A stretch of 64,000 nucleotides of DNA from Pseudomonadota bacterium (GTDB taxonomy: Bacteria > UBA10199 > 2-02-FULL-44-16 > JAAZCA01). How positions within the stretch are numbered: position 1 is the stretch's first letter; every line of letters begins with the position of its first letter. The position numbers and the translations under genes were made by a program. The notes under the pieces were generated by a model. That model did not search any database, was not told the DNA's origin, and was given only the letters and a program-made list of their open reading frames with translations. Below, one piece after another: positions 1 to 64,000 of this stretch. The stretch spans positions 7,281-71,280 of the forward strand of contig JAZDOG010000020.1 of assembly GCA_043798915.1 (NCBI GenBank), written 5' to 3'.

Positions 1-525
1 TCGCGGCGAAAGGGTGTCGTCGAGCCGGTGGAGCGCGCCCAGAGAAGAGGCGAAGGCGCGCACGTCATCTATTTCAATTTCATTTTCCTTCAAGAGGCAC
101 GTTTTGAATCCGAGCTTCACGCCTTTGCGGTGAAGGTTCTTCACGGCACTGAACACCTTCTCCCTCGCTCCCCTGACGCCGGCGATTTTTTCGAACGCCG
201 TCCGGCTCATTGCCGGCAGCGTGATGTCGATCTTGTTCGGATTCAGGCGGGCGAACTCCCGGGCCGCTCGCGCATCTATCAGCGACCCGTTGGTGTAGAG
301 GATGAGCTGAAAACCCCTCCGTTTCGCGTGCCACATGATATCGAAGATGTCCTCCCTGAGGAGCGGCTCTCCGCCGGTGAACCCCAGATAGAGACAGCCG
401 GCATCGCGGAGCTGGTCCAGAAGGGAGAACACCTCTCCTGTCGAAAGCTCGGGCCGGCGCTTGAACCCTTCCGGCACGTAACAGTGCCCGCAGCGGAAGT
501 TGCAGCGATAGGTGAGTTCGAACAT
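1..525 (-). CDS. Radical SAM enzyme, partial (C-terminus beyond window start). N-terminus reads MFELTYRCNFRCGHCYVPEG... with a CxxxCxxC cluster.
   Basis: Manual reverse-complement translation of nt ~525->1 gives an uninterrupted frame with a canonical rSAM 4Fe-4S motif CNFRCGHC near the N-terminus and a GGE-like 'GFTGGEPLL' SAM-binding motif. Absent from the ORF track because it runs off the edge. G-rich SD (GAGGAGGGG) lies upstream. Start coordinate +/-3 nt. Confidence 0.65.
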   Translation of the reverse strand, partial: MFELTYRCNFRCGHCYVPEGFKRRPELSTGEVFSLLDQLRDAGCLYLGFTGGEPLLREDIFDIMWHAKRRGFQLILYTNGSLIDARAAREFARLNPNKIDITLPAMSRTAFEKIAGVRGAREKVFSAVKNLHRKGVKLGFKTCLLKENEIEIDDVRAFASSLGALHRLDDTLSPR

Positions 526-580
526 CACCCGGAGCGGGATGCCCCTCCTCGCCGCGCCCTCGCGGAGGCGGGCGTGGAAG

Positions 581-1678
581 TTATGATACGATCGATGGAT
601 CATTCATGCGCCGGAACGCCTTCTCCGCCATCCCGCAATAATAGGCTGCAGGGGCCTCCTCGTCGCCGGTCTCCAGAAAAGATGTGGCCGGGCAGATGCC
701 GCAGAGGGGCCTGAGCCGGCAGCTGCGGCATCTGGATTTCGTTTTGAATTTTTCCTTCAGGAGTTTCGGAAACTCCTCGTAGAAACCCTGCCGAAAGGGC
801 ACCTGCTTCAGATCGACGCCGAACCTCCTGGTCAGGGGGCACATCTTCAAAAAGCCAAAAGGGTCTATCGTGAACCCCGTCTTCCATTTCTCGCAATGAT
901 AAAGATGCTCCCTGTCCTTGTCCTTCGCCGGCCTGCGTGCCCTCTTCCCGGAGGGTGCCCCCTCACAATATTTTTTCCACATATCCTTATCCTGCCTCCT
1001 GACATCCTCGATCTCTTCGAACGTGAGTCTCAATTTCGTCGGCGCGAGGTCGCCGTTGAGCCTCGGCAAGATCATGGGGTCGTACTGGAAGCGATGTTTT
1101 TTCCGGTCCGGCGCGCCGGGGAGCCCATCGGCGAACGCCTTGATCCTTCCGATCTGATGCTGGTTCTGTTTCATGCAGTTCGTCTTGATCATGAAGGGAA
1201 TCTTTTCGTCGAAGAGCCTCCCGATGTTTCTCATCGTGCGCGCAAACGAGCCCTTCACCTGCGTGATCTCCTCGTAGACGTCCGCGGTGATGCCGTTGAG
1301 CGTTATCTCGACGGACTCCGGGGGGGAGGCGGCGAGATGGGAGATGATTCTTTCAGTCAGGGCATGCGCGCCGGTGTAGATGGTGACGATGAATCCCTTC
1401 CTCCTGGCGTAGTCGTAGAGCTCCAGGAAATCGGGCCTCACGAGGGGGTCGCCGCCGGTGAAGACGAGCCAGAGGCAGCCCTCCTCGCGGAGCCCATCGA
1501 GGATCTCTTTCCAGCCTTTGGCGGGGAGCTCCCGTTTTCTGTCCTCGCTGCCCTTGCAGAAGCAATGTATGCAGTTGAGGTCGCAGCTGTAGGTCAAACT
1601 GATATATCCCTTGAGCGGGGCGCGCTTCTTCTTGCGGTGTACCCAATCGCAAAAATAGACATGGCTGCGGTTCTTCAT
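581..1678 (-). CDS. Radical SAM/SPASM-domain peptide-modifying enzyme (maturase-like)
   Basis: Track ORF 581..1699 begins at TTG; the likelier ATG is at 1678 (MKNRSHVYFCDW..., GGAG 7 nt upstream). CxxxCxxC = CDLNCIHC. C-terminal Cys-rich SPASM-like region CRSCRLRPLCGICPA. 'VFTGGDPL' SAM motif. Confidence 0.8.
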   Translation of the reverse strand: MKNRSHVYFCDWVHRKKKRAPLKGYISLTYSCDLNCIHCFCKGSEDRKRELPAKGWKEILDGLREEGCLWLVFTGGDPLVRPDFLELYDYARRKGFIVTIYTGAHALTERIISHLAASPPESVEITLNGITADVYEEITQVKGSFARTMRNIGRLFDEKIPFMIKTNCMKQNQHQIGRIKAFADGLPGAPDRKKHRFQYDPMILPRLNGDLAPTKLRLTFEEIEDVRRQDKDMWKKYCEGAPSGKRARRPAKDKDREHLYHCEKWKTGFTIDPFGFLKMCPLTRRFGVDLKQVPFRQGFYEEFPKLLKEKFKTKSRCRSCRLRPLCGICPATSFLETGDEEAPAAYYCGMAEKAFRRMNDPSIVS

Positions 1679-1726
1679 CAGAGACTCCGGGAAGAGCAAT
1701 ACGGAAGGTCAATGCCTTGGTAAGGC

Positions 1727-1930
1727 TCAGCTAGTTGCAGCATACCAGACGGGTTCTACACACATACCTATCGCCGTAAACTTCTCGTAGGGCGTCCAGC
1801 AAGAGGAGCTTTCGTTCCAGTATTGACCCCCGTAAACTGGGTCGCTCATACAGTTGCATTCCAGCACTGCCTGCTCGGGGTTGAGCTCCACGCGGGTGAC
1901 CACCGGCCTGAATTTCGGTTTCTTGGGCAT
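1727..1930 (-). CDS. Candidate RiPP precursor peptide (67 aa): MPKKPKFRPVVTRVELNPEQAVLECNCMSDPVYGGQYWNESSSCWTPYEKFTAIGMCVEPVWYAATS
   Basis: Small ORF directly upstream of, and co-directional with, the rSAM/SPASM gene (48-nt gap). Very strong SD (AAGGGGGGGAGAT-ATG). Basic, charged N-terminal leader-like half; C-terminal half rich in Cys (4), Trp (3) and Tyr (4). The overlapping alternative-frame ORF 1731..1955 lacks an RBS and context. Confidence 0.5.
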   Translation of the reverse strand: MPKKPKFRPVVTRVELNPEQAVLECNCMSDPVYGGQYWNESSSCWTPYEKFTAIGMCVEPVWYAATS

Positions 1931-1967
1931 ATCTCCCCCCCCTTTTGCAGAACAACTATAATAACTT

Positions 1968-2058
1968 CCCCTCCTTTGTAAGGAGGGGACAGGGGAGGTA
2001 GATCAGCATTGAAACAGCGGTCTACCCCACCCTGACCCTCCCCTTACAAAGGGGAGGG
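1968..2058 (-). promoter_or_regulatory. Pair of near-identical perfect hairpins (CCCCTCCTT-TGT-AAGGAGGGG at ~1968-1988; CCCTCCCCTT-ACA-AAGGGGAGGG at ~2036-2058) in the 136-nt leader between the PqqD-like gene and the precursor peptide
   Basis: Seen directly in the sequence: 9-10-bp GC-rich stems with 3-nt loops. Their C-rich arms are complementary to the G-rich SD (GGGGGGGAG) of the peptide gene. Could act as an intra-operon attenuator/terminator or as SD-sequestering elements. Coordinates +/-2. Confidence 0.45.
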
Positions 2059-2066
2059 AAACGTCA

Positions 2067-2351
2067 CTAAACCAGGACCGCCTTGATCTCCTTTAAGTCC
2101 TTCAGGAGTTTTTTCATCTCCCTCTCCACCTCTTTGGGCGCGGAGCCAAACTCCTTCATGACCTTCTTTCCGATCCCCCCGGCCGTCGTCTTTCCGTCGA
2201 TCATCTCCCAGACCCGCGAGGCCGGTTTGTTGAGCGTGTAGATGCAATTGAGCTCTTCCGAGGTCTTGTAGATGGGCAGGAGGATTGTCTCATCGCCGAT
2301 CACGCGCGAGACCACGTCCGGATTCCTGCGCAGTATGGCGCCTTCACGCAT
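2067..2351 (-). CDS. PqqD-family protein (RiPP recognition element-like), 94 aa
   Basis: Track ORF 2067..2618, internal ATG at 2351 preceded by CAGGAGGGG. Sequence MREGAILRRNPDVVSRVIGDETILLPIYKTSEELNCIYTLNKPASRVWEMIDG... fits the PqqD/RRE pattern (P..v..r.idde.vLl.......y.LN..a..IWe..dG). The upstream 89 codons of the track ORF are G/P-rich low-complexity and probably untranslated. Confidence 0.7.
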   Translation of the reverse strand: MREGAILRRNPDVVSRVIGDETILLPIYKTSEELNCIYTLNKPASRVWEMIDGKTTAGGIGKKVMKEFGSAPKEVEREMKKLLKDLKEIKAVLV

Positions 2352-2440
2352 ATCCCCTCCTGTTGGAATGCCTTCCCCTGAATCCCGTGTATCTGACACG
2401 CGCGTATTTTTCAATAGATTTTTTGCCGGAGAGGTCCCCC

Positions 2441-2842
2441 TTAAGATTTTATCCATTGGTTCAGTCTGACCGCACCCCATATCCCAAGGCGGATCAGGGG
2501 GGCGAATACAACGATGGACCTGTTCACAAACCGATGCGCCCGGCTTGTCAGATTCACGACCGTGCCGTTCTTGAGGATTCCGACCACCTTTCCCAGACAG
2601 CGGTCCGGCGAGACGCATTCAGCGGTCCCGGATGTGTCGCCGCGCGCATAGAGGCGGTAGCCGCTGCCCTCTTTCGCCCTTCGAACGAGCCGGTGACAGA
2701 CGAACTTCTCGCCGGCGCGGTACAGGATGATGTCCCCCACTTTCAGATCACCGATGGGGGCCTCTCTTATTATCAGGCGCTCGCCCTGCTTGATGAACGG
2801 CCACATGCTGAATCCGGCCGTATCGAAGAATGAAACCTCCAT
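2441..2842 (-). CDS. S24/S26-family serine peptidase (signal-peptidase-I / SodX-like), 133 aa; candidate leader peptidase
   Basis: Start ATG at 2842 (MEVSFFDTAGFSMWPF...) with an AGGAGA RBS. A 'SMWP' motif matches the GDSMxP nucleophile box of S24/S26 peptidases. GDIILYR / GKVVGILKNG beta-strand motifs. Confidence 0.55.
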   Translation of the reverse strand: MEVSFFDTAGFSMWPFIKQGERLIIREAPIGDLKVGDIILYRAGEKFVCHRLVRRAKEGSGYRLYARGDTSGTAECVSPDRCLGKVVGILKNGTVVNLTSRAHRFVNRSIVVFAPLIRLGIWGAVRLNQWIKS

Positions 2843-2887
2843 GGAAAATCTCCTGTTTCGGTATTGAATGGTGGTGGGATATATGCC

Positions 2888-2915
2888 TGACATCATGGAC
2901 GTGTCAACTTCAGGA
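2888..2915 (+). repeat. Left copy of an imperfect direct repeat (TGACATCATGGACGTGTCAACTTCAGGA). Together with the upstream atggtggtgggatat it mimics the 5' end of the nucleotidyltransferase gene at 5406.
   Basis: Compare 5456-5483 TGCCGTCATGGATCTGTCAACTTCAGGA (about 25/29 identical). Encoded peptides MVVGYMPDIMDVSTSG vs MVDGYAEIGFYIDNEIPAVMDLSTSG. Flanks the 2.5-kb AlbA_2/ParA insert. Confidence 0.5.
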
Positions 2916-3170
2916 CATAGTGTGTGGGCGCGCCGGTTTGAAAAACCAGGTATTAAATTGTACGCACTTATAGCACTTTTTCAATATAACTACAAATTAG
3001 TTGATATAACCTCAATATTTGCGCTGTTATCACAAGTGAATTTGTGCAATGGTCTTTGTTGTTCTGTAAGTCACCACGATCTGGTATCTGTGCCTATACG
3101 GGTTGAGTTGTCACTTCCATTGAAAGAGTGCTGAGCTGTTACGAAAGACGAAGAAAGGGGGGAAGGGGCT

Positions 3171-4391
3171 ATGGGTTTAAAGATGATCGCCTATACTGAA
3201 CCAGAGATGGAGAAAATGCTCTCTGATCTCGAGACCGATAACGCCGAGCGAAAAGAATCCTTTCGGGGTGATGCGCCGACCAAGGTGCGCGAAGCCGTCT
3301 GTGCGTTTGCCAATGATTTGCCAAACCACGGCAAGCCAGGCATCGTCTTCGTCGGCGCGCGAGACGACGGAAATCCATCAGGGCTTGCGGTGACCGATGA
3401 GCTTCTTCGCCAGCTCGCAGACATCAAGACTGATGGCAACATTGTTCCTCCGCCGACGCTGACTGTTTCGAAACACGTTCTTCAAGGCAAGGAAATGGCG
3501 GTCATAACCGTTTGGCCCTCTGATTCCCCACCCGTGAGCTACAAGGGCCATATTTGCATTCGTATCGGCCCACGCCGTTGCATTGCCTCAGCGCAGGACG
3601 AGCGGCTTTTAAACGAAAAGAGACGGCACGGGGATCGTCCATTTGACGTTCGGGCAGTTCCGTCGTCTGCTCTGACAGATCTGGATCGACGGCGATTTGA
3701 GGAAGAGTACTTGCCTGCCGCCTTTGCATCCGATGTCCTTGCCGCAAACGAGCGCAGTTACGAGCAACGCCTTGCTGCGACCAAAATGGTGGTTGCGGCT
3801 GATGAGCCGACACCCACCGTGCTCGGTCTCCTGGTGCTGAGTGTGCGAACGCGCGATTTCATTCCAGGGGCGTATGTTCAATTTTTGCGGATTGCCGGTC
3901 GGGAGCTCGCCGACCCCGTTTCGGATGAACAAGTGATTGACGGCTCTGTGGTGGATGTGCTCCGACGCATAGATGAAAAACTAAGCTCACATAATCGCAC
4001 CGCGGTAGACCTGACAGGGGGAAGTCTGGAACGGCGCTCTTCCCTTTATCCAATGCCCGCCCTCCAGCAGCTCGTGCGCAATGCAATCATGCACCGAAGC
4101 TACGAAGCGACAAATGCCCCCGTGCGTGTGACATGGTATGACGACCGCATTGAAATCATCAACCCGGGCGGTCCCTATGGAGCTGTTACTAAGGAGAACT
4201 TTGGCCAGCCCGGCGTCAGCGATTACCGCAATCCCAGCCTTGCAGAAGCGCTGCGTGTTCTTGGCTTCGTGCAAAGATTCGGCGTAGGCATTGCCACAGC
4301 GCGCAGGGAACTACAGGCAAACGGGAATCCGTTGCCCGAGTTCGAAGTTACTGCGTCACACGTCGGTGTCACTCTGAGGTCTGCAACATGA
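3171..4391 (+). CDS. ATP-binding protein with AlbA_2 (Schlafen-like 'divergent AAA') N-terminal domain and HATPase_c_4-like C-terminus. Often annotated as RecG-like putative transcriptional regulator.
   Basis: 406-aa ORF. N-terminal region fits the AAA-4/AlbA_2 pattern; C-terminal region 'LVRNAIMHRSY...VRVTWYDDRIEIINPG' resembles HATPase_c_4. GC-richer than its AT-rich flanks. Confidence 0.5.
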   Translation: MGLKMIAYTEPEMEKMLSDLETDNAERKESFRGDAPTKVREAVCAFANDLPNHGKPGIVFVGARDDGNPSGLAVTDELLRQLADIKTDGNIVPPPTLTVSKHVLQGKEMAVITVWPSDSPPVSYKGHICIRIGPRRCIASAQDERLLNEKRRHGDRPFDVRAVPSSALTDLDRRRFEEEYLPAAFASDVLAANERSYEQRLAATKMVVAADEPTPTVLGLLVLSVRTRDFIPGAYVQFLRIAGRELADPVSDEQVIDGSVVDVLRRIDEKLSSHNRTAVDLTGGSLERRSSLYPMPALQQLVRNAIMHRSYEATNAPVRVTWYDDRIEIINPGGPYGAVTKENFGQPGVSDYRNPSLAEALRVLGFVQRFGVGIATARRELQANGNPLPEFEVTASHVGVTLRSAT

Positions 4392-5374
4392 AAACCATCG
4401 CCTTTTTTAACAACAAGGGTGGTGTAGGAAAAACCTCGCTAGTCTACCACCTTGCCTGGATGTACGCTGATCTCGGCCTCAGTGTGATCGCGGCGGATCT
4501 TGACCCACAAGCCAATCTCACTACCATGTTCCTGGACGAGGACGCCCTCGAAGCGCTCTGGCCGGAGGGAATGCCAGGACGGACTATTCTCGCCCCGCTG
4601 CTGCCGCTTTTGGAGGGAAGAGGTGGAATAGAGGAACCACATGTCGAGGACATCGCTGGCATAGGGCTCGTAGCCGGAGATCTTGCGCTTTCCGGATTCG
4701 AAGACGAACTGAGCCAACGATGGCCATACTGCCTTGAAGGCGATGCCCGAGCCTTCCGAGTAATAGGTGCGTTCCATCAGGTAATTGCGCTAGCAGCACA
4801 ACGTCGCGCGGCCGACGTCGTTCTAATCGACGTTGGTCCAAATCTCGGCGCGATCAACCGCGCAGCCTTGATTGCTGCCGATCATGTAGCAATTCCCCTC
4901 GCTCCGGATCTTTTTTCTCTCAAGGGACTTCAAAACCTTGGGCCCCGCTTGCGGGAGTGGCGTAAGGGATGGACAGAGCGCCTTAAAAAGTCTCCTGTTG
5001 GATTGGAGTTGCCTCAAGGGCACATGGCTCCGCTGGGCTATGTCGTAATGCAGCATGCAGTTCGTCTCGATAGACCTGTGAAGGCTTATGATAAGTGGAT
5101 GGTGCGAATCCCAAACGTGTACCGTGAGGCGGTTCTTGCGGAGGTAAAGACCCAGACAGATGTCGCTATCAACCGAGATCCTTACTGTTTGTCCACATTG
5201 AAACACTATAGAAGCCTTATGCCTCTCGCCCAAGAAGCACACAAACCCATGTTTTCGCTAAAAGCCGCCGACGGAGCGATCGGCGCTCATGCAAAATCTG
5301 TCCAAGACTGCTATCGTGATTTTCGTGAGCTTGCTATCGAAATTGCAAAACGGGCTGGAGTCACATTGCCGTAA
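4388..5374 (+). CDS. ParA/MinD-family P-loop ATPase
   Basis: Deviant Walker A 'FFNNKGGVGKTS' at the N-terminus; 'DLDPQANLT'; 4-nt overlap (ATGA) with the upstream gene suggests translational coupling. Confidence 0.8.
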   Translation: MKTIAFFNNKGGVGKTSLVYHLAWMYADLGLSVIAADLDPQANLTTMFLDEDALEALWPEGMPGRTILAPLLPLLEGRGGIEEPHVEDIAGIGLVAGDLALSGFEDELSQRWPYCLEGDARAFRVIGAFHQVIALAAQRRAADVVLIDVGPNLGAINRAALIAADHVAIPLAPDLFSLKGLQNLGPRLREWRKGWTERLKKSPVGLELPQGHMAPLGYVVMQHAVRLDRPVKAYDKWMVRIPNVYREAVLAEVKTQTDVAINRDPYCLSTLKHYRSLMPLAQEAHKPMFSLKAADGAIGAHAKSVQDCYRDFRELAIEIAKRAGVTLP

Positions 5375-5405
5375 TGGGGGTTAGCTTACGAACGGGAACG
5401 GTTGT

Positions 5406-6500
5406 TTGGTGGATGGCTATGCAGAAATAGGTTTTTACATTGATAATGAGATACCTGCCGTCATGGATCTGTCAACTTCAGGATGCGATTGGAACTCTGT
5501 CGTTGAACATGCCATCGAAAACGGCACGGCGACGCTCCTGTTTTCCCAATTGGCCTCGAAAGGGTTTCATGGCATGCCGCCGGCGGTCGTAGACCGCTTG
5601 AGGAAAATTTACTTATCCACGCTCATCAGCAACCGGAGGATGATGGCCGATGCGGCCCATGCCGTGCAGCTGCTCGAAAACGGCGGCGTCAAGACTGTGC
5701 TCATAAAGGGGATGGCGATGCTGGCGGACGTCTATGAGGACGCCGCGCTGCGCCGGACCTCGGACGCCGATATCCTCATCCATTTTGAAGACCTGGATAG
5801 AGCGAAGAAGATTCTCATGTCCGACGGCTTTGCCTGCGATCCCTTGGCCGACAAGTCGTCCTTTGCGAACGAGCTGGGTTTTGGAAGAAAAAACACAGTC
5901 TTCGTTGAGGTCAGATGGGACATGTGTCATCACGACCGCTTCCGGTTCTGCAACCGCTTCAGCATGGGGGGCATCTTCACGGGCGCCGCCGCCGCCGATC
6001 TCAATGGCGCCGCCGTAAAGATTCCCTCCCCGGAATATCAATTGCTCATCGCCGCCTTTCACCAATCGTTTGTCCACCATTTTGAAAAAAAGATGTGGCT
6101 GTATGATATCGTGGCGATCGCTGACCGCTACGGCAAGGACTTGAGCTGGGAGAGAGTCGTGCAGCTCTCAGAAACCTGCGGAATGCGGCGCGCCCTCGCG
6201 TACACGTTCCTTCGCGCGCGCCGGGAGTTCAATTTCAGCATGAAGCTTCCGCTGGAGATATCGCGCCTCCGGGTCCGCCTGCTGGATGCCTGCTCGCGCC
6301 GCCGTTACGGTTTTCTTGTGGAACTTCTCCTGCTGGACTGCCTGAAAGATCTCCTTCTCTATGCCGCGGGCGTCCTCTGGCCTTCCGACGGCTGGCTCAA
6401 ACACCACTACCGGACTTCGTCGACCAGACCCTGGCGCTTTCTGCATCCCTTTCTGGTCGCAGCGGGCGCCATCAAAAAAATCCTCGGGATATGGAGTTGA
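5406..6500 (+). CDS. Nucleotidyltransferase-family protein (NTP_transf_5-like, 'uncharacterised nucleotidyltransferase')
   Basis: 364-aa ORF. The track start is TTG; an in-frame ATG (MDLSTSG...) lies at 5463. Central 'TSDADILI...D' region is consistent with the nucleotidyltransferase fold of PF14907-like proteins. Confidence 0.5.
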   Translation: MVDGYAEIGFYIDNEIPAVMDLSTSGCDWNSVVEHAIENGTATLLFSQLASKGFHGMPPAVVDRLRKIYLSTLISNRRMMADAAHAVQLLENGGVKTVLIKGMAMLADVYEDAALRRTSDADILIHFEDLDRAKKILMSDGFACDPLADKSSFANELGFGRKNTVFVEVRWDMCHHDRFRFCNRFSMGGIFTGAAAADLNGAAVKIPSPEYQLLIAAFHQSFVHHFEKKMWLYDIVAIADRYGKDLSWERVVQLSETCGMRRALAYTFLRARREFNFSMKLPLEISRLRVRLLDACSRRRYGFLVELLLLDCLKDLLLYAAGVLWPSDGWLKHHYRTSSTRPWRFLHPFLVAAGAIKKILGIWS

Positions 6501-6503
6501 TGC

Positions 6504-7124
6504 ATGCTATATCAAAGAATATTGAGAAACCTTGCGCAGCTGGCGCAGGGCAAAATCAAGGCGCGAAAAATCCCTTCGAAGATAACCAATTTTATTCTCA
6601 GCTATAGTGAATCGCTCAGGCAGATCAAGAGAAGCAGATTCGCTATCGACGGCGTGATATTCAGGCCCGTTGAACCAAATGACGGATCGCGCTACGCCGA
6701 GTTTTTGCGCAATTATTATTTTCAGGAAGACATGCCTTACACAGGCGAGGCGGTAGCGGTCCCACATTGCAATGCGGAATACTTTTATCACGTCGCCGTG
6801 TATCAAAACAAGATCGTAGGAGGGGTGGGGATGGGCAGAATCCCGTCTGACACCGTTGACCTTTGGCGTATGGGAGGGTTGTCTGTTTTGCGTGATTTGC
6901 GCGGATACGGGATTGGCGAAAGGTTGCTGAAAACAGCAATTTCTGCCGTCGGGGAGGGGGACGCCATCATATTTCTCAATGTGGATAAAAATAATATGCC
7001 GGCGGTGAAATTATATAAGAAAGCCGGGTTTCATATGGCCGGCGGGCGGGAAAAAACCGTGATAAAAGATATCGGATACGCGCCGGGGAAAATAAGCATG
7101 GTGTTGGGGCGCATCCTCAATTGA
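6504..7124 (+). CDS. GNAT-family N-acetyltransferase
   Basis: Motif A-like 'RGYGIGERLLKTAI' and C-terminal 'LYKKAGF' typical of Acetyltransf_1. Confidence 0.7.
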   Translation: MLYQRILRNLAQLAQGKIKARKIPSKITNFILSYSESLRQIKRSRFAIDGVIFRPVEPNDGSRYAEFLRNYYFQEDMPYTGEAVAVPHCNAEYFYHVAVYQNKIVGGVGMGRIPSDTVDLWRMGGLSVLRDLRGYGIGERLLKTAISAVGEGDAIIFLNVDKNNMPAVKLYKKAGFHMAGGREKTVIKDIGYAPGKISMVLGRILN

Positions 7125-7178
7125 TATGCTGCCATTGACGAGGATGGCGTAGTGTTTTTTTATGAGTTTCATGGGAAT

Positions 7179-8804
7179 TCAGATTTTCCCGTTCATCTCA
7201 TATACATCAAAATGCCCGATCTCCTTCACCTTTAAGAAATTGTCGAAGATGTAGGATTTGAGCAGCGGAAAATCGTCAAGGCCGTCGTAATTATCAGGAT
7301 CAATTCTATGGAGGACCACTATCTCGACTTCATTTTTTTTGAGGTCATCCACGATCCAATTGTCCAGCCTGGCATCGTAGACCTCCGGATACGTCAACCT
7401 CTTTGCGAATTCGACCAGCGGCTGGGGAGAAGGCTTGCCCAGCGCGCCATAGAGCATGGCAAATAAATATGGAAAGGTAAAAAAATTCCTGTCCTTTTTC
7501 CGAAGATAGCTGGCCAGATTGTCAATATTCTCCGCTTTGTACGGATTGTCTTCGGTCGATGACTCAGCCCATTTCATGGGCTGCAGGTTGGGTTCCTTCA
7601 GCGCATTGAGGGACATGATGGGGGTAATCCACCCGCTTTTGAAAGCGTATCTGACGCCCCTGACCGCACAGACTATGAGCAGCATGGACACCAGCACGAT
7701 TAAAATCTTTCTTGGAGGAATCTTCAATTCACTGCGAAGCACTCCGGCGCTTTCGGGTATGGACAAATCAAAAAAATGGAACAGGAGGCCCGTCTCAAGT
7801 GAAGCGACGATGCCCACGAAGGAATACGATGTGGGGTAGACGGAGGTGTAAAAGAAGAAAAGCTGAAAGAGGAAGGCGCCTATGCACAGGACGGAAGATA
7901 TGAATGGGAGTCTCCATGAGGATCTCACCTTTTTAAAATTGCAGAAATACAATGCAACCACGACGGCCGGAACTGCGATGGTCAGCAATGCATATGGCTT
8001 GTGCATCTTCAGGGATTCGTTGAAAAGGGTTCCAAATCTTCCCGCGCCCACGCCGAATGGAAGGAGGATGTAATAACGCAGAAAATTATTGAGATCCGAT
8101 TTATATACAAGCCAGGACAAAAAAAGCGAAGCCGCCGCAGAAATGCCAAGGAGGAAAACGGCGATGCGTCCCCATGCGGGCCTCGCTTCGGAAATCGATG
8201 CTGCGATGATCAGCATAAGAAATAAAGGGATGGCAAAAAAACCCGTGTTCTGCTTCCCCAATAGTGTTGCGAATGCAAAGATTCCGCCTGTGAAGAGAAG
8301 CGCCATGTTGATGATGGACCGCCGTGATTTGCCGCAGAGCGCGGGGAGGATGAGCGCTATCGCTATGAATGAGAACGCCAGCGATATCTGCTCCGGCACC
8401 GGTATGCCGAAGGGCGCATTGAACCAGATTGCGGTGAGGAAACCCGCGATGTACGACAGATATTTCTGTGGAAAGAGGATTCTGACCGTCATCATGCTGC
8501 AGAGCGTCGCGACGACACTCATAGATGCCGCACAGACAAGGAACGCCACATAGTTGACGCCCAGGAGCTTGAAAAAAAGCGCCACAAGCCAGAACAACGC
8601 CAGGCTATGCTGGGAGACGAAGTCCTTGAACAGGATCTGGCCTGAGAATACCCTGTAACCGCCATCGAACGTCAATGCCGGGCTCAGCGGCATGGCAACC
8701 TGGCCTCCTATATAGCTCACGATGAACGCCGCTGATAGTATGAGCAGGATCACCGCAAGATCAAGCAGCTTGGAGCTCAGACGCGACGGATTGCTATTTG
8801 CCAT
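7179..8804 (-). CDS. Polytopic membrane glycosyltransferase, GT-C superfamily (ArnT/PMT/GT39-like), with C-terminal soluble domain
   Basis: About 12 predicted hydrophobic helices then a ~150-aa hydrophilic C-terminus. Probable ATG at 8804 (MANSNPSRLSSKLLDLAVILLIL...); the track ORF extends to 8909. Confidence 0.45.
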   Translation of the reverse strand: MANSNPSRLSSKLLDLAVILLILSAAFIVSYIGGQVAMPLSPALTFDGGYRVFSGQILFKDFVSQHSLALFWLVALFFKLLGVNYVAFLVCAASMSVVATLCSMMTVRILFPQKYLSYIAGFLTAIWFNAPFGIPVPEQISLAFSFIAIALILPALCGKSRRSIINMALLFTGGIFAFATLLGKQNTGFFAIPLFLMLIIAASISEARPAWGRIAVFLLGISAAASLFLSWLVYKSDLNNFLRYYILLPFGVGAGRFGTLFNESLKMHKPYALLTIAVPAVVVALYFCNFKKVRSSWRLPFISSVLCIGAFLFQLFFFYTSVYPTSYSFVGIVASLETGLLFHFFDLSIPESAGVLRSELKIPPRKILIVLVSMLLIVCAVRGVRYAFKSGWITPIMSLNALKEPNLQPMKWAESSTEDNPYKAENIDNLASYLRKKDRNFFTFPYLFAMLYGALGKPSPQPLVEFAKRLTYPEVYDARLDNWIVDDLKKNEVEIVVLHRIDPDNYDGLDDFPLLKSYIFDNFLKVKEIGHFDVYEMNGKI

Positions 8805-8893
8805 GCCATGCCCTTTGATGCGGTATCTAAGCTCAATTGAACCGCCGTGCATGCAAACATATTCCGGCGGGCAGTGCAACGGGACTTTGATGG

Positions 8894-9069
8894 TTACTAA
8901 GGAGAGCACATTATACCTCGCATCTTGCGGCCGCCAATGGCCTGCGACTGCGTCAGATTTCGCAAAAAGTGCTCAACGTAGCTTTGGCTACGCCTCCGCG
9001 CTTTTTGCTCATCTTCCTTGTCTCGGCTCATTGTCGTTGCAATCTGCGAGGTATAATGTGCTCTCCTTA
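8894..9069. mobile_element. MITE-like element: 29-bp perfect terminal inverted repeats (TTACTAAGGAGAGCACATTATACCTCGCA ... TGCGAGGTATAATGTGCTCTCCTTAGTAA) around a ~118-bp core
   Basis: Seen directly in sequence; lies in the divergent promoter region between the gene ending at 8804 (-) and the gene starting at 9118 (+). Explains the spurious mirrored ORFs 8722..9084(+) and 9009..9311(-), which both read 'KESTLYLA'. No transposase. Coordinates +/-2. Confidence 0.5.
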
Positions 9070-9117
9070 GTAAAGGGCTTGTAATGAACGCTGAAACTGG
9101 TAAAACTGGGTTCTCCG

Positions 9118-9975
9118 ATGAATATCAAAAAAGAAATATTCGATAAGCTCATCTGCTTAGGCTGCCATTCGAACGGATTGACCCTTTGCGCCGATTTCTC
9201 AATCCGGTGCGCCAAATGTTTGCGCACATATCCGATCGTGAACGGAGTGTATTCCTTTGTCCCGGAGGAAGCGGTTTCCTTCAGCGAAGTGCCGAAAGAG
9301 ATACGCGGCAATTATATCAGGGTTAAGAGGGCAGCCTACTTCGACGAGTCATTCATCCAAAAATTATACACGCATTATCATCGCTATGCGGGAAAGATGA
9401 GGAGCTTGTATGGCGGCGATGGATCAACGTTGGATATCGGGTTTGGGGCGGGCGAGCATTATGAATTCATCCGCCCTGACGAAAAAGACGGACGATCATT
9501 TATCGGAGCAGATCGCGACAGGTTCAAATTGGAATACTTTTGCAGAAATCATCAGGATGTTCCGGTGTTTCAGGCGGATGCACTCGACCTGCCGTTTTCG
9601 GATGGCAGTTTTGATGTGGTGCAGCTCTTGGCAACCATAGAACATTTTGATATAAAAGGCGTCAACAGGGTTATCTCTGAAAGCCTGAGGGTTTTGAAGG
9701 CGAACGGGATCCTGATCGTATGTTATCCGGCGGAAGGCAGCCTGCTGCTGAAGTGCTGCCGAAAGATCATGGGGGTCATTTTAAAGTTCAAGTCGGATTA
9801 TGACATGGTGAAAGATCTGGCGCATACGCATGCGCATTTATCTTCCGCCGCTGAAACAAGAAAAGCTTTGAAGAGCAACGGGCAATTAAAAAACGTCGAT
9901 TCATCATTCTACTTTCTGTCAATTCCAAATTTGCATTTATCACTTTTTATCAATGAAGTTTATAGAAAGATATAG
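9118..9975 (+). CDS. Class I SAM-dependent methyltransferase with N-terminal Trm112-like Zn-ribbon (CLGC...CAKC)
   Basis: Motif I 'LDIGFGAGEH'; acidic 'DALDLPFSDGSFDVV' post-I/II motifs (Methyltransf_11-like). Confidence 0.7.
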   Translation: MNIKKEIFDKLICLGCHSNGLTLCADFSIRCAKCLRTYPIVNGVYSFVPEEAVSFSEVPKEIRGNYIRVKRAAYFDESFIQKLYTHYHRYAGKMRSLYGGDGSTLDIGFGAGEHYEFIRPDEKDGRSFIGADRDRFKLEYFCRNHQDVPVFQADALDLPFSDGSFDVVQLLATIEHFDIKGVNRVISESLRVLKANGILIVCYPAEGSLLLKCCRKIMGVILKFKSDYDMVKDLAHTHAHLSSAAETRKALKSNGQLKNVDSSFYFLSIPNLHLSLFINEVYRKI

Positions 9976-9994
9976 CCGCCTTTGCAGGTAAAAT

Positions 9995-11512
9995 ATGACA
10001 ATGAATCGCAATAAAATATTGCTTGTTTATCCAAAGGTGGGGATGAGCGGTTCCTTTGCGTGTCATCTTCCTTTGAGCCTTCTCTATGCGGCGGCGGATT
10101 CCATCAAGGCTGGATTCGAGGTGGATATTGTCGATGTGAGGCTTTGTCCGCAGAAATGGAAGGAAGCCATCTCTGCGAAGATATCTTCCGGCACGATTTT
10201 GGCCGGGCTGAGCGTCATGACGGGCACGCCGATAAAAAATGCCCTTGAGATCTCCAGGTGGATCAGGAGTTCTTATTCCCATGTGAAGGTTGTCTGGGGA
10301 GGGCCCCACGCCGCTTTCAACGGCGCCGAGATTTTAAGGGAAAGGAGCATAGATTATGTCGTCAGCGGCTATGGTTCGCTGCCCCTGTCCAGGATTGCCA
10401 GGTTCCTGAGGGGCGACAAAGATGCATTGCAACTTGAGGACATATCCGGCCTGTCATATCGCAAAAACGGCTCTATCATGTCGGTGCCGAGGGAAAATAA
10501 ATTTGAGCTGATCAATTATAAAGACATTCCATACCACCTTATAGAAAAAGACCTTGGCCGCTATGGCCAGCTGGACAACGGCGAGATCATTTTCCCAATG
10601 TATAGCGTGGTAGGCTGCCCGTATCACTGCGCATTTTGTTCTTCCCCGGCTCAGTATAGGGATTTTACAAACAAGTACGAACGCATTTCATCGCAGGAGG
10701 TGGTCGACCATATCGAATTTGTTAAAAACGGGTATGGCGCCGAATATATATATTTCATCGATGATGATTCGTTCGTCAATCTTGAACATGTGACAAAAAT
10801 AATCGACGAGGTCAACAGCAGGGCGCTCAAGGTGCGCCTGGGTTTCAGGGGGGCCAGGATCGATGAGATCAAAAAAATGGATGACGAATATCTGGAAAAG
10901 CTGGTCGATGTCGGAACTGACATCCTTCATGTCGGTGCTGAATCAGGCTCGCAAAGGATGCTCGATCTGATACGAAAGGATATCACCGTCGATGATATTA
11001 TTTTCGTAAATAAAAAGATGGCGCGCCATAGCAGGATCGTTACCACATATAACTGGATAGTCGGGCTGCCGGGGGAGACGGAGGGCGATTTGCGCAAGAC
11101 GAGGGAGCTGATCATGACACTGCTGGGCGACAACCCGACTGCGATAATTGTCATGCCCAATAAATACCGCCCCTTGCCAGGAACAGAGCTGTATGAACAC
11201 GCGTTGAGACACGGCTATAAAAAACCTGCCAGGCTGGAAGACTGGATCGACAGAGAGGCGGAGGGAAGCTGGCGGATGCCGTGGTATACAAAAGAGACGG
11301 CAAAGATGATAGATATGATGCAGGTGACTTCATTTTTTATAGACGACAAAATATTCAAGGTGCGGACAGGCAGGACATTGAAGTTTCTCCTGGCGCGCCT
11401 GGTCTCCTGGATATATGCCCCGATAGCCAGGTTGAGATTTAAGCATGGTTTCTCAGGGATGCTAGTTGAACACAAATTGTTCCAATGGTCGGTCTCCGCC
11501 TTCCGAAAATAA
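9995..11512 (+). CDS. B12-binding-domain radical SAM protein (class B rSAM; likely C- or O-methyltransferase on a sugar)
   Basis: N-terminal Rossmann-like B12-binding region (ILLVYPK..., 'VVWGGPHA'), then rSAM cluster CPYHCAFC. Confidence 0.8.
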   Translation: MTMNRNKILLVYPKVGMSGSFACHLPLSLLYAAADSIKAGFEVDIVDVRLCPQKWKEAISAKISSGTILAGLSVMTGTPIKNALEISRWIRSSYSHVKVVWGGPHAAFNGAEILRERSIDYVVSGYGSLPLSRIARFLRGDKDALQLEDISGLSYRKNGSIMSVPRENKFELINYKDIPYHLIEKDLGRYGQLDNGEIIFPMYSVVGCPYHCAFCSSPAQYRDFTNKYERISSQEVVDHIEFVKNGYGAEYIYFIDDDSFVNLEHVTKIIDEVNSRALKVRLGFRGARIDEIKKMDDEYLEKLVDVGTDILHVGAESGSQRMLDLIRKDITVDDIIFVNKKMARHSRIVTTYNWIVGLPGETEGDLRKTRELIMTLLGDNPTAIIVMPNKYRPLPGTELYEHALRHGYKKPARLEDWIDREAEGSWRMPWYTKETAKMIDMMQVTSFFIDDKIFKVRTGRTLKFLLARLVSWIYAPIARLRFKHGFSGMLVEHKLFQWSVSAFRK

Positions 11513-11760
11513 TTTAGACGTCCCGCAAGGGAACTTCTGCCGAAATCAAGTGATTTGCTCATCAACGCCTTCTCGGTGCATGGTATCTCGCCGGGGTTCT
11601 TTCAATGGTCTTGGGGGCCTCCGGCGTTTTTACCGGGATCGGCGCAATGTATCTCGCTGGGACTCTTTGAATGGTCTCATGAGCTTCAGGGGCCTCCGGC
11701 GTTTTTACTTCCTCGGCTGGGAGTTGAGGCTCTTCGTATTTTCCCTTGGTGCGCACGTCC
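11466..11760. repeat. Tandem array of ~60-70-nt repeats (core ...CAATGGTC...GGGGCCTCCGGCGTTTTTAC...), about 3-4 copies
   Basis: Seen directly: tccaatggtcggtctccgccttccg / ttcaatggtcttgggggcctccggcgtttttacc / ttgaatggtctcatgagcttcaggggcctccggcgtttttact. On the minus strand they encode the VKTPEAPxxxETIxRxPARY and YYxEDVRTKG peptide repeats. Confidence 0.6.
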
Positions 11761-12068
11761 TCCTGATAATACTGCCCTTTAGTCCTCACATCCTCGCCGT
11801 AATAGCTGCCATTGACGCGTTCGCTCTGGATCCCTGACGGCGCCTGTGGATAGGGCACCGTTGTCTCGATATCCCGCCGCGGCGGGGCATTGGATATTGA
11901 AGAATTGATGATCGGCGAAATCACCTGGCCGATGCCCGTGGTCTGGCCGGCCACTGGGTTGGTTCCGGTTATGGCGCCGCCCGTATCCTGCCTCTGTGCG
12001 AAAACAGTCGTACTTACGGACAGGTCAAATATAAACACTATAATTGCTATTGAGTGAGATACCTTCAT
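11562..12068 (-). CDS. Secreted repeat protein (signal peptide MKVSHSIAIIVFIFDLSVSTTVFAQ; internal peptide repeats), hypothetical
   Basis: Probable ATG at 12068. Gly/Thr-rich linker then repeated motifs YYGEDVRTKGQYYQEDVRTKGKY and VKTPEAPEAHETIQRVPARYIAPIPVKTPEAPKTIERTPARYHAP. Confidence 0.45.
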   Translation of the reverse strand: MKVSHSIAIIVFIFDLSVSTTVFAQRQDTGGAITGTNPVAGQTTGIGQVISPIINSSISNAPPRRDIETTVPYPQAPSGIQSERVNGSYYGEDVRTKGQYYQEDVRTKGKYEEPQLPAEEVKTPEAPEAHETIQRVPARYIAPIPVKTPEAPKTIERTPARYHAPRRR

Positions 12069-12225
12069 TAATGATAGAATAGCATGTGATGTCACCGATT
12101 GTCAAATATAGCAGGAGTGATTTTGCTTGGCATTTCAAGTAATTAGGATGGTTGTCCAATAAGTTTGATTTAGATGAATGATGATGTTATCTTGATATAG
12201 CAAGGTATTTCAAAGTGAGGTCATT

Positions 12226-13398
12226 TTGCTGCGCTTCAGACAAATAATAAAGAACCCCGAAAAGGATAAGCAGCCAGAGGAAAAGAGGGGTTCGGTCTCA
12301 TTTTCAGAGCTGCGGGATCAAAAGGAATTCCCCGCACAGGGGCCGCCTGCGCAGGAACCGCGCGCACAGGAGCCGGCCAAAGAGGAGCCAAAAGCTGCAG
12401 ACTCGATAAATTTGCGGCTCTTCGATGTAAAAGAGCAGGGCAAGCAAATGTCCCCGCCCAAAGATGATCTGCCGTCGATTTCGGATGCGGTCTCCGCGTT
12501 CGATACGTATACGAAGATGGCCGATTTCTTGAGCGGGGTTACCGGCCGGCTTGTGCGCGCGGAGCCGGTCACTTATGATGAGATTGAGGCCCAGGTTGAA
12601 AATCTGCTGGCCGAAACCAAAGAACACCCGGATCAGACGCAGCTGTTGATAGAGGTGGACACTCCCGAGGATTACCCCGTAGGGCATATGGTCTGCGTCT
12701 GCATCCTGGCGCTCAGGATGGGCATGGAGCTCAATTTTAGCCATGAAAAGCTGATGACTATGGGAATAGGGGCTTCGCTGTTTGACGTTGGAATGATCAA
12801 ATTGCTGGACATCGCAAGTGTGGGACGCAATGTCAGCCCGCTCGAATTTGACGAGGTGAGGAAGCATCCTGAATACAGTGTGAATGTGATCAGACAGATC
12901 AAAGGCATGCCTGAGGCGGCTGTCGAGATTGCGATGCAGCACCACGAGCGCCCCGACGGGAAAGGCTATCCGTACGGTTTGCGCGCGGGGCAGATTTCCG
13001 AGCTTGCAAAAGTTGTGATGCTTGCCGACGTCTATGTGGCCTTGACTCACTCAAGGCCGAAGAGGGCGGGTGTGACGCCCCACGATGCGATCAAAGAGCT
13101 TTTGCAGGGCCCCCGTCTTTTCAGCCCCCATGTCCTGAAGGCGCTTCTGCGCGTTATCACGGTGTACCCCATCGGCACCTGGGTTGAACTCAATTCGCGC
13201 GATGTGGGGCGAGTCGTAAAGCTCAACCACGAACAGCCGCTGCGCCCCATAATTGAAGTCGTGTGCGACTATCGGGGCCAGAGGATGGAATCAAAAAATG
13301 TGGTAAATCTGAACGAACGCCCTCAGCTCTATATCACCGGCGTGGTGGAAAAGGATCATGTGAAAAAATGGGGCCTGGATGAGCTGGTCCTCGCTTGA
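12226..13398 (+). CDS. HD-GYP domain protein (c-di-GMP phosphodiesterase family) with low-complexity Pro/Glu-rich N-terminus
   Basis: 'HHERPDGKGYPYGL' matches the HD-GYP signature HHE.xDGxGYP. Paralogous to 53950..55080 and shares its C-terminal 'P(I/V)G(T/S)WV.L..(R/G).(V/A)(G/A)RVV.LN' domain. Confidence 0.75.
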   Translation: MLRFRQIIKNPEKDKQPEEKRGSVSFSELRDQKEFPAQGPPAQEPRAQEPAKEEPKAADSINLRLFDVKEQGKQMSPPKDDLPSISDAVSAFDTYTKMADFLSGVTGRLVRAEPVTYDEIEAQVENLLAETKEHPDQTQLLIEVDTPEDYPVGHMVCVCILALRMGMELNFSHEKLMTMGIGASLFDVGMIKLLDIASVGRNVSPLEFDEVRKHPEYSVNVIRQIKGMPEAAVEIAMQHHERPDGKGYPYGLRAGQISELAKVVMLADVYVALTHSRPKRAGVTPHDAIKELLQGPRLFSPHVLKALLRVITVYPIGTWVELNSRDVGRVVKLNHEQPLRPIIEVVCDYRGQRMESKNVVNLNERPQLYITGVVEKDHVKKWGLDELVLA

Positions 13399-13429
13399 TT
13401 TGCCCGCCTTTTGTGGCTTTAGTTTATTC

Positions 13430-13458
13430 GCCGACCCGTTCAAGGTCGGCCTTTTTAT
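13430..13458 (+). terminator. Rho-independent terminator (GCCGACC-CGTTCAA-GGTCGGC then CTTTTTAT) after the HD-GYP gene
   Basis: GC stem of 7 bp with a 7-nt loop followed by a T-run, about 35 nt after the stop at 13398. Coordinates +/-2. Confidence 0.5.
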
Positions 13459-13561
13459 CCTCCTGCGATTCTGCGAGTGAGACCATGCTTGCAAAAAACA
13501 GGAAGGAACCATAAACATAACAGGTTCAGGGATTTGGCTGTTTTTATCCAGGAGCGCTGGG

Positions 13562-14995
13562 ATGAAGGTTTTTGTGGCAGGCGGGGCGGGTTTTATCGGG
13601 AGCAACCTGATCGCGCGATTGCTCAGCGGCTATTCATTATTTGCGGCCGTCATTTTGGCGGCAGTCGTGCTTCGCCTGTATTGTCTCGGCGAAAGGACCT
13701 TGGGGGTGGACGAAGCGACCGCTTTGTTGACTGCCTCTCCTTCCGTCAAGGATATATGGCTGAACTCGTTTTATCAGCACCTGATATCTCAAAGTCACTT
13801 GCCAGCTTACTTCTGGCTGCTGCATTTCTGGATGCTCCTCGGAAAAAGCGAAATTGTCGTGAGGCTGCCCTCGGTCATAATGGGGCTGGCTGCATTTCCT
13901 CTGATGTACTCAACAATGGTAAAGCTGTATGATAGCAAAGCCGCAAAAATAGCATGTGTGCTCCTTGCGTTTTCATGGCTCCACATCCGATATTCGCAGG
14001 AAGCAAGGATGTATTCCTTGATGGTGTTCCTCAGCCTTTTGTCCTTCTATTTCTTCGTGAGAGCAATTCAGCAAAATCAGCGCCGCCATTGGCTGGCCTA
14101 CGTCTTCTTTACCGCAATCAATTTGTTTACGCACATCTTTTGCCTCATCCTGCCTTTAACTCAACTCATTTATCTCGTATTTTTTTATAAGGGGAATAAG
14201 AAAAAGATCGCGCCATATGCCATCCTGACTTTGCTCACTTGTCTTTTAATCATGTTTGTTATCCACAACTCATATCTGATGGCTATGACGGCTAATGTCA
14301 GAGCCGCACGAGACATTCATTTCATGCCGTCCGTGCTGGCAGGTCTCAGCTCCGGCCATCCAAGCCTTCCGTTGGGATATATTTCAATTCCGCTCTTCTT
14401 GGCGATTCTCTGTAAACCCATTTATCGGGCGATCAGAGAGCGCCAGACCGAATCCATCCTGCTCATCGTTCATTTTGCGATTCCGTTTTTTACCATCGCA
14501 GCATTGTCCATGCTCTCAACGAAAATTTTCATCCGCTATGTCATATTTCTGCTTCCGTTCTATCTCATGCTCGTTGCCATGGCTATCTCGAGCATAAAAA
14601 CGGTCATGCTTGGAAGGGCGCTCGTCATTCTGATCATTCTGCTCAATGTTGTTCAGCTTCATCATCATTATCGTTATGAAGAAGAGCCCTGGAGAGAGGT
14701 GGGACGTTTCCTTGAGCAAAGAACAGCGCCAGATGATGCGATTGTCGTCATCCCGGGGTATTACTGGATCGCATTGGATTATTATTACAAGGGGGGCAAC
14801 GAGAAGCTGGGGCTTATAACGGGGGCGGGTGGGAATCTTGATTCGATTGAGCGGTTGCATAGAAAAAAGAATGTATGGCTTATTTGCGACCCGTCTCTAA
14901 ATGATTACTGTGTAAATTTAGTTGGCAAACTTTCGCAAAGCCCTGCGGCGCAATCGGAATTTCCCAGCGTGTTTTATGTCAGACGCTCTGAGTGA
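13562..14995 (+). CDS. GT-C superfamily membrane glycosyltransferase (ArnT/PMT_2-like) carrying a foreign 21-aa SDR-type N-terminus (MKVFVAGGAGFIGSNLIARLL)
   Basis: After the GxGxxG Rossmann fragment, the protein continues as a typical PMT_2/ArnT N-terminus (AAVILAAVVLRLYCLGERTLGVDEA...), multiple TM helices and a C-terminal soluble domain. True ATG with an AGGAG RBS at 13562. Confidence 0.55.
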   Translation: MKVFVAGGAGFIGSNLIARLLSGYSLFAAVILAAVVLRLYCLGERTLGVDEATALLTASPSVKDIWLNSFYQHLISQSHLPAYFWLLHFWMLLGKSEIVVRLPSVIMGLAAFPLMYSTMVKLYDSKAAKIACVLLAFSWLHIRYSQEARMYSLMVFLSLLSFYFFVRAIQQNQRRHWLAYVFFTAINLFTHIFCLILPLTQLIYLVFFYKGNKKKIAPYAILTLLTCLLIMFVIHNSYLMAMTANVRAARDIHFMPSVLAGLSSGHPSLPLGYISIPLFLAILCKPIYRAIRERQTESILLIVHFAIPFFTIAALSMLSTKIFIRYVIFLLPFYLMLVAMAISSIKTVMLGRALVILIILLNVVQLHHHYRYEEEPWREVGRFLEQRTAPDDAIVVIPGYYWIALDYYYKGGNEKLGLITGAGGNLDSIERLHRKKNVWLICDPSLNDYCVNLVGKLSQSPAAQSEFPSVFYVRRSE

Positions 14996-15030
14996 GCTGC
15001 AGGCCAGGTTTCATTGCAAAATGCTTCATT

Positions 15031-16425
15031 TTATACATTGTCCCTCTCCGCCTGCGTTCTGGCCTTGCGCAGGAATCGGGAAATTATAAGAGGCAGCGTT
15101 TTGAAGAAAATCAGGATGTCCTTCGCCAGCGACCAGTTATCTATGTATTTGAGATCAAGTTCCATGGCCATGTCGAAGGCAACCTTTCCGGAGCTGTGTA
15201 TCTGCCGGTAACAGGTGAGCCCCGGTTTCATCGAAAGACGCCGGCGCTGCCAGCCGTGAGCGTATAGCTCGACTTCAGCGGGGATATGCGGACGCGGGCC
15301 GATAAAACTCATTTCACCCATGAGGATGTTGAACAGCTGCGGCAGCTCGTCCATGCCGGATTTTCTCAAGAATCTGCCGATCATCGTGACCTTGGAGCCG
15401 TCGGTCATCGAGCGGAACTTATAGAGCCTGAATGGGCGGCCGCGAAGACCGATCCTCTTCTGAGCGTAGAACACCGGCCCCTTCGAGCTGAGCTTTATTG
15501 AGAGGGCGATGATCAGGAACAGCGGGGACAGGAACACCAGAAATAGTGCGGCGAAAAATACATCAAGAAAATACTTCACGACCATCTGCCAGTTGAGCGG
15601 AGGCGCGGTTCTGAAGACCAGAAACGGCAGACCGTTGATCTCTTCGATTGCAAGGTGCGAAAGCGACAGCTCAAGAAAATCGGTGGCGAGCCAGGTTTCG
15701 ACCCCCTCCTCCTCGCAGATGAACATCGCATTCTCAACGTCGGGCAGCGTCCTCCGTTGCACGTTGAATATGACCTGATCGGCGGGATGACGATGAAGGA
15801 CCTGCCGTATTCCGGACAGTTCGCCGAGGATCGGGATCCCGCCGACGTCGCCAGCTGCCCTGTCATCATGAGCCAGACAGATAGCGCCGACCACCTTTAA
15901 GCCAAGCTCGCTGTGTGCAGATATGAGGTGGGCGAGGGATGTCAGGGCATTGTGAGGCCCGACCATGATCGCGTGCCTTAAGTTTTTTCCCCGGCGTCTT
16001 GAGAGGGTCAAGTAACCCTCGATCGCTCCATCTTTGGCAATCAAAAATAAAAAGTTTATTATCGCGAAGCCGATGATCAGGGAGCGACTTATCTCTGCCA
16101 CCTGAAACAGGTAGCTTATGGCCACCAAAAGCACCGTGCCTTCGACGGAACTCTTGAATATTACCCTTGCATCTCTCACAAATCGCCGGCCGTGATGTGG
16201 AGGGTAGAGGCCGTTTAAGTTGCTCAGCAACGGCCAGAGGAGACATGAGATGATAAATATGGCGGAATAATACTCAAAACTGGCGAGCCTCCCCAGATAT
16301 TCGAAGCTCTGCGTGGTGGAGATGCTATCCCTCACGCGATAAGCGATCACAAAGGAAGCGGCCGTTATTGCCGCATCCAGAAGGTTATTAAGGCGTTTAT
16401 AGATATGATGTTGTTCGCGAAACAT
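15031..16425 (-). CDS. Polyprenyl-phosphate sugar-1-phosphate transferase (WbaP/EpsB-type priming glycosyltransferase; 'bacterial sugar transferase' family)
   Basis: N-terminal TM helices and a central Rossmann-like domain. C-terminal catalytic domain with 'KRIGLRGRPFRLYKFRSM' and 'GEMSFIGPRP' signatures. Confidence 0.85.
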   Translation of the reverse strand: MFREQHHIYKRLNNLLDAAITAASFVIAYRVRDSISTTQSFEYLGRLASFEYYSAIFIISCLLWPLLSNLNGLYPPHHGRRFVRDARVIFKSSVEGTVLLVAISYLFQVAEISRSLIIGFAIINFLFLIAKDGAIEGYLTLSRRRGKNLRHAIMVGPHNALTSLAHLISAHSELGLKVVGAICLAHDDRAAGDVGGIPILGELSGIRQVLHRHPADQVIFNVQRRTLPDVENAMFICEEEGVETWLATDFLELSLSHLAIEEINGLPFLVFRTAPPLNWQMVVKYFLDVFFAALFLVFLSPLFLIIALSIKLSSKGPVFYAQKRIGLRGRPFRLYKFRSMTDGSKVTMIGRFLRKSGMDELPQLFNILMGEMSFIGPRPHIPAEVELYAHGWQRRRLSMKPGLTCYRQIHSSGKVAFDMAMELDLKYIDNWSLAKDILIFFKTLPLIISRFLRKARTQAERDNV

Positions 16426-16654
16426 GTGTCTCTATGGTCTGTTATCATACTCGCTATTTACTGCACAAGGGCAATTGGGTTCCTAAAGGGGCAATGGAGT
16501 CCAGTAAGATACAAATATGATTATGCCTTTACATCTGGCAAATAATATTCTATCTCTATGATATTAATAAGAAAAAGGGTTGGAGATAGCGGGCACTGAA
16601 AAGCTGTTTTTATAGTCGGCCGCCGCACTAGGTGGGCTGGCTTTGGCGAGCATA

Positions 16655-17818
16655 ATGAAGATTGCCTTGATAAACACCATCAGCAAGACCGTGGATCGGC
16701 CGCGTCATTGGTGGCAATTATTCGGGTCAACGCTGAAAAAACCTCTCAAAACCGATGCAGGAATCAACTTTCTAAGGATGGCAGACGCGATTGCCTGTTT
16801 GGGCAATGAGTGTCACGTGTTTGTGTCAGATGTGTATCGTCCCTGTGAATCTGTGCACAAAAATGCCGCATTGAAAATCCACTATTTGGAGACGATTGCA
16901 CGGTTCTTTTTTCCGCCAGCGTATTGCCCATTATTAAAGGGATTGTATGAAAAGCTTAAAAAAAGCAATTACGACATAATACAATCCTCGGATTTGATGC
17001 AGCCCTCGACTGTCATCGCCGCGCTTGCGGCGAAGCGCATTTTTGTGTGGCAGGAGCAGGACCAGTTTTCAAGTCGTGTTTTTTTGCGCCTGTTGCAAAT
17101 GATATATTTCAATACCCTGGGCCGCTGGATCGCGAAAAAGACTTTTTTCATTCCCAGAAGCATTGCCGCCCAACACTTTCTTGGTGAACTGGGCTATAGG
17201 AATATTCTCGAGGTTATACCAAGCGGGGTGGACACCCTGGGCACATTTCATCCAACCGGGTTGCCTGAAGAATATTTATTGGTGGTGAGCAGAATCGCTG
17301 CCGACAAGGGGTTCGATCTCCTTTTGGCTGCCGTGAGATTGGTGGTGAAGGAAGTGCCTTCGATAAAACTGCTGATCAAGGGGGATGGTCCGTATCGTTC
17401 CGCGGTTGAAGAGGCGCTGAAGAAACTGGCTCTGGAGCGAAATGTGTTTATAGACGATGCCATTGCCTCGCAGACAGAACTGAACGATGTTTACAATCGT
17501 GCAATGCTGACAATAATCTCCACGGAGGGCGGCCTGTTTCCGTTCGTGGCCTTGGAGAGTTTTGCCGCAGGCAAGCCGATTGTTTCTTCCTTTGCGCGCG
17601 CACTCAAAGGACTTATTGTTAATAATCAGACTGGGTTTATAGTCAACACCGCGGAAGAGATGGCGGACCGGATCGTGTACCTTGTAGAAAATGAGAGTGA
17701 GCGCAAAAGGATGGGCGAGGAGGCATTAAAGCTCTCAAAGAATTATGATCTGCAACACGTCGCGCACAGGTTTGACAAACTATATCGCGGCATAAAAGCC
17801 GGAGCCGACAATGATTGA
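16655..17818 (+). CDS. Glycosyltransferase family 4 (GT-B, glycos_transf_1)
   Basis: C-terminal GT4 signature 'EGGLFPFVALESFAAGKPIVSS'; ATG at 16655 (track start is TTG 16643). Confidence 0.8.
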   Translation: MKIALINTISKTVDRPRHWWQLFGSTLKKPLKTDAGINFLRMADAIACLGNECHVFVSDVYRPCESVHKNAALKIHYLETIARFFFPPAYCPLLKGLYEKLKKSNYDIIQSSDLMQPSTVIAALAAKRIFVWQEQDQFSSRVFLRLLQMIYFNTLGRWIAKKTFFIPRSIAAQHFLGELGYRNILEVIPSGVDTLGTFHPTGLPEEYLLVVSRIAADKGFDLLLAAVRLVVKEVPSIKLLIKGDGPYRSAVEEALKKLALERNVFIDDAIASQTELNDVYNRAMLTIISTEGGLFPFVALESFAAGKPIVSSFARALKGLIVNNQTGFIVNTAEEMADRIVYLVENESERKRMGEEALKLSKNYDLQHVAHRFDKLYRGIKAGADND

Positions 17819-19340
17819 TCCGGAGCTGAAAATATATATATTGGCGCCGCTGTTCTATCTGCTGTTGTTTGCCGCCGTTGGTTCCATCCTGGCCACTAGT
17901 CCGGATATCGCTTTTGTGATGACGGGCATTATTTTGTTTCTGATATTCTTTCTTCATACGAAGGAGGGCGTGTTCTTTTACTCGGTCTATCTGGCTTTTG
18001 AAGAGACGATACTTCAGCATATACCGGGCGCCTCGTTCCTCTTTATAAAATATTCGGGCGACCTGATGATCACCATGCTGGCGCTGGCGGTGTTCACCAA
18101 GCTCGCTACCAGAAGATACACTCTCCAGATAGTAATGTGGAATCCCATCAACAAGCCGCTTCTCATCTTTGTCGGCCTTGCCATCCTGTCTGCTCTCATA
18201 AATGAAGTTCCCTTTTTTCCTGCATTTGCGGGCATGAGACAGCTGCTGAGATTCGTTGTTTTATTCTATCTCATAACAATCATAAGCACGTCGGAGTGGG
18301 ATTCGAGAACGGTGCGCAGCCTGCTTGCCGTTCTGGCGTGCGTTGTAGTGATTCAGGCCTTAATCGGTTATGCTCAAGCGATTTTAGGCCCCGGATCCTC
18401 GTTCAATCATTTTCTGTCGCCGGGGAGGAGCTACTTTTACGAGGGCATATGGATCTCGGGCGGACTGTCATGGGCCGACTCCAAAGGGGTGTACGGCACA
18501 ATGTTGAGCAAGAACACGTATGGTGTTTTCATGATGAGTGTTTCCGTGTTTATATTGGGCATGCTTCAAATGGCGAAACAAAACAGGGAGCGGTATATGC
18601 TGATTTTGGTCATTGCGGCCCCCTGCATATTATTATCGTATGCACGACAGTCAATGTATGGTTTTCTTATTGGTGGAGCTGCCATATCCATTGTTGTGCG
18701 AAACAAGAGGCTCCTTATTGCGATCATCATGATGGCATCGCTGCTGGTGCTGTTGGCCAGGCACCAGGCATTTGAGGATCCAAAGATCTCTGAAGAAGCA
18801 ACCATCTCTCAACGATTCGTTTCGACATTCCATAAACCATATATAAAGAGGAGCATGGCCGGTGACAGATTGTTCGTTGCCACAAAAATTACGCCGAAGC
18901 TATTTGCCAGCAAATACATCTTCCTGGGCCTTGGTCCCGCAGCATTCGGTTCCGCAGTAGGTTCCGCCATCGGCTATCTTGAAGGCTATAAAAAAATGGG
19001 TGTTCCTACGATATCTGCGATCGTGAGCGATGTCGGGTTTGTGTCGCTGTTGGGTCAGTTTGGCATCATCGGACTGGGGGCGATGATGATGATTTTTGTG
19101 CGGCTTTTTGTTTCAATTTACCATTTGCATAAAAACAGCGATGACGAGTTCTTCAGGGGGATGGCTCTGGGCTCAATGGGGCTGCTTTGCGCCTTTATTA
19201 TCACCAATTTTGGCTATGTAAATTTTGAACTGCGTCAGTGCTCATTCTGTTTCTGGCTGTTGCTGGCCCTGACGCTGACATATTGGGGCAAGGATACTGT
19301 CGCGAAGCTGGGCTTGGCTGAAGGAGATGAGAAGAGATAA
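17811..19340 (+). CDS. Polytopic membrane protein, O-antigen ligase/polymerase (Wzy-like) family
   Basis: About 10-12 hydrophobic helices with a large loop containing a conserved Arg-rich region (YARQSMYGF...). Sits in a Wzx/Wzy-type cluster; overlaps the upstream GT4 stop. Confidence 0.55.
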   Translation: MIDPELKIYILAPLFYLLLFAAVGSILATSPDIAFVMTGIILFLIFFLHTKEGVFFYSVYLAFEETILQHIPGASFLFIKYSGDLMITMLALAVFTKLATRRYTLQIVMWNPINKPLLIFVGLAILSALINEVPFFPAFAGMRQLLRFVVLFYLITIISTSEWDSRTVRSLLAVLACVVVIQALIGYAQAILGPGSSFNHFLSPGRSYFYEGIWISGGLSWADSKGVYGTMLSKNTYGVFMMSVSVFILGMLQMAKQNRERYMLILVIAAPCILLSYARQSMYGFLIGGAAISIVVRNKRLLIAIIMMASLLVLLARHQAFEDPKISEEATISQRFVSTFHKPYIKRSMAGDRLFVATKITPKLFASKYIFLGLGPAAFGSAVGSAIGYLEGYKKMGVPTISAIVSDVGFVSLLGQFGIIGLGAMMMIFVRLFVSIYHLHKNSDDEFFRGMALGSMGLLCAFIITNFGYVNFELRQCSFCFWLLLALTLTYWGKDTVAKLGLAEGDEKR

Positions 19341-20341
19341 TGAAGAAGCCGTCAAGCGCCATCGTAGCTGTCACTTGCCGATGCAACGGTCGTTGTGTCA
19401 TGTGCAATATATGGCGCAACGCCAGGAAAAAAGAATTGAAGGCTGAAGATTTTGCGAGGTTGCCCGAGTCGCTTTCGATCATAAACATAACAGGAGGAGA
19501 GCCTTTCCTGAGGGAGGATCTTGTCGAGATCATCTCCGTGCTCAACGACAGGTGCGGAGGCCCAAGGTTTGTCATTTCGACCAACGGGTTGAGGCCGGAC
19601 CTCATTGAGGCTCAGCTGAAAAAAATGCGATGGTCCGGGCTGCGTCTTGGTGTCAGGGTGTCGGTCGACGGCGTCGGTCAGACGCACGATGCCGTCAGAG
19701 GCGTCGAGGGCGCATTTGACCGCGCGATGGAGACGGTCGACGTCCTGAAAAGACTCAAGGTGCGGGACGCAGGCATCGCTTTCACCATTTTGAAAGAGAA
19801 TGCGCACCAGCTCAAGGCTGTCTATGATCTTTCGCGCAGGCTGGGCGTTCAATTTACGGTCTCAGCGGCGCAGAATTCCGAAATATATTTTGGCGTCAAT
19901 GCGCTGCCCCCTGCCAGTGGAGGCAAGATAATTCAAGATCAAATGGAGGCTGTCATCAGGGACCAGCTTGCTCGATTCAACATCAAGGATTGGTTCCGGG
20001 CATACTATCTCTTTGGGCTTCACCGGCACATGGTTGGAAAAAGCCTTGCAGGGTGGTGCGGTGCGGCGCAGGATTTTTTCTTTATGGATCCCGAGGGCAA
20101 TATCTATATCTGCCCCCTTCACGACATGAAGCTCGGAAATATATGCGAGTCTGCATTTGGCGATATCTGGTCATCGCTATCGGCCGACAAAGCCAGGGCA
20201 TTTGCGCAGACGTGTTCGCGCAAATGCTGGATGACATGCACTGTTACGCCCTATATAAGGAGGCGTTTTCTCAGGGTGCTTTGCTGGATCGCCGCTAATA
20301 AAATTGCGGTCCATTGCGGAAAAAACGTAATGAGACAATGA
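19340..20341 (+). CDS. Radical SAM protein with C-terminal Cys-rich (SPASM/twitch-like) region
   Basis: N-terminal CNGRCVMC (CxxxCxxC) at residues 15-22; 'ITGGEPFL'. C-terminal cysteines CPLHDMKLGNICE...CSRKCWMTC. Confidence 0.75.
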   Translation: MKKPSSAIVAVTCRCNGRCVMCNIWRNARKKELKAEDFARLPESLSIINITGGEPFLREDLVEIISVLNDRCGGPRFVISTNGLRPDLIEAQLKKMRWSGLRLGVRVSVDGVGQTHDAVRGVEGAFDRAMETVDVLKRLKVRDAGIAFTILKENAHQLKAVYDLSRRLGVQFTVSAAQNSEIYFGVNALPPASGGKIIQDQMEAVIRDQLARFNIKDWFRAYYLFGLHRHMVGKSLAGWCGAAQDFFFMDPEGNIYICPLHDMKLGNICESAFGDIWSSLSADKARAFAQTCSRKCWMTCTVTPYIRRRFLRVLCWIAANKIAVHCGKNVMRQ

Positions 20342-21594
20342 AAATCCAGAAATTGAAAATAATCCAGGCAAATAATTATTTTTATTATCGCGGCGGCGCT
20401 GAGAGTTGTTATTTTGCCATCATGCGCCTTCTCGCAAGCATGGGGCACGATGTCTTCCCGTTTTCAACCAAAAACAAATTCAACTGCGCTTCTCCGTACG
20501 AGAGCTGTTTTGCAGAGACGTTTGATCCGGACGCGCTGCGTTTGTTGCCGCTGCCTGATAAAATCGGCATGGCCCTGAGAACGATCTATTCCTTTGAGAC
20601 GAAGAGGCGCATGTCTCGTTTTTTGGAGAGAACCAGCCCCGATCTAGCGCATTGCCACAACATATACGGTGCGCTTTCCCCCTCGGTGCTGTGCGCTTTT
20701 AAGGAACGAGGATTGCCCGTCGTCATGACGGTTCACGACGTGAAGCTGCTCTGCCCCAACCACAGGATGTATATTGAGCATGCGGCATGCGAGAGGTGTA
20801 AAATCAACAGATTCTACAATTGTGCGTTCCATAAGTGCATGGGCCAGTCCATGGCCGCAAGCGTGCTGGGCTGCGTTGAATCGTATATCCACCGTTTTCT
20901 TAAGGTTTATCGCAGAAATGTGGACGTGTTCATAACGCCGAGCGTTTTTTTGAGGGCAAAGCTCATCGAATACGGATTCCCTGCTGACCAGATCATCAGT
21001 GTGCCTAATTTTATCAATGTTGGCGTGTATTCTCCTGATTACGAATATGGCGATTATGTGATCTTCTTTGGCAGGCTGGAGGAAACAAAGGGGCTTAATA
21101 TATTGATGGACGCCGCTTCTGAGTTGAAGGGTGTTGTCAAGATTGTGGTGGCTGGCAGCGGACCTATGGAGGCAGATTTGCGACGGAGAATCGTCGAACG
21201 GGATGTCGACAATGTGCGGTTGTTGGGCAATGTGGAACACGGCAAGGGGTTGATTGATCTGATCAGGAATTCGATGTTCAGCGTCGTCCCTTCCATATGG
21301 CATGAAAACTTCCCGCAGTCGATTCTCGAATCCTATGCCTGTGGCAAGCCGGTAATAGGGGCAAATATCGGGGGCATCCCTGAGATGATCGATGATGGAG
21401 AAACCGGAATGCTCTTCCAGGCGTCTGATGCGGAAGATCTGGCTAAAAAAATCAGATTTATGATCGGGAATAGATCGTTGGTCGCACAGATGGGCAGGGC
21501 GGCAAGAAAAAAGGTGATGGATGAGTATTTGCCGGAGATACATTACGAACGCATGTGCGCAGTGTATAGCAAGCTTTTGGGAAATCGACAATGA
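20338..21594 (+). CDS. Glycosyltransferase family 4
   Basis: 'FFGRLEETKG', 'ENFPQSILESYACGKPVIGANIGGIPEMI' GT4 EX7E-type motif; ATGA overlap with the upstream gene. Confidence 0.8.
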   Translation: MKIQKLKIIQANNYFYYRGGAESCYFAIMRLLASMGHDVFPFSTKNKFNCASPYESCFAETFDPDALRLLPLPDKIGMALRTIYSFETKRRMSRFLERTSPDLAHCHNIYGALSPSVLCAFKERGLPVVMTVHDVKLLCPNHRMYIEHAACERCKINRFYNCAFHKCMGQSMAASVLGCVESYIHRFLKVYRRNVDVFITPSVFLRAKLIEYGFPADQIISVPNFINVGVYSPDYEYGDYVIFFGRLEETKGLNILMDAASELKGVVKIVVAGSGPMEADLRRRIVERDVDNVRLLGNVEHGKGLIDLIRNSMFSVVPSIWHENFPQSILESYACGKPVIGANIGGIPEMIDDGETGMLFQASDAEDLAKKIRFMIGNRSLVAQMGRAARKKVMDEYLPEIHYERMCAVYSKLLGNRQ

Positions 21595-22679
21595 ATATTG
21601 CAATGATAGGCATCAGGTCTCTGGGTTTTACAGCAGGGATCGACAGCTATGTGACAGAGGTCGCGATGCGTTTGGCAAAAAAGGGCCATTGCATCACCGT
21701 TTTATGCCGGTCCGGATATGTGGTCACGAAGAATCATAATGACATCCATGTTGTCGCTGTCCGCACAATAAAAAACAAATATTTAGGCACACCCCTGTAT
21801 GCCTTCTTTTCAACGATCTATGTCCTGACGCACAGATTCGATGTCATAAGCTATCACGGCCTGGGCTCTGCCGGGTTTTCTTTTTTGCCAAGGCTCTTCG
21901 GCAGAAAGGTCACGGTTACAATCCATGCCCTTGATTGGGAGGGGAAGAAATGGAGTTTTTTCAGCCGGAAGGTGTTGTGTCTGGCGGCGACGATGGCCAT
22001 CAGGTTTTCAAATTGCACCACCGTTGTTTCAAGGTATGTAAAAGAGTATTTTGAAAATCATCACAATCGCAATGTGACCTACATACCCAACGGGACATCC
22101 GATGCGATTCCCAGAGAACCGGAATTGATCAAGGAATATGGTCTGAAAGATGGGAACTATATTTTATTTCTGGGAAGACTGGCACCCGGGAAGGGATGTG
22201 AATATTTGATGGATGCTTTTGGGCGGCTGAAATTGGATCTCAAGCTTGTAATTGCAGGCGATGCCATCAACGAAAGAGAATATGTTGAGTCGCTGAGAAA
22301 AATGGGCGGCAAAAACATCATCTTCACCGGCTGGGTTCAGGGGCCTATCAAGGAGGAGCTGCTGTCGAATGCGTATCTGTTTATCCAGCCGTCGGAGCTG
22401 GAAGGCATGTCGGGCGTACTTTTGGAGGCGATGAGCTACGGACGGTGTATCGTTGCAAGCGACATACCGCAAAATCTGGAAGTCATTGGCGAAACCGGTT
22501 TTTCATTCAGGAGCGGAGACGCCGATGATTTGAAACGCATTATTGAGTTCCTTGTAGAAAATAAAGAAAAAGCAAGAAGCCATGGCAATCTTGGAAAGGA
22601 ACGAGTTCTGAGGTGTTATCACTGGGATAGAATAGCGGACGAGTGGCAGAAGACATACTGTGCTGTCCTGGGGAATTGA
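21591..22679 (+). CDS. Glycosyltransferase family 4
   Basis: 'FLGRLAPGKG', 'ELEGMSGVLLEAMSYGRCIVASD' motifs; 4-nt overlap with the upstream gene. Confidence 0.8.
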   Translation: MNIAMIGIRSLGFTAGIDSYVTEVAMRLAKKGHCITVLCRSGYVVTKNHNDIHVVAVRTIKNKYLGTPLYAFFSTIYVLTHRFDVISYHGLGSAGFSFLPRLFGRKVTVTIHALDWEGKKWSFFSRKVLCLAATMAIRFSNCTTVVSRYVKEYFENHHNRNVTYIPNGTSDAIPREPELIKEYGLKDGNYILFLGRLAPGKGCEYLMDAFGRLKLDLKLVIAGDAINEREYVESLRKMGGKNIIFTGWVQGPIKEELLSNAYLFIQPSELEGMSGVLLEAMSYGRCIVASDIPQNLEVIGETGFSFRSGDADDLKRIIEFLVENKEKARSHGNLGKERVLRCYHWDRIADEWQKTYCAVLGN

Positions 22680-22681
22680 GG

Positions 22682-23611
22682 ATGCCTGGAGTGGCCAATT
22701 TGCTGAATCCTGAATTGATAGATTTCCTGGCATGTCCCGATTGTCATGGCGACATTCTCAGCGCGGAAACTCATTTGATATGTTGTCATTGCAGGCGAAA
22801 ATATAATATTGAAAAAGGAATACCTGTTCTATACCCCATGACCATTGACATCGATCACTTGAAGGAGGAGGAGAAGCTTGCAAGTCTGATGCAACAACCT
22901 CCTTCAAGCAGAAAAGATCGTTTTCAGGCTTCACAATGGAATCTTTCGAAGCAGGAATTCTGGGAAGTGGTGAGAAAAAATATTGCCCCTCCGCCAAGGT
23001 CCATTGTCAACCTTGGGTGCGGTTACGATTCACATTTTGAGCACTTTGAACAAGAAGGCTATATGTTTGTCAATTTCGATATCGTCCGCACGATGCTTGA
23101 TAAGTTGAACAAGGATTATGGAGCCAGATCGTGCGTTGCGGGTGATATCAACCGGGCGCCTTTCAAAAAAAATGTGTTTGATTATGTTGTCTCGATAGAT
23201 CTGATCCACCACGAAATCAAAAACCTTTTCAAGCTGATCGAATCCTTCCGCGATCTGTTGAAGCCGGGCGGCTTGCTTTTTCTGGAAGACCCCAATGCCT
23301 GGGGACTGTTTCAAATGGCAAAATCGATAATGCTCCCACAGCCCCTCTATAAATTTCTGCGATCTTCCTTTCACGGCTTAAGACATTCCACGCATCGACC
23401 GGCCGATTACGAATTTCCCACCAGCGTCTGGCGCGTAAAAAGCATTCTTCGTGATCATGGCTTTTCCAATATCACAGTTTATTCGCATAGCGCCTATCCA
23501 TGTATTGGCGAAGTCGGTTATCGTATTTTCAAGGAATTAGGCCGGGTTCAATGGGTTCGTAAATATCATAATTACCATTACATGCTGAGTGCAGAAAAAA
23601 CGCCGGGATAG
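22682..23611 (+). CDS. Class I SAM-dependent methyltransferase with N-terminal Trm112-like Zn-ribbon (CPDCHG...CCHCRRKY)
   Basis: ATG at 22682 with a GAGG RBS; motif I 'VNLGCGYDSHF'; 'DLIHHE', 'LLKPGGLLFL'. Confidence 0.7.
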   Translation: MPGVANLLNPELIDFLACPDCHGDILSAETHLICCHCRRKYNIEKGIPVLYPMTIDIDHLKEEEKLASLMQQPPSSRKDRFQASQWNLSKQEFWEVVRKNIAPPPRSIVNLGCGYDSHFEHFEQEGYMFVNFDIVRTMLDKLNKDYGARSCVAGDINRAPFKKNVFDYVVSIDLIHHEIKNLFKLIESFRDLLKPGGLLFLEDPNAWGLFQMAKSIMLPQPLYKFLRSSFHGLRHSTHRPADYEFPTSVWRVKSILRDHGFSNITVYSHSAYPCIGEVGYRIFKELGRVQWVRKYHNYHYMLSAEKTPG

Positions 23612-23728
23612 AATTGCCGAATATTGATGAAGACTCTACCAGACATCGCTGGACTTTCCTCCTGGTATTTTTTATAAAAGGGGCCGCCGGGTTTTGCGAC
23701 AATTTAAAGCCCAGAAGAGTAAAACAGC

Positions 23729-24340
23729 ATGAAGTTATTGAGCTATCTCAGGAAAATGCCCATAGACTTGGGTCAGAAGGAGTTCCGCCTTTGCACGAAG
23801 GGCTCTTTGATCGCCATGGAACTCTCCGGCGAGGGAAACAATGGAAAAGCGCTCGATGCTGGTTGTGGAGACGGGTTTTGGAGTGAAAAACTGAAAAAAG
23901 CGGGATGGCAGGTGACATCCATCGATCTGAAAAGCGACTATTCCGGGTGCATTGATCATGATCTCAACCTGGATATGCCGATTCCCGACAACAGCTTTGA
24001 CCTCGTTGTTTCAACCTCGGTGATCGGATATTTATCACGGCCGGAGCATTTCATAAAAGAAATCAGAAGGGTGCTCAAACCAGAAGGCATATTTATAATC
24101 ACAACCCCCAATTGCAATTTTTGGCTCAATTATATTCTTGGGATTTTTGGCTATTCCCTCAAAGGCTTTCTGGATTCCACCCAGAAGAACTTTTTTTATT
24201 TCGAAGAAATAGAAAGGCTGTTTCCAAATGAAAAGATATTAGGCTATTTTCCATACTTCCTGGCCAAGGCCAGAATATCAAAATTTGTCGGCCTGCTCTC
24301 TCCGACATTTATTGTGGTTGGTAAAAAAGGTTCATGCTGA
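23729..24340 (+). CDS. Class I SAM-dependent methyltransferase (Methyltransf_11/23-like)
   Basis: Motif I 'LDAGCGDGFW'; 'FDLVVSTSVIGYL', 'VLKPEGIFIITTPN'. Confidence 0.7.
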   Translation: MKLLSYLRKMPIDLGQKEFRLCTKGSLIAMELSGEGNNGKALDAGCGDGFWSEKLKKAGWQVTSIDLKSDYSGCIDHDLNLDMPIPDNSFDLVVSTSVIGYLSRPEHFIKEIRRVLKPEGIFIITTPNCNFWLNYILGIFGYSLKGFLDSTQKNFFYFEEIERLFPNEKILGYFPYFLAKARISKFVGLLSPTFIVVGKKGSC

Positions 24341-24355
24341 GGCGATGCTGAAAAT

Positions 24356-25159
24356 ATGGTCAAAACCATCAAAGCTTTTTTTAAAATAAAGGAAGCCGCA
24401 AAGGAGATAGCCTTGAGGTCGGAGTTATTTTATTACATTTATTTAAAATATAAGGGGGCGCACAAGCAATCGATATGCCCCGGGTTTATTCCGCCGAACG
24501 CGGTTTTAACAACCGAACAAGAATATAAAGATGCATTGAATAAAATTAAATCCTCAGGCCTTATTCCACATATCGATCTGCCCAAAAATTGGGACAGTTT
24601 AGGAGCATTGTATCAGGTATTAAAACAAACCGGCAAAAGCGCATCGATTCTCGATGCGGGCGGACAATTATATTCAGTTATTTTGCCGTGGCTATTTCTG
24701 TATGGGTATAAAGATCTGACATCCCTCGATTTGGCATTTTTAGGAAAAATCACACGCGGACCAATCAATTATAAATATGGAGATATAACCTGCACAGATT
24801 TTAAGAATGCCAGCTTTGATGCGGTCACTTGTTTGAGCGTAATTGAACACGGAGTAAACGTAGAAGAATATTTCAGAGAAATGTCGCGCATCATCAAGCC
24901 CGGTGGAATACTGATCACGTCGGTCGATTATTGGGAATCCCCGGTTGACACTAAAGGCCAGGTTGCATTTGGCGTTCCGATACATATTTATACGCCCGAT
25001 GAAATCCTGGAGGCAATCAATGTTGCAAAAAAATACAACTTCGAATTGGTGGGGGATGTTGAATTAAAATGCAAAGACAGGGTTGTTGAGTGGAATGGGC
25101 TAAAATTTACGTTCATCTATTTTACCCTGCGACGGAAAACAAACAAGGACGCCAGCTGA
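24356..25159 (+). CDS. Probable class I SAM-dependent methyltransferase
   Basis: 'ILDAGG' degenerate motif I, 'FDAVTCLSVIEHG', 'IIKPGGILITSV'; AT-rich gene. Confidence 0.5.
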   Translation: MVKTIKAFFKIKEAAKEIALRSELFYYIYLKYKGAHKQSICPGFIPPNAVLTTEQEYKDALNKIKSSGLIPHIDLPKNWDSLGALYQVLKQTGKSASILDAGGQLYSVILPWLFLYGYKDLTSLDLAFLGKITRGPINYKYGDITCTDFKNASFDAVTCLSVIEHGVNVEEYFREMSRIIKPGGILITSVDYWESPVDTKGQVAFGVPIHIYTPDEILEAINVAKKYNFELVGDVELKCKDRVVEWNGLKFTFIYFTLRRKTNKDAS

Positions 25160-25160
25160 C

Positions 25161-26360
25161 ATGAAAATAGGCATATTTGTAGATATATTGACGAACAAGA
25201 AAACGGGTGTCGAATACTATACGCAGAACCTGCTGCAGCATCTGCTGGAAATGGACATAAAAAACCAATATTGCCTTATACGGCACGACGGAGTCGGGGT
25301 CGATTTTGAATCTGAAAAAAAATATACGGAAATAGTCTGTAAAAAGAGGAATCAGTCGATATTGTTCCTGCGCAGGTTTATCAATGTGTTGCCGCGACAA
25401 ATAACCCTGACCGTAATCAGGCAGATATTGAAATTCGTGCCGTCAATTTATTATTCCACCAACAAGAAGTTGAGGTCATTTGATATTTTGTTTTCGCCTA
25501 ATTTTGGCTTGGAGCTGGAGACCAATCCCCGCGCATATCAGATCGTCATCGTATATGACATAACTCCCATCCGCGTGCCTCAATGCCATAACAAAGAGGT
25601 GGGCATATTTTTCAATGCTGTCTTAGGCGATATTCTGAAGAAGGCGGACAAGATAATTGCCATAAGCGAATTTACAAAGCGCGATCTGATAACGCATTAT
25701 GGCATTGTTGAGGAAAAAATCAGCGTGATCTATCCTGGTTTAAACCGGCACATGACGCGGACGCCCAAAAGTTGCGATATTGTCAAAAAGTATAATCTTC
25801 CTGAAGATTTTATTCTCAGTTTTGGAACGCTTGAACCGAGAAAAAATGCCATTGCCGTCGTGAAATCATTCGCTCTGTTAAAGAAAGATGGGCGCAGGGA
25901 AATGCTTGTCATAGCTGGCAGAAAAGGATGGGGTTACGAGGACGTCTTTGTAACACTCAAACAGTTGGGGTTGGAGAAAAGTGTCTTGTTTACGGGGTAT
26001 GTCGATGAGGAGGACGTTCCGGGACTTTATGGCGCGGCGAGATTGCTCGTGTACCCGGCCCTTTACGAAGGGTTCGGGCTCCCTGTAATAGAGGCGATGT
26101 CATGCGGGTGCCCGGTGATCACATCCAGCACATCCTCGCTTCCTGAGGCGGGAGGGGATGCGGCGCTATACATCGATCCGACTGATGAAAAACAAATTTA
26201 TGAAGCCATGAAAAAAGTGATCGGTTCAGAAGAATTGAGGGGAGATATGATCATGAAGGGGCTCATTCAGGCATCCAAATTCAACTGGGATGAATCGGCC
26301 AGGAAGGTCATCAAAATCTTTGAAGAAGCAGAAAGGGCCATGCATAATGAACGAATCTGA
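25161..26360 (+). CDS. Glycosyltransferase family 4
   Basis: 'FGTLEPRKN', '[28 protein letters not shown]' signature. Confidence 0.8.
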
Positions 26361-27870
26361 TACAGGTGGAAGTGCGTTTCTTGTCACGTTTATAAATGTC
26401 CCCGGACATAAGACGGTGACGACGACAAATCTGCCGCCCATCGGTATTCTGTCTATGTCCGCATGCTTGAAAAAAGAGGGGAACCGGGCAGATTTTATAG
26501 ATGCGGATGCATGCAGGTATGGCATCGATCAACTGATAAGTCTCCTGAGGAAAAGGGCCCCCGATCTGATCGGCATCACCATGAACGTCGGACATGTATA
26601 TGCTGCAGCAAAATACATCCGGGCGATCAAGGGAGAATTTCCAGGAATTCCGATTGTCATAGGGGGCCCGTATGTGAGCGTAACACAGAAACAGATCCTC
26701 AATGAGTTTCCGGAAGCCGATTATGCCGTCGCGTATGAGGGCGAGCATGCGATAGTCGAACTCGTCGCCGTTCTAAAGGGCACAAGAAAGATCGAAACGG
26801 TCCGAAATCTTGTCTATCGTAAAGGCTGCGATATTAAAATTAACGAAAATGAGAGAATTGTGGACATCGATGCATTGCCGTTGCCGGACTATGGACTTAT
26901 AAAACATTTGCTTGGAAAGTATAGGGGAGTCTACCCCACGATTGCGAGGCCATCTATAGGCGTGATGTGCAGCAGGGGGTGTCCGTTTCATTGCGGGTTC
27001 TGTTCGAGCCCGAGCCTTTGGGGGAGCAAGGTAATATTCCGAAACATAGATGCGGTCATCGATGAAATAAAAATGCTGAGGGACACGCTGGCCGTCAAAG
27101 AGGTCTTCTTTCACGATGACACCTTGAATGTGAGGCCCGGCTGGTTTATTGAATTGTGCGACGCGATAATCAAGAGCGGCCTCAATGAGCAGATATATTT
27201 CAAATGCGCCCTGAGGGTCAACAAAGCCATGTTGAGCGAAGAGCTCCTGATAAAGGCAAAACAGGCAAATTTCTGGATGATTTTCTATGGCGTCGAGAAC
27301 GGAAACCAGGAGATGTTGAATCGCATGAACAAGGGAACGACGATCGAAGAGATAGAGCGTGCGTTCAAGCTGACGAGGGGTTGTGGCATTTGTACCTATG
27401 CGTTATTGATCGTTGGCTACCCTGGGGAGACCAAGGGGACATTTGCCGACTCATTGGCGCTGCTGGAGAAAATAATGCCGGATTTTTCAGGGTTTGCGGC
27501 TGCCATACCCATTCCGGGCACTGAAATGCACAGGATTGCTCTTGAGCAAGGATTAATATCTGTGACCGATTTCAAAAACTATCAATATGGCGACATAATA
27601 ATGGGGACCAGCGAACTTGAAACGAGGGACATTGCAGCTTCTGTGAACAAGGGCTATGACGAAATCAGCAGACTGGCATCGTCCACAAAATTCAAAAAAA
27701 TGACGGAGGCTTTTGGCCAGGAGAGATTTCACAGGATGGTCGATGGGCCATTTTACTGTGAGAGACGCCAATTTAAATTGCGCATCAAACAGATGAGAAG
27801 GTGTCTGAGGGCTGCGCCGTTTCTGTTGGCCATAAAAAGGAAGATAGGAAAACGCCATGAACTGTATTAG
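26347..27870 (+). CDS. B12-binding-domain radical SAM protein (second class B rSAM)
   Basis: B12-binding-like N-terminal domain ('IVIGGPYVS'), rSAM cluster CPFHCGFC; ATG at 26347 overlapping the upstream stop. Confidence 0.8.
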   Translation: MNESDTGGSAFLVTFINVPGHKTVTTTNLPPIGILSMSACLKKEGNRADFIDADACRYGIDQLISLLRKRAPDLIGITMNVGHVYAAAKYIRAIKGEFPGIPIVIGGPYVSVTQKQILNEFPEADYAVAYEGEHAIVELVAVLKGTRKIETVRNLVYRKGCDIKINENERIVDIDALPLPDYGLIKHLLGKYRGVYPTIARPSIGVMCSRGCPFHCGFCSSPSLWGSKVIFRNIDAVIDEIKMLRDTLAVKEVFFHDDTLNVRPGWFIELCDAIIKSGLNEQIYFKCALRVNKAMLSEELLIKAKQANFWMIFYGVENGNQEMLNRMNKGTTIEEIERAFKLTRGCGICTYALLIVGYPGETKGTFADSLALLEKIMPDFSGFAAAIPIPGTEMHRIALEQGLISVTDFKNYQYGDIIMGTSELETRDIAASVNKGYDEISRLASSTKFKKMTEAFGQERFHRMVDGPFYCERRQFKLRIKQMRRCLRAAPFLLAIKRKIGKRHELY

Positions 27871-28798
27871 ATTCAATCTGATTGCGATGTGTTCGGTGGC
27901 ATCGATTGCTCTGCTTTTGGTGTGGAGGTACGACTGGTCCACGATATTCGACAATTACAACAAGTGCAAAGATGCCGAGTTGAATGAAGTGGATGGCTAT
28001 CCAGGCAGAGTCAGATGGTTTTGGTCGTATGTGCGCCTATTGTGGTGGAGAAGATCGCTGCGCGATCCAGCTCGGATAGAAGAAAATGCTTATAGAAAAA
28101 AAGTCGTGCCGGGTTTCCCCGGGATATTCTATTCGACGGCGAATGATCTTGCCTGCCTGTTCGAAGAGATTTTTTTGTTGAAATATTATTACTTTGAGGC
28201 GTCGTCCTCCGAGCCATTTATAGTGGATTGCGGCGGCAATATCGGCGTGAGCGTCATATTTTTCAAGATGCTTTATCCAAATGCAAAGATACTGGCATTT
28301 GAACCGAGCCGCAGAAATTTCGAGGCATTGAAAAAGAATATAGTCAGCAATAATTTAAAGGATGTGGAGATTGTCAATAAAGCACTGTCGGACAGGGAAG
28401 GTCCTTCATGGCTTCATGGCGCAGGGCTTGCTCTGGGTTCGATGATAATAGAGAGAGACGGGCAGAAGGAGGGACAGAAAGAGGAAATACATACGGTTCG
28501 CCTGTCGGATTATGTGGATCGAGAAATAGATCTTTTGAAGCTCGACATCGAGGGAATGGAAGCGGTTGTAATTCAGGATCTGGCCGATAATGACAAGCTG
28601 AAATTTATCAAGGAAATGGTGATAGAGGTTCATTATGAGGAAAATGAGCTGGAGGGCAATTTTTCCAAACTCATAAATCTATTTGAGGGAAATGGTTTTG
28701 TCTATCAGGTCAGGGGACAAAAGCTAATTCCGGTTTATAAAGAAAAATTGAGTTATATCATTCTCGTTCAGGCGTATAACAGGAGATTCAGAAATTGA
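27857..28798 (+). CDS. FkbM-family methyltransferase (Methyltransf_21)
   Basis: 'FIVDCGGNIGVSVIFF', 'ILAFEPSRRNFEALKKN' typical FkbM motifs; N-terminal hydrophobic segment. Confidence 0.75.
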   Translation: MNCIRFNLIAMCSVASIALLLVWRYDWSTIFDNYNKCKDAELNEVDGYPGRVRWFWSYVRLLWWRRSLRDPARIEENAYRKKVVPGFPGIFYSTANDLACLFEEIFLLKYYYFEASSSEPFIVDCGGNIGVSVIFFKMLYPNAKILAFEPSRRNFEALKKNIVSNNLKDVEIVNKALSDREGPSWLHGAGLALGSMIIERDGQKEGQKEEIHTVRLSDYVDREIDLLKLDIEGMEAVVIQDLADNDKLKFIKEMVIEVHYEENELEGNFSKLINLFEGNGFVYQVRGQKLIPVYKEKLSYIILVQAYNRRFRN

Positions 28799-28813
28799 AG
28801 GCGGCGGAGGGAA

Positions 28814-30277
28814 TCAATTTCCCAGGGTAGTGTAATTGCCGAACCGAAGCTTTTTTGGAAGCTGCATATCCTTCAGGGATTCTATGCCTTTGAATATTCC
28901 TGCGGACTTGAGCAGAACGAGGTAGGCCGCTGCCGTGGCCATGAATATAAAAATTCTCAAGATAATGCCGAATTGGCTGATGCAAAATAAATTGAGCGAA
29001 AGGATGCCGCCCGAAAATATTATCTTTAGCAGCGGGACCATCTGCACCGGCATTCCGTGCCGGCTGATATCGTAGCTCACCCATAAGAAGCTGATATACT
29101 GAAGGAGGATTGCCGATAAAACGGCGCCCGGCAGCCCGATCAATTTTACCAGACAAATCAGAATGAAAAGATAAAAAAGCGCCATAGATCCAGTGATCAT
29201 TGATGATCTCTTAAATCTTTCCAGGTACACCAATGTGTAGCTGACGATGTGGTTCAGAATTCTTCCGGGAACTACAAAGGCGAACATGGCAAGCAGGGCG
29301 CCGCTGTCCGCATATTTCTGGCCAAGGAGCACAGCGATAAACTCCCTTGCAAAGGATGCCAGAAAAAACACCACGGGAAGCAAAACGATGAGCGAGAGTC
29401 GCAATATATCATTCAGAAAAACCCTGCCTCGTTCCCTCGTCATCGAATTGAGCGTTGGTATAACGAAAGGTCCGATCGGAAAAAACCCGTAAAAGATCAA
29501 GACAATAGCCAGGCATGCCCGATATGATGCGAGCAGCGATGTGGTAAGAATTCCGCTGATAATTATTACATCCAGATACTCCGTTGCCGCAAAAGCGATG
29601 TTCCCCGGCGCCGTTTCCAGCGCGCCGCGTATGATCCATCCTTTGTCGATTTCAGATTTTCCGGACAGCTTTCTGAGCGTGATGCCCAATGCCATTATCA
29701 GCGCAACGGAGACACCCAGTATCTGTGCAAATATTATTCCGCTCACCCTCAGGCCGGACCATAAAAAAAATAAGAGCGAGATCAATATGATCACTTCCCG
29801 CGGGAGGCACACCTTGAGAGCAAAGGCCTTGAATTGGTTGAGGCCCGTGAAGGTCCACTCGTAAAATGAAATCAGTGAATACAGGATGTAGAGGATTGCT
29901 GACAGGCGGATGAGGTCTACGGCATATGGAATGTCATATATTGTGGCAATTGACGGTGCGGAAAGGAAAAGGACAAGCGCAAAAAACATGGTTATGAGAC
30001 CATAGAGTTTTAAATTGAAGCGATAATAGGAAGCTGCTTTTGGGTTATCGCTTTCATGATATTGGGATATGCTCTTGATCGTCATGAGGGGCATGCCGAT
30101 ATTGGACACAGAGTTGAATAAACCCACAATTGCAAAGATCAGGGCCCAGAGGCCATAGTCAGTCTTGGACAGGACGCGGATGATAATCACGCTGCATACG
30201 AACGCGATGATCCTCAAAAGTATGCTGTTGAACGCGCTATAAAATATATTTTTTATAAATGTTGTGACGGGATTCAT
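28814..30277 (-). CDS. Polysaccharide biosynthesis protein / oligosaccharide flippase (Wzx, MOP superfamily)
   Basis: 487 aa with about 12-14 TM helices and an N-terminal pattern typical of PF01943 'Polysacc_synt'. Confidence 0.7.
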   Translation of the reverse strand: MNPVTTFIKNIFYSAFNSILLRIIAFVCSVIIIRVLSKTDYGLWALIFAIVGLFNSVSNIGMPLMTIKSISQYHESDNPKAASYYRFNLKLYGLITMFFALVLFLSAPSIATIYDIPYAVDLIRLSAILYILYSLISFYEWTFTGLNQFKAFALKVCLPREVIILISLLFFLWSGLRVSGIIFAQILGVSVALIMALGITLRKLSGKSEIDKGWIIRGALETAPGNIAFAATEYLDVIIISGILTTSLLASYRACLAIVLIFYGFFPIGPFVIPTLNSMTRERGRVFLNDILRLSLIVLLPVVFFLASFAREFIAVLLGQKYADSGALLAMFAFVVPGRILNHIVSYTLVYLERFKRSSMITGSMALFYLFILICLVKLIGLPGAVLSAILLQYISFLWVSYDISRHGMPVQMVPLLKIIFSGGILSLNLFCISQFGIILRIFIFMATAAAYLVLLKSAGIFKGIESLKDMQLPKKLRFGNYTTLGN

Positions 30278-30292
30278 TTGTTTATGGACACC

Positions 30293-31162
30293 TCAATCGT
30301 GGAAACAGGGAGGATGGGCCTCGCGGCGTATCAGAAAATAGCGCGGTGGTTCATAGTGATTCTCGGCCGAGAAGGGCTTGGCGAATGACCCGCCGGCCAG
30401 ATCGTTCCGAACGAAGAAGGCATTGACGCCGGACAGACCGCAGCCGACGAGCGCATAGCCAAGCTCCTGTCCCAGGAGCTCAAAGGCCTTCAGGCTTGCG
30501 CCAAAATAAATTGTTTCATTGCAAACCTTGCCCGGCGCATAATCCACCTTCCAATCCACATCGGGCGGAAAAGTGGCATTGTATTCTATCACTACGGCGC
30601 GCGGCCTGAAAGACCCGAGCGCCTTCCACACCCAGTAGGTGTTGCGGTCTATGTCCAAGGACAGAAGGTCGAATTCCGCAGGGACCTTCATTTCCCGCAA
30701 AATATGTTCGATGTTCGCCGCAGTGACACATGCGTCAGCCAGCTTCAACCGGCCATCGGCCAACGGGGTCCGGAAGCATTGGCGAATGGCCTCTGCTGAA
30801 ACAGCGCTGCCTTCCACCCAAAGGCCATTCCATCCCTGTGACAGAAGGTAGGCCGTGTTGTTCTCCTGTCCGTCGCCTGCTGCTATTTCGACGAAGAAGC
30901 GGTTGCTTACCCCAATGCGGCGGAAGATCTCCGCCAGAATGCCATCCTCGCCGCTCTGCGAAAAAACCTGAAACTCATGCCGGTTCAATTTCCCGGGCTC
31001 GCGATATTTTTCCTGCTGAAGAAGGGTAAAATGCGTGTATTGATTCAGCTGCTGGAGCGTCTGGTTCTGCACGTTTGATTCCAGACTTATGAGAGAACTG
31101 GCAATTTGGCGAAGCTCTCGAATGGCGGGAAGCCTGTGATAGAGGTGGCGCAGCCAACCCAT
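30293..31162 (-). CDS. Hypothetical protein, possibly FkbM-like methyltransferase fold
   Basis: 'FSQSGEDGILAEIF...FFVEIAAGDG' resembles the FkbM/Methyltransf_21 N-terminal motif; otherwise unassigned. Confidence 0.35.
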   Translation of the reverse strand: MGWLRHLYHRLPAIRELRQIASSLISLESNVQNQTLQQLNQYTHFTLLQQEKYREPGKLNRHEFQVFSQSGEDGILAEIFRRIGVSNRFFVEIAAGDGQENNTAYLLSQGWNGLWVEGSAVSAEAIRQCFRTPLADGRLKLADACVTAANIEHILREMKVPAEFDLLSLDIDRNTYWVWKALGSFRPRAVVIEYNATFPPDVDWKVDYAPGKVCNETIYFGASLKAFELLGQELGYALVGCGLSGVNAFFVRNDLAGGSFAKPFSAENHYEPPRYFLIRREAHPPCFHD

Positions 31163-31341
31163 AATCTCCCCCTTCAGCGCCCTCGGCGCGCAACCACTGG
31201 AATTTACAAGAACTATCTCAAAATGACAAGGATGTATTTTGTGACTTTTTCAATAAGGCACTGTCCACTGATTCAAGGAAATGTTACAATCGGCCGAAGG
31301 CAAGTTTGGGGCAAGTTGTATAAAAAGGCGAAATATCACTG

Positions 31342-32133
31342 GTGATTTCCACGACACATGACTGGCCTCCGAATTCGCTTCTGGGGCATGGCGGCAAGCG
31401 CTCGATCCCGAGCGTGTCAAAATACTGCGACCATCTGGGTTGCACGGGTCCTCTTGTCCTCGATGTCGGCTGCGGCGATGGTATCGTGGTGAGAGAGCTT
31501 TGCAGGCGGGGTCTGAAGGCGGTCGGCGTCGATCGTCTTGCCGGGGCATGGGAGGGGTTGCCTGCTCTCGTAGCCGACGCTTTCCATCTTCCATTTCCCG
31601 ACTGCTCCTTTGACGCGGCAGGCTGTTTCGCCGTCCTCGAACATCTGGCGGAGCCGGCGCTCATCCTGAAAGAAATAGCGCGGGTGACAAGGCCGGGCGG
31701 CAGGATTGTAATAGGATGCCCCAACATGCGAGCTGTTTTCCTGCTGCATCCGGGGCATTTTGTGACCCACCGCGGCGGCCTCAGACAGAGGTTTGTAAAT
31801 TTGATTGTCTATTTGAAAACGCTTTTTAGAGCCCTTGGCTCAAAGGACATTCCGTTTGAAATCATGCCCCCCCCTGATATGACAAAAATACCACAGGGCG
31901 CCTCCGACTATAATGCATTATGCGCAACCAACTTCGTTACAGTCAAATATGCCCTCAGAAGACTCAATCTGAAGATAGTCTACATATCCGCAGGCATGGA
32001 ATATTCAAAAGGCATTTTGAAGATTATTCTGGTCAGAATCATCGACAAAATTCCTGTTGTCAGAGAATTGTTTGGTGGAATGTTCGTTGTTGCCGTAAAG
32101 AGGGAATGCGGCAGAAAGAGCGGAGGCCGATGA
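31342..32133 (+). CDS. Class I SAM-dependent methyltransferase (Methyltransf_11-like)
   Basis: Motif I 'VLDVGCGDGIVV'; 'FDAAGCFAVLEHL', 'VTRPGGRIVIGCPN'. Confidence 0.7.
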   Translation: MISTTHDWPPNSLLGHGGKRSIPSVSKYCDHLGCTGPLVLDVGCGDGIVVRELCRRGLKAVGVDRLAGAWEGLPALVADAFHLPFPDCSFDAAGCFAVLEHLAEPALILKEIARVTRPGGRIVIGCPNMRAVFLLHPGHFVTHRGGLRQRFVNLIVYLKTLFRALGSKDIPFEIMPPPDMTKIPQGASDYNALCATNFVTVKYALRRLNLKIVYISAGMEYSKGILKIILVRIIDKIPVVRELFGGMFVVAVKRECGRKSGGR

Positions 32134-32194
32134 CAGGGCATGCTCATGGGAGTCGCGCTTTGAGGCGGTTCACAGCCGTCGGATCGGAGTCCGT

Positions 32195-33706
32195 GTGAAG
32201 ATATGTTGTGTGCAACGGGATTATCATTCTGGAAAAATCCATCCATTGCAGTGGAATGGCGATCATCAGGTTCAATATTGCAGCGAATCGCGAGGTTTAA
32301 ATCCCGATCGTTATTTGAAGATGCTCTCCCAGTCAGACGTCATCGTTCGGCTTAAATTATCCCAACTGCCATTGCCTCCCACCCTGCTTGAAAATTTATT
32401 GAGCCTGTGGCTGAAGAATAAATTTTACGTGAAATGCACCGGCAGTCAGATTTTATTGGACAGCCTGTGTATAGAGATATTTGGCAATGAGGCGGTGCGG
32501 TCCGTCAAACTTCAGAAACATCGTTTTTTAGAGGACGGAGCGCTGAATGCCTTCGTGGACAGCCGCGCGGTGCCCTATTGGATGAGCTTGGAGGAACAGC
32601 GTTTTTATCTGTTGGACAATTTTGATCGATATTATTCAAAACCGAACACCTATATCATAGAGACGACGCCTTTTTGCAATCTCAAGTGTGTCAAATGCCC
32701 CCATCATTCGATGAGGTTGCCACGCCCGGCGGCAGGGGCCAAGCCCCTGCCGGGGCAGGCGTTCATGACGCTCGAGGAGTGGAAATATATTATAGATATG
32801 GTGAGCGAAGTTTCCCGCAACGCCCCGCAGCCGCCAGGCATATTCCCGGCCGTCCGCGGCGAGTGCCTTATGAATAAGGATATTATCCCGATGGTCGCCT
32901 ATGCAGCGAACAGCGGCCATATCGTAAAAATTATCACCAATGGCAATCTTCTGACTGAAGACAAGGCCAAAGGCCTCATCGATGCCGGCCTTGGTTCCAT
33001 CATCTTCAGTTTAGATGCAGTCAATGAATCACAATATGACAAACTGCAACCCGGTGGCAGTTATCGGGACGTCGTCAGGAACATAGAGAGGCTGCTGAAG
33101 CTCAGGGGCGGCATGAAAAGGCCATCCGTCGGTGTACTGTGCTGCCAAACACCTGAGAACCAGGATGATTTTCAAGAGTATCTCCGACGTTGGGAGGGGC
33201 AGGTGGATACTGTCACCGCCTCTGTCTGTTATGACATAGAGAAAGGTTTTCGACCATGGAAGGTTTTTTATCCTGTCGCAGATCGATACCCGTGTATCTA
33301 TCTGTGGGGTTCCATGCTGATTCATGCAGATGGCGGGATGGCGCTCTGCGGAATTGATGTGTCCCGAAAATATAACCTGGGCAATATCTTCAAAGGGGAT
33401 CTGCTTTCAATCTGGAACAGCGAAAAAATCCATCGCCTGCGCGAATACCAGATGAGCGACAAAAGAAAAGAGGGTTTGTGCCAGGAGTGCATATGCTGGA
33501 CGAATCCCTATTTTATCGAAAAAATAGATGGCGACAGGAGCTGGACTATAGGCCCGCAGAACATGTCGATATCGCACTATCGGCCAAAACCGCTCGGCGA
33601 ACGCGCCGCCGTTCGAACCAAAAAGCTGTTGCTCGGTCTCGGCGTTCCCAGTGGTATCATCGGCCGTCTTCGAAAATTTTATTTCAAACTTGGAAGGCGA
33701 CATTGA
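32195..33706 (+). CDS. Radical SAM/SPASM-domain protein with ~150-aa N-terminal extension
   Basis: CNLKCVKC (CxxxCxxC) at about residue 163. C-terminal SPASM-like Cys cluster CGIDVSRKYNLGNIF...GLCQECICW. True start may be an internal Met. Confidence 0.7.
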   Translation: MKICCVQRDYHSGKIHPLQWNGDHQVQYCSESRGLNPDRYLKMLSQSDVIVRLKLSQLPLPPTLLENLLSLWLKNKFYVKCTGSQILLDSLCIEIFGNEAVRSVKLQKHRFLEDGALNAFVDSRAVPYWMSLEEQRFYLLDNFDRYYSKPNTYIIETTPFCNLKCVKCPHHSMRLPRPAAGAKPLPGQAFMTLEEWKYIIDMVSEVSRNAPQPPGIFPAVRGECLMNKDIIPMVAYAANSGHIVKIITNGNLLTEDKAKGLIDAGLGSIIFSLDAVNESQYDKLQPGGSYRDVVRNIERLLKLRGGMKRPSVGVLCCQTPENQDDFQEYLRRWEGQVDTVTASVCYDIEKGFRPWKVFYPVADRYPCIYLWGSMLIHADGGMALCGIDVSRKYNLGNIFKGDLLSIWNSEKIHRLREYQMSDKRKEGLCQECICWTNPYFIEKIDGDRSWTIGPQNMSISHYRPKPLGERAAVRTKKLLLGLGVPSGIIGRLRKFYFKLGRRH

Positions 33707-33708
33707 CT

Positions 33709-34824
33709 ATGACCGATGAGTCGCCGATGAGCAATCAGGTTTATCAACTGCCTTCTCGCATTCCAGAGCTCGACGGCCTGCGTGCGATAGCCGTGCTGGC
33801 TGTGATGAGCGCTCATGCGGGGCTTCCCGGCTTCGCACGGGGTGGTGTGGGTGTTTATCTTTTTTTCGTGCTTTCAGGATTTCTCATCACCGGAATTCTC
33901 CTGGATGCTGACAAGGGTAAAGGGTATTTCAAAAACTTTTACGCTCGGCGTGCGCTTCGCATTTTTCCGATTTATTACATGACATTTGCGTTTCTATTGG
34001 CGCTGGCCTTTCTTCAGGGCTTGAAAACAAGCGATTGGCCCTGGTATCTTGCCTATGCTCAAAATTATCTTTTCATCTTCAAACATTTTCCGCCGAATTT
34101 CCCCAGCTGCTTTAATCATACCTGGTCCCTGGCCGTCGAGGAGCAGTTTTATTTCATATGGCCATTCCTCATTGGGATCCTCGGAAAAAGACGAGTGTTC
34201 ATCGTCTCCCTGATCTTCATCCCTTTGGCCATCGGCTTGCGTTGCTTTCATATCCAGGCAATCTTTGGTCCCGAGGTTTGGACGCTGCCCGTGAATCTGA
34301 ATTCGCTCGGCGGGGGGGCGGCGCTGGCAGTGGCGGTCCGTACCTTTGACCGGGAAACCCTGAAGAAAGTCTGCCGTGCGCTCTTCCTTGGTGGTGCGAT
34401 CGCCTGGGTTGTGATTCAGATATTCGTGAGCCCATATGGAATGGGCTGGCTTGAGCTTGGAATGGTTTGCTGCACTACAATAACATTCACCGGGCTCGTT
34501 GGAACAGCTGTGCTGTCACCGCCGTCGCTACTATCCGGTTTTCTTAGCCTTGGCTGGATGCGCTATATCGGCAAAATCAGTTATGGATTATATCTGTACC
34601 ACCCGCTGGTTTTTCTTTTGATGTGGCACTTGTTCAGGGGGCAAGTGGTCAGGCCAGATCATGGCAAGGGTGTGATCCTTTTGTTGGTCCTGGCCAAATT
34701 CGGTTTGACTTTCGTTGCAGCCTCCTTATCATGGCTCCTTTTGGAAAAGCGCATGAATGGTTTCAAGAAGAAGTTTGAATATACCAGAGTCACCCTGAGC
34801 CGCATTGCCCAAGCTCCGATGTAA
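33709..34824 (+). CDS. Acyltransferase family 3 (OafA/OatA-like membrane O-acyltransferase)
   Basis: ATG at 33709. N-terminal 'LDGLRAIAVLAVMSAHAG', 'GVGVYLFFVLSGFLIT', 'RRALRIFPIYY' hallmarks of Acyl_transf_3; about 10 TM helices. Confidence 0.8.
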   Translation: MTDESPMSNQVYQLPSRIPELDGLRAIAVLAVMSAHAGLPGFARGGVGVYLFFVLSGFLITGILLDADKGKGYFKNFYARRALRIFPIYYMTFAFLLALAFLQGLKTSDWPWYLAYAQNYLFIFKHFPPNFPSCFNHTWSLAVEEQFYFIWPFLIGILGKRRVFIVSLIFIPLAIGLRCFHIQAIFGPEVWTLPVNLNSLGGGAALAVAVRTFDRETLKKVCRALFLGGAIAWVVIQIFVSPYGMGWLELGMVCCTTITFTGLVGTAVLSPPSLLSGFLSLGWMRYIGKISYGLYLYHPLVFLLMWHLFRGQVVRPDHGKGVILLLVLAKFGLTFVAASLSWLLLEKRMNGFKKKFEYTRVTLSRIAQAPM

Positions 34825-34870
34825 GGAGTTAGCGGATGCGAGGGTGCTTGTTGAAGGGTGAGAACAGGAG

Positions 34871-36295
34871 GTGTTGATGTGCTCAGCTGATGGTGAAACA
34901 GGAACGAGGAAGAGCTTCATCGCTGCGACCATAAAGTTTTTTTCGTCATGGCGTGGAATGCATTTTTTTATCTTGGCATTTGTTATGGCGGTTGCCTTTT
35001 CTTTTATTTTTCCGCAAAAAATTGAATATGATTCCACGCAGTATGAGCATCTTGGATGGAACATTTCCCAGGGAAACGGTTTGTCAGATGCCTCGGCAGC
35101 GCCTTTTGTGCCGACCTCAGGCCGCGAGCCGGTCTATCCGCTCTTTATCAGTTTGTTTTATCTTTTTTTTGGAAGACATCCGGAAATTGTGCTGGTAGCC
35201 CAGTCGCTGTTGCATGCAACCACTGCTCTTTTGATCTACCGGCTGGCCTGTCGATGGTTTTCCTTAAGCGTGGCCGGTCTGGCCGGCTTTCTGACCGCTG
35301 TGGATCCAACCCTTTATGGTTTTTGCAGCTACTTGCTGACAGAACCCCTGGCTCTCTTTTTGCTGGCCTCGTTCGTCTATTTGGCGGTTTTCGTGCGAGA
35401 GCGGAATGGTCTGGCTTTCTCCTTGGCGGGGGGGGCACTGCTCGGCGCTTTGGCGCTTTGTCGTGCGGTGTTTATGTTTTTGCCGGTTGTTTTTTTTGTG
35501 TTTATGGTGTTTTCGCGTTTTCCATCAAAACTTGGAAAAAGGATCGTTTATGGGATGATTCTGATCCTTGTTTTTATGAGTGTTCTTTCGCCATGGTTGT
35601 ATAGGAATAAAAAGGCATTCGGTGTTGCTTTTATCACCGCGCGTTCAGGCGAGATGCTTTTGTGGAAGGCGTTGAGGACAGAGCACTCCCCAAGGGAAAT
35701 GCTCGTGGATCTTGTTTATGGAACATCGGATACTCTGGGCCGAAAATTATTTCCCGATGATTATTCGAGGATGAATATCAGCGGGGAACATGGTCCGGAA
35801 AACGTATATCCCATTGGCGTAGAGAGATATATGCGGTATCTTGCCGATGGGTACTCTGAGCTTGAGGCCGATCGCCTGCTTCGAATCGATGCGATTAGGA
35901 TAATTATAAAACGCCCCTTTAAATACATCGCTCAGTGTTTTGTCGACGCGTGGAAGCTCTCTTTTTTTGAGATAGTTCCATTTGCCTACTCAACACGGTT
36001 CAATCAGTTGATGCAAAGGGGAGATTGTCTGTTAGGCTTGGGGACCGCCCTGAGGATACTGCTTCGTTATGTGTATTCATGGCTGATAATTTTATTGGCT
36101 GTCAAAGGATTTCTGGAAGTCCAAAAAGAATGGAGACGAAAATGTCTGTTGCTGGTACCAATTATTTATACGATAGGGACGGCCATTCCATTTGATGTTA
36201 GCGGGAGATACGTCTATCCTGCATTGCCATTTATCCTGATTTTAGCATCGGTATCGGTTGTCAATTTCATTGAAAGAAAACAGCCGTCTTTGTAA
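34871..36295 (+). CDS. GT-C superfamily membrane glycosyltransferase (ArnT/PMT_2-like); paralog of 42463..43839
   Basis: 'YDSTQYEHLGWNISQGNGLS...REPVYPLFIS' closely parallels 'YDAAQYEHLGWNLSQGNGLS...REPLYPFFIS' in the paralog; multiple TM helices. Confidence 0.55.
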   Translation: MLMCSADGETGTRKSFIAATIKFFSSWRGMHFFILAFVMAVAFSFIFPQKIEYDSTQYEHLGWNISQGNGLSDASAAPFVPTSGREPVYPLFISLFYLFFGRHPEIVLVAQSLLHATTALLIYRLACRWFSLSVAGLAGFLTAVDPTLYGFCSYLLTEPLALFLLASFVYLAVFVRERNGLAFSLAGGALLGALALCRAVFMFLPVVFFVFMVFSRFPSKLGKRIVYGMILILVFMSVLSPWLYRNKKAFGVAFITARSGEMLLWKALRTEHSPREMLVDLVYGTSDTLGRKLFPDDYSRMNISGEHGPENVYPIGVERYMRYLADGYSELEADRLLRIDAIRIIIKRPFKYIAQCFVDAWKLSFFEIVPFAYSTRFNQLMQRGDCLLGLGTALRILLRYVYSWLIILLAVKGFLEVQKEWRRKCLLLVPIIYTIGTAIPFDVSGRYVYPALPFILILASVSVVNFIERKQPSL

Positions 36296-36313
36296 AACCG
36301 CATTTCATGAGAG

Positions 36314-37225
36314 TCAGGGTTTCTCCGATTTTGTGAGCATGGACAGCGTTCTATCGGGGAGCGCGACGCCATTCTGTTCAGCCAAAAACCCCATTGCCAT
36401 TATTATAGAGACGGCAATCAAAAAAAAGCTCGCCAGCGATATTGCGAAACGAGCCTGGGCCGAATATATGGCCAACAGGATCATGAATGCGCCGGTTATT
36501 GACATTGCAGTGATCAAGGCGAGAAATGCCTTGATCGGATTATAGAGCAGGATTGCCCTCACTATAAGCTGGAGCGTCCACAGCACGTCCCTTTTGAATT
36601 TAATCTTGCTTTTGCCCTTTCTTGCGAAATACGTTATCGGCGTGTGCGCGACGAATCTGCCGGAGAGGAGGCTGACCAAGGTGATCGTTGTCGTGATGGA
36701 GAAGCCGCCACACAGCACTCGCCAGAAGTCGGTGAAGATATCCTTTCTTATTACGCGCATGCCGCTGTTTACATCCGGTATGGAGCGGCCGGTCGCAGAT
36801 TCGCACAGCATGCGGAAGAATATACGAGCTATTCGCAGGATTATGTTTCCATGATATATCTTTCCTTGTCTGGCCCCGACCAGCATGTCGAGATTCCTGT
36901 CGGCCAGGCTCTGCACCATTTCTGGCAAAACCTCCACCGGGTATGTTCCATCGGCATCTATCATGGCGATGATTTCGTGTTTTGCGTTTGCGACTCCTGT
37001 CTTTACGGAATTGCCGTACCCTATGTTGCAGGGGTGTCTGAAGACTCTCGCCCCGGCCTCCTCCGACATTCGGGCTGTTTCATCGGCGGAGCCGTCGTCC
37101 ACGACGATGAGCTCAGCCTCGATATCGGAGGAATCAAATGCCAGTTTGAGTTTTTCAAGCATTTCAGCAATATGCGGGCCCTCATTGAGGGCCGGGATAA
37201 CAACGGAGACTCCTAACCGTTTCAT
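36314..37225 (-). CDS. GT2 polyprenyl-phosphate sugar synthase (Dpm1/ArnC/GtrB-like) with C-terminal TM anchor
   Basis: 'VVIPALNEGPHI', 'VVDDGSADETA', 'DADGTYP' DXD region; two C-terminal TM helices typical of ArnC/GtrB. Confidence 0.8.
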   Translation of the reverse strand: MKRLGVSVVIPALNEGPHIAEMLEKLKLAFDSSDIEAELIVVDDGSADETARMSEEAGARVFRHPCNIGYGNSVKTGVANAKHEIIAMIDADGTYPVEVLPEMVQSLADRNLDMLVGARQGKIYHGNIILRIARIFFRMLCESATGRSIPDVNSGMRVIRKDIFTDFWRVLCGGFSITTTITLVSLLSGRFVAHTPITYFARKGKSKIKFKRDVLWTLQLIVRAILLYNPIKAFLALITAMSITGAFMILLAIYSAQARFAISLASFFLIAVSIIMAMGFLAEQNGVALPDRTLSMLTKSEKP

Positions 37226-37236
37226 AATTTTACCCC

Positions 37237-38457
37237 CTACTTAAGATTGCGCATGTGCTGAGCCAGCTCAACAGACGGCAACAGCTCCTCAGCGATATGT
37301 TTTCCGATAAGCTCCGATGTTTCTTCAGTGGGATGGCTGGTGTCATCGAAAAAAATGTCGCGCGGACGCATTATTTTTTTGCCCCATTTTTCCAGATCGA
37401 TCACCTGCAATCCACGCTGCTTTGCCAATCGGCGCAGGTCGAAGTTATACTGTTCAATAAGCTTTGCAAGGACATAGGGATTGTTTGTATAGGGCGGCAG
37501 AAAGCCGACCTTAAAGGCCCTTTCGCTCGGCTCTTCCTCCATGATATAAAGGCTTGGTATTGTGATTATGACTACCTTGCTTCCCACCGATTGCATTTCA
37601 TCTATGATCTTTGCAATATCCTTCAAAAATTTTGGGTTGTATCCTTCTGCGCTGTGAACCTGCGGTGCATTTTTGTCGGGAGCCATTGCCCTCCTGAGCC
37701 ATCCCTGCGATTCAATTTTCCGCATGCCTATAACCAGATTGGCAAGTCTCATGAAAGCGCTTCTCGCAAGTCGGAAACTCGCTAAATAGCTTTCAATTCC
37801 TCCAGCCGGACCTTCCTCCCATATGGAATTCCATCCAAGATATATTGTTGTGATTTCAGGTCGAAGCTCCTTCATTTTTTCTATGTTGAGGAGGACGTCC
37901 TTTGGTCGATAGCCTTCAACACCGGCATTGACGACCTCAATCCTTTTACCCCGGTTGCGAAGTTCGCGTTCCAACGCTCTCGGGTAGGAATATTTGTCAA
38001 ATAACGACCGAAATGTGCATGAATCGCCGATAGTCAGAATCCTCGGTTGGCTGTGCGTCTTGTCTATCTCGGGTCCTTTGAATCCATCGCTGTTTATCTG
38101 ATATATGATTTCATCCTGATTGAAATTTAATTGAGAGGCTCGGTCGGTTAAATGTTTGACGGCCAAAAATCGCCCTGAATATTCTTTTGCGTTGACTGTT
38201 TGTTCCAATGTTCTCGAGATTCCAGGCCTCAAAACCCAGCTGAGCGATGGATGTTTCGGGTCTGGCATCTCATATTCGTTCAAATCTGGTGTTGCAGCGA
38301 GGTTCAAAAAAGTTTTGATTTCGTCACGAAAGACGAATGCGAGGCGCGAACCGCCTTCTATAATTATTCCTGTCAATACAATCACAAGGAAGATAAACAA
38401 GAACCGAACGTCGTGCGAGCGTCTTTTAGCGTTCTTTATTTTCCCTCCGTCAGCCAT
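37237..38457 (-). CDS. SGNH/GDSL-family hydrolase or acyltransferase with N-terminal TM anchor; paralog of 61923..63098
   Basis: 'RILTIGDSCTFRS' GDS(x) nucleophile block, 'VNAGVEGY' block II. Paralog shares RILTIGDSCTFGS, NAGVEGY, TIY(L/I)GWN. Confidence 0.65.
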   Translation of the reverse strand: MADGGKIKNAKRRSHDVRFLFIFLVIVLTGIIIEGGSRLAFVFRDEIKTFLNLAATPDLNEYEMPDPKHPSLSWVLRPGISRTLEQTVNAKEYSGRFLAVKHLTDRASQLNFNQDEIIYQINSDGFKGPEIDKTHSQPRILTIGDSCTFRSLFDKYSYPRALERELRNRGKRIEVVNAGVEGYRPKDVLLNIEKMKELRPEITTIYLGWNSIWEEGPAGGIESYLASFRLARSAFMRLANLVIGMRKIESQGWLRRAMAPDKNAPQVHSAEGYNPKFLKDIAKIIDEMQSVGSKVVIITIPSLYIMEEEPSERAFKVGFLPPYTNNPYVLAKLIEQYNFDLRRLAKQRGLQVIDLEKWGKKIMRPRDIFFDDTSHPTEETSELIGKHIAEELLPSVELAQHMRNLK

Positions 38458-38517
38458 GTTGTTGTCAGGGGCTGGTCTTCGCGAGATAATTTTATATTGA
38501 GCACATGCTTTAAAGCG

Positions 38518-39303
38518 TCAGGCCTTTTCGGCCAGGACTGTCCATGACATGTCATTGCAATGAACCAGTCTGATGTTTTTCAAGGGCAGCCCTTCCGTGA
38601 GGCCGAGGACCTCGTCCCTCTTCCAGTAGTGGCAAATGCTTGGAATGAGCTGGTCAAAAACAATTCCCTCCACATTTCTGAAGGGCATCTGTTGTAAATG
38701 GCGGAAGTATTCTTCTTTATTGGGAAATAACAAATATAGCTTCAATATGCAGGCAAGCATTTTTGCGAGCAGGTGATTCAACATGGGCGGCATTCGCGAC
38801 GTAAGGTGAATTCTCAATGGGTCAAAAAGCTTCACGTACGTTTCATTTCCTTCATAGGCATACACGTATACGATTAAAGCGCCTCCTCTTTTCAAAGCGC
38901 GCACTAGGTTCTCCAGCGCCCGGCGAGGGTCCGCCAGGCAATGGACCACGCCGATTGAAAAGACTATGTCGAACCTGTCCTGGAAATCGATGTCATAGAT
39001 CGATCGAAAGGCAACCTCGCAGTTGGAAAAGCCTTCCAGATTGCTTTTTGCCGCGGCCACCGTCCTGTGATCGTGATCGAACGCATAGCCGGAAGCAGCC
39101 CCGGCTTTGAGGGCAAAGAAGCTGTTGCGCCCGTTCCCGCAGCCGGCATCCATAAAGCTCTTTCCCTTGAATATGGAGGGGTAGAGGCCTCCGGACCAGC
39201 GCCGGAACTGCTCTTCATTGATCGGCATGATTTCTCTAAATAAATTCCACTCGTAGCCGAACTGTTTTTCGGTTCCAATCGGATGGTCGCTGTTTTTTTT
39301 CAT
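38518..39303 (-). CDS. Class I SAM-dependent methyltransferase
   Basis: Motif I 'FMDAGCGNGRNS'; 'FDIVFSIGVVHCL', 'ALKRGGALIVYVY'. Confidence 0.7.
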   Translation of the reverse strand: MKKNSDHPIGTEKQFGYEWNLFREIMPINEEQFRRWSGGLYPSIFKGKSFMDAGCGNGRNSFFALKAGAASGYAFDHDHRTVAAAKSNLEGFSNCEVAFRSIYDIDFQDRFDIVFSIGVVHCLADPRRALENLVRALKRGGALIVYVYAYEGNETYVKLFDPLRIHLTSRMPPMLNHLLAKMLACILKLYLLFPNKEEYFRHLQQMPFRNVEGIVFDQLIPSICHYWKRDEVLGLTEGLPLKNIRLVHCNDMSWTVLAEKA

Positions 39304-39444
39304 GTTTCTCGCTTTTTTCGGTTTCTTTATGCAAAATCTAGAGTAATACTGCTGAATTGATACAGCTCATCCGTAAATGTAGCAAAAACTCAGTGTTATG
39401 AAAAGAACTTTATAATATAAAACAGAACATTATCAAGCACACCC

Positions 39445-40431
39445 ATGCCAGCGGCAAAAAAAATATTGATAAACGGCGGCGTCGGCTTCATCGGGTATCA
39501 CCTCTCCAAAAAGCTCCTGGACGATGGCCACGATGTCGTCATCTACGATGCCTTTATAAATTATATCCCGGCGGATAAAAGCACATATGCGCTTTATCTG
39601 CATGCTCGTCTGGCCGATCTGGACAAGCGCGTTGAGATCATCAGGGGCGATATAAAAGATGTCGATCATCTGATAAAGACCATCAAAGAACACAGGCCGG
39701 AGGTTTTGATAAATCTGGCTGCCGTTCCGATCGCCACGGCGTCCAATGAAATGCCCTGGGAGCTGATCGAGGTGAATCTCGAGGGCACCATTGCAATTTT
39801 GGACGCTATCCGGTCGACCGATTCGGTGAGGCGTTTCGTCTATACCTCCTCGAGCTTTGTCTATGGCAATTTTAAAAAGGAACCGGCGGATGAAAACCAC
39901 ATCACGGAACCGATAGATATTTACGGTGGCACAAAGCTGGCGGGGGAGATCCTGACAAAAACCATAGGAAAAAAATTTGGCATCGAATATACAATCATCA
40001 GGCCGTCTGCGGTGTACGGGCCGACCGACGCCAACCGGCGGGTGACGCAAATATTTGTGGAGAATGCCCTGAGCGGCAAACCCCTGATTTTGCACGACGG
40101 CGGTTCGGGCAGGCTGGATTTCTCCTGTGTGATGGATGTGGCGGACGGGTTTGCCCTGGCGGCCCTTTCTCCAAAGGCCAGAAACGAGACATTCAACATC
40201 ACCTGTGGCGAGGGCCGCAGCATGAGGAGCTTCGCCGAAATTTTGCAAAGGCTGGTCCCTGGCGTAAAAATTATCGAGCGGCCTTCCGATGACATCAGGC
40301 CGGAACGAGGGGCCCTGGATATCTCCAAGGCCAGAAGATTGTTGGGGTACAATCCCAAATATCCGCTCGAAAAGGGAATGGAAGAATATGTCAGATATGT
40401 GAAGGATTCCGGCATACTGTCAAAATTATGA
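39445..40431 (+). CDS. NAD-dependent epimerase/dehydratase (extended SDR) acting on a nucleotide sugar
   Basis: N-terminal 'ILINGGVGFIGYHL' GxxGxxG; catalytic 'YGGTK' (YxxxK); 328 aa. Confidence 0.85.
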   Translation: MPAAKKILINGGVGFIGYHLSKKLLDDGHDVVIYDAFINYIPADKSTYALYLHARLADLDKRVEIIRGDIKDVDHLIKTIKEHRPEVLINLAAVPIATASNEMPWELIEVNLEGTIAILDAIRSTDSVRRFVYTSSSFVYGNFKKEPADENHITEPIDIYGGTKLAGEILTKTIGKKFGIEYTIIRPSAVYGPTDANRRVTQIFVENALSGKPLILHDGGSGRLDFSCVMDVADGFALAALSPKARNETFNITCGEGRSMRSFAEILQRLVPGVKIIERPSDDIRPERGALDISKARRLLGYNPKYPLEKGMEEYVRYVKDSGILSKL

Positions 40432-41537
40432 TCCCATTATCCGTCATAGACGTAGGGGACGAGGAGCTGAGGGCCGTAAAAGAGGTGCTCGATTCAGGCT
40501 GGTTGACCGAGGGCGTCAAAAACAGGGAATTTGAAGAACGATTCGCCGAATATATAGGCGTCAAAAAGGCGGTCGCCCTGAATTCCTGCACTTCGGCACT
40601 TTTCCTGGCTGTCAAAGCCCTGAATATCACAGGGGAAGTCATTTTGCCCAGCTTCACATTTGTCGCCTCCGCCAACGCAGTGGTCACGGCTGGGGCCATG
40701 CCGGTTTTTGCCGACGTGAATTACGAGACGTGCAATATCGACCCACACGACATAGAGAAAAAAATCACCAAAAGGACGCAAGCGATCATGCCGGTCCATT
40801 TTGGCGGTCTCCCGGCCGAGATGGAAGCGATCGTCGGGATAGCCCGGAAACATAATTTGCGCATCATCGAGGATTCCGCTGAGACTATCGGCGGTGAATA
40901 CGGCGGAAAAAAAACCGGCAGCTATGACATAGGTTGCTTCTCTTTCTTTCCAACCAAAAGCATGACCACTGGAGAGGGGGGCATGCTGACCACCGGCGAC
41001 GCCGATCTCTCGGAGAAGATAAAAACACTGGCAGGTCATGGTGTTTCAAAAGGCGATCATAAAAACAAAAAAGGGGAAAAGCCGTGGTCCAGGGAGGCTG
41101 TTCTTGCGGGCTACAATTTCCGGATGAGCGATATCCTCGCCGCCATAGGTGTCGAGCAGCTCAAAAAAATTGAAAAAATGAACAGCCTGAGGAGACAGCA
41201 TGCAGGATATTTGACTGCTGGCCTTGCCGGGCTGGGCATCGATCTGCCGGTGGAGAGCGCCGGCTGCAGGCACGTCTATCAGATGTACACTGTTAAAACG
41301 GGCAGAGAAAGAGACCGGGTTGTTTTGAGGTTGAGGGAAATGGGCGTGGGCGCGTCCGTTCATTTTGATCCGCCGGCTCACCTGCAGCCGTATTACATGG
41401 ATAACTTCGGATGCAGGAGGGGCGACCTGCCGGCAACCGAGCGATTGGCGGACTCTATATTGACCCTGCCGATGTATCCGCAGATGAAAAGGCCGGATCT
41501 CGATTTTATAATCTCCGCCATGAAGGAGGTCCTGTGA
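40428..41537 (+). CDS. DegT/DnrJ/EryC1/StrS-family PLP-dependent sugar aminotransferase (ArnB/Per-like)
   Basis: 'DSGWLTEG', 'ALNSCTSAL', 'FSFFPTKSMTTGEGGM' (Lys in the FxxK motif); 4-nt overlap with the upstream epimerase. Confidence 0.85.
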   Translation: MIPLSVIDVGDEELRAVKEVLDSGWLTEGVKNREFEERFAEYIGVKKAVALNSCTSALFLAVKALNITGEVILPSFTFVASANAVVTAGAMPVFADVNYETCNIDPHDIEKKITKRTQAIMPVHFGGLPAEMEAIVGIARKHNLRIIEDSAETIGGEYGGKKTGSYDIGCFSFFPTKSMTTGEGGMLTTGDADLSEKIKTLAGHGVSKGDHKNKKGEKPWSREAVLAGYNFRMSDILAAIGVEQLKKIEKMNSLRRQHAGYLTAGLAGLGIDLPVESAGCRHVYQMYTVKTGRERDRVVLRLREMGVGASVHFDPPAHLQPYYMDNFGCRRGDLPATERLADSILTLPMYPQMKRPDLDFIISAMKEVL

Positions 41538-41539
41538 TT

Positions 41540-42448
41540 GTGGACGACCATCGGAAATTCAACATGCCTTATGTTGTAGTCTTTGTGCCCGCGCACAACG
41601 AGGAGGGCTCGATCGGTCGGGTGATCGAGGCGATCGATAAGAGTTACCGCGGCGATGCCCCCCGCGACTATGTTTTGGATATCGTGGTGGTGGACGACGG
41701 ATCCAGCGATGAGACTGCACGGATAGCCAGGCAGATGAAGGTCAAGAGGGTCATCAGCCATCCGTACAATAGGGGTCTGGGGGCGGCCACAAGGACCGGG
41801 ATGCAGGTCGCCTATGAGATGGAAGCGGATGTCGCCGTCAAGATAGACGCCGACTTTCAACACGATCCTGAGGATATCGAGCGCGTTATCCGTCCGATTC
41901 TTGAGGACAGGGCTGACTGCGTGTTCGGCTCAAGATTTCTCGGGGGCCTTCAATACAAGATGCCATTGTACCGCTCTCTGGGGAATAAATTTTTCGGCTG
42001 GATGACGGGCACGATCATCAAGCAAAAGGTCACGGACGGGCAGACCGGCCTGATGGCATTCAACAGGAGATATCTTTCGAGATTCACAATTTTAAGGGAT
42101 TACAACGAAACCCAGCAGCTGATCATAGATTCCTGGGGGAAGGGCATGAGGGTCATAGAGGTCTCGGTGCTGTTTCACAAGCGCGTTTCCGGACAATCAT
42201 TTATCTCCTGGAAATATCCCCTTGAAGTCATCCCTTCGATTCTAAGGGCCTGCGCGCATGCAAACCCTTTAAGGGTATTCCTGACTCTGGGGCTTGCGGT
42301 GACGCTGACCGGAGTGCTCATCGCTGCCGCGTGGATCTCCGGCTTGACTCGGTTTCCTGGAGATGCCGCCGCCTCGATACTGATCGTCGTGGGGGCGCAG
42401 ATAATCCTTTTTGGTTTTCTTGCCGATATCATCAAATTCAATCGCTAG
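41540..42448 (+). CDS. GT2 polyprenyl-phosphate aminosugar/sugar synthase (ArnC/GtrB-like) with C-terminal TM helices
   Basis: GTG start after a GAAGGAGG RBS; 'VVFVPAHNEEGSI', 'VVVDDGSSDETA', 'DADFQHDP'; C-terminal hydrophobic helices. Confidence 0.75.
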   Translation: MDDHRKFNMPYVVVFVPAHNEEGSIGRVIEAIDKSYRGDAPRDYVLDIVVVDDGSSDETARIARQMKVKRVISHPYNRGLGAATRTGMQVAYEMEADVAVKIDADFQHDPEDIERVIRPILEDRADCVFGSRFLGGLQYKMPLYRSLGNKFFGWMTGTIIKQKVTDGQTGLMAFNRRYLSRFTILRDYNETQQLIIDSWGKGMRVIEVSVLFHKRVSGQSFISWKYPLEVIPSILRACAHANPLRVFLTLGLAVTLTGVLIAAAWISGLTRFPGDAAASILIVVGAQIILFGFLADIIKFNR

Positions 42449-42462
42449 ATGGGAAAGGCGGA

Positions 42463-43839
42463 ATGAACATGAAGTTTTTTTCAACAAGACAGGGGATGAT
42501 CGTTTTTGTTCTGGGGTTCCTCATGGTGATGGTGATGGCCTTTTGCTTCAGGTGGGCGCCCATTTACGATGCTGCGCAATACGAACATCTCGGCTGGAAC
42601 CTCTCGCAGGGGAACGGGCTTTCAAATTCCATCGCGCCGCCCTTTGTTCTGACGGCCGATCGCGAGCCTCTGTACCCGTTTTTTATCAGCATCATTTACA
42701 GAATATTCGGGCGCCATTACGGGTGTGTCTATATTGCGCAGGGTTTCCTCGTCGCCCTCTCCTCCTTGTTGACATTCAAGCTGGCCGGGCGCTTTTTTTG
42801 CCAGCGCATAGCCTTCCTGGCCGGCATCCTTGTGGCGGCAGACCCCACCATCTCGGGTTTTGCCGGCCAGTTCTGGACAGAGTCGCTTGCTCTTTTTCTC
42901 CTGATCTCCTTCATCTATATGATGGCTGTCTTCAAGGAAGAGCGTCCATTTCTCTTTGCGCTATCAGGAGGCGCGCTGATTGGCCTTCTGACTCTTTGCC
43001 GCGCCGTGTTTATGCTCATGCCTCTGGCCGTTGCGGCGTTGTTGATCTTTTCAAAACATCAGCCGTTGAAAAAGCGGCTGCTTCAGGTTGTCGCGCTGAT
43101 GGCCGCCTTCACAATTATCGTGGGGCCCTGGATATATCGAAACAAAAAGGAATTCAATGTTCCGTCCATCACGACTCGCTCTGGCCATCTGCTTCTGTGG
43201 CGGGCCTTGAGGACAGAGTACACGCCGAAGGATATGCTGATACATCTTTCATATGGTGCCTCCGACACTCTGGGACGCAGGCTTTTTCCCGGTGAATATT
43301 CACGGATGTCGGTGAGGGGTGTCTGGGGGCCTGAAAATATATATGAGAAGGGCGCAAGGATGTATCTTGACTATCTTGCCAGGGGGTATTCCGAATTTGA
43401 AGCGGATCGCATGCTTCAACTCGAAGCCGTCAATATTATCAAAAAGCACCCGGCCATGTATGTGCTTCAGTCCTTTCTGGAATTGTGGAAGCTTTCTTTC
43501 TTTGAAGTCGTCCCTTTTGCATATTCAGACAAGTACAAACAGCTGATGCAGGGCGGGGCAACATTTTATGTCATAGGAAAAATGCTTCGCGTGGGGCTTC
43601 GTTATTATTACTCATGGCTGATCATCGCCCTGGCTGCTGTGGGTTTAATCAGAGGCCACCGCAGTCTGGATGGCAGGAAATCGGTATTTCTGCTGCCGAT
43701 AGTTTATGTGATTATCACCGCCATGCCTTTAAATGCCGGCCCGAGATACCTGTGTCCGGCCCTGCCATTTATCATGATCTTTGCCGCAGCGGCGTTTTTT
43801 GATCAAGACCTGTCCGGTTTTAAGGAGCGTAGCCCGTAA
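42463..43839 (+). CDS. GT-C superfamily membrane glycosyltransferase (ArnT-like)
   Basis: ATG at 42463 (MNMKFFSTRQG...). Paralog of 34871..36295; completes an aminotransferase / GT2 / GT-C triad. Confidence 0.6.
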   Translation: MNMKFFSTRQGMIVFVLGFLMVMVMAFCFRWAPIYDAAQYEHLGWNLSQGNGLSNSIAPPFVLTADREPLYPFFISIIYRIFGRHYGCVYIAQGFLVALSSLLTFKLAGRFFCQRIAFLAGILVAADPTISGFAGQFWTESLALFLLISFIYMMAVFKEERPFLFALSGGALIGLLTLCRAVFMLMPLAVAALLIFSKHQPLKKRLLQVVALMAAFTIIVGPWIYRNKKEFNVPSITTRSGHLLLWRALRTEYTPKDMLIHLSYGASDTLGRRLFPGEYSRMSVRGVWGPENIYEKGARMYLDYLARGYSEFEADRMLQLEAVNIIKKHPAMYVLQSFLELWKLSFFEVVPFAYSDKYKQLMQGGATFYVIGKMLRVGLRYYYSWLIIALAAVGLIRGHRSLDGRKSVFLLPIVYVIITAMPLNAGPRYLCPALPFIMIFAAAAFFDQDLSGFKERSP

Positions 43840-43855
43840 GGGCTATGTCTGATTC

Positions 43856-44608
43856 ATGATATTCATAATCCTTCCCGCCTACAATGAAGAGAAACATGTT
43901 TCATCTCTGCTTCAAATGATCGACTTGAGTCTAAAGGAATACAGCCATGAATATAAGGCCATTTTAGTGGATGATGGTTCAACGGATGACACGGTCAAGA
44001 TCGCAAGATCGTTTGGGGGGCTGATGCCTGTCGCGGTCATTTCCCACGACAAAAATATGGGATTGGGTGAGGCCATCAAAACGGGTCTCGTTCATGTCGT
44101 TCAAGCGGCTGTTGACAATGATGTCATAATCACGATGGACGCGGACAACACACACGCCGCCGGCCTCATCATGCGCTTGAACCGCAATATCTGGGAGGGA
44201 TGCGATGTGGTGATTGCCTCTCGCTATGTAAAGGGGGCTCAGGTCATTGGGGTCCCGCTCTCAAGAGGGTTCTTGAGCCTTGGGGCGAACATTTTGTTAA
44301 GAGTCCTTTTTCATATTCGAGGGATACGGGATTACACATGTGGTTACCGTGCTTATCGGGTCTCTTTATTGAAGAAGGCGTTTGAAAAATACGGCGATAT
44401 ATTCGTATCGGAATCGGGATTTTGCTGCCAGATAGACATCCTGCTTAAATTGAGGGCATTTCAGCCTGTTATCAGCGAGGTGCCTATCATCTTAAGGTAT
44501 GACCATCGCAAGGCCATATCGAAAATGAATGTAAAACAAACGATCAAGGACACATTAAAGTTAATATCCAAACAATTCTTCAAAACCAGCCACCATTCCG
44601 ATCAATAA
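43856..44608 (+). CDS. GT2 glycosyltransferase (Dpm1-like, soluble, 250 aa)
   Basis: 'IILPAYNEEKHV', 'LVDDGSTDDT', 'DADNTH' DXD region; no TM anchor. Confidence 0.75.
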   Translation: MIFIILPAYNEEKHVSSLLQMIDLSLKEYSHEYKAILVDDGSTDDTVKIARSFGGLMPVAVISHDKNMGLGEAIKTGLVHVVQAAVDNDVIITMDADNTHAAGLIMRLNRNIWEGCDVVIASRYVKGAQVIGVPLSRGFLSLGANILLRVLFHIRGIRDYTCGYRAYRVSLLKKAFEKYGDIFVSESGFCCQIDILLKLRAFQPVISEVPIILRYDHRKAISKMNVKQTIKDTLKLISKQFFKTSHHSDQ

Positions 44609-44637
44609 AGGCTCGAAGGCGATAAAAAACGAAACAT

Positions 44638-45558
44638 ATGAATGAAAAAAATCTAAAATGTCCTGTTTGTAATTCTAAAAATATAATCATCAAATATAGA
44701 GAAGGGAAAGAAAAACCAAGCTTGGAGATAGGGTATGCCCGTGCCGGGGTAATTTCAGAATTATATAAATGCAAAGGATGCGGTGTTAAATTCACAAATG
44801 TTTTAATTAATTTTGATAAAAATATTTATGCTTCTGGCAATGATGTAATTTATAAAAGATCGGAGCGTGCCAGAAAGTTAACATTTAAAAAAGATATTGA
44901 AAACCTCTTAAAGAAATTTAGAGGCGCAAAGGGAGGTATTTTAGACGTCGGCTGCGGACCGGGCTATTTTTTAGAAATTGTTAAAGAAAAAGGATTTAAG
45001 GCCGATGGGATTGATCTTTCAACTGCAGATTGTGCCGAAGCCAATTCAAAAGGATTGAACGTTTATTGCACAGATTTCATGAATTTCTGTGAAAAGAATA
45101 AAGACAAAAAATATGATTTAATTACAATGTGGGATTTTATAGAACACGTTGAAAATCCTCAAGAGGTAATGGTTAATTGTCATAATATTCTTAATATTGA
45201 CGGCAAATTAGTAATAAGCACGCCTGACGCAGGAAGTTTATTTGCAAAAATAATGGGCAGAAGATGGTGGAATCTTCTGAGCATGCATCTATTATATTTT
45301 AATAAAAGAAGCATAAAATACCTTCTTGAAAACAATGGATTCAGGGTTTTGGATATTGGATCTTATTCCAGGATTTTAAATATCAAGCATGGTTTAAATT
45401 GGTTAAACAGATATCCTGGTTTGTTTAAAATTGCAGAGTTCTTTATAGCTTTATTGGGAATAGATAAGCTTAATCTGCCTCTTAATTTCTTTGATAGCAT
45501 GATAGTCTACGCTGAGAAGAAAGAACCGCTATCCAAGCAAGGCCATCTTGCGCTTTAA
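44638..45558 (+). CDS. Class I SAM-dependent methyltransferase with N-terminal Zn-ribbon (CPVC...CKGC); strikingly AT-rich gene
   Basis: Motif I 'ILDVGCGPGYFL'; 'YDLITMWDFIEHV', 'LNIDGKLVISTPD'. Base composition is much more AT-rich than its neighbours. Confidence 0.7.
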   Translation: MNEKNLKCPVCNSKNIIIKYREGKEKPSLEIGYARAGVISELYKCKGCGVKFTNVLINFDKNIYASGNDVIYKRSERARKLTFKKDIENLLKKFRGAKGGILDVGCGPGYFLEIVKEKGFKADGIDLSTADCAEANSKGLNVYCTDFMNFCEKNKDKKYDLITMWDFIEHVENPQEVMVNCHNILNIDGKLVISTPDAGSLFAKIMGRRWWNLLSMHLLYFNKRSIKYLLENNGFRVLDIGSYSRILNIKHGLNWLNRYPGLFKIAEFFIALLGIDKLNLPLNFFDSMIVYAEKKEPLSKQGHLAL

Positions 45559-46668
45559 TATCTTAAGGATCCTCTCGCATGCCCTTCCATCCCCAAAAGG
45601 ATTCTTGCCGGTCGTTTTCGGGGGTCTATCCAGCCACTTCATGGCCAATGCAACGATGTCATCTTTTTTCGTTCCGACGATCCGCCCCATGCCGGAGGCT
45701 GCGAGCTCCGGGCGTTCAGTCCTTTTCCTCATCACTATCACGGGCACCCCAAATGACGGCGCCTCTTCCTGTATCCCGCCTGAATCCGTGAGCACGAGAG
45801 CGGAACGCGCGAGCAGATATAGCAGCGGTTCGTATTCCAATGGTTCTACCAGATAGAGATGTTCGTGGTCAGAGAGTATCTTTCTCACAGTCCCGCGCAC
45901 ATTGGGGTTTGGATGGACGGGAAATACGCATCTGATGTCACAGCGGCTTTCTAAAAGTGAATGGATGGCATGGCAGATGGATTCCAGTTCCTTTCCAAAG
46001 CTCTCCCTCCTGTGGGCAGTTATGAGCACCAGCTTGCCGAAGGATTTTCCTGTCAGATTCAATTTGTACCTGTCCATGAAAAAATCGGTCCATTTTTTAC
46101 TTTTCTTGGTGTCTTGAAGGCGGCGATTAATATATTTCAAGGAATCGACGACTGTATTGCCTGTCACAAATATTCGCTTGGATGAAATGCCCTCGTTCAA
46201 AAGGTTCTGCTTCGCGATACTTGTCGGCGCGAAGCAGATGTCGGCCAGGCGGTCGATAAGAACTCTATTGATCTCCTCAGGAAATGGGTTGTCGAAATGG
46301 AAGGAACGCAGGCCCGCCTCCACGTGGGCGATTGGGATGCCCTTGTAGGCGGCAGCGATCGCTGTCATCACGGCTGTTGTGGTGTCGCCATGGACGATCA
46401 CTAAAGAAGGCCTGGTCTTATCCAGGAAGGGCCCTAGCTGACCGAGGGCTCGGCTTGAGAATCTGGTCAGATCTTGATCGTCCTCCATTAAGTCGAAATC
46501 GATATCAGGTTTGATCTCAAAGAGGTCGAGCACCTGATCCAGCAGATGACGATGCTGGGACGTGACGCAGACCGTAGTTAGGAATGACCTCTCCCTTTTT
46601 AATTTGAGAATCAGAGGGGCCAGCTTGATGGCCTCAGGCCTTGTGCCAAAGACGAAACATATCTTCAT
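45529..46668 (-). CDS. wecB: UDP-N-acetylglucosamine 2-epimerase (non-hydrolysing, WecB/MnaA family)
   Basis: 'MKICFVFGTRPEAIKLAPL', 'HVEAGLRS', 'DSGGIQEEAPSFGVPV' family signatures. Confidence 0.85.
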   Translation of the reverse strand: MKICFVFGTRPEAIKLAPLILKLKRERSFLTTVCVTSQHRHLLDQVLDLFEIKPDIDFDLMEDDQDLTRFSSRALGQLGPFLDKTRPSLVIVHGDTTTAVMTAIAAAYKGIPIAHVEAGLRSFHFDNPFPEEINRVLIDRLADICFAPTSIAKQNLLNEGISSKRIFVTGNTVVDSLKYINRRLQDTKKSKKWTDFFMDRYKLNLTGKSFGKLVLITAHRRESFGKELESICHAIHSLLESRCDIRCVFPVHPNPNVRGTVRKILSDHEHLYLVEPLEYEPLLYLLARSALVLTDSGGIQEEAPSFGVPVIVMRKRTERPELAASGMGRIVGTKKDDIVALAMKWLDRPPKTTGKNPFGDGRACERILKILKRKMALLG

Positions 46669-46700
46669 AGCTCAAAATCTCTTTCTAAAGGCCATCTTCA

Positions 46701-48389
46701 TTATTTATCAAGACGATATAGTTTAAAATGTGCAGTCTGCACCACAAGAGTCAAATTGAACGTCTGAAAAATCCTCTGATAGTCTGGAGCGAACTCATTA
46801 TCAAAATAGCCTGAATAACTTGACAAAAAAAGCGGTTTTTTGTCTTCGAGGAGACCGCGCACAAGCTCATCCGTTGCCAACGGGACAGCCGGGGGAAATA
46901 TTTTGCCCTTGAAGTAGAATTGCAGATCGGCATAGGCCACGTTTGGCGAGACTGCGATAAATGTCACGTTTTTGGAACGTCCCACCTGATGCGTAAATAG
47001 TATCGGTTCGAAATCAGAAATCAGGAAAGAACCATCCGGCAATTTATTCTTCATAAAGTCCAGATAATCCCGCTTGAGCGTTTCAAATGGCGGATGAGAG
47101 TATGAATAGGCGAAGGGAATGAAGGTCAGGAGACCGATAAATATTACGGCTGGCGCTTTTTTAAAAAATCGGCCTATCCCTGCTGCCGCAGACAAGATTA
47201 TGATCGGAGCGACGGGAAGCATGTAACACGTGCTTTGTGAGAAGAGAAACACATGCGGCAGGTAATATGCCGCAAAAAAAATGGCAGAAAAAAAGAAAAA
47301 AGGTCTATCCCTTCGATAAAACTGGACGAGTCCAAAGACAGCAAAGAGCCAGATGATAATTGCGAGAGCTATTTGATCGGGCCGAGCCGATAAAATAGTG
47401 GAGGGTTCCGCTCCTGTCGAGGAAATAAGGTTATATAATATATTTGAACTTGCTCCGTATGCTGGCCTGGAAGCGTAACTCAAGGAAAATGGTCTCTGGA
47501 TATTGGCCGTGAAATGTGTCCAGTAAGAATAACCAGTGAGCAACGGCGAACCGAATTCTCTCCATTGATAATAAAAGAGTCCCGCCAATGGAATAATGGC
47601 GCCTAGCAAAAGACTTGCGCTCCTTTTAAGTTTGAATTCCCGCTCGTTCTGCATCAGGAGATAAACAACCGCCGCTGGTACCGCGGCTATGGCGAGATAA
47701 CGGACGGCCGCCGCGAAACCAAGCAGGAAACCCGCGATCATCAGCTTTGCTGTGCCGGTCTTTTTATCGGCAAGCAAAAGCAATGCCCCTAAAACAAGAA
47801 ACAGCGGCGCCATCATGGGCAATATAATCCGGCTATTGGAGATATGAAGGGGTGAAAACGAAAGGAGCAGAAGAGCCAGCAAGGCAGTTTGCTCATCCGC
47901 GATTTTCCGCCCCAAGCGATATATTATGAGGAGCGAAAGAATTCCCAAAAGAAGGGGGCAAAAAACACCCGCCCCAAGATCGCTGCCAAATACGAGGTAA
48001 AAAGGCGCAAGCATCATAGAAAAACCTGGGGCCTTGCTCATCGGGTGATCTGTCTGGTTAATAGGGACGGATAAGGTGCCCGAACTTATAAGCTCTGCCG
48101 CAGGAACGGCGTAGTGAACACTGTCAAAACTTACCATCTCTTCAAATCCACGGCTAGCGGAAACGACCCTTAATAAAATCGCACTAATCAAAATGACACA
48201 ATAAAACATCTTATTGATCCTGATCGAAGAAAATTTAAAGCGATGTTTCAAGAAAAAGAAGACAGTGAAGAGCAAAGCGGCAAGGACCAACCCCTTTTCA
48301 AGCAAGCGGAGCTGATAGACAGTCCAGGGCAGGAGCTGATGGTCCAGGCTCAGATGTTTTTGAACGAAAAATTCAAGTGGATGCATCAT
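46701..48389 (-). CDS. GT-C superfamily membrane glycosyltransferase (ArnT/PMT-like), 562 aa
   Basis: Many TM helices ('LLLLSFSPLHISNSRIILPMMAP...'), C-terminal soluble domain. Start may be an internal Met (MFYCVILISAILL...). Confidence 0.5.
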   Translation of the reverse strand: MMHPLEFFVQKHLSLDHQLLPWTVYQLRLLEKGLVLAALLFTVFFFLKHRFKFSSIRINKMFYCVILISAILLRVVSASRGFEEMVSFDSVHYAVPAAELISSGTLSVPINQTDHPMSKAPGFSMMLAPFYLVFGSDLGAGVFCPLLLGILSLLIIYRLGRKIADEQTALLALLLLSFSPLHISNSRIILPMMAPLFLVLGALLLLADKKTGTAKLMIAGFLLGFAAAVRYLAIAAVPAAVVYLLMQNEREFKLKRSASLLLGAIIPLAGLFYYQWREFGSPLLTGYSYWTHFTANIQRPFSLSYASRPAYGASSNILYNLISSTGAEPSTILSARPDQIALAIIIWLFAVFGLVQFYRRDRPFFFFSAIFFAAYYLPHVFLFSQSTCYMLPVAPIIILSAAAGIGRFFKKAPAVIFIGLLTFIPFAYSYSHPPFETLKRDYLDFMKNKLPDGSFLISDFEPILFTHQVGRSKNVTFIAVSPNVAYADLQFYFKGKIFPPAVPLATDELVRGLLEDKKPLFLSSYSGYFDNEFAPDYQRIFQTFNLTLVVQTAHFKLYRLDK

Positions 48390-48485
48390 GTTAAGGGTAT
48401 CGCTAAAAACCGCATTTGCAAGGCAAAGTTTCTCCTAAGGAAATCATTGCCAAGGAGCCGCCTTTTAAGTATAAAGCCGTCGCTT

Positions 48486-49481
48486 ATGAAACGCGCCTTA
48501 ATCACAGGGATAACCGGCCAGGATGGTTCTTATCTGGCAGAGCTTCTGCTGCAGAAGGGCTATAGTGTGTACGGCGTTGTTCGGCTTTCGCGCACCTATG
48601 GTTTTGAAAACATAAAAGGAATCCTCGACCGGATCACGCTGCTTGATGCTGACCTGTTGGAGCACACATCGCTGACCGCTCTATTGGAAGATGTTGAGCC
48701 TGACGAGGTGTACAACCTGGGCTCATTGTCCTATGTGCCAACATCATGGAAGATGCCGGTATTGATGGCAGAGATAAATGCCGTTGGCGTCGGTCGCATC
48801 CTGGAAGCCATTCGGTGCGTGAATCCCAAAATAAGATTTTACCAGGCCTCCAGCAGCGAGATGTTTGGGGCTGTCAAGGAAGTTCCGCAAAACGAGGATA
48901 CGCCGTTCAATCCGGTCAACCCCTATGCGGTCGCGAAGGTCTATGGCCATCACATCACACGAATATACCGTGAGGCTTATGGTCTCAATGCCTGCAGTGG
49001 CATCCTTTTTAATCACGAATCCCCGCGCCGCGGCCTGCAGTTTGTCACCAGAAAAGTAACCAGGGGCGTCGCACAGATCAAACTCGGGCAGGCCAAGGAG
49101 ATATGCCTGGGGAATTTAGAAGCCAAGAGGGATTGGGGGTATTCCCCTGATTACGTGGAGGCGATCTGGATGATGCTGCAGCAGCGGAAACCCGACGACT
49201 ACGTCATCGCAACCGGAAAAACGCGCAGCGTCGAAGAACTGCTGGACTGTGCCTTTAGCTATATCCGCCGCCCATGGCGGGAACACGTCAGGATTGATCC
49301 AAAGATGAAAAGGCCAGTCGATGTAAATCTGCTCGTGGGCGATGCGAGCAAGGCCAAACAGCATTTAAATTGGTCGCCGAAGAAGACTTTTCAAGAGATG
49401 ATCTGGGAAATGGTAGAGGCTGACATCAGAGATCTCACCGATAATCGACAGGGTATGTCGCCCATCAGCACGGCCGGGTAA
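48486..49481 (+). CDS. gmd: GDP-mannose 4,6-dehydratase
   Basis: 'MKRALITGITGQDGSYLAELLLQKGYSVYGVVR' is the canonical Gmd N-terminus; 'YAVAKVYGHHIT' YxxxK. The upstream 81 codons of the track ORF are likely untranslated. Confidence 0.85.
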   Translation: MKRALITGITGQDGSYLAELLLQKGYSVYGVVRLSRTYGFENIKGILDRITLLDADLLEHTSLTALLEDVEPDEVYNLGSLSYVPTSWKMPVLMAEINAVGVGRILEAIRCVNPKIRFYQASSSEMFGAVKEVPQNEDTPFNPVNPYAVAKVYGHHITRIYREAYGLNACSGILFNHESPRRGLQFVTRKVTRGVAQIKLGQAKEICLGNLEAKRDWGYSPDYVEAIWMMLQQRKPDDYVIATGKTRSVEELLDCAFSYIRRPWREHVRIDPKMKRPVDVNLLVGDASKAKQHLNWSPKKTFQEMIWEMVEADIRDLTDNRQGMSPISTAG

Positions 49482-49491
49482 GGCGCGGCCG

Positions 49492-50622
49492 TCACGACCT
49501 GACCTGACAGCCGACTTTTTCCCGAGATGCCTTCAGGTAGATGGCCTTCAGAGTTTCGCAGTATAATCGATAATCGTATTTTTCTTCGATCAGGCGCCGG
49601 GCTTGCGCCCCGATATTGCCACAGAGGCGGTTGTCCTCCAGAAGGCCGGCAATGGAACCTGCAAATTTATTAAAATCATCCTCGATTATTATATTCTCCC
49701 CATGCACTACATCCAGGCCCTCGGCGCCCTTGCTGGAAGACACGGTTGCCTTGCCCATGGCCATATATTCGAGAATCTTGAGCCTGCTGCCGGATCCATA
49801 CCGGAGCGGCGCTATGCAGACCCGCGCCTTCTGCACATAGGGGCGCACGTCCTCCACCCGGCCCAGAAATTTCACGTTGGGCGGCGCCGGCATATTCAAT
49901 GACCCTCCACCCAATATGTGGAATTCGGCATTTACCCGCGGCGCTATATCCTCGCAGATGATGCGAACTGCGTCGATATTTGGAAAATAGATCAGAGAGC
50001 CCATAAACAGGACGATCCTGCCGTCGTTGGAGCTCGTTTGATATCTGTCTATGTCCAGGCAGTTGGGGATATAGCTGATGCGCCCTTTCAGCTGAGGCAA
50101 CTTGCCCAGGATGATATCCCGATCGGCGGTCGAACAAACGATGACATGGGATGATCTGTTCAGCGCTGCAAGTTCATACTTGGTGGCGCGGCTGAGCAGC
50201 CATCCCTTCAGCGTTTTTTTTAAAGGGACCCGTCTGAGGGTGGGTCCTCGGTGCATTTCGTATTCCGCAAGCTTCCAATACACATTGTGTTCATCCAGGA
50301 CAACCGGCACGCCCGGGAACTGGGCCGCAAGAGCAAAGAGGGATGGATGCTCGACTTGGATGATGTCGGGCTGTTCATCGATCCCGATCGGTTTGAAGGA
50401 GGTCCGATAGTAACTGGTCAGCCGTTTGATTCTGGAGGACAACCCCTCGGGAAACAGCCGGTGATGAAATTTAACCCCGGCTATCGCCGGAACATCTGGA
50501 TCAAAGGTGGAAAGCACAGACACCTGCGCTATTTGCGAGCACATCTGTGCCAGACTATGGACCCGCAGCGGGAATCCACCCCCAAAAGGGTTGCAGCTGG
50601 TGGTTATGATGAGCACCTTCAT
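49492..50622 (-). CDS. Glycosyltransferase family 4
   Basis: 'LFMGSLIYFPN', 'GSGSRLKILEYMAMGKATVSS' GT4 motifs. Confidence 0.75.
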   Translation of the reverse strand: MKVLIITTSCNPFGGGFPLRVHSLAQMCSQIAQVSVLSTFDPDVPAIAGVKFHHRLFPEGLSSRIKRLTSYYRTSFKPIGIDEQPDIIQVEHPSLFALAAQFPGVPVVLDEHNVYWKLAEYEMHRGPTLRRVPLKKTLKGWLLSRATKYELAALNRSSHVIVCSTADRDIILGKLPQLKGRISYIPNCLDIDRYQTSSNDGRIVLFMGSLIYFPNIDAVRIICEDIAPRVNAEFHILGGGSLNMPAPPNVKFLGRVEDVRPYVQKARVCIAPLRYGSGSRLKILEYMAMGKATVSSSKGAEGLDVVHGENIIIEDDFNKFAGSIAGLLEDNRLCGNIGAQARRLIEEKYDYRLYCETLKAIYLKASREKVGCQVRS

Positions 50623-51686
50623 CGTGCGCTTTCTATGACGCGAAACAGGATTTCCTCAAACAAAGACCAATTGTATTTTTTTAGGATCAATTCCTTCGCA
50701 TTGTCGCCGATGCTCTGACCCAGGTCAGCGCCGGCGATCAGCGCCCTTATCTTATCGGCAAAGCCGGCTTCGGTATCGGCGACCAGGCAATTTTTGTTGT
50801 TTTCAAGTTCCGGGATTCCCAGCAGGGCAAATGGAGTGACCACCGTGGGTTTTCCATAAGCCATCATCTGCAGGACCTTTTCCAGAATTCCAACGCCGCG
50901 CCAGATTGGAGCGATGCATATATCCGATGCGCTGATGTATGGCCCCAAGTTGTCCACGAATCCCCTGAAGTCGACGTTGTCTTTGAATGGGATGTCCAGC
51001 TTGCCTCTGCCTGCCAGAATTATTTTTGCCTCCGGAAAGGAAGGCGCCAGCCTGTCATTGATGAAATTTGCAGCCTCCAGGTTGGGAAAGTAGTTGTAGG
51101 AGCCAAGAAAAAGAATTATTTTTATGTCAACCGGCAGTCCAAGCATGTTGCGCGCCTCGGCCTTGGCGATTGAATTGACATCGTCGAAATCTACGCACGT
51201 CGGAATGACTTCGACTGTATTTTCATTGAAACCCATCCGGATATAGGCGATCCTGTCGGTCTCCGAGACCGTGATGATCTTCTTTGTTTTTCCAAGGAGG
51301 TTTTTTTCGGGAAGGATATTCCTCAGCCTGAAGAAATAACCCGCGTTCAAATTTCTGCACAGGAGTTCGGGGTTGCCGTGGCTGTCGAATATGAAAGGGC
51401 GTCGCAGTTTCTTCGCAATTATGCTGCCGATGAGCGCATGCCTGCCCTGACTCGCAAAGACGATGTCCACGTCGTCGAATAAATCGCAATTCAAGAACAG
51501 CGCTTTGAACAATTCAGCAAGGCGTTCGACAATTTTGAATGGGCGGTCGAAAATCGGATGCGGGCTGTGAAGCAGGGTCGAGGGCAGGGCTGTCAGGGAG
51601 TGCCTCTTCGAGAGGACCATCATGAGGCTTGGAATGCGCGCAATCGTGTTGCGCTCATTCTGCTCTGGAATGAATAATATTTTCAT
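50619..51686 (-). CDS. Glycosyltransferase family 4
   Basis: 'LFLGSYNYFPN', 'GVGILEKVLQMMAYGKPTVVT'. Likely ATG at 51686 (MKILFIPEQ...); the track ORF extends to 51815. Confidence 0.7.
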   Translation of the reverse strand: MKILFIPEQNERNTIARIPSLMMVLSKRHSLTALPSTLLHSPHPIFDRPFKIVERLAELFKALFLNCDLFDDVDIVFASQGRHALIGSIIAKKLRRPFIFDSHGNPELLCRNLNAGYFFRLRNILPEKNLLGKTKKIITVSETDRIAYIRMGFNENTVEVIPTCVDFDDVNSIAKAEARNMLGLPVDIKIILFLGSYNYFPNLEAANFINDRLAPSFPEAKIILAGRGKLDIPFKDNVDFRGFVDNLGPYISASDICIAPIWRGVGILEKVLQMMAYGKPTVVTPFALLGIPELENNKNCLVADTEAGFADKIRALIAGADLGQSIGDNAKELILKKYNWSLFEEILFRVIESAR

Positions 51687-51702
51687 TATAAAAGGCGCGC
51701 CA

Positions 51703-52017
51703 TTATCGATTGTGCTTGTTTTGCCAGCTCTTATAAAATGCGCTGCTCTCCTTTGTGATGTCGATATCGAGCAGCGAATGACAAAAGGAAACGATGCCGA
51801 GCAGTGCCGCGACAACCCACAGAATTGCCTTTGCCCAGCTCCATACGGAAAATTTGTTTCTTATGAATGTGAGGCATAGAAAGGGGATGAAGATGATGGG
51901 CAGGATGAACAGATAGGTGATTCTGAAATCGGATGGAATCTTGAACCAAAGGAGCAGCCAGGCAAAGATCAACATTGTGTTGACGGATATGTATATTGAA
52001 TCGCGATTTAATTTCAT
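51703..52017 (-). CDS. Small membrane protein (3-4 TM), hypothetical; possibly GtrA-like
   Basis: Hydrophobic segments LIFAWLLLWF, ITYLFILPIIFIPFLCL, AILWVVAALLGIVSF. Placed next to Dpm1/GT-C genes but the similarity is weak. Confidence 0.3.
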   Translation of the reverse strand: MKLNRDSIYISVNTMLIFAWLLLWFKIPSDFRITYLFILPIIFIPFLCLTFIRNKFSVWSWAKAILWVVAALLGIVSFCHSLLDIDITKESSAFYKSWQNKHNR

Positions 52018-52039
52018 AAATCTGATTTTTTCCAAGAGT

Positions 52040-52990
52040 TCATCCGCGTTCCTTGGCCCGATTTGATTCCTCGTTGAGACAGTCAATCACTTCCTTCGGA
52101 GGGCTTATTTTGCCCGACGCATATAATTTTGCAACAATCTCCCATCCGCCCACGTCGGACCAGCCGACGTCGAGCGGGAGCACGATTGCGCGATCGATCT
52201 TTTCCATCAGGGCGCGATCGATGGAGATGCCGGGCGATTCATTAAAAAAAACGCACAGCGAGTCCTGGTCAACGATGCCATCTTCAATTTTCAGTTTCAG
52301 AGCGCAGGAGGCGATGTCAGGCGCATGTTTTTTTATAAGGCGCATCAGGACATCCGTCCGCCACACGAACATGCCGCTGTTCCAGAAGTAACAGCCTTCG
52401 CGGATATACTTCACGGCGGATTTACGGTCGGGTTTTTCGACGAAACGATCGACCTCAAATGCCCCGTCCGGCCTTTTTTTGCCGCGCTTTATGTATCCAT
52501 ATTCCTGGGAAGGATGATTCGGGGTGATGCCAAGGATCAGCGGGGATTTCTCAGAATCAGCCAACGCTATGGCCCTCCTCATGATATCTATGTATTCCCC
52601 GTATTCCCCGGTTTTTTCGATGAGGTGGTCCGATGGCGCGGCAACCAAAACGGCATCCCGGTCTCGCGAGGCAACGATGGCGCCTGCGAGGGCTATGGCA
52701 GGGGCGGTGTTTTTTCTGAAAGGCTCGCCTATTATATTTGAAGAGGGAATCTGCCGCAGCTGTTCTTTGACCAGGGGTATGTATTCTTTGTTTGTGGAGA
52801 CAAGGCATCGCTCAGGCGGCACCAGCCGGAGCATGCGCTCGCATGTCTCCTGAATCATCGTGCGTTTTGGATGCGTTATGGGGAGGAATTGCTTGGGTTT
52901 CCGGGATGTGCTGTAAGGGGTGAACCTCACGCCTTCGCCACCGGCCAAGATCAAGACATAGGTTCTCTCCGAGACCGGTTTTTTCACCAT
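52040..52990 (-). CDS. manC: Mannose-1-phosphate guanylyltransferase (NTP_transferase family)
   Basis: 'YVLILAGGEGVRFTPYSTSRKPKQFLPI' N-terminal nucleotidyltransferase motif; the size (316 aa) lacks the PMI domain. Confidence 0.8.
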   Translation of the reverse strand: MVKKPVSERTYVLILAGGEGVRFTPYSTSRKPKQFLPITHPKRTMIQETCERMLRLVPPERCLVSTNKEYIPLVKEQLRQIPSSNIIGEPFRKNTAPAIALAGAIVASRDRDAVLVAAPSDHLIEKTGEYGEYIDIMRRAIALADSEKSPLILGITPNHPSQEYGYIKRGKKRPDGAFEVDRFVEKPDRKSAVKYIREGCYFWNSGMFVWRTDVLMRLIKKHAPDIASCALKLKIEDGIVDQDSLCVFFNESPGISIDRALMEKIDRAIVLPLDVGWSDVGGWEIVAKLYASGKISPPKEVIDCLNEESNRAKERG

Positions 52991-53119
52991 GGGGAGGGAT
53001 AGATTTTTGATTGCGCTATGTCAATGACGCAGTACGGTTCGGATAATGAAAGCCCTTGAATAAATTATGGATATGCTGTATTTATGATATGCTGGATGAG
53101 TTGGAAACGGGGACATGCC

Positions 53120-54004
53120 ATGTACAAAGCCTATTGGTCGCTCAGCATCAAGCCGTTTGAAAACACCCCTGATCCCCAGTTCATGTTCAACTCCGCAAAG
53201 CACGAAGAGGCCCGGATGCGCATGCTGTATGCAGCGCATGAGCGCAAGGAGGGCGCGCTCCTCACGGGCGAGTATGGGAGCGGCAAAACGGTTTTATCCC
53301 GGGTGTTGCTCAACACCCTGGCTCGGGATGAGAAATACAGGACAGTTTTGATCCTGAATCCCAAGGTCTCTCATTCCGAAATGCTCAAGGAGATCCTGTT
53401 CCAGCTGGGCGAACCAGCCACCGACGGCAGCAGGATGGCCCTGCAGTATCAATTGGGGCGGCGGCTGGAGGGGTTGGCCGATGAGGACAGAAGCGCGGTC
53501 ATAATCATCGATGAAGCCCAGGTTATGGATGCCAATGATTTCAATGAGTTAAGACTGCTCTTGAATTTCAAACGAAGCGATCGCTTCCTCTTTACGCTCC
53601 TTTTGGTCGGTCAGACCGATCTCAAGGAGAAGATACTGTCGATAGAGCCTCTGAAGCAGAGGCTGGCCATGCGGTACCACCTGAGCGCCCTGGATGAGGC
53701 GGAGACGGCGGGATATATAGAGCACAGGTTGGGCATCGCAGGCAGAAGAAAGCTGACCTTCAGTCAAGAGGCTTCAAAGCTGGTATATCAGGGCTCCGAA
53801 GGGATACCGCGCAGGATCAACAACATTTGCGACTATTGCCTGTTGATCGGTTTTGGAAGAAAGGCGAGCCAGATAAGCGCGGGCATCGTTGAGGATGCCC
53901 TGAAAGACCTCGAAGAGAATGTCTGCGAAAAGAAGGAAGAGAGGGGCAAATGGTCAGGATTGCTGAAATCGTGCGCGAAGAGATTGGTGCCGACGAGACT
54001 CTGA
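53120..54004 (+). CDS. ExeA/GspA-like AAA ATPase (AAA_22; resembles PEP-CTERM-locus 'secretion ATPase' subfamily)
   Basis: 'LTGEYGSGKTVL' Walker A, 'IIIDEAQ' Walker B, 'GIPRRINNICD' C-terminal box; paralog at 59219..60034. Confidence 0.7.
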   Translation: MYKAYWSLSIKPFENTPDPQFMFNSAKHEEARMRMLYAAHERKEGALLTGEYGSGKTVLSRVLLNTLARDEKYRTVLILNPKVSHSEMLKEILFQLGEPATDGSRMALQYQLGRRLEGLADEDRSAVIIIDEAQVMDANDFNELRLLLNFKRSDRFLFTLLLVGQTDLKEKILSIEPLKQRLAMRYHLSALDEAETAGYIEHRLGIAGRRKLTFSQEASKLVYQGSEGIPRRINNICDYCLLIGFGRKASQISAGIVEDALKDLEENVCEKKEERGKWSGLLKSCAKRLVPTRL

Positions 54005-55080
54005 TCCCGGACCGCGCGCCAGCGCAAGAGCAGCGCGATTCGACTCCGCGCGAGAAGGATGTGAACTTCAGGCTTTCGTCTTCTCTGGCGGATGAGATGA
54101 TGAACAGGCAGGTCGCATCGGCGCAGACGGGCGATGTCGAAGGCCATGATTACAGCCTGAACGAACACACCGAAAAAAACTATGCGCGCCTGCTCGTCGT
54201 GGCCAGGGAAGTGATGCGCAATGCAGAGAACGGCCTTCCTCTCGATTGCCGCAGCGTTGAACGGGCCGCGGGCGACCTCATCGATGAATTTGTGAGCGGA
54301 AATGAGCAGCTGATCGCCGCTGCCTGTTCGCCGGTCAAGGGGGATGAAAATTATCTTTATGCGCACATCGTGAATGTCACCATATTGTCTCTGGCGATGG
54401 GCATGGACCAGAAGCTGAATATTTCAAAATTGATCGATCTGGGTGTCTCGAGCTTTTTTCACGACGTCGGAATTACAAGGGTCCTCCATCTTGTGAATAA
54501 GCAGGATTATTTGAGTCCGTCCGAAAAGGGATTGGTGAGAGAGCACCCCATGTTCGGAGTGGAAATTCTCAAGAAGACATCTGGCATCAGCGACACCGTT
54601 CTCAAGGTTGTCTATCAGGAGCATGAGCGCCTTGACGGCTCCGGCTATCCTGAGGGGATCACCGATGCAGGGAAGCTTGACGAATGCTCGCGCATAGTGG
54701 CTGTGGCGGACGTGTTTGAAGCGATCACGCACAGGCGCCCGCATCGCGACGGTGTTTTGCCGCACGAGGCGATGAAGCGCATGCTGGGCAGCGAAGAGGT
54801 CGTCAAATTTGACTCCGGGGTGCTCAAATCGCTGGTGAATCGCGTGGGGATATATCCGGTCGGGAGCTGGGTCAGGCTATCGAATGGAGAGGTGGCCAGG
54901 GTCGTGGGGCTGAATGCGGGGCGGGCCCTGAAGCCCAAAGTAAAAGTGATATTCGACAAGGACGGGTGGAAATTGCGGGAGGCGAGGCTGCTGAATATGG
55001 CCGATTGTGACGCAATCCAGATCGTAAAGCTGGTTGGCGACAGCGAGCTCAATGGATATTTTAATAGAAGTTTGATATAA
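53950..55080 (+). CDS. HD-GYP domain protein (second paralog)
   Basis: 'HDVGI', 'YQEHERLDGSGYPEGI' HD-GYP signature; C-terminal domain homologous to 12226..13398. 5' end overlaps the ExeA-like gene by ~55 nt, so the true start may be downstream. Confidence 0.7.
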   Translation: MVRIAEIVREEIGADETLIPDRAPAQEQRDSTPREKDVNFRLSSSLADEMMNRQVASAQTGDVEGHDYSLNEHTEKNYARLLVVAREVMRNAENGLPLDCRSVERAAGDLIDEFVSGNEQLIAAACSPVKGDENYLYAHIVNVTILSLAMGMDQKLNISKLIDLGVSSFFHDVGITRVLHLVNKQDYLSPSEKGLVREHPMFGVEILKKTSGISDTVLKVVYQEHERLDGSGYPEGITDAGKLDECSRIVAVADVFEAITHRRPHRDGVLPHEAMKRMLGSEEVVKFDSGVLKSLVNRVGIYPVGSWVRLSNGEVARVVGLNAGRALKPKVKVIFDKDGWKLREARLLNMADCDAIQIVKLVGDSELNGYFNRSLI

Positions 55081-55125
55081 AGATCAGAGTCTTTTATACT
55101 GAGTCAGTTTTTACGCAAGGCGGGG

Positions 55126-55878
55126 GTGTTTGTGAGGTTCTTTTCTCTCAGCGTTGTCGTTTTCATAATCATGGTCGCCAGCGCGGGTTGTGCCACCTAT
55201 GCTCACACTCAAGGTAAACATGCGCCCGCAGCTGCGTCTGCGAAGGGCGAATTAGCTGCAGTTCCTGCCATGCCGCCGAAGATCATGCCTTACAGGATAA
55301 ACGTGGGAGATGTTATCGAGGTCTCCGTGTGGCGGACCAAGGACATGGACAAGGACGTCATCGTCAGGCCCGACGGCGTCATATCATATCCTCTCGTGGG
55401 CGATGTCCCTGTCGTGGGTCTGACGCTGACTGAACTGGACCGCAAGCTCACCACGGACCTCAAGGCGTTTATCCGGAATCCGATCGTCTCCATCGCGATA
55501 AAGAAATTTGGAGGCACAAAGGTTATCATCCTGGGCGAGGTGAAGGCGCCTGGCGTCTATACGCCATCGGGTCAGGGAAGCGTCCTCGAGCTGATCGCCT
55601 TGGCCGGCGGTTTTACGGACGATGGGGTCCGGAGCAGGACGCTCCTGATACGAGGCGGGCTTGAGAGTCCGAGACCCATTCCTCTGAACCTCGCTGCGGC
55701 GCTTGCGCGGGGCGATCAGGACGAAAATCCGCCCCTGATGCCGAATGACATAGTCTATGTGCCGAAGAGCGCCACGGCCTCGTTCAATTATATCATGAAG
55801 CAGATAACTCCTGTGCTGTCCAACTTCCTGCTGGGCACGACGATCGCCAACGATTTCGGCTGGCGCGGGACGCGATAG
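55126..55878 (+). CDS. Polysaccharide export outer-membrane lipoprotein (Wza/Poly_export + SLBB domains)
   Basis: Lipobox 'VASAGCA'; 'YRINVGDVIEVSVW', 'DGVISYPLVGDVPVVGLT', 'GEVKAPGVY' Poly_export/SLBB motifs; GTG start. Confidence 0.8.
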   Translation: MFVRFFSLSVVVFIIMVASAGCATYAHTQGKHAPAAASAKGELAAVPAMPPKIMPYRINVGDVIEVSVWRTKDMDKDVIVRPDGVISYPLVGDVPVVGLTLTELDRKLTTDLKAFIRNPIVSIAIKKFGGTKVIILGEVKAPGVYTPSGQGSVLELIALAGGFTDDGVRSRTLLIRGGLESPRPIPLNLAAALARGDQDENPPLMPNDIVYVPKSATASFNYIMKQITPVLSNFLLGTTIANDFGWRGTR

Positions 55879-55895
55879 CGGGCGTCTAAAAAATA

Positions 55896-57884
55896 ATGCA
55901 GAGACTGGAATTCAACCTCTCCGATTATTGGCGCATCGTCAGGCGTCGGAAAGCTGTCATCATCGCTTCCGCGCTGTTTGTGACGGCTATTGTCTTTTAT
56001 AAAAATTATACAACACCCCCGCTCTTCAAGGCCTCAGCCGTGGTAATGGTGGAGATGGCCACTTCGCTCATGACGGGCGCCCGCGATTACTATTATCCTT
56101 ATGAAGGGGATTTTTTTGAGACGCAGCAGCATGTCATTGCCAGCAAGCCGGTGGGCGAGGAGGCAGGAAGGTACATCGGGCTCATAAGCGAGACGACGCC
56201 TGCGGAGGAGCGCGACAGGATCGCGGCTGGGCTGGCCGGCAGCGTCAACGCCGATAAAGTGGGTTCGACCAACCTCATCAGCATAAACGCCACGGCCGTG
56301 GAGGCCGGGAAGGCGGCTGCGATTGCCAACGCCATTGCCCACGGTTATCAGGTCTGGAGTTTGAAAAACAGAAACGAACAGGCGCGCAAAGTCAGGGAAT
56401 TCGTGGAGGGCCAGCTCAAAGAGACAGGCGCGCGTCTTGCCGAAGGGGAAGATACGCTCAAAAAATTTCAGGAATCTTCGGAGGAGGCCGGCCAGATCAC
56501 GGCGCTCCAGTCTCAGCTGATGAACCTCCAGGTGGATATGGCCACCCTGCTTCAGCAGTATACCGAACAGCATCCGGATGTGATCGAACAGCGGGCAAGG
56601 ATTGCCGAGGTGAAGGAGGAGATGGCAAGGAATCCGGGGCTGCAACTCGAGTACGCGCGCTTGAAGCGCGAGGTCGACACGAACAACGCGCTTTATTCCA
56701 ATTTGAGACAGCGGTATCAGGATGCGAAGATCAGGGAGGCTGAGAAGATCAGCGGCGTCACCATAGTCAACGCCGCGGAGGTTCCGGGCTACCCCATAAG
56801 CCCAAAGACAAGGGCCAATACGATGTTTGCGCTCATGGTGGGCCTGCTTCTGGGCTTTGTTCTGGCATTCGTGAAGGAAAATCTGGATACCTCCATAGCG
56901 ACCATCGAAGATGTGGAGGATTTTCTCGGTTTGCCGATCCTGGGCGTCATACCCCAGATGGAGACCGATGCAGGCGGCGGGCGAAAGTTTTCCTTCTTCA
57001 GGCTCTTCGAATCGTTTATCCCGTCGCCTCCGCACATCACCAAGCGCGAGATGAGAAGGCTGCTCGTCCTGATCGGCGGGGGGACTTCGGCGCCGGTTGA
57101 GGCCTATAAGACTTTGAGGGCCAATATACAGTTCGCGGTGTTGCAGAAAAAAAGCCGGGTGCTCCTGTTCAGCAGCTCCGGCCCCCATGAAGGAAAGACG
57201 ATAACCGCCAGCAACTGCGCCATAGCGTTCGCACAGAACGGCCAGAAGGTCCTTCTGGCCTCCGCAGATCTCAGGCGCGCCGGGATTGCGGATGTCTTCG
57301 GGCTGCGCAGCGAGCCGGGGCTCTCGGAAGTGATAAGCGGCGACGTCGATTGGAAAAAGTCGCTGCGCACAATCGAGGATCTGATGGTGGGAGAACTGGA
57401 CACGGCGAAGCTCCTTGAGACGCCGGGCATCGACAACCTGTCGATCCTCACGGCCGGCCGAGTTCCGCCGAATCCGGCCGAGTTCCTCCAGTCGGAGCGC
57501 ATGAAGAGTTTTATAAAGGAGGCGCGCGAGGTTTTTGATTTTGTCCTGCTGGACTGCCCTCCTGTGCTGCCGGTGAGCGACGCCCTCGTCCTTTCGCCCT
57601 TCGTGGACGGCATCGTCCTCATTTACCAGACTGGCCAGACGGCCCGCGGTGCGCTCAAGCGTGCAAAATCGATGCTGGCATCGGCGGGCGTGGAGATACT
57701 CGGCGTGGTGCTCAATGGCATCAAGGCCCAGGAGATGAAGCTGGCGCCATCCTATCGCTACTATGGCGGGTATTACGGCGGCAAGTACGGCAGCGCTTAT
57801 GGGTATGGATATGGCCCCGAGGAGGAGCCTAAAAAAAAGCCGGGCTGGTGGCCTTTCGGAAACAAGGTTAAGAAACAGGAATAA
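55896..57884 (+). CDS. Wzc-like polysaccharide co-polymerase fused to bacterial tyrosine (BY) kinase
   Basis: N-terminal TM plus periplasmic coiled-coil (Wzz/GNVR-like). Second TM, cytoplasmic P-loop 'SSGPHEGKTITASN' (Walker A), 'LLDCPPVLPVSDA' (Walker B). C-terminal Tyr cluster YRYYGGYYGGKYGSAYGYGYG. Confidence 0.85.
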   Translation: MQRLEFNLSDYWRIVRRRKAVIIASALFVTAIVFYKNYTTPPLFKASAVVMVEMATSLMTGARDYYYPYEGDFFETQQHVIASKPVGEEAGRYIGLISETTPAEERDRIAAGLAGSVNADKVGSTNLISINATAVEAGKAAAIANAIAHGYQVWSLKNRNEQARKVREFVEGQLKETGARLAEGEDTLKKFQESSEEAGQITALQSQLMNLQVDMATLLQQYTEQHPDVIEQRARIAEVKEEMARNPGLQLEYARLKREVDTNNALYSNLRQRYQDAKIREAEKISGVTIVNAAEVPGYPISPKTRANTMFALMVGLLLGFVLAFVKENLDTSIATIEDVEDFLGLPILGVIPQMETDAGGGRKFSFFRLFESFIPSPPHITKREMRRLLVLIGGGTSAPVEAYKTLRANIQFAVLQKKSRVLLFSSSGPHEGKTITASNCAIAFAQNGQKVLLASADLRRAGIADVFGLRSEPGLSEVISGDVDWKKSLRTIEDLMVGELDTAKLLETPGIDNLSILTAGRVPPNPAEFLQSERMKSFIKEAREVFDFVLLDCPPVLPVSDALVLSPFVDGIVLIYQTGQTARGALKRAKSMLASAGVEILGVVLNGIKAQEMKLAPSYRYYGGYYGGKYGSAYGYGYGPEEEPKKKPGWWPFGNKVKKQE

Positions 57885-57928
57885 GATCCGGATGATGGAC
57901 CAAGAGATAGACCAGGAAATATCCCCTT

Positions 57929-58711
57929 ATGCCAAATTGTCGCCTGCATTGCCGCCTGTCGCCGCGCGATTATGATCGCGGGTGGCTGCAGTTCTTTGAA
58001 ACAAACGGCCTCGTCCCTGAAATTTATTTCGTCGACAATGATCTGGAAGATGGGCAGGGAAATGCGCTGGGTGAAATTGCGGATTGGCTCAAATCCAGAA
58101 ACTTAAGGCCGTCCCTTCATGCCCCGATCGGGAGCGGCGATCCGGTCGTGCTGGATGACGCAGCAAAGAATTATGGGCGCCGGATGACCGGGCAGATCGC
58201 CGCCATGGCGCGGAAATTCGATGCCAGGGTCGTGGTCTTTCACCCGGTTTTCGACAAGTACAGCGTCGGAAAGAAATTTCCGAAATGGGTGGAAGAAAAT
58301 CTGGATTTTTTTGAAGGGGTCCTCAACAGGACAGCTGGCCTCGACACGACGATCGCAGTCGAGAATATTTTCAGCGACCAGCCTGACCCGATAGCTGAAT
58401 TGATCTCCGATCTTGGTTCCGAAAGATTCAGGTTCTGCTTCGATGTGGGGCATTTCAACAAATATTCCTCCGTCGGTCTTTCAAAATGGTTCAAGCTTCT
58501 TGGCGACAGGATCTGCGAGATTCATGTCCACGACAATTTCGGAAAACACGACGAGCATCTCCCTCCCGGCGAGGGCAATTTTCCGTTTAAAAAGCTTGTG
58601 GATTTTATAAACAGCGTCGATCGCGAACTCATTCTCACGATAGAAACAGTGGACAGAGAAGCTGCGCTCCGCGCCGTCGGCAATTTAAAGGGGTTTTTAG
58701 GGATAGAATGA
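57929..58711 (+). CDS. Xylose-isomerase-like TIM-barrel protein (sugar phosphate isomerase/epimerase family)
   Basis: 'LHAP', 'VVFHP', 'IAVENIF', 'CFDVGH', 'HVHDN' pattern of metal-binding TIM-barrel AP-endonuclease-2/xylose-isomerase-like proteins. Confidence 0.55.
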   Translation: MPNCRLHCRLSPRDYDRGWLQFFETNGLVPEIYFVDNDLEDGQGNALGEIADWLKSRNLRPSLHAPIGSGDPVVLDDAAKNYGRRMTGQIAAMARKFDARVVVFHPVFDKYSVGKKFPKWVEENLDFFEGVLNRTAGLDTTIAVENIFSDQPDPIAELISDLGSERFRFCFDVGHFNKYSSVGLSKWFKLLGDRICEIHVHDNFGKHDEHLPPGEGNFPFKKLVDFINSVDRELILTIETVDREAALRAVGNLKGFLGIE

Positions 58712-59217
58712 AAAAGAGCGGCCGTCCGTGGATCGTCGTGGCCTGCTATGTCGCGCTGATGTATCTTGCGACGTTCATCGCGAGTGCAACCCGGCTTCTC
58801 GACGACAGGGTCAGGACGGCAAACCTTTCCATTGTTGCGTACATAGTCTTCGGGATTGCGCTGATCGCCCTGGTTGTTTTAAGGTTCGGTTTCAAAAACG
58901 CTTACGGGTGGATATACACGGGTTTTTTTGCGGCGCTCCTTGCGATGGTGGCTTTCTACCTCCCGGAGCCGAAAGACCGGCTGCATTTTCTTGAGTATTG
59001 TTTGATGTTCGTCCTGATCTATGCGGCCTTTAAAAGGAGCGTCGGAGGTCCTCTGCGCTACGCCCTGGCCCTGATCTCGATTTTTGCTCTTGGCATTTTT
59101 GACGAAACGCTGCAGTCTTCCTATCCGAACGGTTTCTTTGACTTTTCGGATGCCTTGCACGACGCATTTGCCGGCTATGTTGCGGCCGGCGCAGTCCTCA
59201 TTTGGGAAAGGCTCTGA
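58708..59217 (+). CDS. VanZ-like family membrane protein
   Basis: 4 TM helices; C-terminal 'GIFDETLQSSYPNGFFDFSDALHDAFAGYV' matches the VanZ signature. Confidence 0.6.
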   Translation: MKKSGRPWIVVACYVALMYLATFIASATRLLDDRVRTANLSIVAYIVFGIALIALVVLRFGFKNAYGWIYTGFFAALLAMVAFYLPEPKDRLHFLEYCLMFVLIYAAFKRSVGGPLRYALALISIFALGIFDETLQSSYPNGFFDFSDALHDAFAGYVAAGAVLIWERL

Positions 59218-59218
59218 C

Positions 59219-60034
59219 ATGTATAGAAAATATTGGGGGTTGACGGAAAAGCCGTTTGAGAACACGCCTGACCCGCGTTTTTTCTACCGTTCTCAGGAGC
59301 ATGAGGAGGGGCTTCTGCGCCTGCTCTATGCCATTCAGGAGGCCAAGGGCGCCGCCATGCTCACGGGCGTGTTCGGCTGCGGCAAGACGCTGCTCGGCAG
59401 GGAGCTGATGAGGGAGATGGGCAAGGATGTCTACAAGGTCGTCTGCATAAGCAACCCTCTCCTTACTTCTCTGGAACTCCTGATGATGATAACCACCGAG
59501 CTGGGCGTCACCGATCTGCCGACAAAGAAGACGGAAGTGCTGACCAGCATGGTGTTGCAAAGGCTGGGCTGTGCGCTGAACAACAACCTGAACGACGGCA
59601 GGCGCACGGTGATTATCATAGACGAGGCCCACATAATCACCGAGCATGATGTCTGGGAAGAGCTGCGCCTTCTTCTGAACTACCAGCTCGATTCGGCATT
59701 TCTTCTGACGCTCCTCTTGATGGGCCAGCCCGAGCTCAAAAAAAGCATCGACAGCAACAAGCAGCTCTCCCAGAGGATCGCAATCCGCCATCACCTCAAG
59801 CCCTTGAGCGTGGAAGAGACAACCGACTACGTCCTCCACCGCCTGAATGTCGCCGGGCGTTCGTCGGCGCTCTTTGACGACGAGGCGCTGAAGGTCATCT
59901 ATGAAAAAGCGGGCGGCATCCCCCGCCGCATAAATCACATATGCGATCTGTGCCTGCTCACCGGCTTCAGCAGAAATCTCCAAATGGTCGGAGCCGACGT
60001 GGTGCGCGAGGTGGCCGCCGATCTGGAAGGGTGA
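59219..60034 (+). CDS. ExeA/GspA-like AAA ATPase (second paralog)
   Basis: ATG at 59219 (MYRKYWGLTEKPFENTPDPRFFY...). 'LTGVFGCGKTLL', 'IIIDEAH', 'GIPRRINHICD'; the N-terminal 30 aa are near-identical in pattern to the first paralog. Confidence 0.7.
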   Translation: MYRKYWGLTEKPFENTPDPRFFYRSQEHEEGLLRLLYAIQEAKGAAMLTGVFGCGKTLLGRELMREMGKDVYKVVCISNPLLTSLELLMMITTELGVTDLPTKKTEVLTSMVLQRLGCALNNNLNDGRRTVIIIDEAHIITEHDVWEELRLLLNYQLDSAFLLTLLLMGQPELKKSIDSNKQLSQRIAIRHHLKPLSVEETTDYVLHRLNVAGRSSALFDDEALKVIYEKAGGIPRRINHICDLCLLTGFSRNLQMVGADVVREVAADLEG

Positions 60035-60052
60035 CAGCAGGGGAGCCATCGG

Positions 60053-61882
60053 ATGCTGATTCTGGGGATATCCGCTTACTACCATGACAGCGCTGCCTGC
60101 ATCGTCAGGGATGGCGTCATCGTCGCCGCTGCGCAGGAGGAGCGTTTTTCGCGCAAGAAGCACGACATGCGCTTCCCTTCTCATGCGGTCGCCTGTTGCC
60201 TCGCGGAGGCTCAGGCCGGGTTCAAGGACGTGGACGTTGTTGCCTTCTACGAAAAACCTTTCGTGAAGTTCGAACGCCTCCTCGAGACCTATCTCACGTT
60301 CGCTCCAAAGGGTCTTCGATCCTTCGCCATGGCGATGCCGGTCTGGATCAAGGAGAAGCTCTTCCTCAAGAGGACGATCGAGAGGGAGCTTCGGTCGCGT
60401 TTCGGCAAAGGGGCGCCCCGCTTCATCTTCTCCACGCATCATCAGGCCCACGCTGCCTCCGCGTTTTTTCCTTCGCCGTTTGATGAGGCTGCGATTCTGT
60501 GCCTGGATGCTGTGGGGGAATGGACGACGACTTCCGCGTGGACCGGGCGCGGCAACGCGGTGAAACCCCTATGGGAGCTGCGCTTCCCGCATTCGCTCGG
60601 GATGCTCTACTCCGCTTTCACGTACTACACCGGCTTCAAGGTCAACTCCGGCGAGTACAAGGTGATGGGGCTGGCCCCCTATGGCCGTCCAACCTATGTC
60701 AGGACGATCCTCGACAACCTGATCGACTTGAAGCCCGACGGCACCTTCCGCCTCAACATGGAATATTTCGGCTTCTGCACGGGACTCGCGATGACCAACG
60801 CGCGTTTCCACGGGCTCTTCGGCGGAGAGCCTCGCAAACCGGAGACCGGACTGACGCAGAAGGAGATGGACCTGGCGCGCTCGATACAGGAGGTCACGGA
60901 GGAGATAGTCATGCGCCTGGGGCGATCGCTCCATGGCGACACGGGGCTTGGGAGCCTCTGCCTTGCCGGGGGCGTCTCGCTCAACTGCGTTGCCAACGGG
61001 AGGCTCTTGCGCGAAGGGCCCTTCAAAAGAATATGGATCCAGCCCGCTTCGGGCGATGCTGGAGGGGCGGTGGGGGCCGCGCTTGCAGCCTGGCACACGC
61101 ACTTCGGCAACGAGCGGCATCCCCAAAACCCCGACGGCATGAAGGGGGCGTATCTCGGCCCGGCCTTCTCCGGCGATGAGATCGAGGCGTTCCTCAAGGG
61201 GCACGATATCCCCGGCCGTTTCGTCGCAGAGAAGGATATATTCGATCTTGTCGCCGGCGAGCTTTCCGCCGGCAAGGTCATCGGCTGGTTTGCCGGGCGG
61301 ATGGAGTTTGGCCCACGGGCGCTGGGGGCGCGCAGCATCATCGGCGACGCCAGGTCCGCAAAGATGCAGTCGATCATGAATCTGAAGATCAAGCATCGCG
61401 AGTCCTTCCGGCCCTTCGCGCCTTCGGTCTTGAGGGAGCGCGTCGCCGACTACTTCGAGATGGATTGCGACAGCCCCTACATGCTCCTGGTCGCCGCGGT
61501 TAACCCGGAGCGCAGGATAGCTCCCGCTGAGAACGCGGGGAATCTCTGGGGAATCGATCTCTTGAATGTCCCCAGGTCGGACATCCCCGCGGTGACCCAC
61601 ATCGATTACTCGGCAAGGGTCCAGACGGTCCATCGCGAGACCAACCCCCGCTACTGGCAGCTGATCAAGGCGTTCGAGAAGCTCACCGGATGCGGCGTGA
61701 TCGTTAACACCTCCTTCAACGTGCGCGGCGAGCCGATTGTCTGCACGCCCGAAGACGCATATCGCTGCTTCATGAGGACGGAGATGGACCTGCTCGTCAT
61801 GGAAAACTTCGTTCTGGATAAGAGGGAGCAGCGCGGTATCGCAGAAGATAATGACTGGATGAAGGAGTTTGAGCTCGATTAG
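60053..61882 (+). CDS. Carbamoyltransferase (NodU/CmcH family)
   Basis: 'MLILGISAYYHDSAACIV.DG.IVAAAQEERFSRKKHD' canonical N-terminus; 609 aa with a Carbam_trans_C-type C-terminal domain. Confidence 0.85.
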   Translation: MLILGISAYYHDSAACIVRDGVIVAAAQEERFSRKKHDMRFPSHAVACCLAEAQAGFKDVDVVAFYEKPFVKFERLLETYLTFAPKGLRSFAMAMPVWIKEKLFLKRTIERELRSRFGKGAPRFIFSTHHQAHAASAFFPSPFDEAAILCLDAVGEWTTTSAWTGRGNAVKPLWELRFPHSLGMLYSAFTYYTGFKVNSGEYKVMGLAPYGRPTYVRTILDNLIDLKPDGTFRLNMEYFGFCTGLAMTNARFHGLFGGEPRKPETGLTQKEMDLARSIQEVTEEIVMRLGRSLHGDTGLGSLCLAGGVSLNCVANGRLLREGPFKRIWIQPASGDAGGAVGAALAAWHTHFGNERHPQNPDGMKGAYLGPAFSGDEIEAFLKGHDIPGRFVAEKDIFDLVAGELSAGKVIGWFAGRMEFGPRALGARSIIGDARSAKMQSIMNLKIKHRESFRPFAPSVLRERVADYFEMDCDSPYMLLVAAVNPERRIAPAENAGNLWGIDLLNVPRSDIPAVTHIDYSARVQTVHRETNPRYWQLIKAFEKLTGCGVIVNTSFNVRGEPIVCTPEDAYRCFMRTEMDLLVMENFVLDKREQRGIAEDNDWMKEFELD

Positions 61883-61922
61883 GCCAAGGATAAGCGCAAC
61901 ATGTTTCACCGGGAGGGTATCT

Positions 61923-63098
61923 ATGGCTGACATGAAGAAACAACACGGTTTCGGAGCGCGGCTAGCCTTCGCCGTCATCGTTATCTTTTTAGCGGCGGCC
62001 CTCATAGAGGCGGCGGCGCGGATCATCTTCCCCTCCAGAGACGCAATCAAGACCATCATGAAGATGGATGCACGCCGGGATCTCAACGAATATGAGATGC
62101 CCGACCCGCGCTATCCCTATATCAACTGGGTGCTGAGGCCCAGTTTTTCGCGCACGTTCAAAGAGGCGATCGAGGCCAAACAGAGAGAGGGGCGGGCCTT
62201 GGGCGCGGCTAATCTCGAGAAATTAGCGGCGGATCTGGGAGTTGGCGAGGACGAGGTGGTCTATCGGATCAATAGCGATGGTTACAAGGGTCCGGAGATC
62301 GACAAGGCTCATAGCAAGACCCGCATCCTGACGATCGGAGACTCCTGTACCTTCGGATCCCTTGTTGATAAACATTCCTATCCGCGGGTACTGGAGCGAG
62401 AGCTCCTCGCCCTGGGCAAGAATGTCGAGGTCATCAACGCCGGCGTGGAGGGCTACCATCCGAAAAACGTACTTTTGCGGATGGACGAGCTTAAGGCCCT
62501 GAAGCCCGACATAGCTACCATCTACATCGGCTGGAATGCCCTGGATGGTGAACCGGCTACCGGTCTCGAGCGCTCTCTCTACAGCGTCCGGCTCGCGAAG
62601 AGCGCCCTCAGAAAGATATTCCATTTTTTCGATTCGCCCCAGAAGGCGGCCCTCTTCGAGTACAGCCAGCCCAGGCATCCTGATGCGAGCGCACCGGATG
62701 TCAAATCGCTCGATGGATATAGTCCCCTGTTCATGAAGGATGTTGAGAAAATTGCGGAGGAACTCCGGTCGATCGGATGCAAGGTCGTCTTCGTCACGCT
62801 CCCGAGCCTCTACGTGATGTGGGAGGTCCCCAGCGAAACGGCGATGAAGGTGGGAAGCCTGCCGCCTTACACGGACAACCCCTACGTATGGGCTAAGGTG
62901 GTCGAGCAGTACAACATCGACATCAGGAAGCTTGCGCAGGAGGATGGACTTGCGGTGGTCGACCTCGAGCGCTGGAGCCGCACGGCGCTCGTGCCCCGCG
63001 ACGCCTATTTCGGCGACTCCGTGCACCTCGATGATCGTGGGCAGGAGATGATCGGGGAATACATGGCGGAGGAGATCTCCCCGCTTCTCCCGAAATGA
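61923..63098 (+). CDS. SGNH/GDSL-family hydrolase or acyltransferase with N-terminal TM anchor (second paralog)
   Basis: ATG at 61923 with a GGGAGGG RBS; 'RILTIGDSCTFGS', 'INAGVEGY', 'DSVHLDDRG' (catalytic His block). Confidence 0.65.
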   Translation: MADMKKQHGFGARLAFAVIVIFLAAALIEAAARIIFPSRDAIKTIMKMDARRDLNEYEMPDPRYPYINWVLRPSFSRTFKEAIEAKQREGRALGAANLEKLAADLGVGEDEVVYRINSDGYKGPEIDKAHSKTRILTIGDSCTFGSLVDKHSYPRVLERELLALGKNVEVINAGVEGYHPKNVLLRMDELKALKPDIATIYIGWNALDGEPATGLERSLYSVRLAKSALRKIFHFFDSPQKAALFEYSQPRHPDASAPDVKSLDGYSPLFMKDVEKIAEELRSIGCKVVFVTLPSLYVMWEVPSETAMKVGSLPPYTDNPYVWAKVVEQYNIDIRKLAQEDGLAVVDLERWSRTALVPRDAYFGDSVHLDDRGQEMIGEYMAEEISPLLPK

Positions 63099-63105
63099 GC
63101 GCTGC

Positions 63106-63507
63106 ATGAAGATGCAAAAAAAATGCACGACGAAGGACCTGCGCTTCTTTGGATTTTTGCTCGCCGCGTTTCTGGCCCTGGTGGGCATCTGGCCAGCCCT
63201 CTTCCGCCATCAGCCGGCAAGAATCTGGGTGCTGGCAGCAGCGGCACTGCCTCTCCTGATAGCTGTCCTGCGGCCATCGGTCCTGGCTTGGCCTTGTCGG
63301 GGCTGGCTCTCGATCGGCAATATCATCGGGGGTGTCGTCACCCGGATCGTCCTGGGCGCTATTTTTTTTCTCATGTTCACGCCGGTGGGATTGATCCGGA
63401 GGATATTAAAGCGCGACACGCTCTCCTTGCGCTACGATGCGGGAGCTGATAGCTACAGAATAGCGGTGAACCTGAATGATATCCAAAGCATGGATCGGCA
63501 ATATTAG
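63106..63507 (+). CDS. Small membrane protein associated with carbamoyltransferase (SxtJ-like)
   Basis: 133 aa, 3 hydrophobic helices. Position immediately after the NodU/CmcH-type gene and before a DUF5989/SxtK-like micro-ORF mirrors the sxtI-sxtJ-sxtK arrangement. Confidence 0.4.
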   Translation: MKMQKKCTTKDLRFFGFLLAAFLALVGIWPALFRHQPARIWVLAAAALPLLIAVLRPSVLAWPCRGWLSIGNIIGGVVTRIVLGAIFFLMFTPVGLIRRILKRDTLSLRYDAGADSYRIAVNLNDIQSMDRQY

Positions 63508-63528
63508 ATGTCGGGAGGAGAAAAGAGC

Positions 63529-63681
63529 ATGATATCGTTTCTGAGAGAACTCTGGGCCTTCGCGAAAGCGCGGAAGAAGTATTGGCTCCTTCCTTTCATC
63601 GTCAGCCTGCTCCTCCTGGGAGTCCTGATCGTCTTCACGGAGGGCAGCGCGGTGGCCCCCTTCATCTACACGCTCTTTTAG
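63529..63681 (+). CDS. 50-aa membrane micro-protein, DUF5989/SxtK-like: MISFLRELWAFAKARKKYWLLPFIVSLLLLGVLIVFTEGSAVAPFIYTLF
   Basis: Not in the ORF track (under 60 aa). Manual translation; GGGAGGAG RBS 8 nt upstream. The pattern (FL.ELW.F.K.RKK.WLLP.I..LLLLG.L.V.T.GSA.APFIYTLF) matches the small protein family found next to O-carbamoyltransferases. Coordinates +/-2. Confidence 0.55.
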   Translation: MISFLRELWAFAKARKKYWLLPFIVSLLLLGVLIVFTEGSAVAPFIYTLF

Positions 63682-63737
63682 GCGCCTGTCTTCGGCCGCT
63701 TGCGGCATTTCTCCGGGCGGTGTATACTTTCCGTCTG

Positions 63738-64000
63738 ATGCGCTCTATTAAGCCATTCAGGCTCGTTCCCGGGGACCGCGTCGGTGTCGTGGCCCCGGCC
63801 TCCTCCTTCGAGAGGCGGGGATTGAGGCGCGGGCTGGAGAAACTGCGCTGGTGGGGATTCGACCCGGTCGTGCCGAAAGAGGTTTTGAAGCACGCCCATC
63901 GTCCGCTCGAGCGCGAACGGACGCGACGTTATGAGGAGAAGGCCTTCGAGATCGTCCGGATGTTCATGGACCCGACGATCGCCGCCATATTTTGCGCCGA
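63738..64000 (+). CDS. LD-carboxypeptidase (peptidase S66, LdcA-like), N-terminal fragment running off the window end
   Basis: Manual translation MRSIKPFRLVPGDRVGVVAPASSFERRGL...; 'PGDRVGVVAPAS' is the conserved N-terminal motif of the S66 family. Absent from the track because it is edge-truncated. Coordinates +/-2. Confidence 0.55.
   Translation, partial: MRSIKPFRLVPGDRVGVVAPASSFERRGLRRGLEKLRWWGFDPVVPKEVLKHAHRPLERERTRRYEEKAFEIVRMFMDPTIAAIFCA

Follow-up and report, generated by a model that had tools for sequence, protein, structure and literature searches.

Genomic context

The inverted repeat described here occupies the 313-nt gap between two divergent transcription units in a 64-kb stretch of DNA (the window), in which all of the approximately 52 substantial ORFs, as judged by Pfam, fall into one very large glycan/modification locus comprising glycosyltransferases, several PMT_2 proteins, many radical-SAM (rSAM) and methyltransferase genes, and export functions of the Wzx/Wzy/Wza/Wzc type. 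The leftward gene shows a 100% match to NCBI MFH0798821, from a MAG labelled Pseudomonadota bacterium, and homologues of its product carry PF13231 (PMT_2), a GT-C family; the rightward unit is a methyltransferase/B12-rSAM operon (Table 1). Gene identification on both flanks thus bore out the placement given in the original prediction, between a divergent GT-C gene and this operon. Neither a transposase nor a tyrosine or serine recombinase was found by Pfam among the approximately 52 ORFs, and no Y1_Tnp (RAYT) match was obtained in the window. The nearest relative of the locus (L001) is 45% identical at the protein level, and its syntenic intergenic region measures 106 nt and carries no palindrome.

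The glycan locus extends from 581 to 63507 and contains five PMT_2/GT-C-like genes, at least seven rSAM genes (two B12-binding, two with SPASM) and about ten class-I methyltransferases, together with a PqqD-like gene, a Schlafen/AlbA_2 gene beside a ParA-like ATPase gene, and an SxtJ-like gene beside a carbamoyltransferase gene. The same theme is seen in L001, with PqqD, B12-rSAM, methyltransferase and a double GT-C. Two short G/C-rich palindromes at 1968-1988 and 2037-2057 (CCCCTCCTTTGTAAGGAGGGG / CCTCCCCTTACAAAGGGGAGG), located between an rSAM gene (581-1699, minus strand) and the PqqD-like gene (2067-2618, minus strand), may be terminators or a small repeat. ORFs of at least 90 aa are absent from four intervals of 0.8-1.2 kb each (25400-26290, 33706-34871, 41537-42331 and 48389-49492), except for one 90-aa ORF at 48744-49016.

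Architecture of the inverted repeat

The perfect 29-bp terminal inverted repeats of the original prediction were borne out: TTACTAAGGAGAGCACATTATACCTCGCA at 8894-8922 (plus strand) is followed, across a spacer of 122 nt, by its exact reverse complement at 9045-9073 (29 of 29 nt), and two matches with at most three mismatches occurred in none of 100 dinucleotide-preserving shuffles of the window. The right arm therefore ends at 9073 and not at 9069, and the spacer replaces the core of 118 bp that had been assumed. When two mismatches are allowed, the arms lengthen to 35 nt (8894-8928 / 9039-9073) with 94% complementarity.

The palindrome is not confined to the arms. Self-complementarity of the 122-nt interior scored 20, compared with -20 +/- 7 in shuffled sequences, none of 1000 of which reached 20, and folding of the whole 178 nt gives a single long hairpin (z = -11.8 for DNA, z = -9.3 for RNA). 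The arm itself (TIR, terminal inverted repeat) is not self-complementary, and the G+C content of the element is approximately 50%. An assembly artefact was rejected, as the same sequence occurs in independent assemblies from at least four projects.

In all seven element ends observed (7/7), the sequence reads ...CCTTAG-TA. Applied to the window, this rule gives a true TIR of 26 nt and a mobile unit of 174 bp, and the copy parses as T-TA-[26-nt TIR ... 26-nt TIR]-TA-A (ggT-TA-[8897...9070]-TA-Aagg). The perfect 29 nt are accordingly accounted for by the 26-nt TIR, the palindromic TA duplication and, in the target (T-TA-A), a T/A pair that matches by chance.

Table 1. Coordinates of the element, its parts and the flanking transcription units in the window
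Feature	Position	Strand	Remarks
GT-C/PMT_2-like membrane protein gene, beyond the putative leftward promoter	7179..8804	-	ATG 89 nt outside the 29-nt arm
TA target-site duplication, left copy	8895..8896	.	Single TA in empty L011/L012, TA on both sides in filled L002; TA after 7/7 ends
Left 26-nt TIR, CTAAGGAGAGCACATTATACCTCGCA	8897..8922	+	Leftward -10 box TATAAT on the minus strand at 8915..8910
Internal region, 122 nt, imperfect palindrome	8923..9044	.	Leftward -35 TTGGCG (minus strand, 8937..8932); rightward -35-like TTGTCG (9031-9036)
Central hairpin module, 84 nt	8942..9025	.	Stems 8963-8972/8998-9007 and 8977-8982/8987-8992; common to the L010 element
Right 26-nt TIR, TGCGAGGTATAATGTGCTCTCCTTAG	9045..9070	+	Rightward -10 box TATAAT at 9052-9057
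TA target-site duplication, right copy	9071..9072	.	Direct sequence reading and analogy with L002/L011/L012
Operon beyond the putative rightward promoter	9118..11512	+	Class-I methyltransferase 9118-9975, B12-binding radical SAM 9995-11512; ATG 44 nt outside the 29-nt arm

Dispersed copies in related organisms

The exact 29-mer was found neither in 185,579 GTDB species representatives nor in JGI metagenomes, which is explained by two substitutions peculiar to the window copy. The 20-mer CTAAGGAGAGCACATTATAC, likewise absent from the 185,579 GTDB representatives, is present in seven JGI metagenome contigs that represent at least five distinct loci and come from related organisms. Full or partial elements occur in L003 (96.5% identity to element positions 68-180), L008 (95.4% to positions 1-152) and L002 (96.5% to positions 95-179, internally deleted), while L006 and the identical trio L004/L005/L007 hold a single TIR of 23-26 nt and no core. 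The first 20-23 nt of the TIR are identical across L002-L008, and arms, linker and core are shared as one unit, at 95-98% identity, by L003, L008 and L002. The L003 contig starts and the L008 contig ends inside the element, as expected of a repeat that breaks assemblies.

Control BLAST searches identified the element as the only sequence common to these contigs and the window, or shared among the contigs, and the genes beside it have no relationship to one another from locus to locus: they encode a response regulator, a small secreted protein together with a sulfotransferase, an ABC-F protein together with an rSAM protein, and a DsbA-like protein. Since these loci have nothing else in common, the element is a dispersed repeat, and the search for additional copies that had been proposed as a check thus gave a positive answer, at 95-96% identity, in the metagenome contigs L003, L008 and L002. 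The best NCBI homologue of the rSAM protein encoded on L002 is P0013 (MFH0799519; 83% identity), whose accession lies only about 700 from that of the GT-C protein of the window; owing to this proximity both proteins probably derive from the same MAG, which would make the L002 organism a relative.

The DsbA-like gene deserves a separate remark. In L004, and identically in L005 and L007, it is DsbA/FrnE-like, lies on the minus strand and has its ATG approximately 160 nt downstream of the solo TIR (1028-1056). A TGA stands in frame where the CxxC motif has its first cysteine (MSIRMQVYSDYI*PFCYIGEG...), a full-length open frame follows, and from its sequence the gene is a probable selenoprotein gene.

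Copy number appears to be low. A single copy is present in the 64 kb of the window, and there is none in about 52 kb of unselected DNA of relatives. L013 and L014, two contigs of the same 90% cluster totalling 27.7 kb, lack it, and the family is hence not a high-copy one; the absence of both the 29-mer and the 20-mer from the GTDB representatives likewise indicates a family that is at best rare and low-copy. As a side observation, a GH94 (cellobiose/chitobiose phosphorylase-like) gene at 5441-9918 of L013 (ENA ERZ25039462 contig_73224) appears to be split into many small called ORFs, which looks like long-read frameshift errors rather than biology.

Plasmid and phage BLAST searches returned no match to the element. 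Among viral contigs, a single 19/20-nt match (L009) was judged to be due to chance, as it lies in AT-rich, coding-looking sequence and does not extend beyond the matching stretch. An IS with matching terminal inverted repeats, which the original prediction had suggested looking for and which would be the autonomous partner, was not encountered in the window, the flanks of the other copies, plasmids, phages or viral contigs, and the genome and metagenome scans returned short copies only. Transposase genes were likewise absent from the neighbourhood of the other copies.

Empty sites, target duplication and decay

L002 and L006 represent one locus in two nearly identical strains, a divergent intergenic region flanked by the genes of an ABC-F ATPase and a B12-rSAM protein, for which orthologous loci were retrieved with the rSAM protein. 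Two of these, L012 (87% aa identity) and L011 (95% aa identity), are empty: L012 reads TTTTGACCAGCTAAAATTGGGA-TA-AGGGGGACGGTCG (TTTTGACCAGCTAAAATTGGGA-TA-AGGGGGACGG; ...GGGA-TA-AGGG...), and L011 has an equivalent sequence with a single TA. L002 is filled, with an internal deletion, and reads ...AAAATTAGGA-TA-[CTAAGGAGAGCACATTATACTTTGCAGATTGC...GGCGTAG/TAG]-TA-AGGGGGGACGG (...AGGA-TA-[CTAAGGAGAG...]-TA-AGGGGGG), and L006 retains a remnant, TTTTGACCAG/TATAATGTGCTCTCCTTAG-TA-AGGGGGACGG (...GACCAG^TATAATGTGCTCTCCTTAG-TA-AGGGGG). As the TA is single in L011 and L012 and doubled around the insert of L002, the element was inserted at a TA that was duplicated on insertion. The comparison with an empty site in relatives that had been proposed gave its answer at the L002/L006 locus and not at the window's own position; the 2-bp duplication is short and, being palindromic, is indistinguishable from the inverted repeat within a single copy.

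The two strains at this locus also illustrate how the element decays. Independent deletions have reduced a full copy in both, each leaving the opposite arm: L002 is now a half element and L006 a solo TIR that still carries the TATAAT box. The long palindrome is unstable and decays by deletion.

Outward promoter-like sequences and coding potential

Both putative promoters lie wholly inside the element, with -35 and -10 alike. A promoter scan identified a leftward sigma-70-like match, TTGGCG-16 nt-TATAAT, which agrees with the consensus at 10 of 12 positions, and a rightward promoter-like match, TTGTCG-15 nt-TATAAT, whose 15-nt spacer is suboptimal; in the alignment of the other copies, TTGGCG is the consensus -35 on both halves. 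Given usual promoter spacing, transcription would be expected to start inside the TIRs, at approximately 8903 leftward and 9064 rightward, and the resulting transcripts would have 5' ends starting with the anti-SD-like CUCUCCUUAG. The insertion would thereby supply or replace promoter activity for both divergent units, the GT-C gene and the methyltransferase/B12-rSAM operon, and judging from the consensus matches and the Correia precedent it probably changes the transcription of both through its putative outward promoters. All seven arms (7/7) are situated upstream of a gene start on the same strand, at distances of 26-438 nt, and this common orientation towards downstream gene starts is suggestive, albeit not a strong statistic.

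The polarity of the arms differs from that first proposed. It had been suggested that AAGGAGAG could create outward-facing SD-like sequences, but at both ends it is found on the inward-reading strand. Outward, each arm reads GGTATAATGTGCTCTCCTTAG, in which an anti-SD-like CTCCTT comes after a TATAAT box. A small ORF starting from the inward AAGGAGAG was considered and rejected, since no standard start codon is suitably spaced from it and the frames show no conservation at the protein level. None of the three open frames in the element has an SD with a start codon or belongs to a protein family, and their concatenated translations, compared with 5.8 billion proteins, matched only P0010, in which the similarity corresponds to a spurious N-terminal extension. 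An intrinsic terminator at the central hairpin was likewise discarded, as no terminator-like site was found, and an Rfam search with E up to 10 returned noise and no family for the element.

Gene callers do stretch real genes into the element, as in L008 (1225-1593, minus strand) and P0010 (L010 2110-3276), the outward frame (...ARYNVLSLV) being open through the TIR.

Symmetry of the hairpin and the L010 core

The central 84 nt can be compared in three independent copies (window, L008 and L010), where they contain five variable columns, four of which form two compensatory pairs (A-U to G-C; G-C to C-G); for five random substitutions, the probability of obtaining two such pairs is approximately 1.7e-4. 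In addition, the two arms of the window copy share substitutions (...ACCTCGCA) that are missing from every other copy (...ACTT..CA). Together, the compensatory pairs and the arm-shared substitutions indicate that symmetry is actively kept, which could be due either to selection on the hairpin (as ssDNA, cruciform or RNA) or to template-switch correction of the quasi-palindrome. Quasi-palindrome template switching is a known mutational process.

L010 presents a different arrangement. P0010 is a SurA-like protein whose called N-terminus is translated element, and its contig belongs to the NCBI MAG GCA_964505575.1 (contig CAZDIW010000172), with a G+C content of 58% versus 51%. Positions 2179-2262 of L010 are 96.4% identical to the 84-nt core of the window, and they lie within a palindrome of approximately 177 nt (2134-2310) that has unrelated arms (GAACTCATTTCAAAACCCTCTCG... 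/ ...CGAGAGTGTTTTAAAATGAGTTC). This palindrome sits exactly between two co-oriented SurA-like genes, its right arm providing the ATG of the second, and the L010-type arm motif recurs in L001 (6752-6769), where 18/18 nt agree and the motif sits at an rSAM start codon.

L010 reverses the usual MITE pattern of conserved TIRs and variable interior, and is left unexplained by a simple MITE model. Two MITE families may have recombined here, or the hairpin may be a separable module. The broader proposal that the element is modular, the 84-nt hairpin moving between or being captured by different TIR pairs (CTAAGGAGAG... of the window type and GAACTCATTT... of the L010 type) and forming the selected, functional unit, is considered unlikely. 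If it were true, the hairpin might be a site for a host factor or transposase accessory, or an RNA stabiliser, and the TIRs would be portable expression signals, namely a promoter in the window type and an RBS with ATG in the L010 type.

Interpretation and alternative explanations

The element is dispersed, non-coding, TIR-bounded and quasi-palindromic, and at another locus, by comparison with orthologous sites that are empty, it is recognizable as an insertion with a duplicated TA target. For the window itself, it is very likely that the palindrome is a 174-bp non-autonomous MITE (8897-9070) with perfect 26-nt TIRs, inserted at a TA between the divergent units, with duplication of the TA and with outward promoter-like sequence in each direction. 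Bacterial MITEs are characterized by a length below 200 bp, TIRs, 5'-TA-3' termini, target-site duplication and long stem-loops (PMC2229807). Small size (174 bp), absence of coding capacity and perfect 26-nt TIRs were all observed here, together with a target-site duplication recognized by the filled/empty comparison at another locus; the MITE reading of the original prediction is supported by the dispersed copies at 95-96% identity and by the empty and filled sites of the L002/L006 locus. A duplicated TA, as in IS630/Tc1-mariner-derived MITEs, was found at the L002 locus, and 7/7 ends are followed by TA. By analogy with other TA-duplicating MITEs, such as RUP with IS630-Spn1 and Correia, mobilisation would take place in trans through a TA-duplicating DDE transposase of the IS630/Tc1-mariner type encoded elsewhere. 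As Rfam, plasmids, phages and viral contigs returned no match, the element most likely belongs to an undescribed MITE family of an uncultured lineage.

Two readings in which the repeats belong to the locus itself must be weighed against a mobile origin. A native regulatory palindrome, in which twin operator/promoter copies evolved in place to coordinate the divergent operons, possibly via DNA looping or a cruciform, would suit a structure that sits exactly in the divergent promoter region, has a -10 box overlapped by each arm, and possesses very strong cruciform/hairpin potential. It is contradicted by copies at 95-96% identity before unrelated genes, namely those for a response regulator, for a secreted protein plus sulfotransferase, and for ABC-F/rSAM, by presence/absence polymorphism with target-site duplication at the orthologous L002/L006 site, and by the palindrome-free 106-nt syntenic gap of L001. 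The regulatory cruciform or operator that the original prediction had offered as its alternative is thus largely refuted by the dispersed copies, and we regard it as highly improbable. Equally improbable is an inverton, in which a site-specific recombinase would flip the 122-nt core, so that the better -35 (TTGGCG, 16-nt spacer), now on the GT-C side, would end up on that of the methyltransferase and make the surface-glycan locus phase-variable. Inverted repeats of 29 nt around 122 nt in a polysaccharide locus are typical of invertons in size and context, and the -10 boxes do lie in the invariant arms with differing -35 hexamers in the core (TTGGCG-16 vs TTGTCG-15). Nonetheless, a tyrosine or serine recombinase is absent from the roughly 52 ORFs in 64 kb, a flip would alter very little because the core is itself palindromic, the opposite orientation within the same flanks was seen in no contig, and the copies at unrelated loci, with empty orthologous sites and TA duplication, account for the repeats without inversion.

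A further alternative keeps mobility and shifts the boundaries, taking the central hairpin (8942-9025) as the functional or mobile unit, be it a structured RNA, an ssDNA hairpin, a REPIN/REP-like element or an element that targets palindrome apices, and the 29-nt arms as a separate module. The 84-nt core at 96% identity within the unrelated arms of L010, in a genome of 58% versus 51% G+C, speaks for this, as do the arms lacking a core in L004/L005/L007 and L006 and the preservation of the core hairpin by compensatory changes. Against it stand the joint occurrence of arms, linker and core in L003, L008 and L002 (95-98% identity) and the empty-site junctions, which fall at the arm ends and not at the core ends; moreover, the solo arm of L006 can be shown to be what a deletion left behind at a filled site, no direct repeat consistently flanks the core in the window and L010, and neither an Rfam match nor, in the window, a RAYT/Y1 transposase was found. 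This reading is accordingly judged very unlikely, and a REPIN/RAYT-type element is contradicted by the TA duplication, the arms that are not self-palindromic and the lack of Y1_Tnp in the window.

Comparison with known systems

With the TA-inserted MITE as the preferred reading, the closest known system is the Correia element (CREE) of Neisseria, of which the element described here is an analogue and not a member. Both are small, non-coding, intergenic and able to form long hairpins, at approximately 105-155 bp for Correia (CREE/NEMIS) and 174 bp here, and both have TIRs of similar length (24-26 bp versus 26 bp) with TA termini and target-site duplication (PMC2229807). Correia elements give rise to promoters at one end or at both, and these can drive adjacent genes (PMC2649163). 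The differences are nevertheless considerable: no sequence relationship was detected in Rfam, plasmid and phage searches, and the TIR (CTAAGGAGAG...) is unmatched in annotated collections; the host is an uncultured 'Pseudomonadota'/deltaproteobacteria-like MAG and not Neisseria; a G+C content of approximately 50% means that the element is not A+T-rich, and its -35 and -10 are both internal; and Correia elements number hundreds per genome, whereas the present element is apparently low-copy.

RUP, a MITE of Streptococcus pneumoniae whose presumed mobiliser is IS630-Spn1, shares the insertion at TA and the non-autonomous character and serves as a model for mobilisation in trans by the IS630 family (PMC2229807), but it measures 107 bp, has TIRs of approximately 9 bp and possesses an identified partner IS, whereas no partner was found here. 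The enterobacterial ERIC/IRU and YPAL elements (127-168 bp) resemble the present one as imperfect, intergenic, hairpin-forming palindromes with filled and empty sites between related strains (PMC2229807); they differ in having 7-bp TIRs and in acting mainly as co-transcribed RNA hairpins, with no paired outward promoters. REP/REPIN sequences, mobilised by RAYT/Y1, similarly form hairpins from inverted doublets and leave single units as decay products (PMC2817692), yet REPINs have no target-site duplication and the REP unit is itself palindromic, in contrast to the TA duplication, the non-self-complementary arm and the RAYT-free window found here.

Invertons such as fimS and the Bacteroides capsule promoters are comparable in that inverted repeats surround 100-300 bp with promoter elements upstream of surface-structure genes; they need a recombinase and show two orientations at a fixed locus, whereas the present element is dispersed and almost symmetric, and unoccupied sites exist. 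Finally, putative mobile promoters, or promoter reuse in prokaryotes, involve very similar promoter-bearing sequences upstream of unrelated genes, as here (PMC3575422). They constitute a descriptive category without a defined transposition mechanism, whereas in the present case the vehicle is identified as a MITE with TIRs and a TA target-site duplication.

Implications

The finding raises no new mechanistic question, as its principle is already established by the Correia, RUP and ERIC elements, and only the observation that core and arms may be modular might merit further study. On the practical level, the element breaks metagenome assemblies and causes spurious N-terminal extensions in gene calls (P0010 and the L008 ORF), while its TIR is usable as a marker of strain-level presence/absence variation in the lineage. 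Its value lies in providing a clean case, from uncultured bacteria, of a MITE with two complete outward putative promoters in a control region between divergent genes of a very large surface-glycan locus; such an insertion, and the later deletions down to a solo TIR with its TATAAT box, can alter how both neighbours are expressed.

What the first reader, a model, noticed from the sequence alone, without database searches (positions are those of the whole stretch)
9118..39303. Glycan cluster with exceptional density of methyltransferases and radical-SAM enzymes
Within about 30 kb there are 9 class I SAM methyltransferases plus one weak FkbM-like call (three with an unusual N-terminal Trm112-like Zn-ribbon, two FkbM-type). 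There are two B12-binding class B radical-SAM enzymes, which typically methylate unactivated carbons, as in aminoglycoside and fosfomycin pathways. There are also two radical-SAM proteins with SPASM/twitch-like Cys-rich C-termini, plus an acyltransferase-3, all interleaved with five GT4 genes, Wzx and Wzy. This predicts a repeat unit carrying multiple O- and probably C-methyl groups. SPASM-type rSAMs are normally peptide- or protein-modifying, and their role in a polysaccharide locus is unexplained.
Basis: partly seen in the sequence, partly recalled or inferred. Interest (0 to 1): 0.75.

Follow-up and report, generated by a model that had tools for sequence, protein, structure and literature searches.

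The report
Glycan locus rich in radical-SAM enzymes
This is the core of a very large bacterial surface-polysaccharide gene cluster, unusually packed with methyltransferases and four radical-SAM enzymes. At least three of these four enzymes belong to uncharacterised families that sit in sugar-polymer loci in other organisms too, one of them as a three-gene cassette found in many phyla.

Summary
Between 9118 and 39303 there are 7 clear class I methyltransferases plus one motif-only FkbM-like ORF, two B12-domain radical-SAM genes and two SPASM/twitch-type radical-SAM genes. There are also 4 GT4 genes (not 5), Wzx, a Wzy-like gene, a priming transferase, an acyltransferase-3, one GT2 and two GT-C genes. 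The third Zn-ribbon methyltransferase lies outside the range, at 44638.

The region is the centre of an exopolysaccharide locus of more than 55 kb, with Wza and Wzc at 55-58 kb.

The "unexplained" SPASM enzymes are largely explained by synteny. The 19340 protein belongs to a ~330-aa family found in at least 567 species genomes across many phyla. It forms a conserved cassette with orthologues of the two GT4 genes immediately downstream of it. There is no room for a precursor peptide.

The 26290 B12-rSAM family also recurs in glycan loci, often beside Wzm/Wzt and a methyltransferase. Context for the 32195 family is thinner. Context for the 9995 family could not be retrieved.

C-methylation is plausible but unproven. 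By fold, 26290 is as close to the cobalamin-free sugar dehydratase AprD4 as to the methylase MgmA.

No curated family and no paper in the searched library assigns a function to any of the four.

The parts
9118..9975 (+). Class I SAM methyltransferase with an N-terminal CxxC...CxxC Zn-ribbon. It ends 20 nt upstream of B12-rSAM #1.
   Evidence: Methyltransf_11, 54.7 bits. Zn-ribbon motif at residue 13.
9995..11512 (+). B12-binding-domain radical-SAM enzyme #1 (505 aa).
   Evidence: B12-binding 50.0 bits and Radical_SAM 71.4 bits. CX3CX2C at residue 208 and no DxHxxG. No NCBIfam cut-off is reached; the best is BchE at 110.8 bits against 481. The closest PDB sequence is MgmA/QCMT 9ccb, E=3e-10. 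The family has 1167 50%-identity clusters at E<=1e-30.
12226..13398 (+). HD_5 (HD-GYP-like) protein, a likely regulator.
   Evidence: HD_5, 75.8 bits. A paralogue lies at 53950 (35% identity).
13562..14995 (+). GT-C-type membrane glycosyltransferase (PMT_2).
   Evidence: PMT_2, 59.6 bits.
15031..16425 (-). Priming polyprenyl-phosphate glycosylphosphotransferase.
   Evidence: Bac_transf 185.8 bits. TIGR03025 348.8 bits, above its cut-off of 295.6.
16643..17818 (+). GT4 glycosyltransferase (generic).
   Evidence: Glycos_transf_1, 88.7 bits. Only generic hits in the comparator loci.
17811..19340 (+). Wzy-like multi-pass membrane protein (putative polymerase).
   Evidence: Wzy_C 21.6 bits, below its cut-off of 31.7. 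Relatives occur in 3 comparator loci.
19340..20341 (+). Radical-SAM enzyme with a twitch/SPASM-type C-terminal domain. It is the rSAM member of the conserved rSAM+GT4a+GT4b cassette.
   Evidence: Radical_SAM and SPASM hits. Conserved cysteines are C15/C19/C22 plus C240, C258, C292, C296 and C300. At least 1201 homologue clusters and at least 567 species genomes. GT4 is directly adjacent in 54 of 80 loci. AF2 model pLDDT 92.3; closest folds are SkfB and BlsE.
20314..21594 (+). GT4a of the cassette. The likely start is 20338, overlapping the rSAM stop by 4 nt.
   Evidence: Glycos_transf_1, 117.1 bits. Orthologues (>=150 bits, up to 40% identity) lie next to the rSAM in 46 of 85 loci.
21591..22679 (+). 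GT4b of the cassette.
   Evidence: Glycos_transf_1, 98.3 bits. Orthologues (>=150 bits, up to 42% identity) occur in 48 of 85 loci, together with GT4a in 34.
22643..23611 (+). Class I methyltransferase with an N-terminal Trm112p-like Zn-ribbon.
   Evidence: Methyltransf_11 55.4 bits and Trm112p 23.7 bits, above its cut-off of 22.
23729..24340 (+). Class I methyltransferase.
   Evidence: Methyltransf_11, 68.1 bits.
24356..25159 (+). Class I methyltransferase (only a partial-domain match).
   Evidence: Methyltransf_11, 44.4 bits.
25161..26360 (+). GT4 glycosyltransferase.
   Evidence: Glycos_transf_1, 114.4 bits.
26290..27870 (+). B12-binding-domain radical-SAM enzyme #2. The likely start is 26347.
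   Evidence: B12-binding 69.5 bits and Radical_SAM 69.3 bits. 328 homologues. Homologues lie in glycan loci L008, L009, L095, L096 and L093. AF2 model pLDDT 89. By fold it ties between AprD4 and MgmA, followed by OxsB, TsrM and TokK.
27857..28798 (+). FkbM-family methyltransferase. It overlaps the end of B12-rSAM #2 by 14 nt.
   Evidence: Methyltransf_21 52.8 bits. TIGR01444 96.7 bits against a cut-off of 37.7. One relative of 26290 is fused to an FkbM domain (P0286).
28814..30277 (-). Wzx-type flippase.
   Evidence: Polysacc_synt 71.9 bits and Polysacc_synt_3 70.9 bits.
30293..31162 (-). ORF of unknown family. It resembles FkbM proteins only at motif level.
   Evidence: No Pfam hit at E<=1, no NCBIfam hit and no PDB hit. 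BLASTP against 27857 gives E=0.14 over 13 residues.
31342..32133 (+). Class I methyltransferase. It ends 61 nt upstream of the second SPASM-type rSAM.
   Evidence: Methyltransf_11, 71.5 bits.
32195..33706 (+). Radical-SAM enzyme with a SPASM/twitch-type domain and an N-terminal extension of about 140 aa of unknown fold.
   Evidence: Radical_SAM 54.2 bits and SPASM 48.0 bits. The extension is kept in the only two close homologues, P0122 and P0123 (97% and 90% coverage). It has no Pfam hit. C-terminal cysteines are at 367, 385, 429, 432 and 434. Contexts are L004, L005, L006 and L007.
33709..34824 (+). Acyltransferase-3 (membrane O-acyltransferase). The start is taken at the first Met after the rSAM stop codon.
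   Evidence: Acyl_transf_3, 114.3 bits. Start position.
34871..36295 (+). GT-C-type membrane glycosyltransferase (PMT_2).
   Evidence: PMT_2, 44.4 bits. 50% identical to 42331.
36314..37225 (-). GT2 resembling polyprenyl-phosphate sugar synthases.
   Evidence: Glycos_transf_2, 95.5 bits. Best NCBIfam hits are AglJ, PpgS and ArnC-like models, all below cut-off.
37237..38457 (-). SGNH/GDSL hydrolase-fold protein.
   Evidence: Lipase_GDSL_2, 57.4 bits. A paralogue lies at 61869 (51% identity).
38518..39303 (-). Class I methyltransferase.
   Evidence: Methyltransf_31, 61.0 bits.
39445..52990 (.). Continuation of the glycan locus. It holds an SDR epimerase/dehydratase, a DegT aminotransferase, two GT2, two GT-C and a Zn-ribbon methyltransferase (44638). 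It also holds a UDP-GlcNAc 2-epimerase, a GDP-mannose 4,6-dehydratase, two GT4 and a sugar-1-P nucleotidyltransferase.
55126..57884 (+). Wza-like export protein and Wzc-like chain-length regulator/tyrosine autokinase.
   Evidence: Poly_export plus SLBB domains; Wzz plus GNVR plus AAA_31 domains. TIGR01007 168.6 bits, above its cut-off of 108.

Best explanation
The region is the central, tightly packed part of a Wzx/Wzy-dependent, Wza/Wzc-exported exopolysaccharide locus of more than 55 kb. It comes from an uncultured bacterium (NCBI MAG 'Pseudomonadota bacterium'). All the methyltransferases and all four radical-SAM enzymes are glycan-tailoring enzymes, not peptide maturases.

Shown:
- The gene content.
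- Translational coupling of Wzy, rSAM, GT4a, GT4b, three methyltransferases, GT4, B12-rSAM and FkbM from 17811 to 28798.
- The 19340 rSAM family and the 26290 B12-rSAM family are embedded in glycan loci in many unrelated genomes.

Inferred:
1. The priming transferase (15031) starts a repeat unit on undecaprenyl phosphate. GT4 and GT2 enzymes extend it. Wzx flips it, the Wzy-like protein polymerises it, and Wzc/Wza export it. GT-C enzymes, fed by GT2 polyprenyl-P-sugar synthases, add side sugars in the periplasm. The acyltransferase-3 and SGNH proteins O-acylate the polymer.
2. The 19340 enzyme works as a unit with GT4a (20314) and GT4b (21591). Using its radical-SAM cluster and one auxiliary cluster, it abstracts a sugar C-H hydrogen from a nucleotide sugar or a lipid-linked intermediate. 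The outcome would be epimerisation, oxidation to a ketone (BtrN-type) or decarboxylation (BlsE-type). This gives a non-standard residue that the paired GT4 enzymes install or extend.
3. The two B12-domain enzymes, each next to a class I or FkbM methyltransferase, most likely methylate unactivated carbons of a sugar or its substituent via methylcobalamin. The class I methyltransferases methylate O or N atoms.
4. The 32195 enzyme performs a further radical modification, in the module with methyltransferase 31342 and the acyltransferase.
For: Locus type:
- PGT above its curated cut-off, Wzx, a Wzy-like gene, and 4 GT4, 1 GT2 and 2 GT-C genes.
- Wza and Wzc downstream.
- Sugar-nucleotide genes at 39-53 kb.

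19340 family:
- At least 1201 clusters and at least 567 species genomes, including CPR bacteria and archaea.
- A same-strand GT4 is directly adjacent in 54 of 80 loci, on both sides in 23, and within 3 kb (either strand) in 69.
- GT4 is the only recurrent neighbour.
- Specific orthologues of 20314 and 21591 occur in 46 and 48 of 85 loci, both in 34. The other window GT4 genes give only generic hits.
- The same arrangement occurs in the cultured Segatella copri DSM 18205. In Pseudobutyrivibrio xylanivorans the rSAM lies in a glycan locus with a GT4a orthologue about 2.3 kb upstream. Both are annotated only as 'radical SAM protein'.
- The protein has five conserved C-terminal cysteines. The sugar-nucleoside decarboxylase BlsE matches over the full length (TM 0.65/0.66).

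26290 family:
- Contexts are ManC-Wzm-Wzt-rSAM-MT; giant GT4s-MT-rSAM-Wzt(Wzt_C)-Wzm; heptose genes-Wzm-Wzt-rSAM-MT-GT; and GT4-rSAM-GT4-GT4-GT2.
- The Solidesulfovibrio carbinolicus plasmid has epimerase-acyltransferase-GT-rSAM plus three more genes annotated 'radical SAM protein'.
- One relative is fused to an FkbM domain.

32195 family:
- Close homologues sit with a methyltransferase, a B12-rSAM and paralogous rSAMs. Distant ones sit among DegT, PglD-like and transketolase sugar genes.

No free small ORF lies beside either SPASM gene.
Against: - There is no biochemical evidence for any of the four enzymes. No curated NCBIfam cut-off is reached.
- Most of the closest folds of 19340 are peptide or protein maturases (SkfB, CteB, anSME, SuiB).
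- A PqqD-like (RRE-type) protein lies in the window at 2067-2618, though 17 kb away.
- External context for the 9995 family could not be obtained. Only one 2-kb relative turned up. A 29%-identical plasmid homologue in Calothrix is not in a glycan locus.
- The two close homologues of 32195 lie on contigs of about 5 kb that show no glycosyltransferase.
- By fold, 26290 is as close to cobalamin-free AprD4 as to the methylase MgmA.
- The comparator loci were chosen by similarity to the rSAM. The GT4 detection used models built from the window itself.
Confidence: 0.7

Rival explanations
1. The SPASM-type radical-SAM enzymes mature a ribosomal peptide (RiPP) or a protein, as anSME does. On this view they are embedded in the glycan locus by accident, or they modify a glycoprotein or peptide partner.
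For: Pfam SPASM hits. The closest folds include SkfB, CteB, SuiB, anSME and PqqE. A PqqD-like protein lies at 2067-2618, near an NTP_transf_5 gene.
Against: There is no free micro-ORF. The rSAM start overlaps the Wzy stop by 1 nt, and a 61-nt gap precedes 32195. Neither protein has an RRE/PqqD domain. No RiPP maturase family cut-off is reached. GT4 synteny is conserved in 54-69 of 80 loci across phyla, with co-travelling GT4 orthologues. Only 5 auxiliary cysteines are conserved. The PqqD-like gene is 17 kb away on the opposite strand.
Confidence: 0.07
2. One or both B12-domain radical-SAM enzymes are not methylases. They would carry out other sugar chemistry: AprD4-type 1,2-diol dehydration (deoxygenation) without cobalamin, or OxsB/HpnJ-type ring rearrangement. 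The locus would then predict deoxy or rearranged sugars rather than C-methyl sugars.
For: AprD4 is the top Foldseek hit (TM 0.77 on the target), tied with MgmA. It is the second PDB sequence hit for both proteins. A review states that AprD4 and ArsL fall inside the B12-rSAM sequence network but bind no cobalamin (PMC12931638). No methylase family cut-off is reached.
Against: The similarity to AprD4 covers only the radical-SAM core and C-terminus (residues 191-461 and 188-470). The N-terminal domain of 26290 aligns to genuine cobalamin binders: the OxsB chain from residue 55, the TokK chain from 91, and the BchE and PhpK profiles from 40-45. The Pfam B12-binding domain is above threshold in both proteins. 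Both genes are paired with SAM methyltransferases, and so are their homologues.
Confidence: 0.25
3. The density reflects a mosaic of several glycan pathways placed side by side: a Wzx/Wzy repeat unit, an Arn-like periplasmic amino-sugar branch, and possibly lipid A or glycoprotein decoration. The methyl groups would then be spread over more than one product rather than one heavily methylated repeat unit.
For: There are five GT-C/PMT_2-like proteins and three GT2 genes resembling polyprenyl-P-sugar synthases. The SDR-DegT-GT2-GT-C run at 39445-43839 looks Arn-like. Low-GC islands lie at 24-26 kb and 44-46 kb. There are several strand switches, and paralogous modules are duplicated in the window.
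Against: The window holds only one Wzx, one Wzy-like gene, one priming transferase and one Wza/Wzc pair. The genes from 17811 to 28798 are co-directional and overlapping, which suggests one operon.
Confidence: 0.35
4. The radical-SAM enzymes act on the lipid carrier or on a membrane lipid rather than on sugars, in the manner of GDGT-MAS, HpnH/HpnJ or the ladderane-type B12 rSAMs.
For: There are weak hits to GDGT-MAS, HpnJ, HpnR and the 'lipid biosynthesis B12-binding/radical SAM protein' model.
Against: All scores are far below the family cut-offs. No lipid-biosynthesis genes lie nearby. The conserved neighbours are glycosyltransferases and O-antigen ABC transporters.
Confidence: 0.05

Closest known systems
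BlsE (cytosylglucuronate decarboxylase), BtrN and SpeY (twitch radical-SAM dehydrogenases), DesII: sugar-acting radical-SAM enzymes
   Same: They share the partial TIM-barrel radical-SAM core, in some cases followed by a small Cys-rich auxiliary domain. BlsE matches the 19340 model over the full length (TM 0.65/0.66, 19% identity; sequence E=3e-8). All act on carbohydrate-like small molecules.
   Different: Identity is below 20%. None of their curated models is reached; TIGR04466 BlsE scores 26 bits against a cut-off of 400, and that hit is for 32195. They belong to antibiotic pathways, not polysaccharide loci, and have no GT4 partners. The 19340 family has its own CX3CX3C motif.
Class B (cobalamin-dependent) radical-SAM methylases: GenK/GenD1 (gentamicin), Fom3, TokK, CysS, MgmA/QCMT, PhpK
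   Same: They share an N-terminal Rossmann-type B12-binding domain followed by a radical-SAM core. MgmA (9ccb) is the best PDB sequence hit for both window proteins. The PhpK subfamily model scores 172.5 bits for 26290. GenK, GenD1 and Fom3 methylate unactivated carbons of sugars or small molecules (own knowledge; review PMC12931638).
   Different: No family cut-off is reached. The substrates here would be polysaccharide precursors, for which I found no characterised example. Cobalamin binding was not tested.
AprD4 (radical-SAM 1,2-diol dehydratase of apramycin biosynthesis)
   Same: It is the top fold match to 26290 (TM 0.67/0.77). It acts on an aminoglycoside sugar.
   Different: AprD4 binds no cobalamin. 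Its sequence similarity to the window proteins is confined to the core and C-terminus.
Radical-SAM genes in LOS/capsule clusters of cultured bacteria: the Brachyspira hyodysenteriae 36-kb plasmid, Campylobacter jejuni HS:19, and the Solidesulfovibrio carbinolicus pDCAR1 plasmid
   Same: Several radical-SAM genes are interleaved with group-1 and family-2 glycosyltransferases and rfb genes. In Brachyspira an rSAM-GT-epimerase-rfbC block correlates with virulence (PMC4267127; PMC8743553).
   Different: No function has been assigned in any of these. I did not test whether the Brachyspira or Campylobacter genes belong to the same families as the window genes. None shows as many methyltransferases.
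Wzx/Wzy-dependent exopolysaccharide and group-1-capsule loci (for example colanic acid), and WbdD-type methyl capping in ABC-transporter-dependent O-antigens
   Same: The machinery is the same: PGT, GT4/GT2, Wzx, Wzy, Wzc and Wza. Homologues of 26290 sit next to Wzm/Wzt carrying the Wzt_C carbohydrate-binding domain and next to a methyltransferase. That position recalls terminal-cap enzymes (the WbdD/Wzt_C logic is own knowledge).
   Different: The size (more than 55 kb), 8 methyltransferases, 4 radical-SAM enzymes and 5 GT-C proteins are unusual. No Wzm/Wzt is present in this window. No kinase domain like that of WbdD was seen.

Membership tests
Radical SAM superfamily | CX3CX2C cluster motif and a Radical_SAM (PF04055) domain | tested here: met
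   All four proteins score 54-71 bits against a cut-off of 29.5. The motifs lie at residues 15-22, 161-168, 208-215 and 231-238.
SPASM subfamily (full, two auxiliary clusters) | Seven to eight conserved C-terminal cysteines (CX9-15GX4C ... CX2CX5CX3C ... C) | tested here: not met
   The Pfam SPASM domain is above its cut-off (29.4 and 48.0 bits against 21.5). However, only 5 C-terminal cysteines are conserved in the 19340 family (C240, C258 in a GX4C context, and CX3CX3C). Protein 32195 has 5 (C...GX4C, CX2CXC). This fits one auxiliary cluster (twitch-like). The cluster content itself cannot be tested here.
RiPP radical-SAM maturases | An adjacent precursor-peptide gene and an RRE/PqqD domain or partner | tested here: not met
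   No free small ORF lies within 200 nt. Neither protein has a PqqD domain. All RiPP maturase NCBIfam models score far below cut-off. The only PqqD-like gene is 17 kb away.
Class B (B12-dependent) radical-SAM enzymes | An N-terminal B12-binding Rossmann domain fused to the radical-SAM core | tested here: met
   PF02310 scores 50.0 and 69.5 bits against a cut-off of 32.1. The model of 26290 superposes on MgmA, OxsB, TsrM, TokK and CysS. For 26290 the N-terminal domain aligns to the OxsB and TokK sequences.
Class B (B12-dependent) radical-SAM enzymes | Actual cobalamin binding and methyl transfer | not testable with these tools
   AprD4 and ArsL show that relatives in this sequence space can lack cobalamin (PMC12931638). 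AprD4 ties as the best fold match. DxHxxG is absent. To my knowledge that motif is not required in solved class B enzymes.
Named B12-rSAM families (BchE, PhpK, HpnJ, HpnR, BzaD, MgmA/TIGR04014, AprD4, KedN5 and others) | A score at or above the curated NCBIfam cut-off | tested here: not met
   Best scores are BchE at 189.4 bits against 481 and PhpK at 172.5 against 600 for 26290. For 9995 the best is BchE at 110.8 against 481.
Wzx/Wzy-dependent polysaccharide pathway | A priming PGT, a Wzx flippase, a Wzy polymerase and a Wzc/Wza export pair | tested here: met
   PGT TIGR03025 is above its cut-off. Wzx has Polysacc_synt hits. Wza and Wzc are present. Wzy is only weakly supported (21.6 bits against 31.7).
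XrtA/PEP-CTERM-associated EPS locus | Curated PEP-CTERM-locus families above their cut-offs, plus an exosortase | tested here: not met
   All scores fall below cut-off: pepcterm_ATPase 208.7 against 324.5; EpsB_2 180 against 393; pepcterm_ChnLen 117 against 279; stp2 and stp3 below 80 against more than 400. No exosortase was identified among the ORFs scanned.
FkbM methyltransferase family | A match to PF05050 or TIGR01444 above the cut-off | tested here: met
   Met for 27857-28798 only (52.8 bits against 22.7; 96.7 against 37.7). For 30293-31162 it is not met. That ORF has no hit at E<=1 and only a 13-residue motif match.
Trm112-like Zn-ribbon fused to a methyltransferase | A PF03966 match above its cut-off at the N-terminus | tested here: inconclusive
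   22643 scores 23.7 bits against 22. 9118 and 44638 carry CxxC...CxxC motifs but have no Pfam call. Whether this architecture is unusual was not tested.

The most novel reading that the evidence does not exclude
The three genes 19340-22679 would be one instance of a widespread but undescribed glycan-building cassette. They encode a twitch-type radical-SAM enzyme and two specific GT4 glycosyltransferases. In this cassette, radical chemistry on a sugar C-H bond is coupled to two glycosyl transfers. The substrate could be a nucleotide sugar or an undecaprenyl-linked intermediate. The cassette occurs in at least 567 species genomes from bacteria (including CPR) and archaea. In parallel, B12-rSAM plus methyltransferase pairs would install C-methyl or other alkyl caps on polysaccharides. 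In ABC-transporter-dependent pathways such a cap could serve as the chain-terminating signal read by Wzt_C. Either would be a reaction class not yet described for cell-surface polysaccharides.
Probability: 0.35. Interest if true: 0.8.

Novelty: new variant of a known kind. Interest (0 to 1): 0.55.

Why it matters
Tailoring of bacterial surface polysaccharides is usually explained by polar chemistry: O- and N-methylation, acylation, and NAD- or PLP-dependent sugar editing. If radical-SAM enzymes routinely edit these glycans, a class of modification is missing from current models of O-antigen, capsule and EPS diversity. Examples would be C-methyl, deoxy, epimerised or decarboxylated residues at unactivated carbons.

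The rSAM+GT4a+GT4b cassette gives a concrete and widely distributed target. It is present in cultured gut and rumen bacteria such as Segatella copri and Pseudobutyrivibrio xylanivorans, so the question can be tested directly. For this window, the practical result is that the puzzling SPASM genes need no hidden peptide substrate.

Tried and rejected
1. Micro-ORF search within 200 nt of 19340 and 32195. Every small ORF overlaps a larger gene, so there is no free precursor.
2. Family-level classification. NCBIfam gives no above-cut-off family for any of the four rSAMs, for 30293, 7179 or the upstream PqqD/NTP_transf_5 genes. It also gives none for the six glycosyltransferases scanned (20314, 21591, 16643, 25161, 36314, 41411).
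3. The PEP-CTERM/exosortase idea. I raised it because of the AAA_22 ATPase and the Wzc-like hits. All scores are below the cut-offs, so I dropped it.
4. Literature. Eight searches for radical-SAM enzymes in O-antigen, capsule or EPS biosynthesis found no functional study. They found only gene lists in Brachyspira and C. jejuni. The library is incomplete, so this negative is not absolute.
5. External context for 9995. The metagenome scan returned a single 2-kb contig. The representative search gives the family size only. The plasmid hit in Calothrix is not in a glycan locus.
6. Rosetta-stone support for the 26290/27857 pair. The fused protein P0286 has a 41%-identical rSAM core. Its FkbM part is only 22% identical to 27857, and its B12 domain is split off. 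I treat this as weak support.
7. 30293 as a methyltransferase. This is not supported statistically.
8. Fold searches did not settle function. 19340 lies among both peptide- and sugar-acting enzymes. 26290 ties between AprD4 and MgmA.
9. PDB searches with GT4a and GT4b gave only generic GT4 similarity, best to PglA, GlgM and PimA.
10. Tandem repeats in the region: none of note.

Full report
**What is in the sequence**

I called ORFs over the whole window and scanned 56 candidate ORFs against Pfam and selected ones against NCBIfam. The range 9118-39303 holds 26 ORFs with almost no intergenic space.

- Methyltransferases (7 clear): 9118, 22643, 23729, 24356, 27857 (FkbM family), 31342 and 38518(-).
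- One ORF with only a motif-level likeness to FkbM proteins: 30293-31162(-). It has no Pfam hit at E<=1.
- Two B12-binding-domain radical-SAM genes: 9995-11512 and 26290/26347-27870.
- Two radical-SAM genes with a SPASM-type domain: 19340-20341 and 32195-33706.
- Four GT4 genes (16643, 20314, 21591, 25161), one GT2 (36314, -) and two GT-C/PMT_2 genes (13562, 34871).
- A priming glycosylphosphotransferase (15031, -), with TIGR03025 above its curated cut-off.
- A Wzx (28814, -) and a weakly supported Wzy-like protein (17811).
- An acyltransferase-3 (true start probably 33709), an SGNH/GDSL protein and an HD_5 protein.

The third Zn-ribbon methyltransferase is at 44638-45558, outside the stated range.

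**Extent of the locus**

The range is the middle of a much larger locus. Downstream lie the following genes:

- an SDR, a DegT aminotransferase, two more GT2 and two more GT-C genes;
- a UDP-GlcNAc 2-epimerase, a GDP-mannose 4,6-dehydratase, two more GT4 genes and a nucleotidyltransferase;
- Wza- and Wzc-like export proteins (55126-57884), a carbamoyltransferase and a second SGNH protein.

The window matches a 112.5-kb contig of an NCBI MAG labelled 'Pseudomonadota bacterium'.

**Is the density more than chance?**

The methyltransferases share only 22-36% identity over their cores. The two B12 enzymes share 26% identity. The density therefore does not come from recent duplication.

I annotated 80 glycan loci from other genomes (867 kb) with the same queries. 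They contain 0.20 methyltransferases and 0.03 B12-rSAM genes per 10 kb. The window region contains 2.3 and 0.66 per 10 kb. No comparator locus has more than four such genes. The comparator set is imperfect, because it was selected through one of the rSAM families and detected with window-derived queries. Even so, the roughly tenfold excess is clear.

**The first SPASM-type enzyme (19340-20341)**

This was the most informative gene.

- *Family size and spread.* It belongs to a large family of about 330 aa, with at least 1201 clusters at E<=1e-3. They include Chloroflexota, Verrucomicrobiota, Planctomycetota, Bacillota and Bacteroidota. They also include Cyanobacteriota, many CPR lineages, and Thermoplasmatota and Woesearchaeota archaea.
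- *First three contexts.* In Krumholzibacteriota, Thermoleophilia and a 2.3-Mb contig the gene sits between two GT4 genes inside glycan loci.
- *Best 80 genome loci.* A same-strand GT4 domain is directly adjacent in 54. It is on both sides in 23, within 3 kb (either strand) in 69, and within 6 kb in 73.
- *Neighbours.* Clustering all neighbouring ORFs showed that GT4 is the only recurrent neighbour (65 of 80 loci).
- *Specific GT4 partners.* The two GT4 genes directly downstream in the window (20314 and 21591) have specific orthologues next to the rSAM elsewhere (150-320 bits, 30-42% identity). These occur in 46 and 48 of 85 loci, both in 34, and at least one in 60. The other window GT4 genes give only generic similarity.

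The window therefore carries a conserved three-gene cassette. Its commonest order elsewhere is GT4a-rSAM-GT4b. Here the order is rSAM-GT4a-GT4b, with 4-nt gene overlaps.

The cassette is present in the cultured Segatella copri DSM 18205. In Pseudobutyrivibrio xylanivorans the rSAM lies in a glycan locus with a GT4a orthologue about 2.3 kb upstream. NCBI's annotation calls the gene only 'radical SAM protein' in both.

**Structure of the 19340 protein**

An alignment of 41 family members keeps the CX3CX2C motif and five C-terminal cysteines: C240, C258 in a GX4C context, and a CX3CX3C triplet. This fits one auxiliary cluster (twitch-like) rather than a full SPASM domain.

A confident AF2 model (pLDDT 92.3) is closest to SkfB and to the sugar-nucleoside decarboxylase BlsE (TM 0.65/0.66 over the full length). 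CteB, anSME, SuiB, MoaA, BtrN and DesII follow. The fold alone does not fix the substrate class. The gene context does.

No free small ORF exists next to the gene, because its start overlaps the Wzy stop codon.

**The second SPASM-type enzyme (32195-33706)**

This protein is rarer. Only two close homologues were found (48-51% identity). Both keep the N-terminal extension of about 140 aa, which has no Pfam match.

- One homologue lies in the order methyltransferase - B12-rSAM - this rSAM - a paralogous rSAM.
- The other lies between two paralogous rSAM genes.
- More distant relatives (26% identity) sit among DegT aminotransferases, a PglD-like acetyltransferase, split transketolase genes and a methyltransferase. 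This is a nucleotide-sugar editing context.

It too has only five C-terminal cysteines. Only a 61-nt gap lies upstream. The evidence for a glycan role is weaker than for 19340, because the closest contigs are short.

**The B12-type enzymes**

Both carry a Pfam B12-binding domain above threshold and a CX3CX2C motif. Neither reaches any curated family cut-off. The nearest models are BchE and PhpK.

The best PDB sequence match for both is MgmA/QCMT (9ccb), a cobalamin-dependent glutamine C-methyltransferase. The next is AprD4.

The 26290 family has 328 homologues and recurs in glycan loci:
- ManC-Wzm-Wzt-rSAM-methyltransferase;
- giant GT4s-methyltransferase-GT4, then the rSAM on the opposite strand, adjacent to Wzt(Wzt_C)-Wzm;
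- heptose genes-Wzm-Wzt(Wzt_C)-rSAM-methyltransferase-GT;
- GT4-rSAM-GT4-GT4-GT2;
- on the Solidesulfovibrio carbinolicus plasmid pDCAR1, epimerase-acyltransferase-GT-rSAM, with three more genes annotated 'radical SAM protein' nearby.

One relative is fused to an FkbM domain. This echoes the 14-nt overlap of 26290 with the FkbM gene 27857. The FkbM parts are only 22% identical, however.

The AF2 model of 26290 (pLDDT 89) ties between AprD4 and MgmA by fold. OxsB, TsrM, TokK and CysS follow. A recent review notes that AprD4 and ArsL lie in the B12-rSAM sequence network but bind no cobalamin (PMC12931638).

At sequence level the likeness to AprD4 covers only the core and C-terminus. The N-terminal domain of 26290 aligns to genuine cobalamin binders. 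I therefore favour cobalamin-dependent methylation, but I give the non-methylase alternative about one chance in four.

For 9995 the family is large (1167 50%-identity clusters at E<=1e-30). Its genomic context elsewhere could not be retrieved. Its glycan role rests on its position 20 nt after a Zn-ribbon methyltransferase inside this locus.

**Mechanism proposed**

The steps below are inferred unless marked as shown.

1. The priming transferase starts a repeat unit on undecaprenyl phosphate.
2. GT4 and GT2 enzymes extend it on the cytoplasmic face. Class I and FkbM methyltransferases add O- or N-methyl groups.
3. The cassette rSAM abstracts a sugar hydrogen atom. The result is an epimerised, oxidised or decarboxylated residue that GT4a and GT4b install or extend.
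4. The B12 enzymes add methyl groups at unactivated carbons.
5. Wzx flips the unit, the Wzy-like protein polymerises it, and Wzc/Wza export it.
6. GT-C enzymes, supplied by GT2 polyprenyl-P-sugar synthases, add side branches in the periplasm. The acyltransferase-3 and SGNH proteins O-acylate the polymer.

What is shown is the gene content, the operon-like packing, and the cross-phylum synteny of two rSAM families with glycan genes. Whether all the methyl groups end up on one repeat unit is open, given the GT-C branch and the compositional mosaic.

**Comparison with what is known, and novelty**

Sugar-acting radical-SAM enzymes are well known in antibiotic pathways. Examples are BtrN, BlsE, DesII and AprD4, and among the class B methylases GenK, GenD1 and Fom3 (own knowledge).

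Radical-SAM genes have also been listed in LOS and capsule clusters of Brachyspira hyodysenteriae and Campylobacter jejuni, without assigned function (PMC4267127; PMC8743553).

I found no paper in the searchable library that assigns a function to a radical-SAM enzyme in O-antigen, capsule or EPS assembly. I also found no curated family for any of the four proteins.

The locus is thus a known kind of system, a Wzx/Wzy exopolysaccharide cluster, in an unusual variant. The lasting point of interest is the conserved rSAM+GT4a+GT4b cassette and the recurrent B12-rSAM/methyltransferase pairs in glycan loci. The gene count in this one window is secondary.

Noticed in passing
window 2067-2618 (-), 5406-6500 (+), 6504-7124 (+): A PqqD-like (RRE-type) protein, an 'uncharacterised nucleotidyltransferase' (NTP_transf_5) and a GNAT acetyltransferase lie just upstream of the glycan genes. 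None matches an NCBIfam model. Their link to the locus or to the rSAM genes is unknown.
   Followed up: partly
window 11562-12095 (-): A 177-aa ORF fills the only sizeable gap of the region. It has a signal-peptide-like N-terminus and internal repeats (VRTKGQYYQEDVRTKGKYEE, and VKTPEAP...PARY twice). It has no Pfam hit. It may be a small secreted repetitive protein or may not be a gene.
   Followed up: no
window 7179-8909 (-), 13562-14995, 34871-36295, 42331-43839, 46701-48389 (-); GT2 at 36314-37225 (-), 41411-42448, 43856-44608: There are five GT-C/PMT_2-like membrane glycosyltransferases (one weak). There are also three GT2 genes resembling polyprenyl-phosphate sugar synthases. The run 39445 (SDR) - 40428 (DegT) - 41411 (GT2) - 42331 (GT-C) looks like an Arn-type periplasmic amino-sugar transfer branch.
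   Followed up: partly
window 12226-13398 / 53950-55080; 53084-54004 / 59084-60034; 37237-38457 / 61869-63098; 34871-36295 / 42331-43839: Paralogous pairs occur within the window: HD_5 proteins (35% identity), AAA_22 ATPases resembling the PEP-CTERM-locus ATPase but below its cut-off (46%), SGNH/GDSL proteins (51%) and GT-C proteins (50%).
   Followed up: partly
window 60053-61882 (+): A carbamoyltransferase of the NodU/CmcH type (N- and C-terminal domains, 346 and 250 bits). It suggests O-carbamoylation as a further glycan decoration.
   Followed up: no
window 24001-26000 and 44001-46000: Low-GC islands (41-42% against about 50% for the locus) cover two methyltransferases and a GT4, and the 44638 methyltransferase. 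This is consistent with mosaic acquisition of tailoring genes.
   Followed up: no
L008 6216-11316; L009 8001-12335; L096 5981-10489: Homologues of the 26290 B12-rSAM sit immediately beside the O-antigen ABC transporter genes Wzm and Wzt. Two of the Wzt proteins carry the Wzt_C carbohydrate-binding domain. A Methyltransf_23 protein directly follows the rSAM in L008 and L096 and lies about 3 kb away on the opposite strand in L009. This suggests a role in making the chain-terminating cap that Wzt_C recognises.
   Followed up: partly
L020 6988-8427, also L010, L018, L021, L045, L047: In several CPR and Chloroflexota loci an unidentified gene of about 460-480 aa separates the cassette rSAM from the GT4 genes (constant spacing of about 1460 nt). 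It forms a small family seen in 5 loci.
   Followed up: no
L093 (Solidesulfovibrio carbinolicus pDCAR1) 21615-25293: Three further genes annotated 'radical SAM protein' lie in a row on a plasmid of a cultured sulfate reducer. They are near a glycosyltransferase, an acyltransferase and a sialate O-acetylesterase. This organism could be a tractable model.
   Followed up: no

Follow-up and report, generated by a model that had tools for sequence, protein, structure and literature searches.

The interval from 34871 to 48389 of the window, by which we mean the whole 64,000-nucleotide stretch of DNA that was analysed, probably serves decoration within a very large Wzx/Wzy-dependent exopolysaccharide (EPS) locus, with lipid-linked branches and a central amino-sugar module. 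The host locus is a giant EPS gene cluster of approximately 55 kb of the Wzx/Wzy/Wza/Wzc type in an uncultured proteobacterium. The Wzx/Wzy pathway named in an earlier note is borne out, as PGT, Wzy-like, Wzx, six GT4s, Wza, and Wzc were all found in the window by Pfam and NCBIfam. The interval itself is densely coding, and its largest intergenic gap is 142 bp. A lipid carrier is probably charged with sugars by three GT2 enzymes, and the transfer of the lipid-linked sugars outside the cytoplasm probably falls to five membrane enzymes. A new result is that the central SDR-DegT-GT2 genes (39445 to 42448) are, by sequence comparison, the orthologue of a widespread, unstudied cassette. Family membership (Pfam/NCBIfam) and fold, gene order, and cassette conservation are established; we infer what each enzyme catalyses, which sugars are involved, and which flippase and acceptor serve the pathway.

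All three GT2 open reading frames match PF00535 (95, 85, and 77 bits), and their closest named families are polyprenyl-phosphate glycosyltransferases only (DPMS, ArnC, AglJ, and PpgS). GT2_36314 (36314 to 37225, minus strand, 95 bits) carries a DAD motif, with hydrophobic helices towards its C-terminus at residues ~220–278, and NCBIfam places it nearest to AglJ, PpgS, Dol-P hexose transferase, and ArnC, with every score under cut-off. Its gene is convergent with GTC_34871, and its orthologues (57–64% identity) adjoin GT-C genes in two metagenomic loci, L002 and L003; in L003 the neighbors are orthologues of GTC_34871. A GDSL/SGNH hydrolase or acyltransferase-like gene (37237 to 38457, PF13472, 57 bits) shares the minus strand with GT2_36314, and a 55% identical orthologue adjoins the GT2_36314 orthologue in L002, where the order is GDSL, GT2_36314-like, Wzx, and a GT-C orthologous to GTC_13562. 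A SAM-dependent methyltransferase (PF13847 and PF08241) is encoded at 38518 to 39303 on the minus strand.

GT2_41540 (41540 to 42448, plus strand) combines a DADFQHDP motif with two C-terminal TM helices (residues 289–341 of the longest ORF), features that it shares with DPMS, GtrB, and ArnC. The start at 41540 was preferred over the longest-ORF start at 41411 because the NCBI gene model has 302 aa, which matches 41540. The nearest solved structures are Pyrococcus DPMS (5mlz) and ArnC (9hwj, 9bhc, and 8vxh). Judged by homology, the protein belongs to a large, highly conserved family: 1535 homologues were found at E<1e-20, the best 120 of the 1535 are 55–76% identical, and some come from MAGs named Patescibacteria, Omnitrophica, or Deltaproteobacteria. 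GT2_43856 (43856 to 44608, plus strand, 77 bits) is short and resembles the class weakly; its NCBIfam matches (ArnC, Dol-P hexose transferase, AglJ, PgfS, and PpgS) reach 52–58 bits, far under cut-off. No TM helix was predicted over its 250 aa, so that C-terminal TM helices are found in two of the three GT2s. The weak class match and missing helix count against the mechanism proposed below. A further SAM-dependent methyltransferase (44638 to 45558, PF13489, 97 bits) closes the plus-strand run from 39445 to 45558.

PF00535, NCBIfam, and solved-structure matches thus agree with the earlier assignment of three synthases of the polyprenyl-phosphate-sugar type. It is very improbable that the GT2s are instead ordinary Leloir extenders of a repeat unit on undecaprenyl-diphosphate, or HexS-like makers of glycolipids, with the GT-C donors coming from elsewhere. 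Such roles would fit NCBIfam scores far under the equivalog cut-offs, which none of the GT2s, the SDR, or DegT reach, as well as the lack of a helix in GT2_43856. The missed cut-offs also weigh against the mechanism proposed below. PplT-domain genes also join the cassette in other loci, and MprF-like systems, such as the C. difficile HexSDF set of a GT2, a deacetylase, and an MprF-like flippase, can yield glycolipids (PMC10128005). However, the top named families and structures are solely polyprenyl-phosphate glycosyltransferases, and the motif and paired helices of GT2_41540 also speak for that class. GT-C enzymes depend on lipid-phosphate-sugar donors, and the GT2 genes directly adjoin three genes for such enzymes. 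Synthesis of lipid-phosphate-sugars is the preferred role for the three GT2s.

Five GT-C-fold proteins had been claimed, and four of them exceed the Pfam threshold of 26.1 bits for PF13231 (PMT_2): GTC_34871 (34871 to 36295, plus strand, 44 bits), GTC_42463 (42463 to 43839, plus strand, 50 bits), GTC_46701 (46701 to 48389, minus strand, 62 bits), which carries a C-terminal soluble domain, and GTC_13562 (13562 to 14995, plus strand, 60 bits), which lies outside the interval. The start of GTC_42463 given in the earlier note was preferred over the longest-ORF start at 42331 because its homologues, at 454–464 aa, begin to align at MNMKFF (42463). An AF2 model of this protein (pLDDT 80, pTM 0.84) matched AglB, STT3, PglB, ArnT, PMT, ALG9, and AftB in Foldseek, and WaaL only at E~1 and probability 0.13. 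The fifth protein, GTC_7179 (7179 to 8909, minus strand), also lies outside the interval and scores below the PF13231 threshold (19 bits; hhalign probability 1.3%), and PF13231 is found in two of four of its homologues. Its model (pLDDT 67, pTM 0.72) has ArnT (5f15) as the best Foldseek match, with E 1e-6 and a TM score of 0.51, followed by STT3, DPY19, AftA, and PglB. On this model of moderate confidence, GTC_7179 is a probable GT-C-fold enzyme, and that its assignment is model-based is a further point against the mechanism. Both modelled proteins match solely GT-C_A enzymes, and none of the five is like a protein of the WaaL/Wzy type, so the reading as GT-C transferases survives. The description as five paralogs holds for the number of proteins. 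Close kinship is limited to GTC_34871 and GTC_42463 (50% identity across 459 aa); BLAST-level similarity was not found among the remaining GT-Cs, and GTC_46701 matches the GTC_42463 family profile with an hhalign probability of 97%. Downstream of GTC_46701, and likewise on the minus strand, is WecB, a non-hydrolysing UDP-GlcNAc 2-epimerase (45529 to 46668; PF02350, 351 bits; TIGR00236, 426 bits against a cut-off of 210).

The central module begins with an extended SDR (39445 to 40431, plus strand; PF01370, 160 bits). Read from the sequence, its motif is YTSSSFVYG...YGGTK, with an epimerase-type TSSS, and among solved structures the enzyme is closest to UDP-glucose and UDP-GlcA 4-epimerases. 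The earlier suggestion of an ArnA-C-like enzyme did not hold, as the check between decarboxylase and 4-epimerase favored an epimerase-like motif and relatives. An ArnA-C/UXS-type decarboxylase is excluded by the TSSS motif, the epimerase relatives, and the score against the ArnA model (50 bits; cut-off 777). Dehydratases or decarboxylases with Asp/Glu are the usual suppliers of DegT enzymes. In the SDR, this Asp/Glu of the dehydratase/decarboxylase motif is missing, so that the enzyme does not readily account for a keto-sugar, which counts against the mechanism proposed below. The next gene encodes a DegT-family PLP sugar aminotransferase (40428 to 41537, plus strand; PF01041, 394 bits), whose NCBIfam scores for PseC (327 bits), ArnB (288 bits), and WecE-type proteins (238 bits) are all under cut-off. 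Against the PDB it scores 234 bits with ArnB, 232 with the perosamine synthase of Caulobacter, and 219 with QdtB. The SDR, DegT, GT2_41540, and GTC_42463 genes are co-directional, with a 4-nt overlap between the first two followed by gaps of 2 and 14 nt.

This arrangement is conserved across metagenomes. Among 32 informative metagenomic loci, defined by a GT2_41540 orthologue with at least 2.3 kb upstream, both SDR and DegT are kept in 27, and in 22 they are strictly adjacent. SDR orthologues (50–69% identity) occupy the same position in 29 of the 32, and DegT orthologues (52–72%) are likewise found upstream of the GT2 in 29. Order is conserved at a median identity of ~58% for the three proteins, and SDR and DegT were found beside distant GT2s in none of five loci. 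The four genes from SDR to GT-C recur in L001 (64–76% identity; 64% for GTC_42463) in an unrelated, non-EPS context. This recurrence and that of the triad uphold the block as a functional unit. The genes that usually follow encode B12 radical-SAM proteins, a methyltransferase, a flippase domain of the MprF-like kind, and a protein that is GT-C-like. Among 29 long loci, a PF03706 (PplT) flippase-like protein is found downstream of the triad in 13, and the GT-C-like protein is a member of family fam6 in 10 or an 8-TM+TPR protein in five; fam6 matches the GTC_42463 family with an hhalign probability of 97%. The transferase slot holds the GT-C family of the window in two of the 29, L001 and L023, where the latter has a full-length relative that is 22% identical. 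GTC_42463 belongs to a small subfamily (2 cluster representatives at E<1e-100, 233 at E<1e-30) and, by its place in this slot, is the candidate transferase for the cassette product. A small SAM methyltransferase elsewhere in the window, MT_23729 (23729 to 24340, plus strand), is an orthologue of the cassette-linked methyltransferase: it is 69–70% identical to the one adjoining the triad in L001, with a median of 45% over 11 matches to the cassette-linked 187-aa family, which occurs in 13 of the 29 long loci.

DegT could also be a GDP-perosamine synthase that receives its substrate by way of ManC and Gmd, with a cytoplasmic Leloir glycosyltransferase as user and with the SDR and GT2 unrelated. 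The earlier note held this equally compatible. The locus does contain Gmd, a GDP-mannose 4,6-dehydratase (48486 to 49481, plus strand; PF16363, 407 bits; TIGR01472, 393.5 bits, slightly under the cut-off of 415), the start of which was corrected from 48243 to 48486 (MKRALITG), and a ManC-like gene (52040 to 52990). No Fcl, Rmd, or separate Per gene was seen in the window, and DegT scores almost equally with the Caulobacter enzyme and ArnB. Against this, DegT is tightly packed between SDR and GT2 and travels with both in the 27 loci above. Gmd is 7 kb off, past two oppositely oriented genes. Of the loci, L054 alone has a Gmd orthologue near the cassette, and none has ManC there; GDP-perosamine is disfavored because of the single Gmd occurrence, and we regard it as distinctly improbable. 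It was also observed that nothing else in the window is an obvious partner for Gmd, a point that counts against the proposed mechanism.

In that mechanism, the three GT2s would face the cytoplasm and each transfer one sugar from a nucleotide sugar to polyprenyl phosphate. The lipid-phosphate-sugars would be flipped across the inner membrane, and in the periplasm the five GT-C enzymes would attach them as side branches to the polymer or to a different acceptor in the envelope. As there would be three donors and five transferases, donors are probably partly common to several transferases. The four central genes would form one self-contained pathway: the SDR, a presumed oxidase with an epimerase-like active site, would yield a keto-sugar, DegT would aminate it, GT2_41540 would load the amino sugar onto the lipid carrier, and GTC_42463 would deliver it outside the cytoplasm. 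Alternatively, GT2_41540 may act first, and SDR and DegT would then tailor the lipid-linked sugar. The sole flippase candidate within the window is a Wzx/MOP-family protein (28814 to 30277, minus strand; PF01943 and PF13440), whose orthologue in L002 (46%) lies between those of GT2_36314 and GTC_13562. This single Wzx may be required for the EPS repeat unit, and profile searches of the window found no GtrA-, SMR-, or PplT-type flippase; both points weigh against the mechanism.

The GT-Cs might instead modify lipid A or LPS core, like ArnT, or secreted or membrane proteins, like PMT, and merely be co-located with the EPS genes. PMT_2 spans enzymes resembling ArnT as well as those resembling protein O-mannosyltransferases, GTC_7179 has ArnT as its top fold match, and L001 and Patescibacteria-type loci carry the SDR-DegT-GT2-GT-C module without an EPS locus; because of these loci, we infer the acceptor in the window from its context. 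That context makes a non-EPS acceptor unlikely: the five GT-C genes are interleaved with PGT, Wzy, Wzx, GT4s, and acyl- and methyltransferases over 50 kb, often co-stranded and tightly spaced with EPS genes, and L002 and L003 are likewise interleaved.

The proposed decoration of the EPS has several counterparts. Compared with the uncharacterised cassette of metagenomes and Patescibacteria-type MAGs, SDR-DegT-GT2-(B12 radical SAM)-(MT)-PplT-GT-C-like, the window lacks a PplT (PF03706) gene, and its B12 radical-SAM genes are 25–29% identical and placed elsewhere in the locus. Post-polymerisation decoration by a GT2 synthase, a flippase, and a GT-C is an established concept, and such three-component systems include GtrA/B/C of Shigella and Salmonella and ORF12/14/15 of Citrobacter with GT136 (Kelly et al. 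2024, PMC11127046). They share with the window a lipid-phosphate-sugar synthase and a GT-C in or beside a Wzx/Wzy locus, with side chains added after polymerisation, and their MATE/Wzx-type flippase is a precedent for a donor flippase. Whereas these systems have one of each component, three synthases and five GT-Cs are encoded in the window. One of its synthases is coupled to enzymes for amino-sugar formation, and a dedicated small flippase is missing. By Pfam, the window GT-Cs are classed as PMT_2-type, as opposed to GtrC or GT136.

In mycobacteria, the GT2 PpgS (Rv3631) makes polyprenyl-P-(N-acetyl)galactosamine, and the GT-C Rv3779 hands this amino sugar on to a polysaccharide of the cell wall, adding galactosamine to arabinogalactan (PMC3485146). 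Each of the three window GT2s has PpgS high among its NCBIfam matches, but at 53–91 bits against a cut-off of 370 they are not orthologues. Since UDP-GalNAc supplies its amino sugar, the mycobacterial system does without the DegT and SDR of the window module.

The central module would work like PpgS/Rv3779 or like Arn (Pmr). The Arn logic seen earlier at 39445 to 43839 stands for gene order and families: SDR, DegT aminotransferase, polyprenyl-phosphate GT2, and then a GT-C transferase, with ArnC one of the solved proteins nearest to GT2_41540 and ArnT among the top fold matches of both modelled GT-Cs. Membership of Arn itself does not stand. The SDR differs from ArnA in motif and score, DegT is far below the ArnB cut-off of 631 bits, and GT2_41540 reaches 58 bits against an ArnC cut-off of 529. 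No formyltransferase, ArnD-type deformylase, or ArnE/F-type small flippase was found in the window, and the setting is an EPS locus, whereas Arn modifies lipid A. The central module is thus probably Arn-like in its working, yet separate from the Arn pathway of polymyxin resistance.

The central module of the interval 34871-48389 consists of four co-directional, nearly contiguous genes encoding an SDR (39445-40431), a DegT protein (40428-41537), a GT2 (GT2_41540, 41540-42448), and a GT-C (GTC_42463, 42463-43839). It is best described as an orthologue of a widespread uncharacterised cassette, inside a giant EPS locus with two more donor/transferase sets. All four genes recur on a Logan contig (L001) that has no EPS genes in the vicinity, at 69, 72, 76, and 64% identity for SDR, DegT, GT2, and GT-C, respectively. 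SDR, DegT, and GT2 likewise occur in unchanged order in L005, L007/8, and L009/10. A metagenome scan with the GT2_41540 family returned 78 loci, and linkage was counted in the 32 whose GT2 is an orthologue (identity of 49% or more) with 2.3 kb or more of upstream sequence. DegT was found in 29 of these, SDR in 29, and both in 27, and the three genes are strictly adjacent in 22; in loci with distant GT2s only, DegT or SDR was found in none of five. A genome-contig scan with DegT gave one 41%-identical locus with uninformative neighbours. No description of the SDR-DegT-GT2 cassette was found in the literature, an absence that is no proof that none exists.

ORF clustering of 29 long loci extended the gene order to SDR, DegT, GT2, B12 radical SAM, a 187-aa methyltransferase, a PF03706 protein, and a GT-C-like 10-TM protein. 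B12 radical-SAM genes occur in 22 of the 29 (one to three copies), the 187-aa methyltransferase, whose window orthologue is 23729-24340, in 13, and the PF03706 (LPG_synthase_TM/PplT) protein also in 13. The 10-TM protein of roughly 570 aa has no Pfam match and was found in 10; its family aligns with the window GT-C family with an hhalign probability of 97%. In L001 and L023 the same slot holds a protein from the GT-C family of the window itself; the one in L023 aligns with GTC_42463 over the full length, at 22% identity. GTC_42463 thus occupies the transferase position of the cassette. In other cassette loci this slot is filled by an 8-TM+TPR or Wzy_C+TPR protein. Some variants carry a GH94-like protein in place of the GT-C-like 10-TM protein. 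The extended cassette (L009, L011, L012, L014, L019, L020, L023, L029, L032, L034, L035, L038, L041, L051, L053, L070, and L076) appears to be uncharacterised. MprF-like flippase domains beside GT2s have been noted earlier (PMC5898192; bioRxiv 10.1101/2022.03.11.483950), and a term search of the PplT preprint found neither an aminotransferase nor a radical SAM partner mentioned.

A single polysaccharide locus fills the window between about 5.4 and 63 kb. It encodes an initiating phosphoglycosyltransferase (15031-16425; TIGR03025 above cut-off), a Wzy-like protein (17811-19340), a Wzx flippase (28814-30277), six GT4s, an acyltransferase-3, two GDSL proteins, a carbamoyltransferase, WecB, Gmd (corrected start 48486), a ManC-like protein, Wza, Wzc, and two PEP-CTERM-type ATPase-like proteins. 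A scan for promoters and terminators gave no excess over shuffled expectation. At the upstream edge lie genes for a PqqD-like protein (2067-2618, minus strand) and an NTP_transf_5 nucleotidyltransferase (5406-6500, plus strand). The locus also contains four radical-SAM enzymes (9995-11512, 19340-20341, 26290-27870, and 32195-33706; two B12-binding and two SPASM) and eight SAM methyltransferases, which suggests unusually heavy methylation, or other tailoring, of the polymer. The locus ends (60053-63507) with a trio of carbamoyltransferase, GDSL protein, and SxtJ-like small membrane protein, which suggests O-carbamoylation of the polymer. A further set (53084-54004, 59084-60034, 55126-55878, 12226-13398, and 53950-55080) comprises two XrtA/PEP-CTERM-ATPase-like AAA_22 genes, a pepcterm_export-like Wza, and two HD_5 (HD-GYP-like) genes; it scored below equivalog cut-offs wherever NCBIfam was run, and no exosortase was seen in the window.

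The earlier note had assigned three GT2s to the polyprenyl-phosphate-sugar synthase type, and the assignment held, more weakly for the third. GT2_36314 (36314-37225, minus strand), GT2_41540 (41411/41540-42448, plus strand), and GT2_43856 (43856-44608, plus strand) all match PF00535, and their top named NCBIfam matches (AglJ, PpgS, dolichyl-P hexose transferase, and ArnC) belong to that class. No GT2 passed an equivalog cut-off (top score 118 bits against 325 for the AglJ model), and the ArnC model gave 58-64 bits against a cut-off of 529. The nearest solved structures to GT2_41540 are Pyrococcus DPMS and three ArnC entries. By hydropathy scan, GT2_41540, which carries a DADFQHDP motif, has two C-terminal hydrophobic helices; GT2_36314 has a DAD motif plus C-terminal helices. 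GT2_43856 is short and has no TM helix by the same scan; PpgS, a member of the class, is likewise short (226-position model). From these motifs and profile matches, the predicted membership of the polyprenyl-phosphate glycosyltransferase class is well supported for GT2_36314 and GT2_41540 and weaker for GT2_43856. The GT2_41540 family counts 1535 proteins at E<1e-20; the best 120 of these are 55-76% identical, several of them named as Patescibacteria, Omnitrophica, or Deltaproteobacteria MAGs.

GT2_36314 and GTC_34871 form a convergent pair, and a GDSL gene and a methyltransferase run in the same direction as GT2_36314. The orthologues of GT2_36314 in the related loci L002 and L003 are 57-64% identical. 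In L003, two tandem GT-Cs of the GTC_34871 family lie beside this orthologue. GT2_43856 and its methyltransferase come after GTC_42463, with GTC_46701 and WecB convergent to them. With three donors for five transferases, some donors are probably common to several transferases.

PMT_2 (PF13231) is a GT-C family that takes in ArnT-like and PMT-like enzymes, with a Pfam gathering score of 26.1 bits. This score is exceeded by GTC_34871 (34871-36295; 44 bits), GTC_42463 (42331/42463-43839, plus strand; 50 bits), GTC_46701 (46701-48389; 62 bits), and GTC_13562, upstream of the interval (13562-14995; 60 bits). GTC_7179 (7179-8909) falls below it at 19 bits, and PF13231 is present in two of four of its homologues. 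Because a sequence search of the PDB with two GT-Cs gave nothing significant, fold comparison was required. The AlphaFold model of GTC_7179 (pLDDT 67, pTM 0.72) had ArnT 5f15 as its top Foldseek match (E 1e-6, TM 0.51), and after it matched exclusively GT-C enzymes (STT3, DPY19, AftA, and PglB). The better model of GTC_42463 (pLDDT 80, pTM 0.84) matched AglB, STT3, PglB, ArnT, PMT, ALG9, and AftB, with WaaL at E~1 and probability 0.13 only. On Pfam and fold comparison an O-antigen ligase/Wzy identity was rejected, and the earlier classification of these proteins as GT-C transferases stands, as a probable one for GTC_7179.

Their description as five paralogs overstated the relatedness. Only GTC_34871 and GTC_42463 are close paralogues (50% identity), and BLAST among the five found no similarity beyond this pair. 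Alignment with the GTC_42463 family by hhalign was weak for both GTC_7179 and GTC_13562, which excludes them as its near kin. The GTC_42463/34871 profile was searched exhaustively with HMMER; counted in cluster representatives, it gave 29,816 at E<1e-3, 233 at E<1e-30, and only two at E<1e-100; the pair is a small subfamily within a very large superfamily. A metagenome scan with a 5-sequence GT-C alignment returned no match. In the close GT-C family, a YD..YE motif following the predicted TM1 (D36 and E41) is invariant.

The interval is gene-dense, with no intergenic gap greater than 142 bp. The public annotation gives GTC_42463 502 aa and a start at 42331, so that it overlaps the GT2 before it by 118 nt; its homologues, at 454-464 aa, favour the ATG at 42463. 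Both starts proposed earlier, 41540 and 42463, fit homologue lengths, and 41540 also fits NCBI's own GT2 model. The N terminus of GTC_13562 (window 13562-13624), MKVFVAGGAGFIGSNLIARLL, resembles the Rossmann GxxGxxG motif with which an extended SDR begins, joined in frame before the first TM helix. It is missing from the L002 orthologue and could be what is left of a truncated SDR gene. In L001 (2491-4206, minus strand) and L002 (5130-6845, plus strand), a 571-aa protein matching GINT1_N (PF24793) only accompanies the GT-C; no homologue of it was found in the window.

The block had been read as Arn-like. Mechanism class and Arn-like logic are retained, but ArnA-type chemistry is not. TDE is the motif of 4,6-dehydratases, TSE that of ArnA and UXS, and SSS that of 4-epimerases. 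Unlike the dehydratases and Arn enzymes, the window SDR has neither TDE nor TSE; its motif, YTSSSFVYG...YGGTK, is kept in all orthologues examined and aligns with the SSS of UDP-glucose and UDP-GlcA 4-epimerases, its closest solved relatives. The SDR scored 50 bits against the ArnA model (cut-off 777), DegT 288 bits against ArnB (cut-off 631), and GT2_41540 58 bits against ArnC (cut-off 529). The module shares its logic with Arn, but DegT and GT2_41540 do not classify as ArnB and ArnC orthologues, nor the SDR as an ArnA-type decarboxylase. A Pfam scan of the window found no formyltransferase (ArnA-N), deformylase (ArnD), or ArnE/F flippase, and there was no fitting small polytopic ORF. The epimerase-like SDR may work as a product-releasing oxidase that gives a keto-sugar to DegT. 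Alternatively, SDR and DegT could tailor the sugar once it is already on the lipid. Tailoring of lipid-linked donors has precedents in ArnD and DprE1/E2. The ORF13 epimerase of Kelly et al. is another (PMC11127046).

The PDB matches of DegT were ArnB (234 bits), perosamine synthase (232), and QdtB (219). DegT forms an orthologous group of its own, and its placement by score as ArnB or Per failed because the scores are tied. This near equality would also suit a GDP-perosamine synthase fed by Gmd and ManC, as would the Gmd and ManC-like genes within the locus and the finding of no other enzyme in the window that would consume the Gmd product. The earlier note had thought this role equally compatible with the block. 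It is weaker than supposed, and we consider it improbable: a Gmd orthologue lies close to the cassette in one locus only and ManC in none, and DegT is translationally coupled to the SDR.

Three-component periplasmic glycosylation systems encode a synthase, a dedicated flippase, and a GT-C together. Synthase and GT-C genes are adjacent in the window, and a dedicated flippase is absent, unless Wzx (28814-30277) takes this role. The Wzx orthologue of L002 is placed between GT2 and a GT-C, in the order GDSL, GT2 (GT2_36314-like), Wzx, GTC_13562-like. Cassette relatives elsewhere carry GtrA-like or PplT genes, and no small membrane ORF of GtrA, SMR, or PplT type was found in the window. The candidates in that search were the SxtJ-like protein, a VanZ-like protein, and ORF 51703-52086 (minus strand), which has three predicted TM helices and no Pfam family. 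The latter is flanked by the ManC-like gene and a GT4, whose annotated TTG start it overlaps, and could be a small membrane partner, a flippase subunit, or spurious.

We tentatively propose, with somewhat less than even confidence in the whole, that SDR, DegT, and GT2_41540 are part of an undescribed pathway that several phyla have kept, from Patescibacteria-type MAGs to Proteobacteria. The full pathway would comprise an epimerase-like SDR, DegT, a polyprenyl-phosphate GT2, B12 radical-SAM enzymes, a small methyltransferase, an MprF-like PplT flippase, and a GT-C. Its product would be a lipid-linked amino sugar, possibly C- or N-methylated, exported to an envelope acceptor; tailoring might take place on the lipid-linked sugar instead of the nucleotide sugar. 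In the window, the pathway would have been recruited with a rare GT-C, as one among several exopolysaccharide decoration modules. For this module we infer all activities, sugars, flippase, and acceptor.

Periplasmic decoration via lipid-phosphate-sugars ranks among the main sources of diversity in surface glycans, and the Arn system is a source of polymyxin resistance. To our knowledge, only a handful of such systems have been characterised. A literature search turned up no EPS locus with several GT-C genes, which is no proof that none exists. The locus suggests that several such modules can be stacked in one exopolysaccharide cluster (five transferases for three donors) and that there is an Arn-like amino-sugar module with a different, epimerase-like SDR and without the formyl cycle. 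It further suggests that this module is the local copy of a cassette kept at 50-76% identity across many uncultured lineages, which include MAGs named as Patescibacteria, with their small genomes. If confirmed, it would add a new lipid-linked amino-sugar donor, supply glycoengineering with a group of GT-C acceptor enzymes, and assign a function to a GT2 family of at least 1500 members (90%-identity clusters, E<1e-20). Three-component periplasmic glycosylation is established (PMC11127046), PpgS/Rv3779 puts galactosamine on arabinogalactan (PMC3485146), and HexSDF makes a glycolipid with a GT2 and MprF-like flippase set (PMC10128005). The gene order of L002 recalls the synthase, MATE-type flippase, and GT-C arrangement of Kelly et al. 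2024 (PMC11127046). Beside these systems, the central module is most aptly seen as a new variation on lipid-phosphate-sugar/GT-C decoration.
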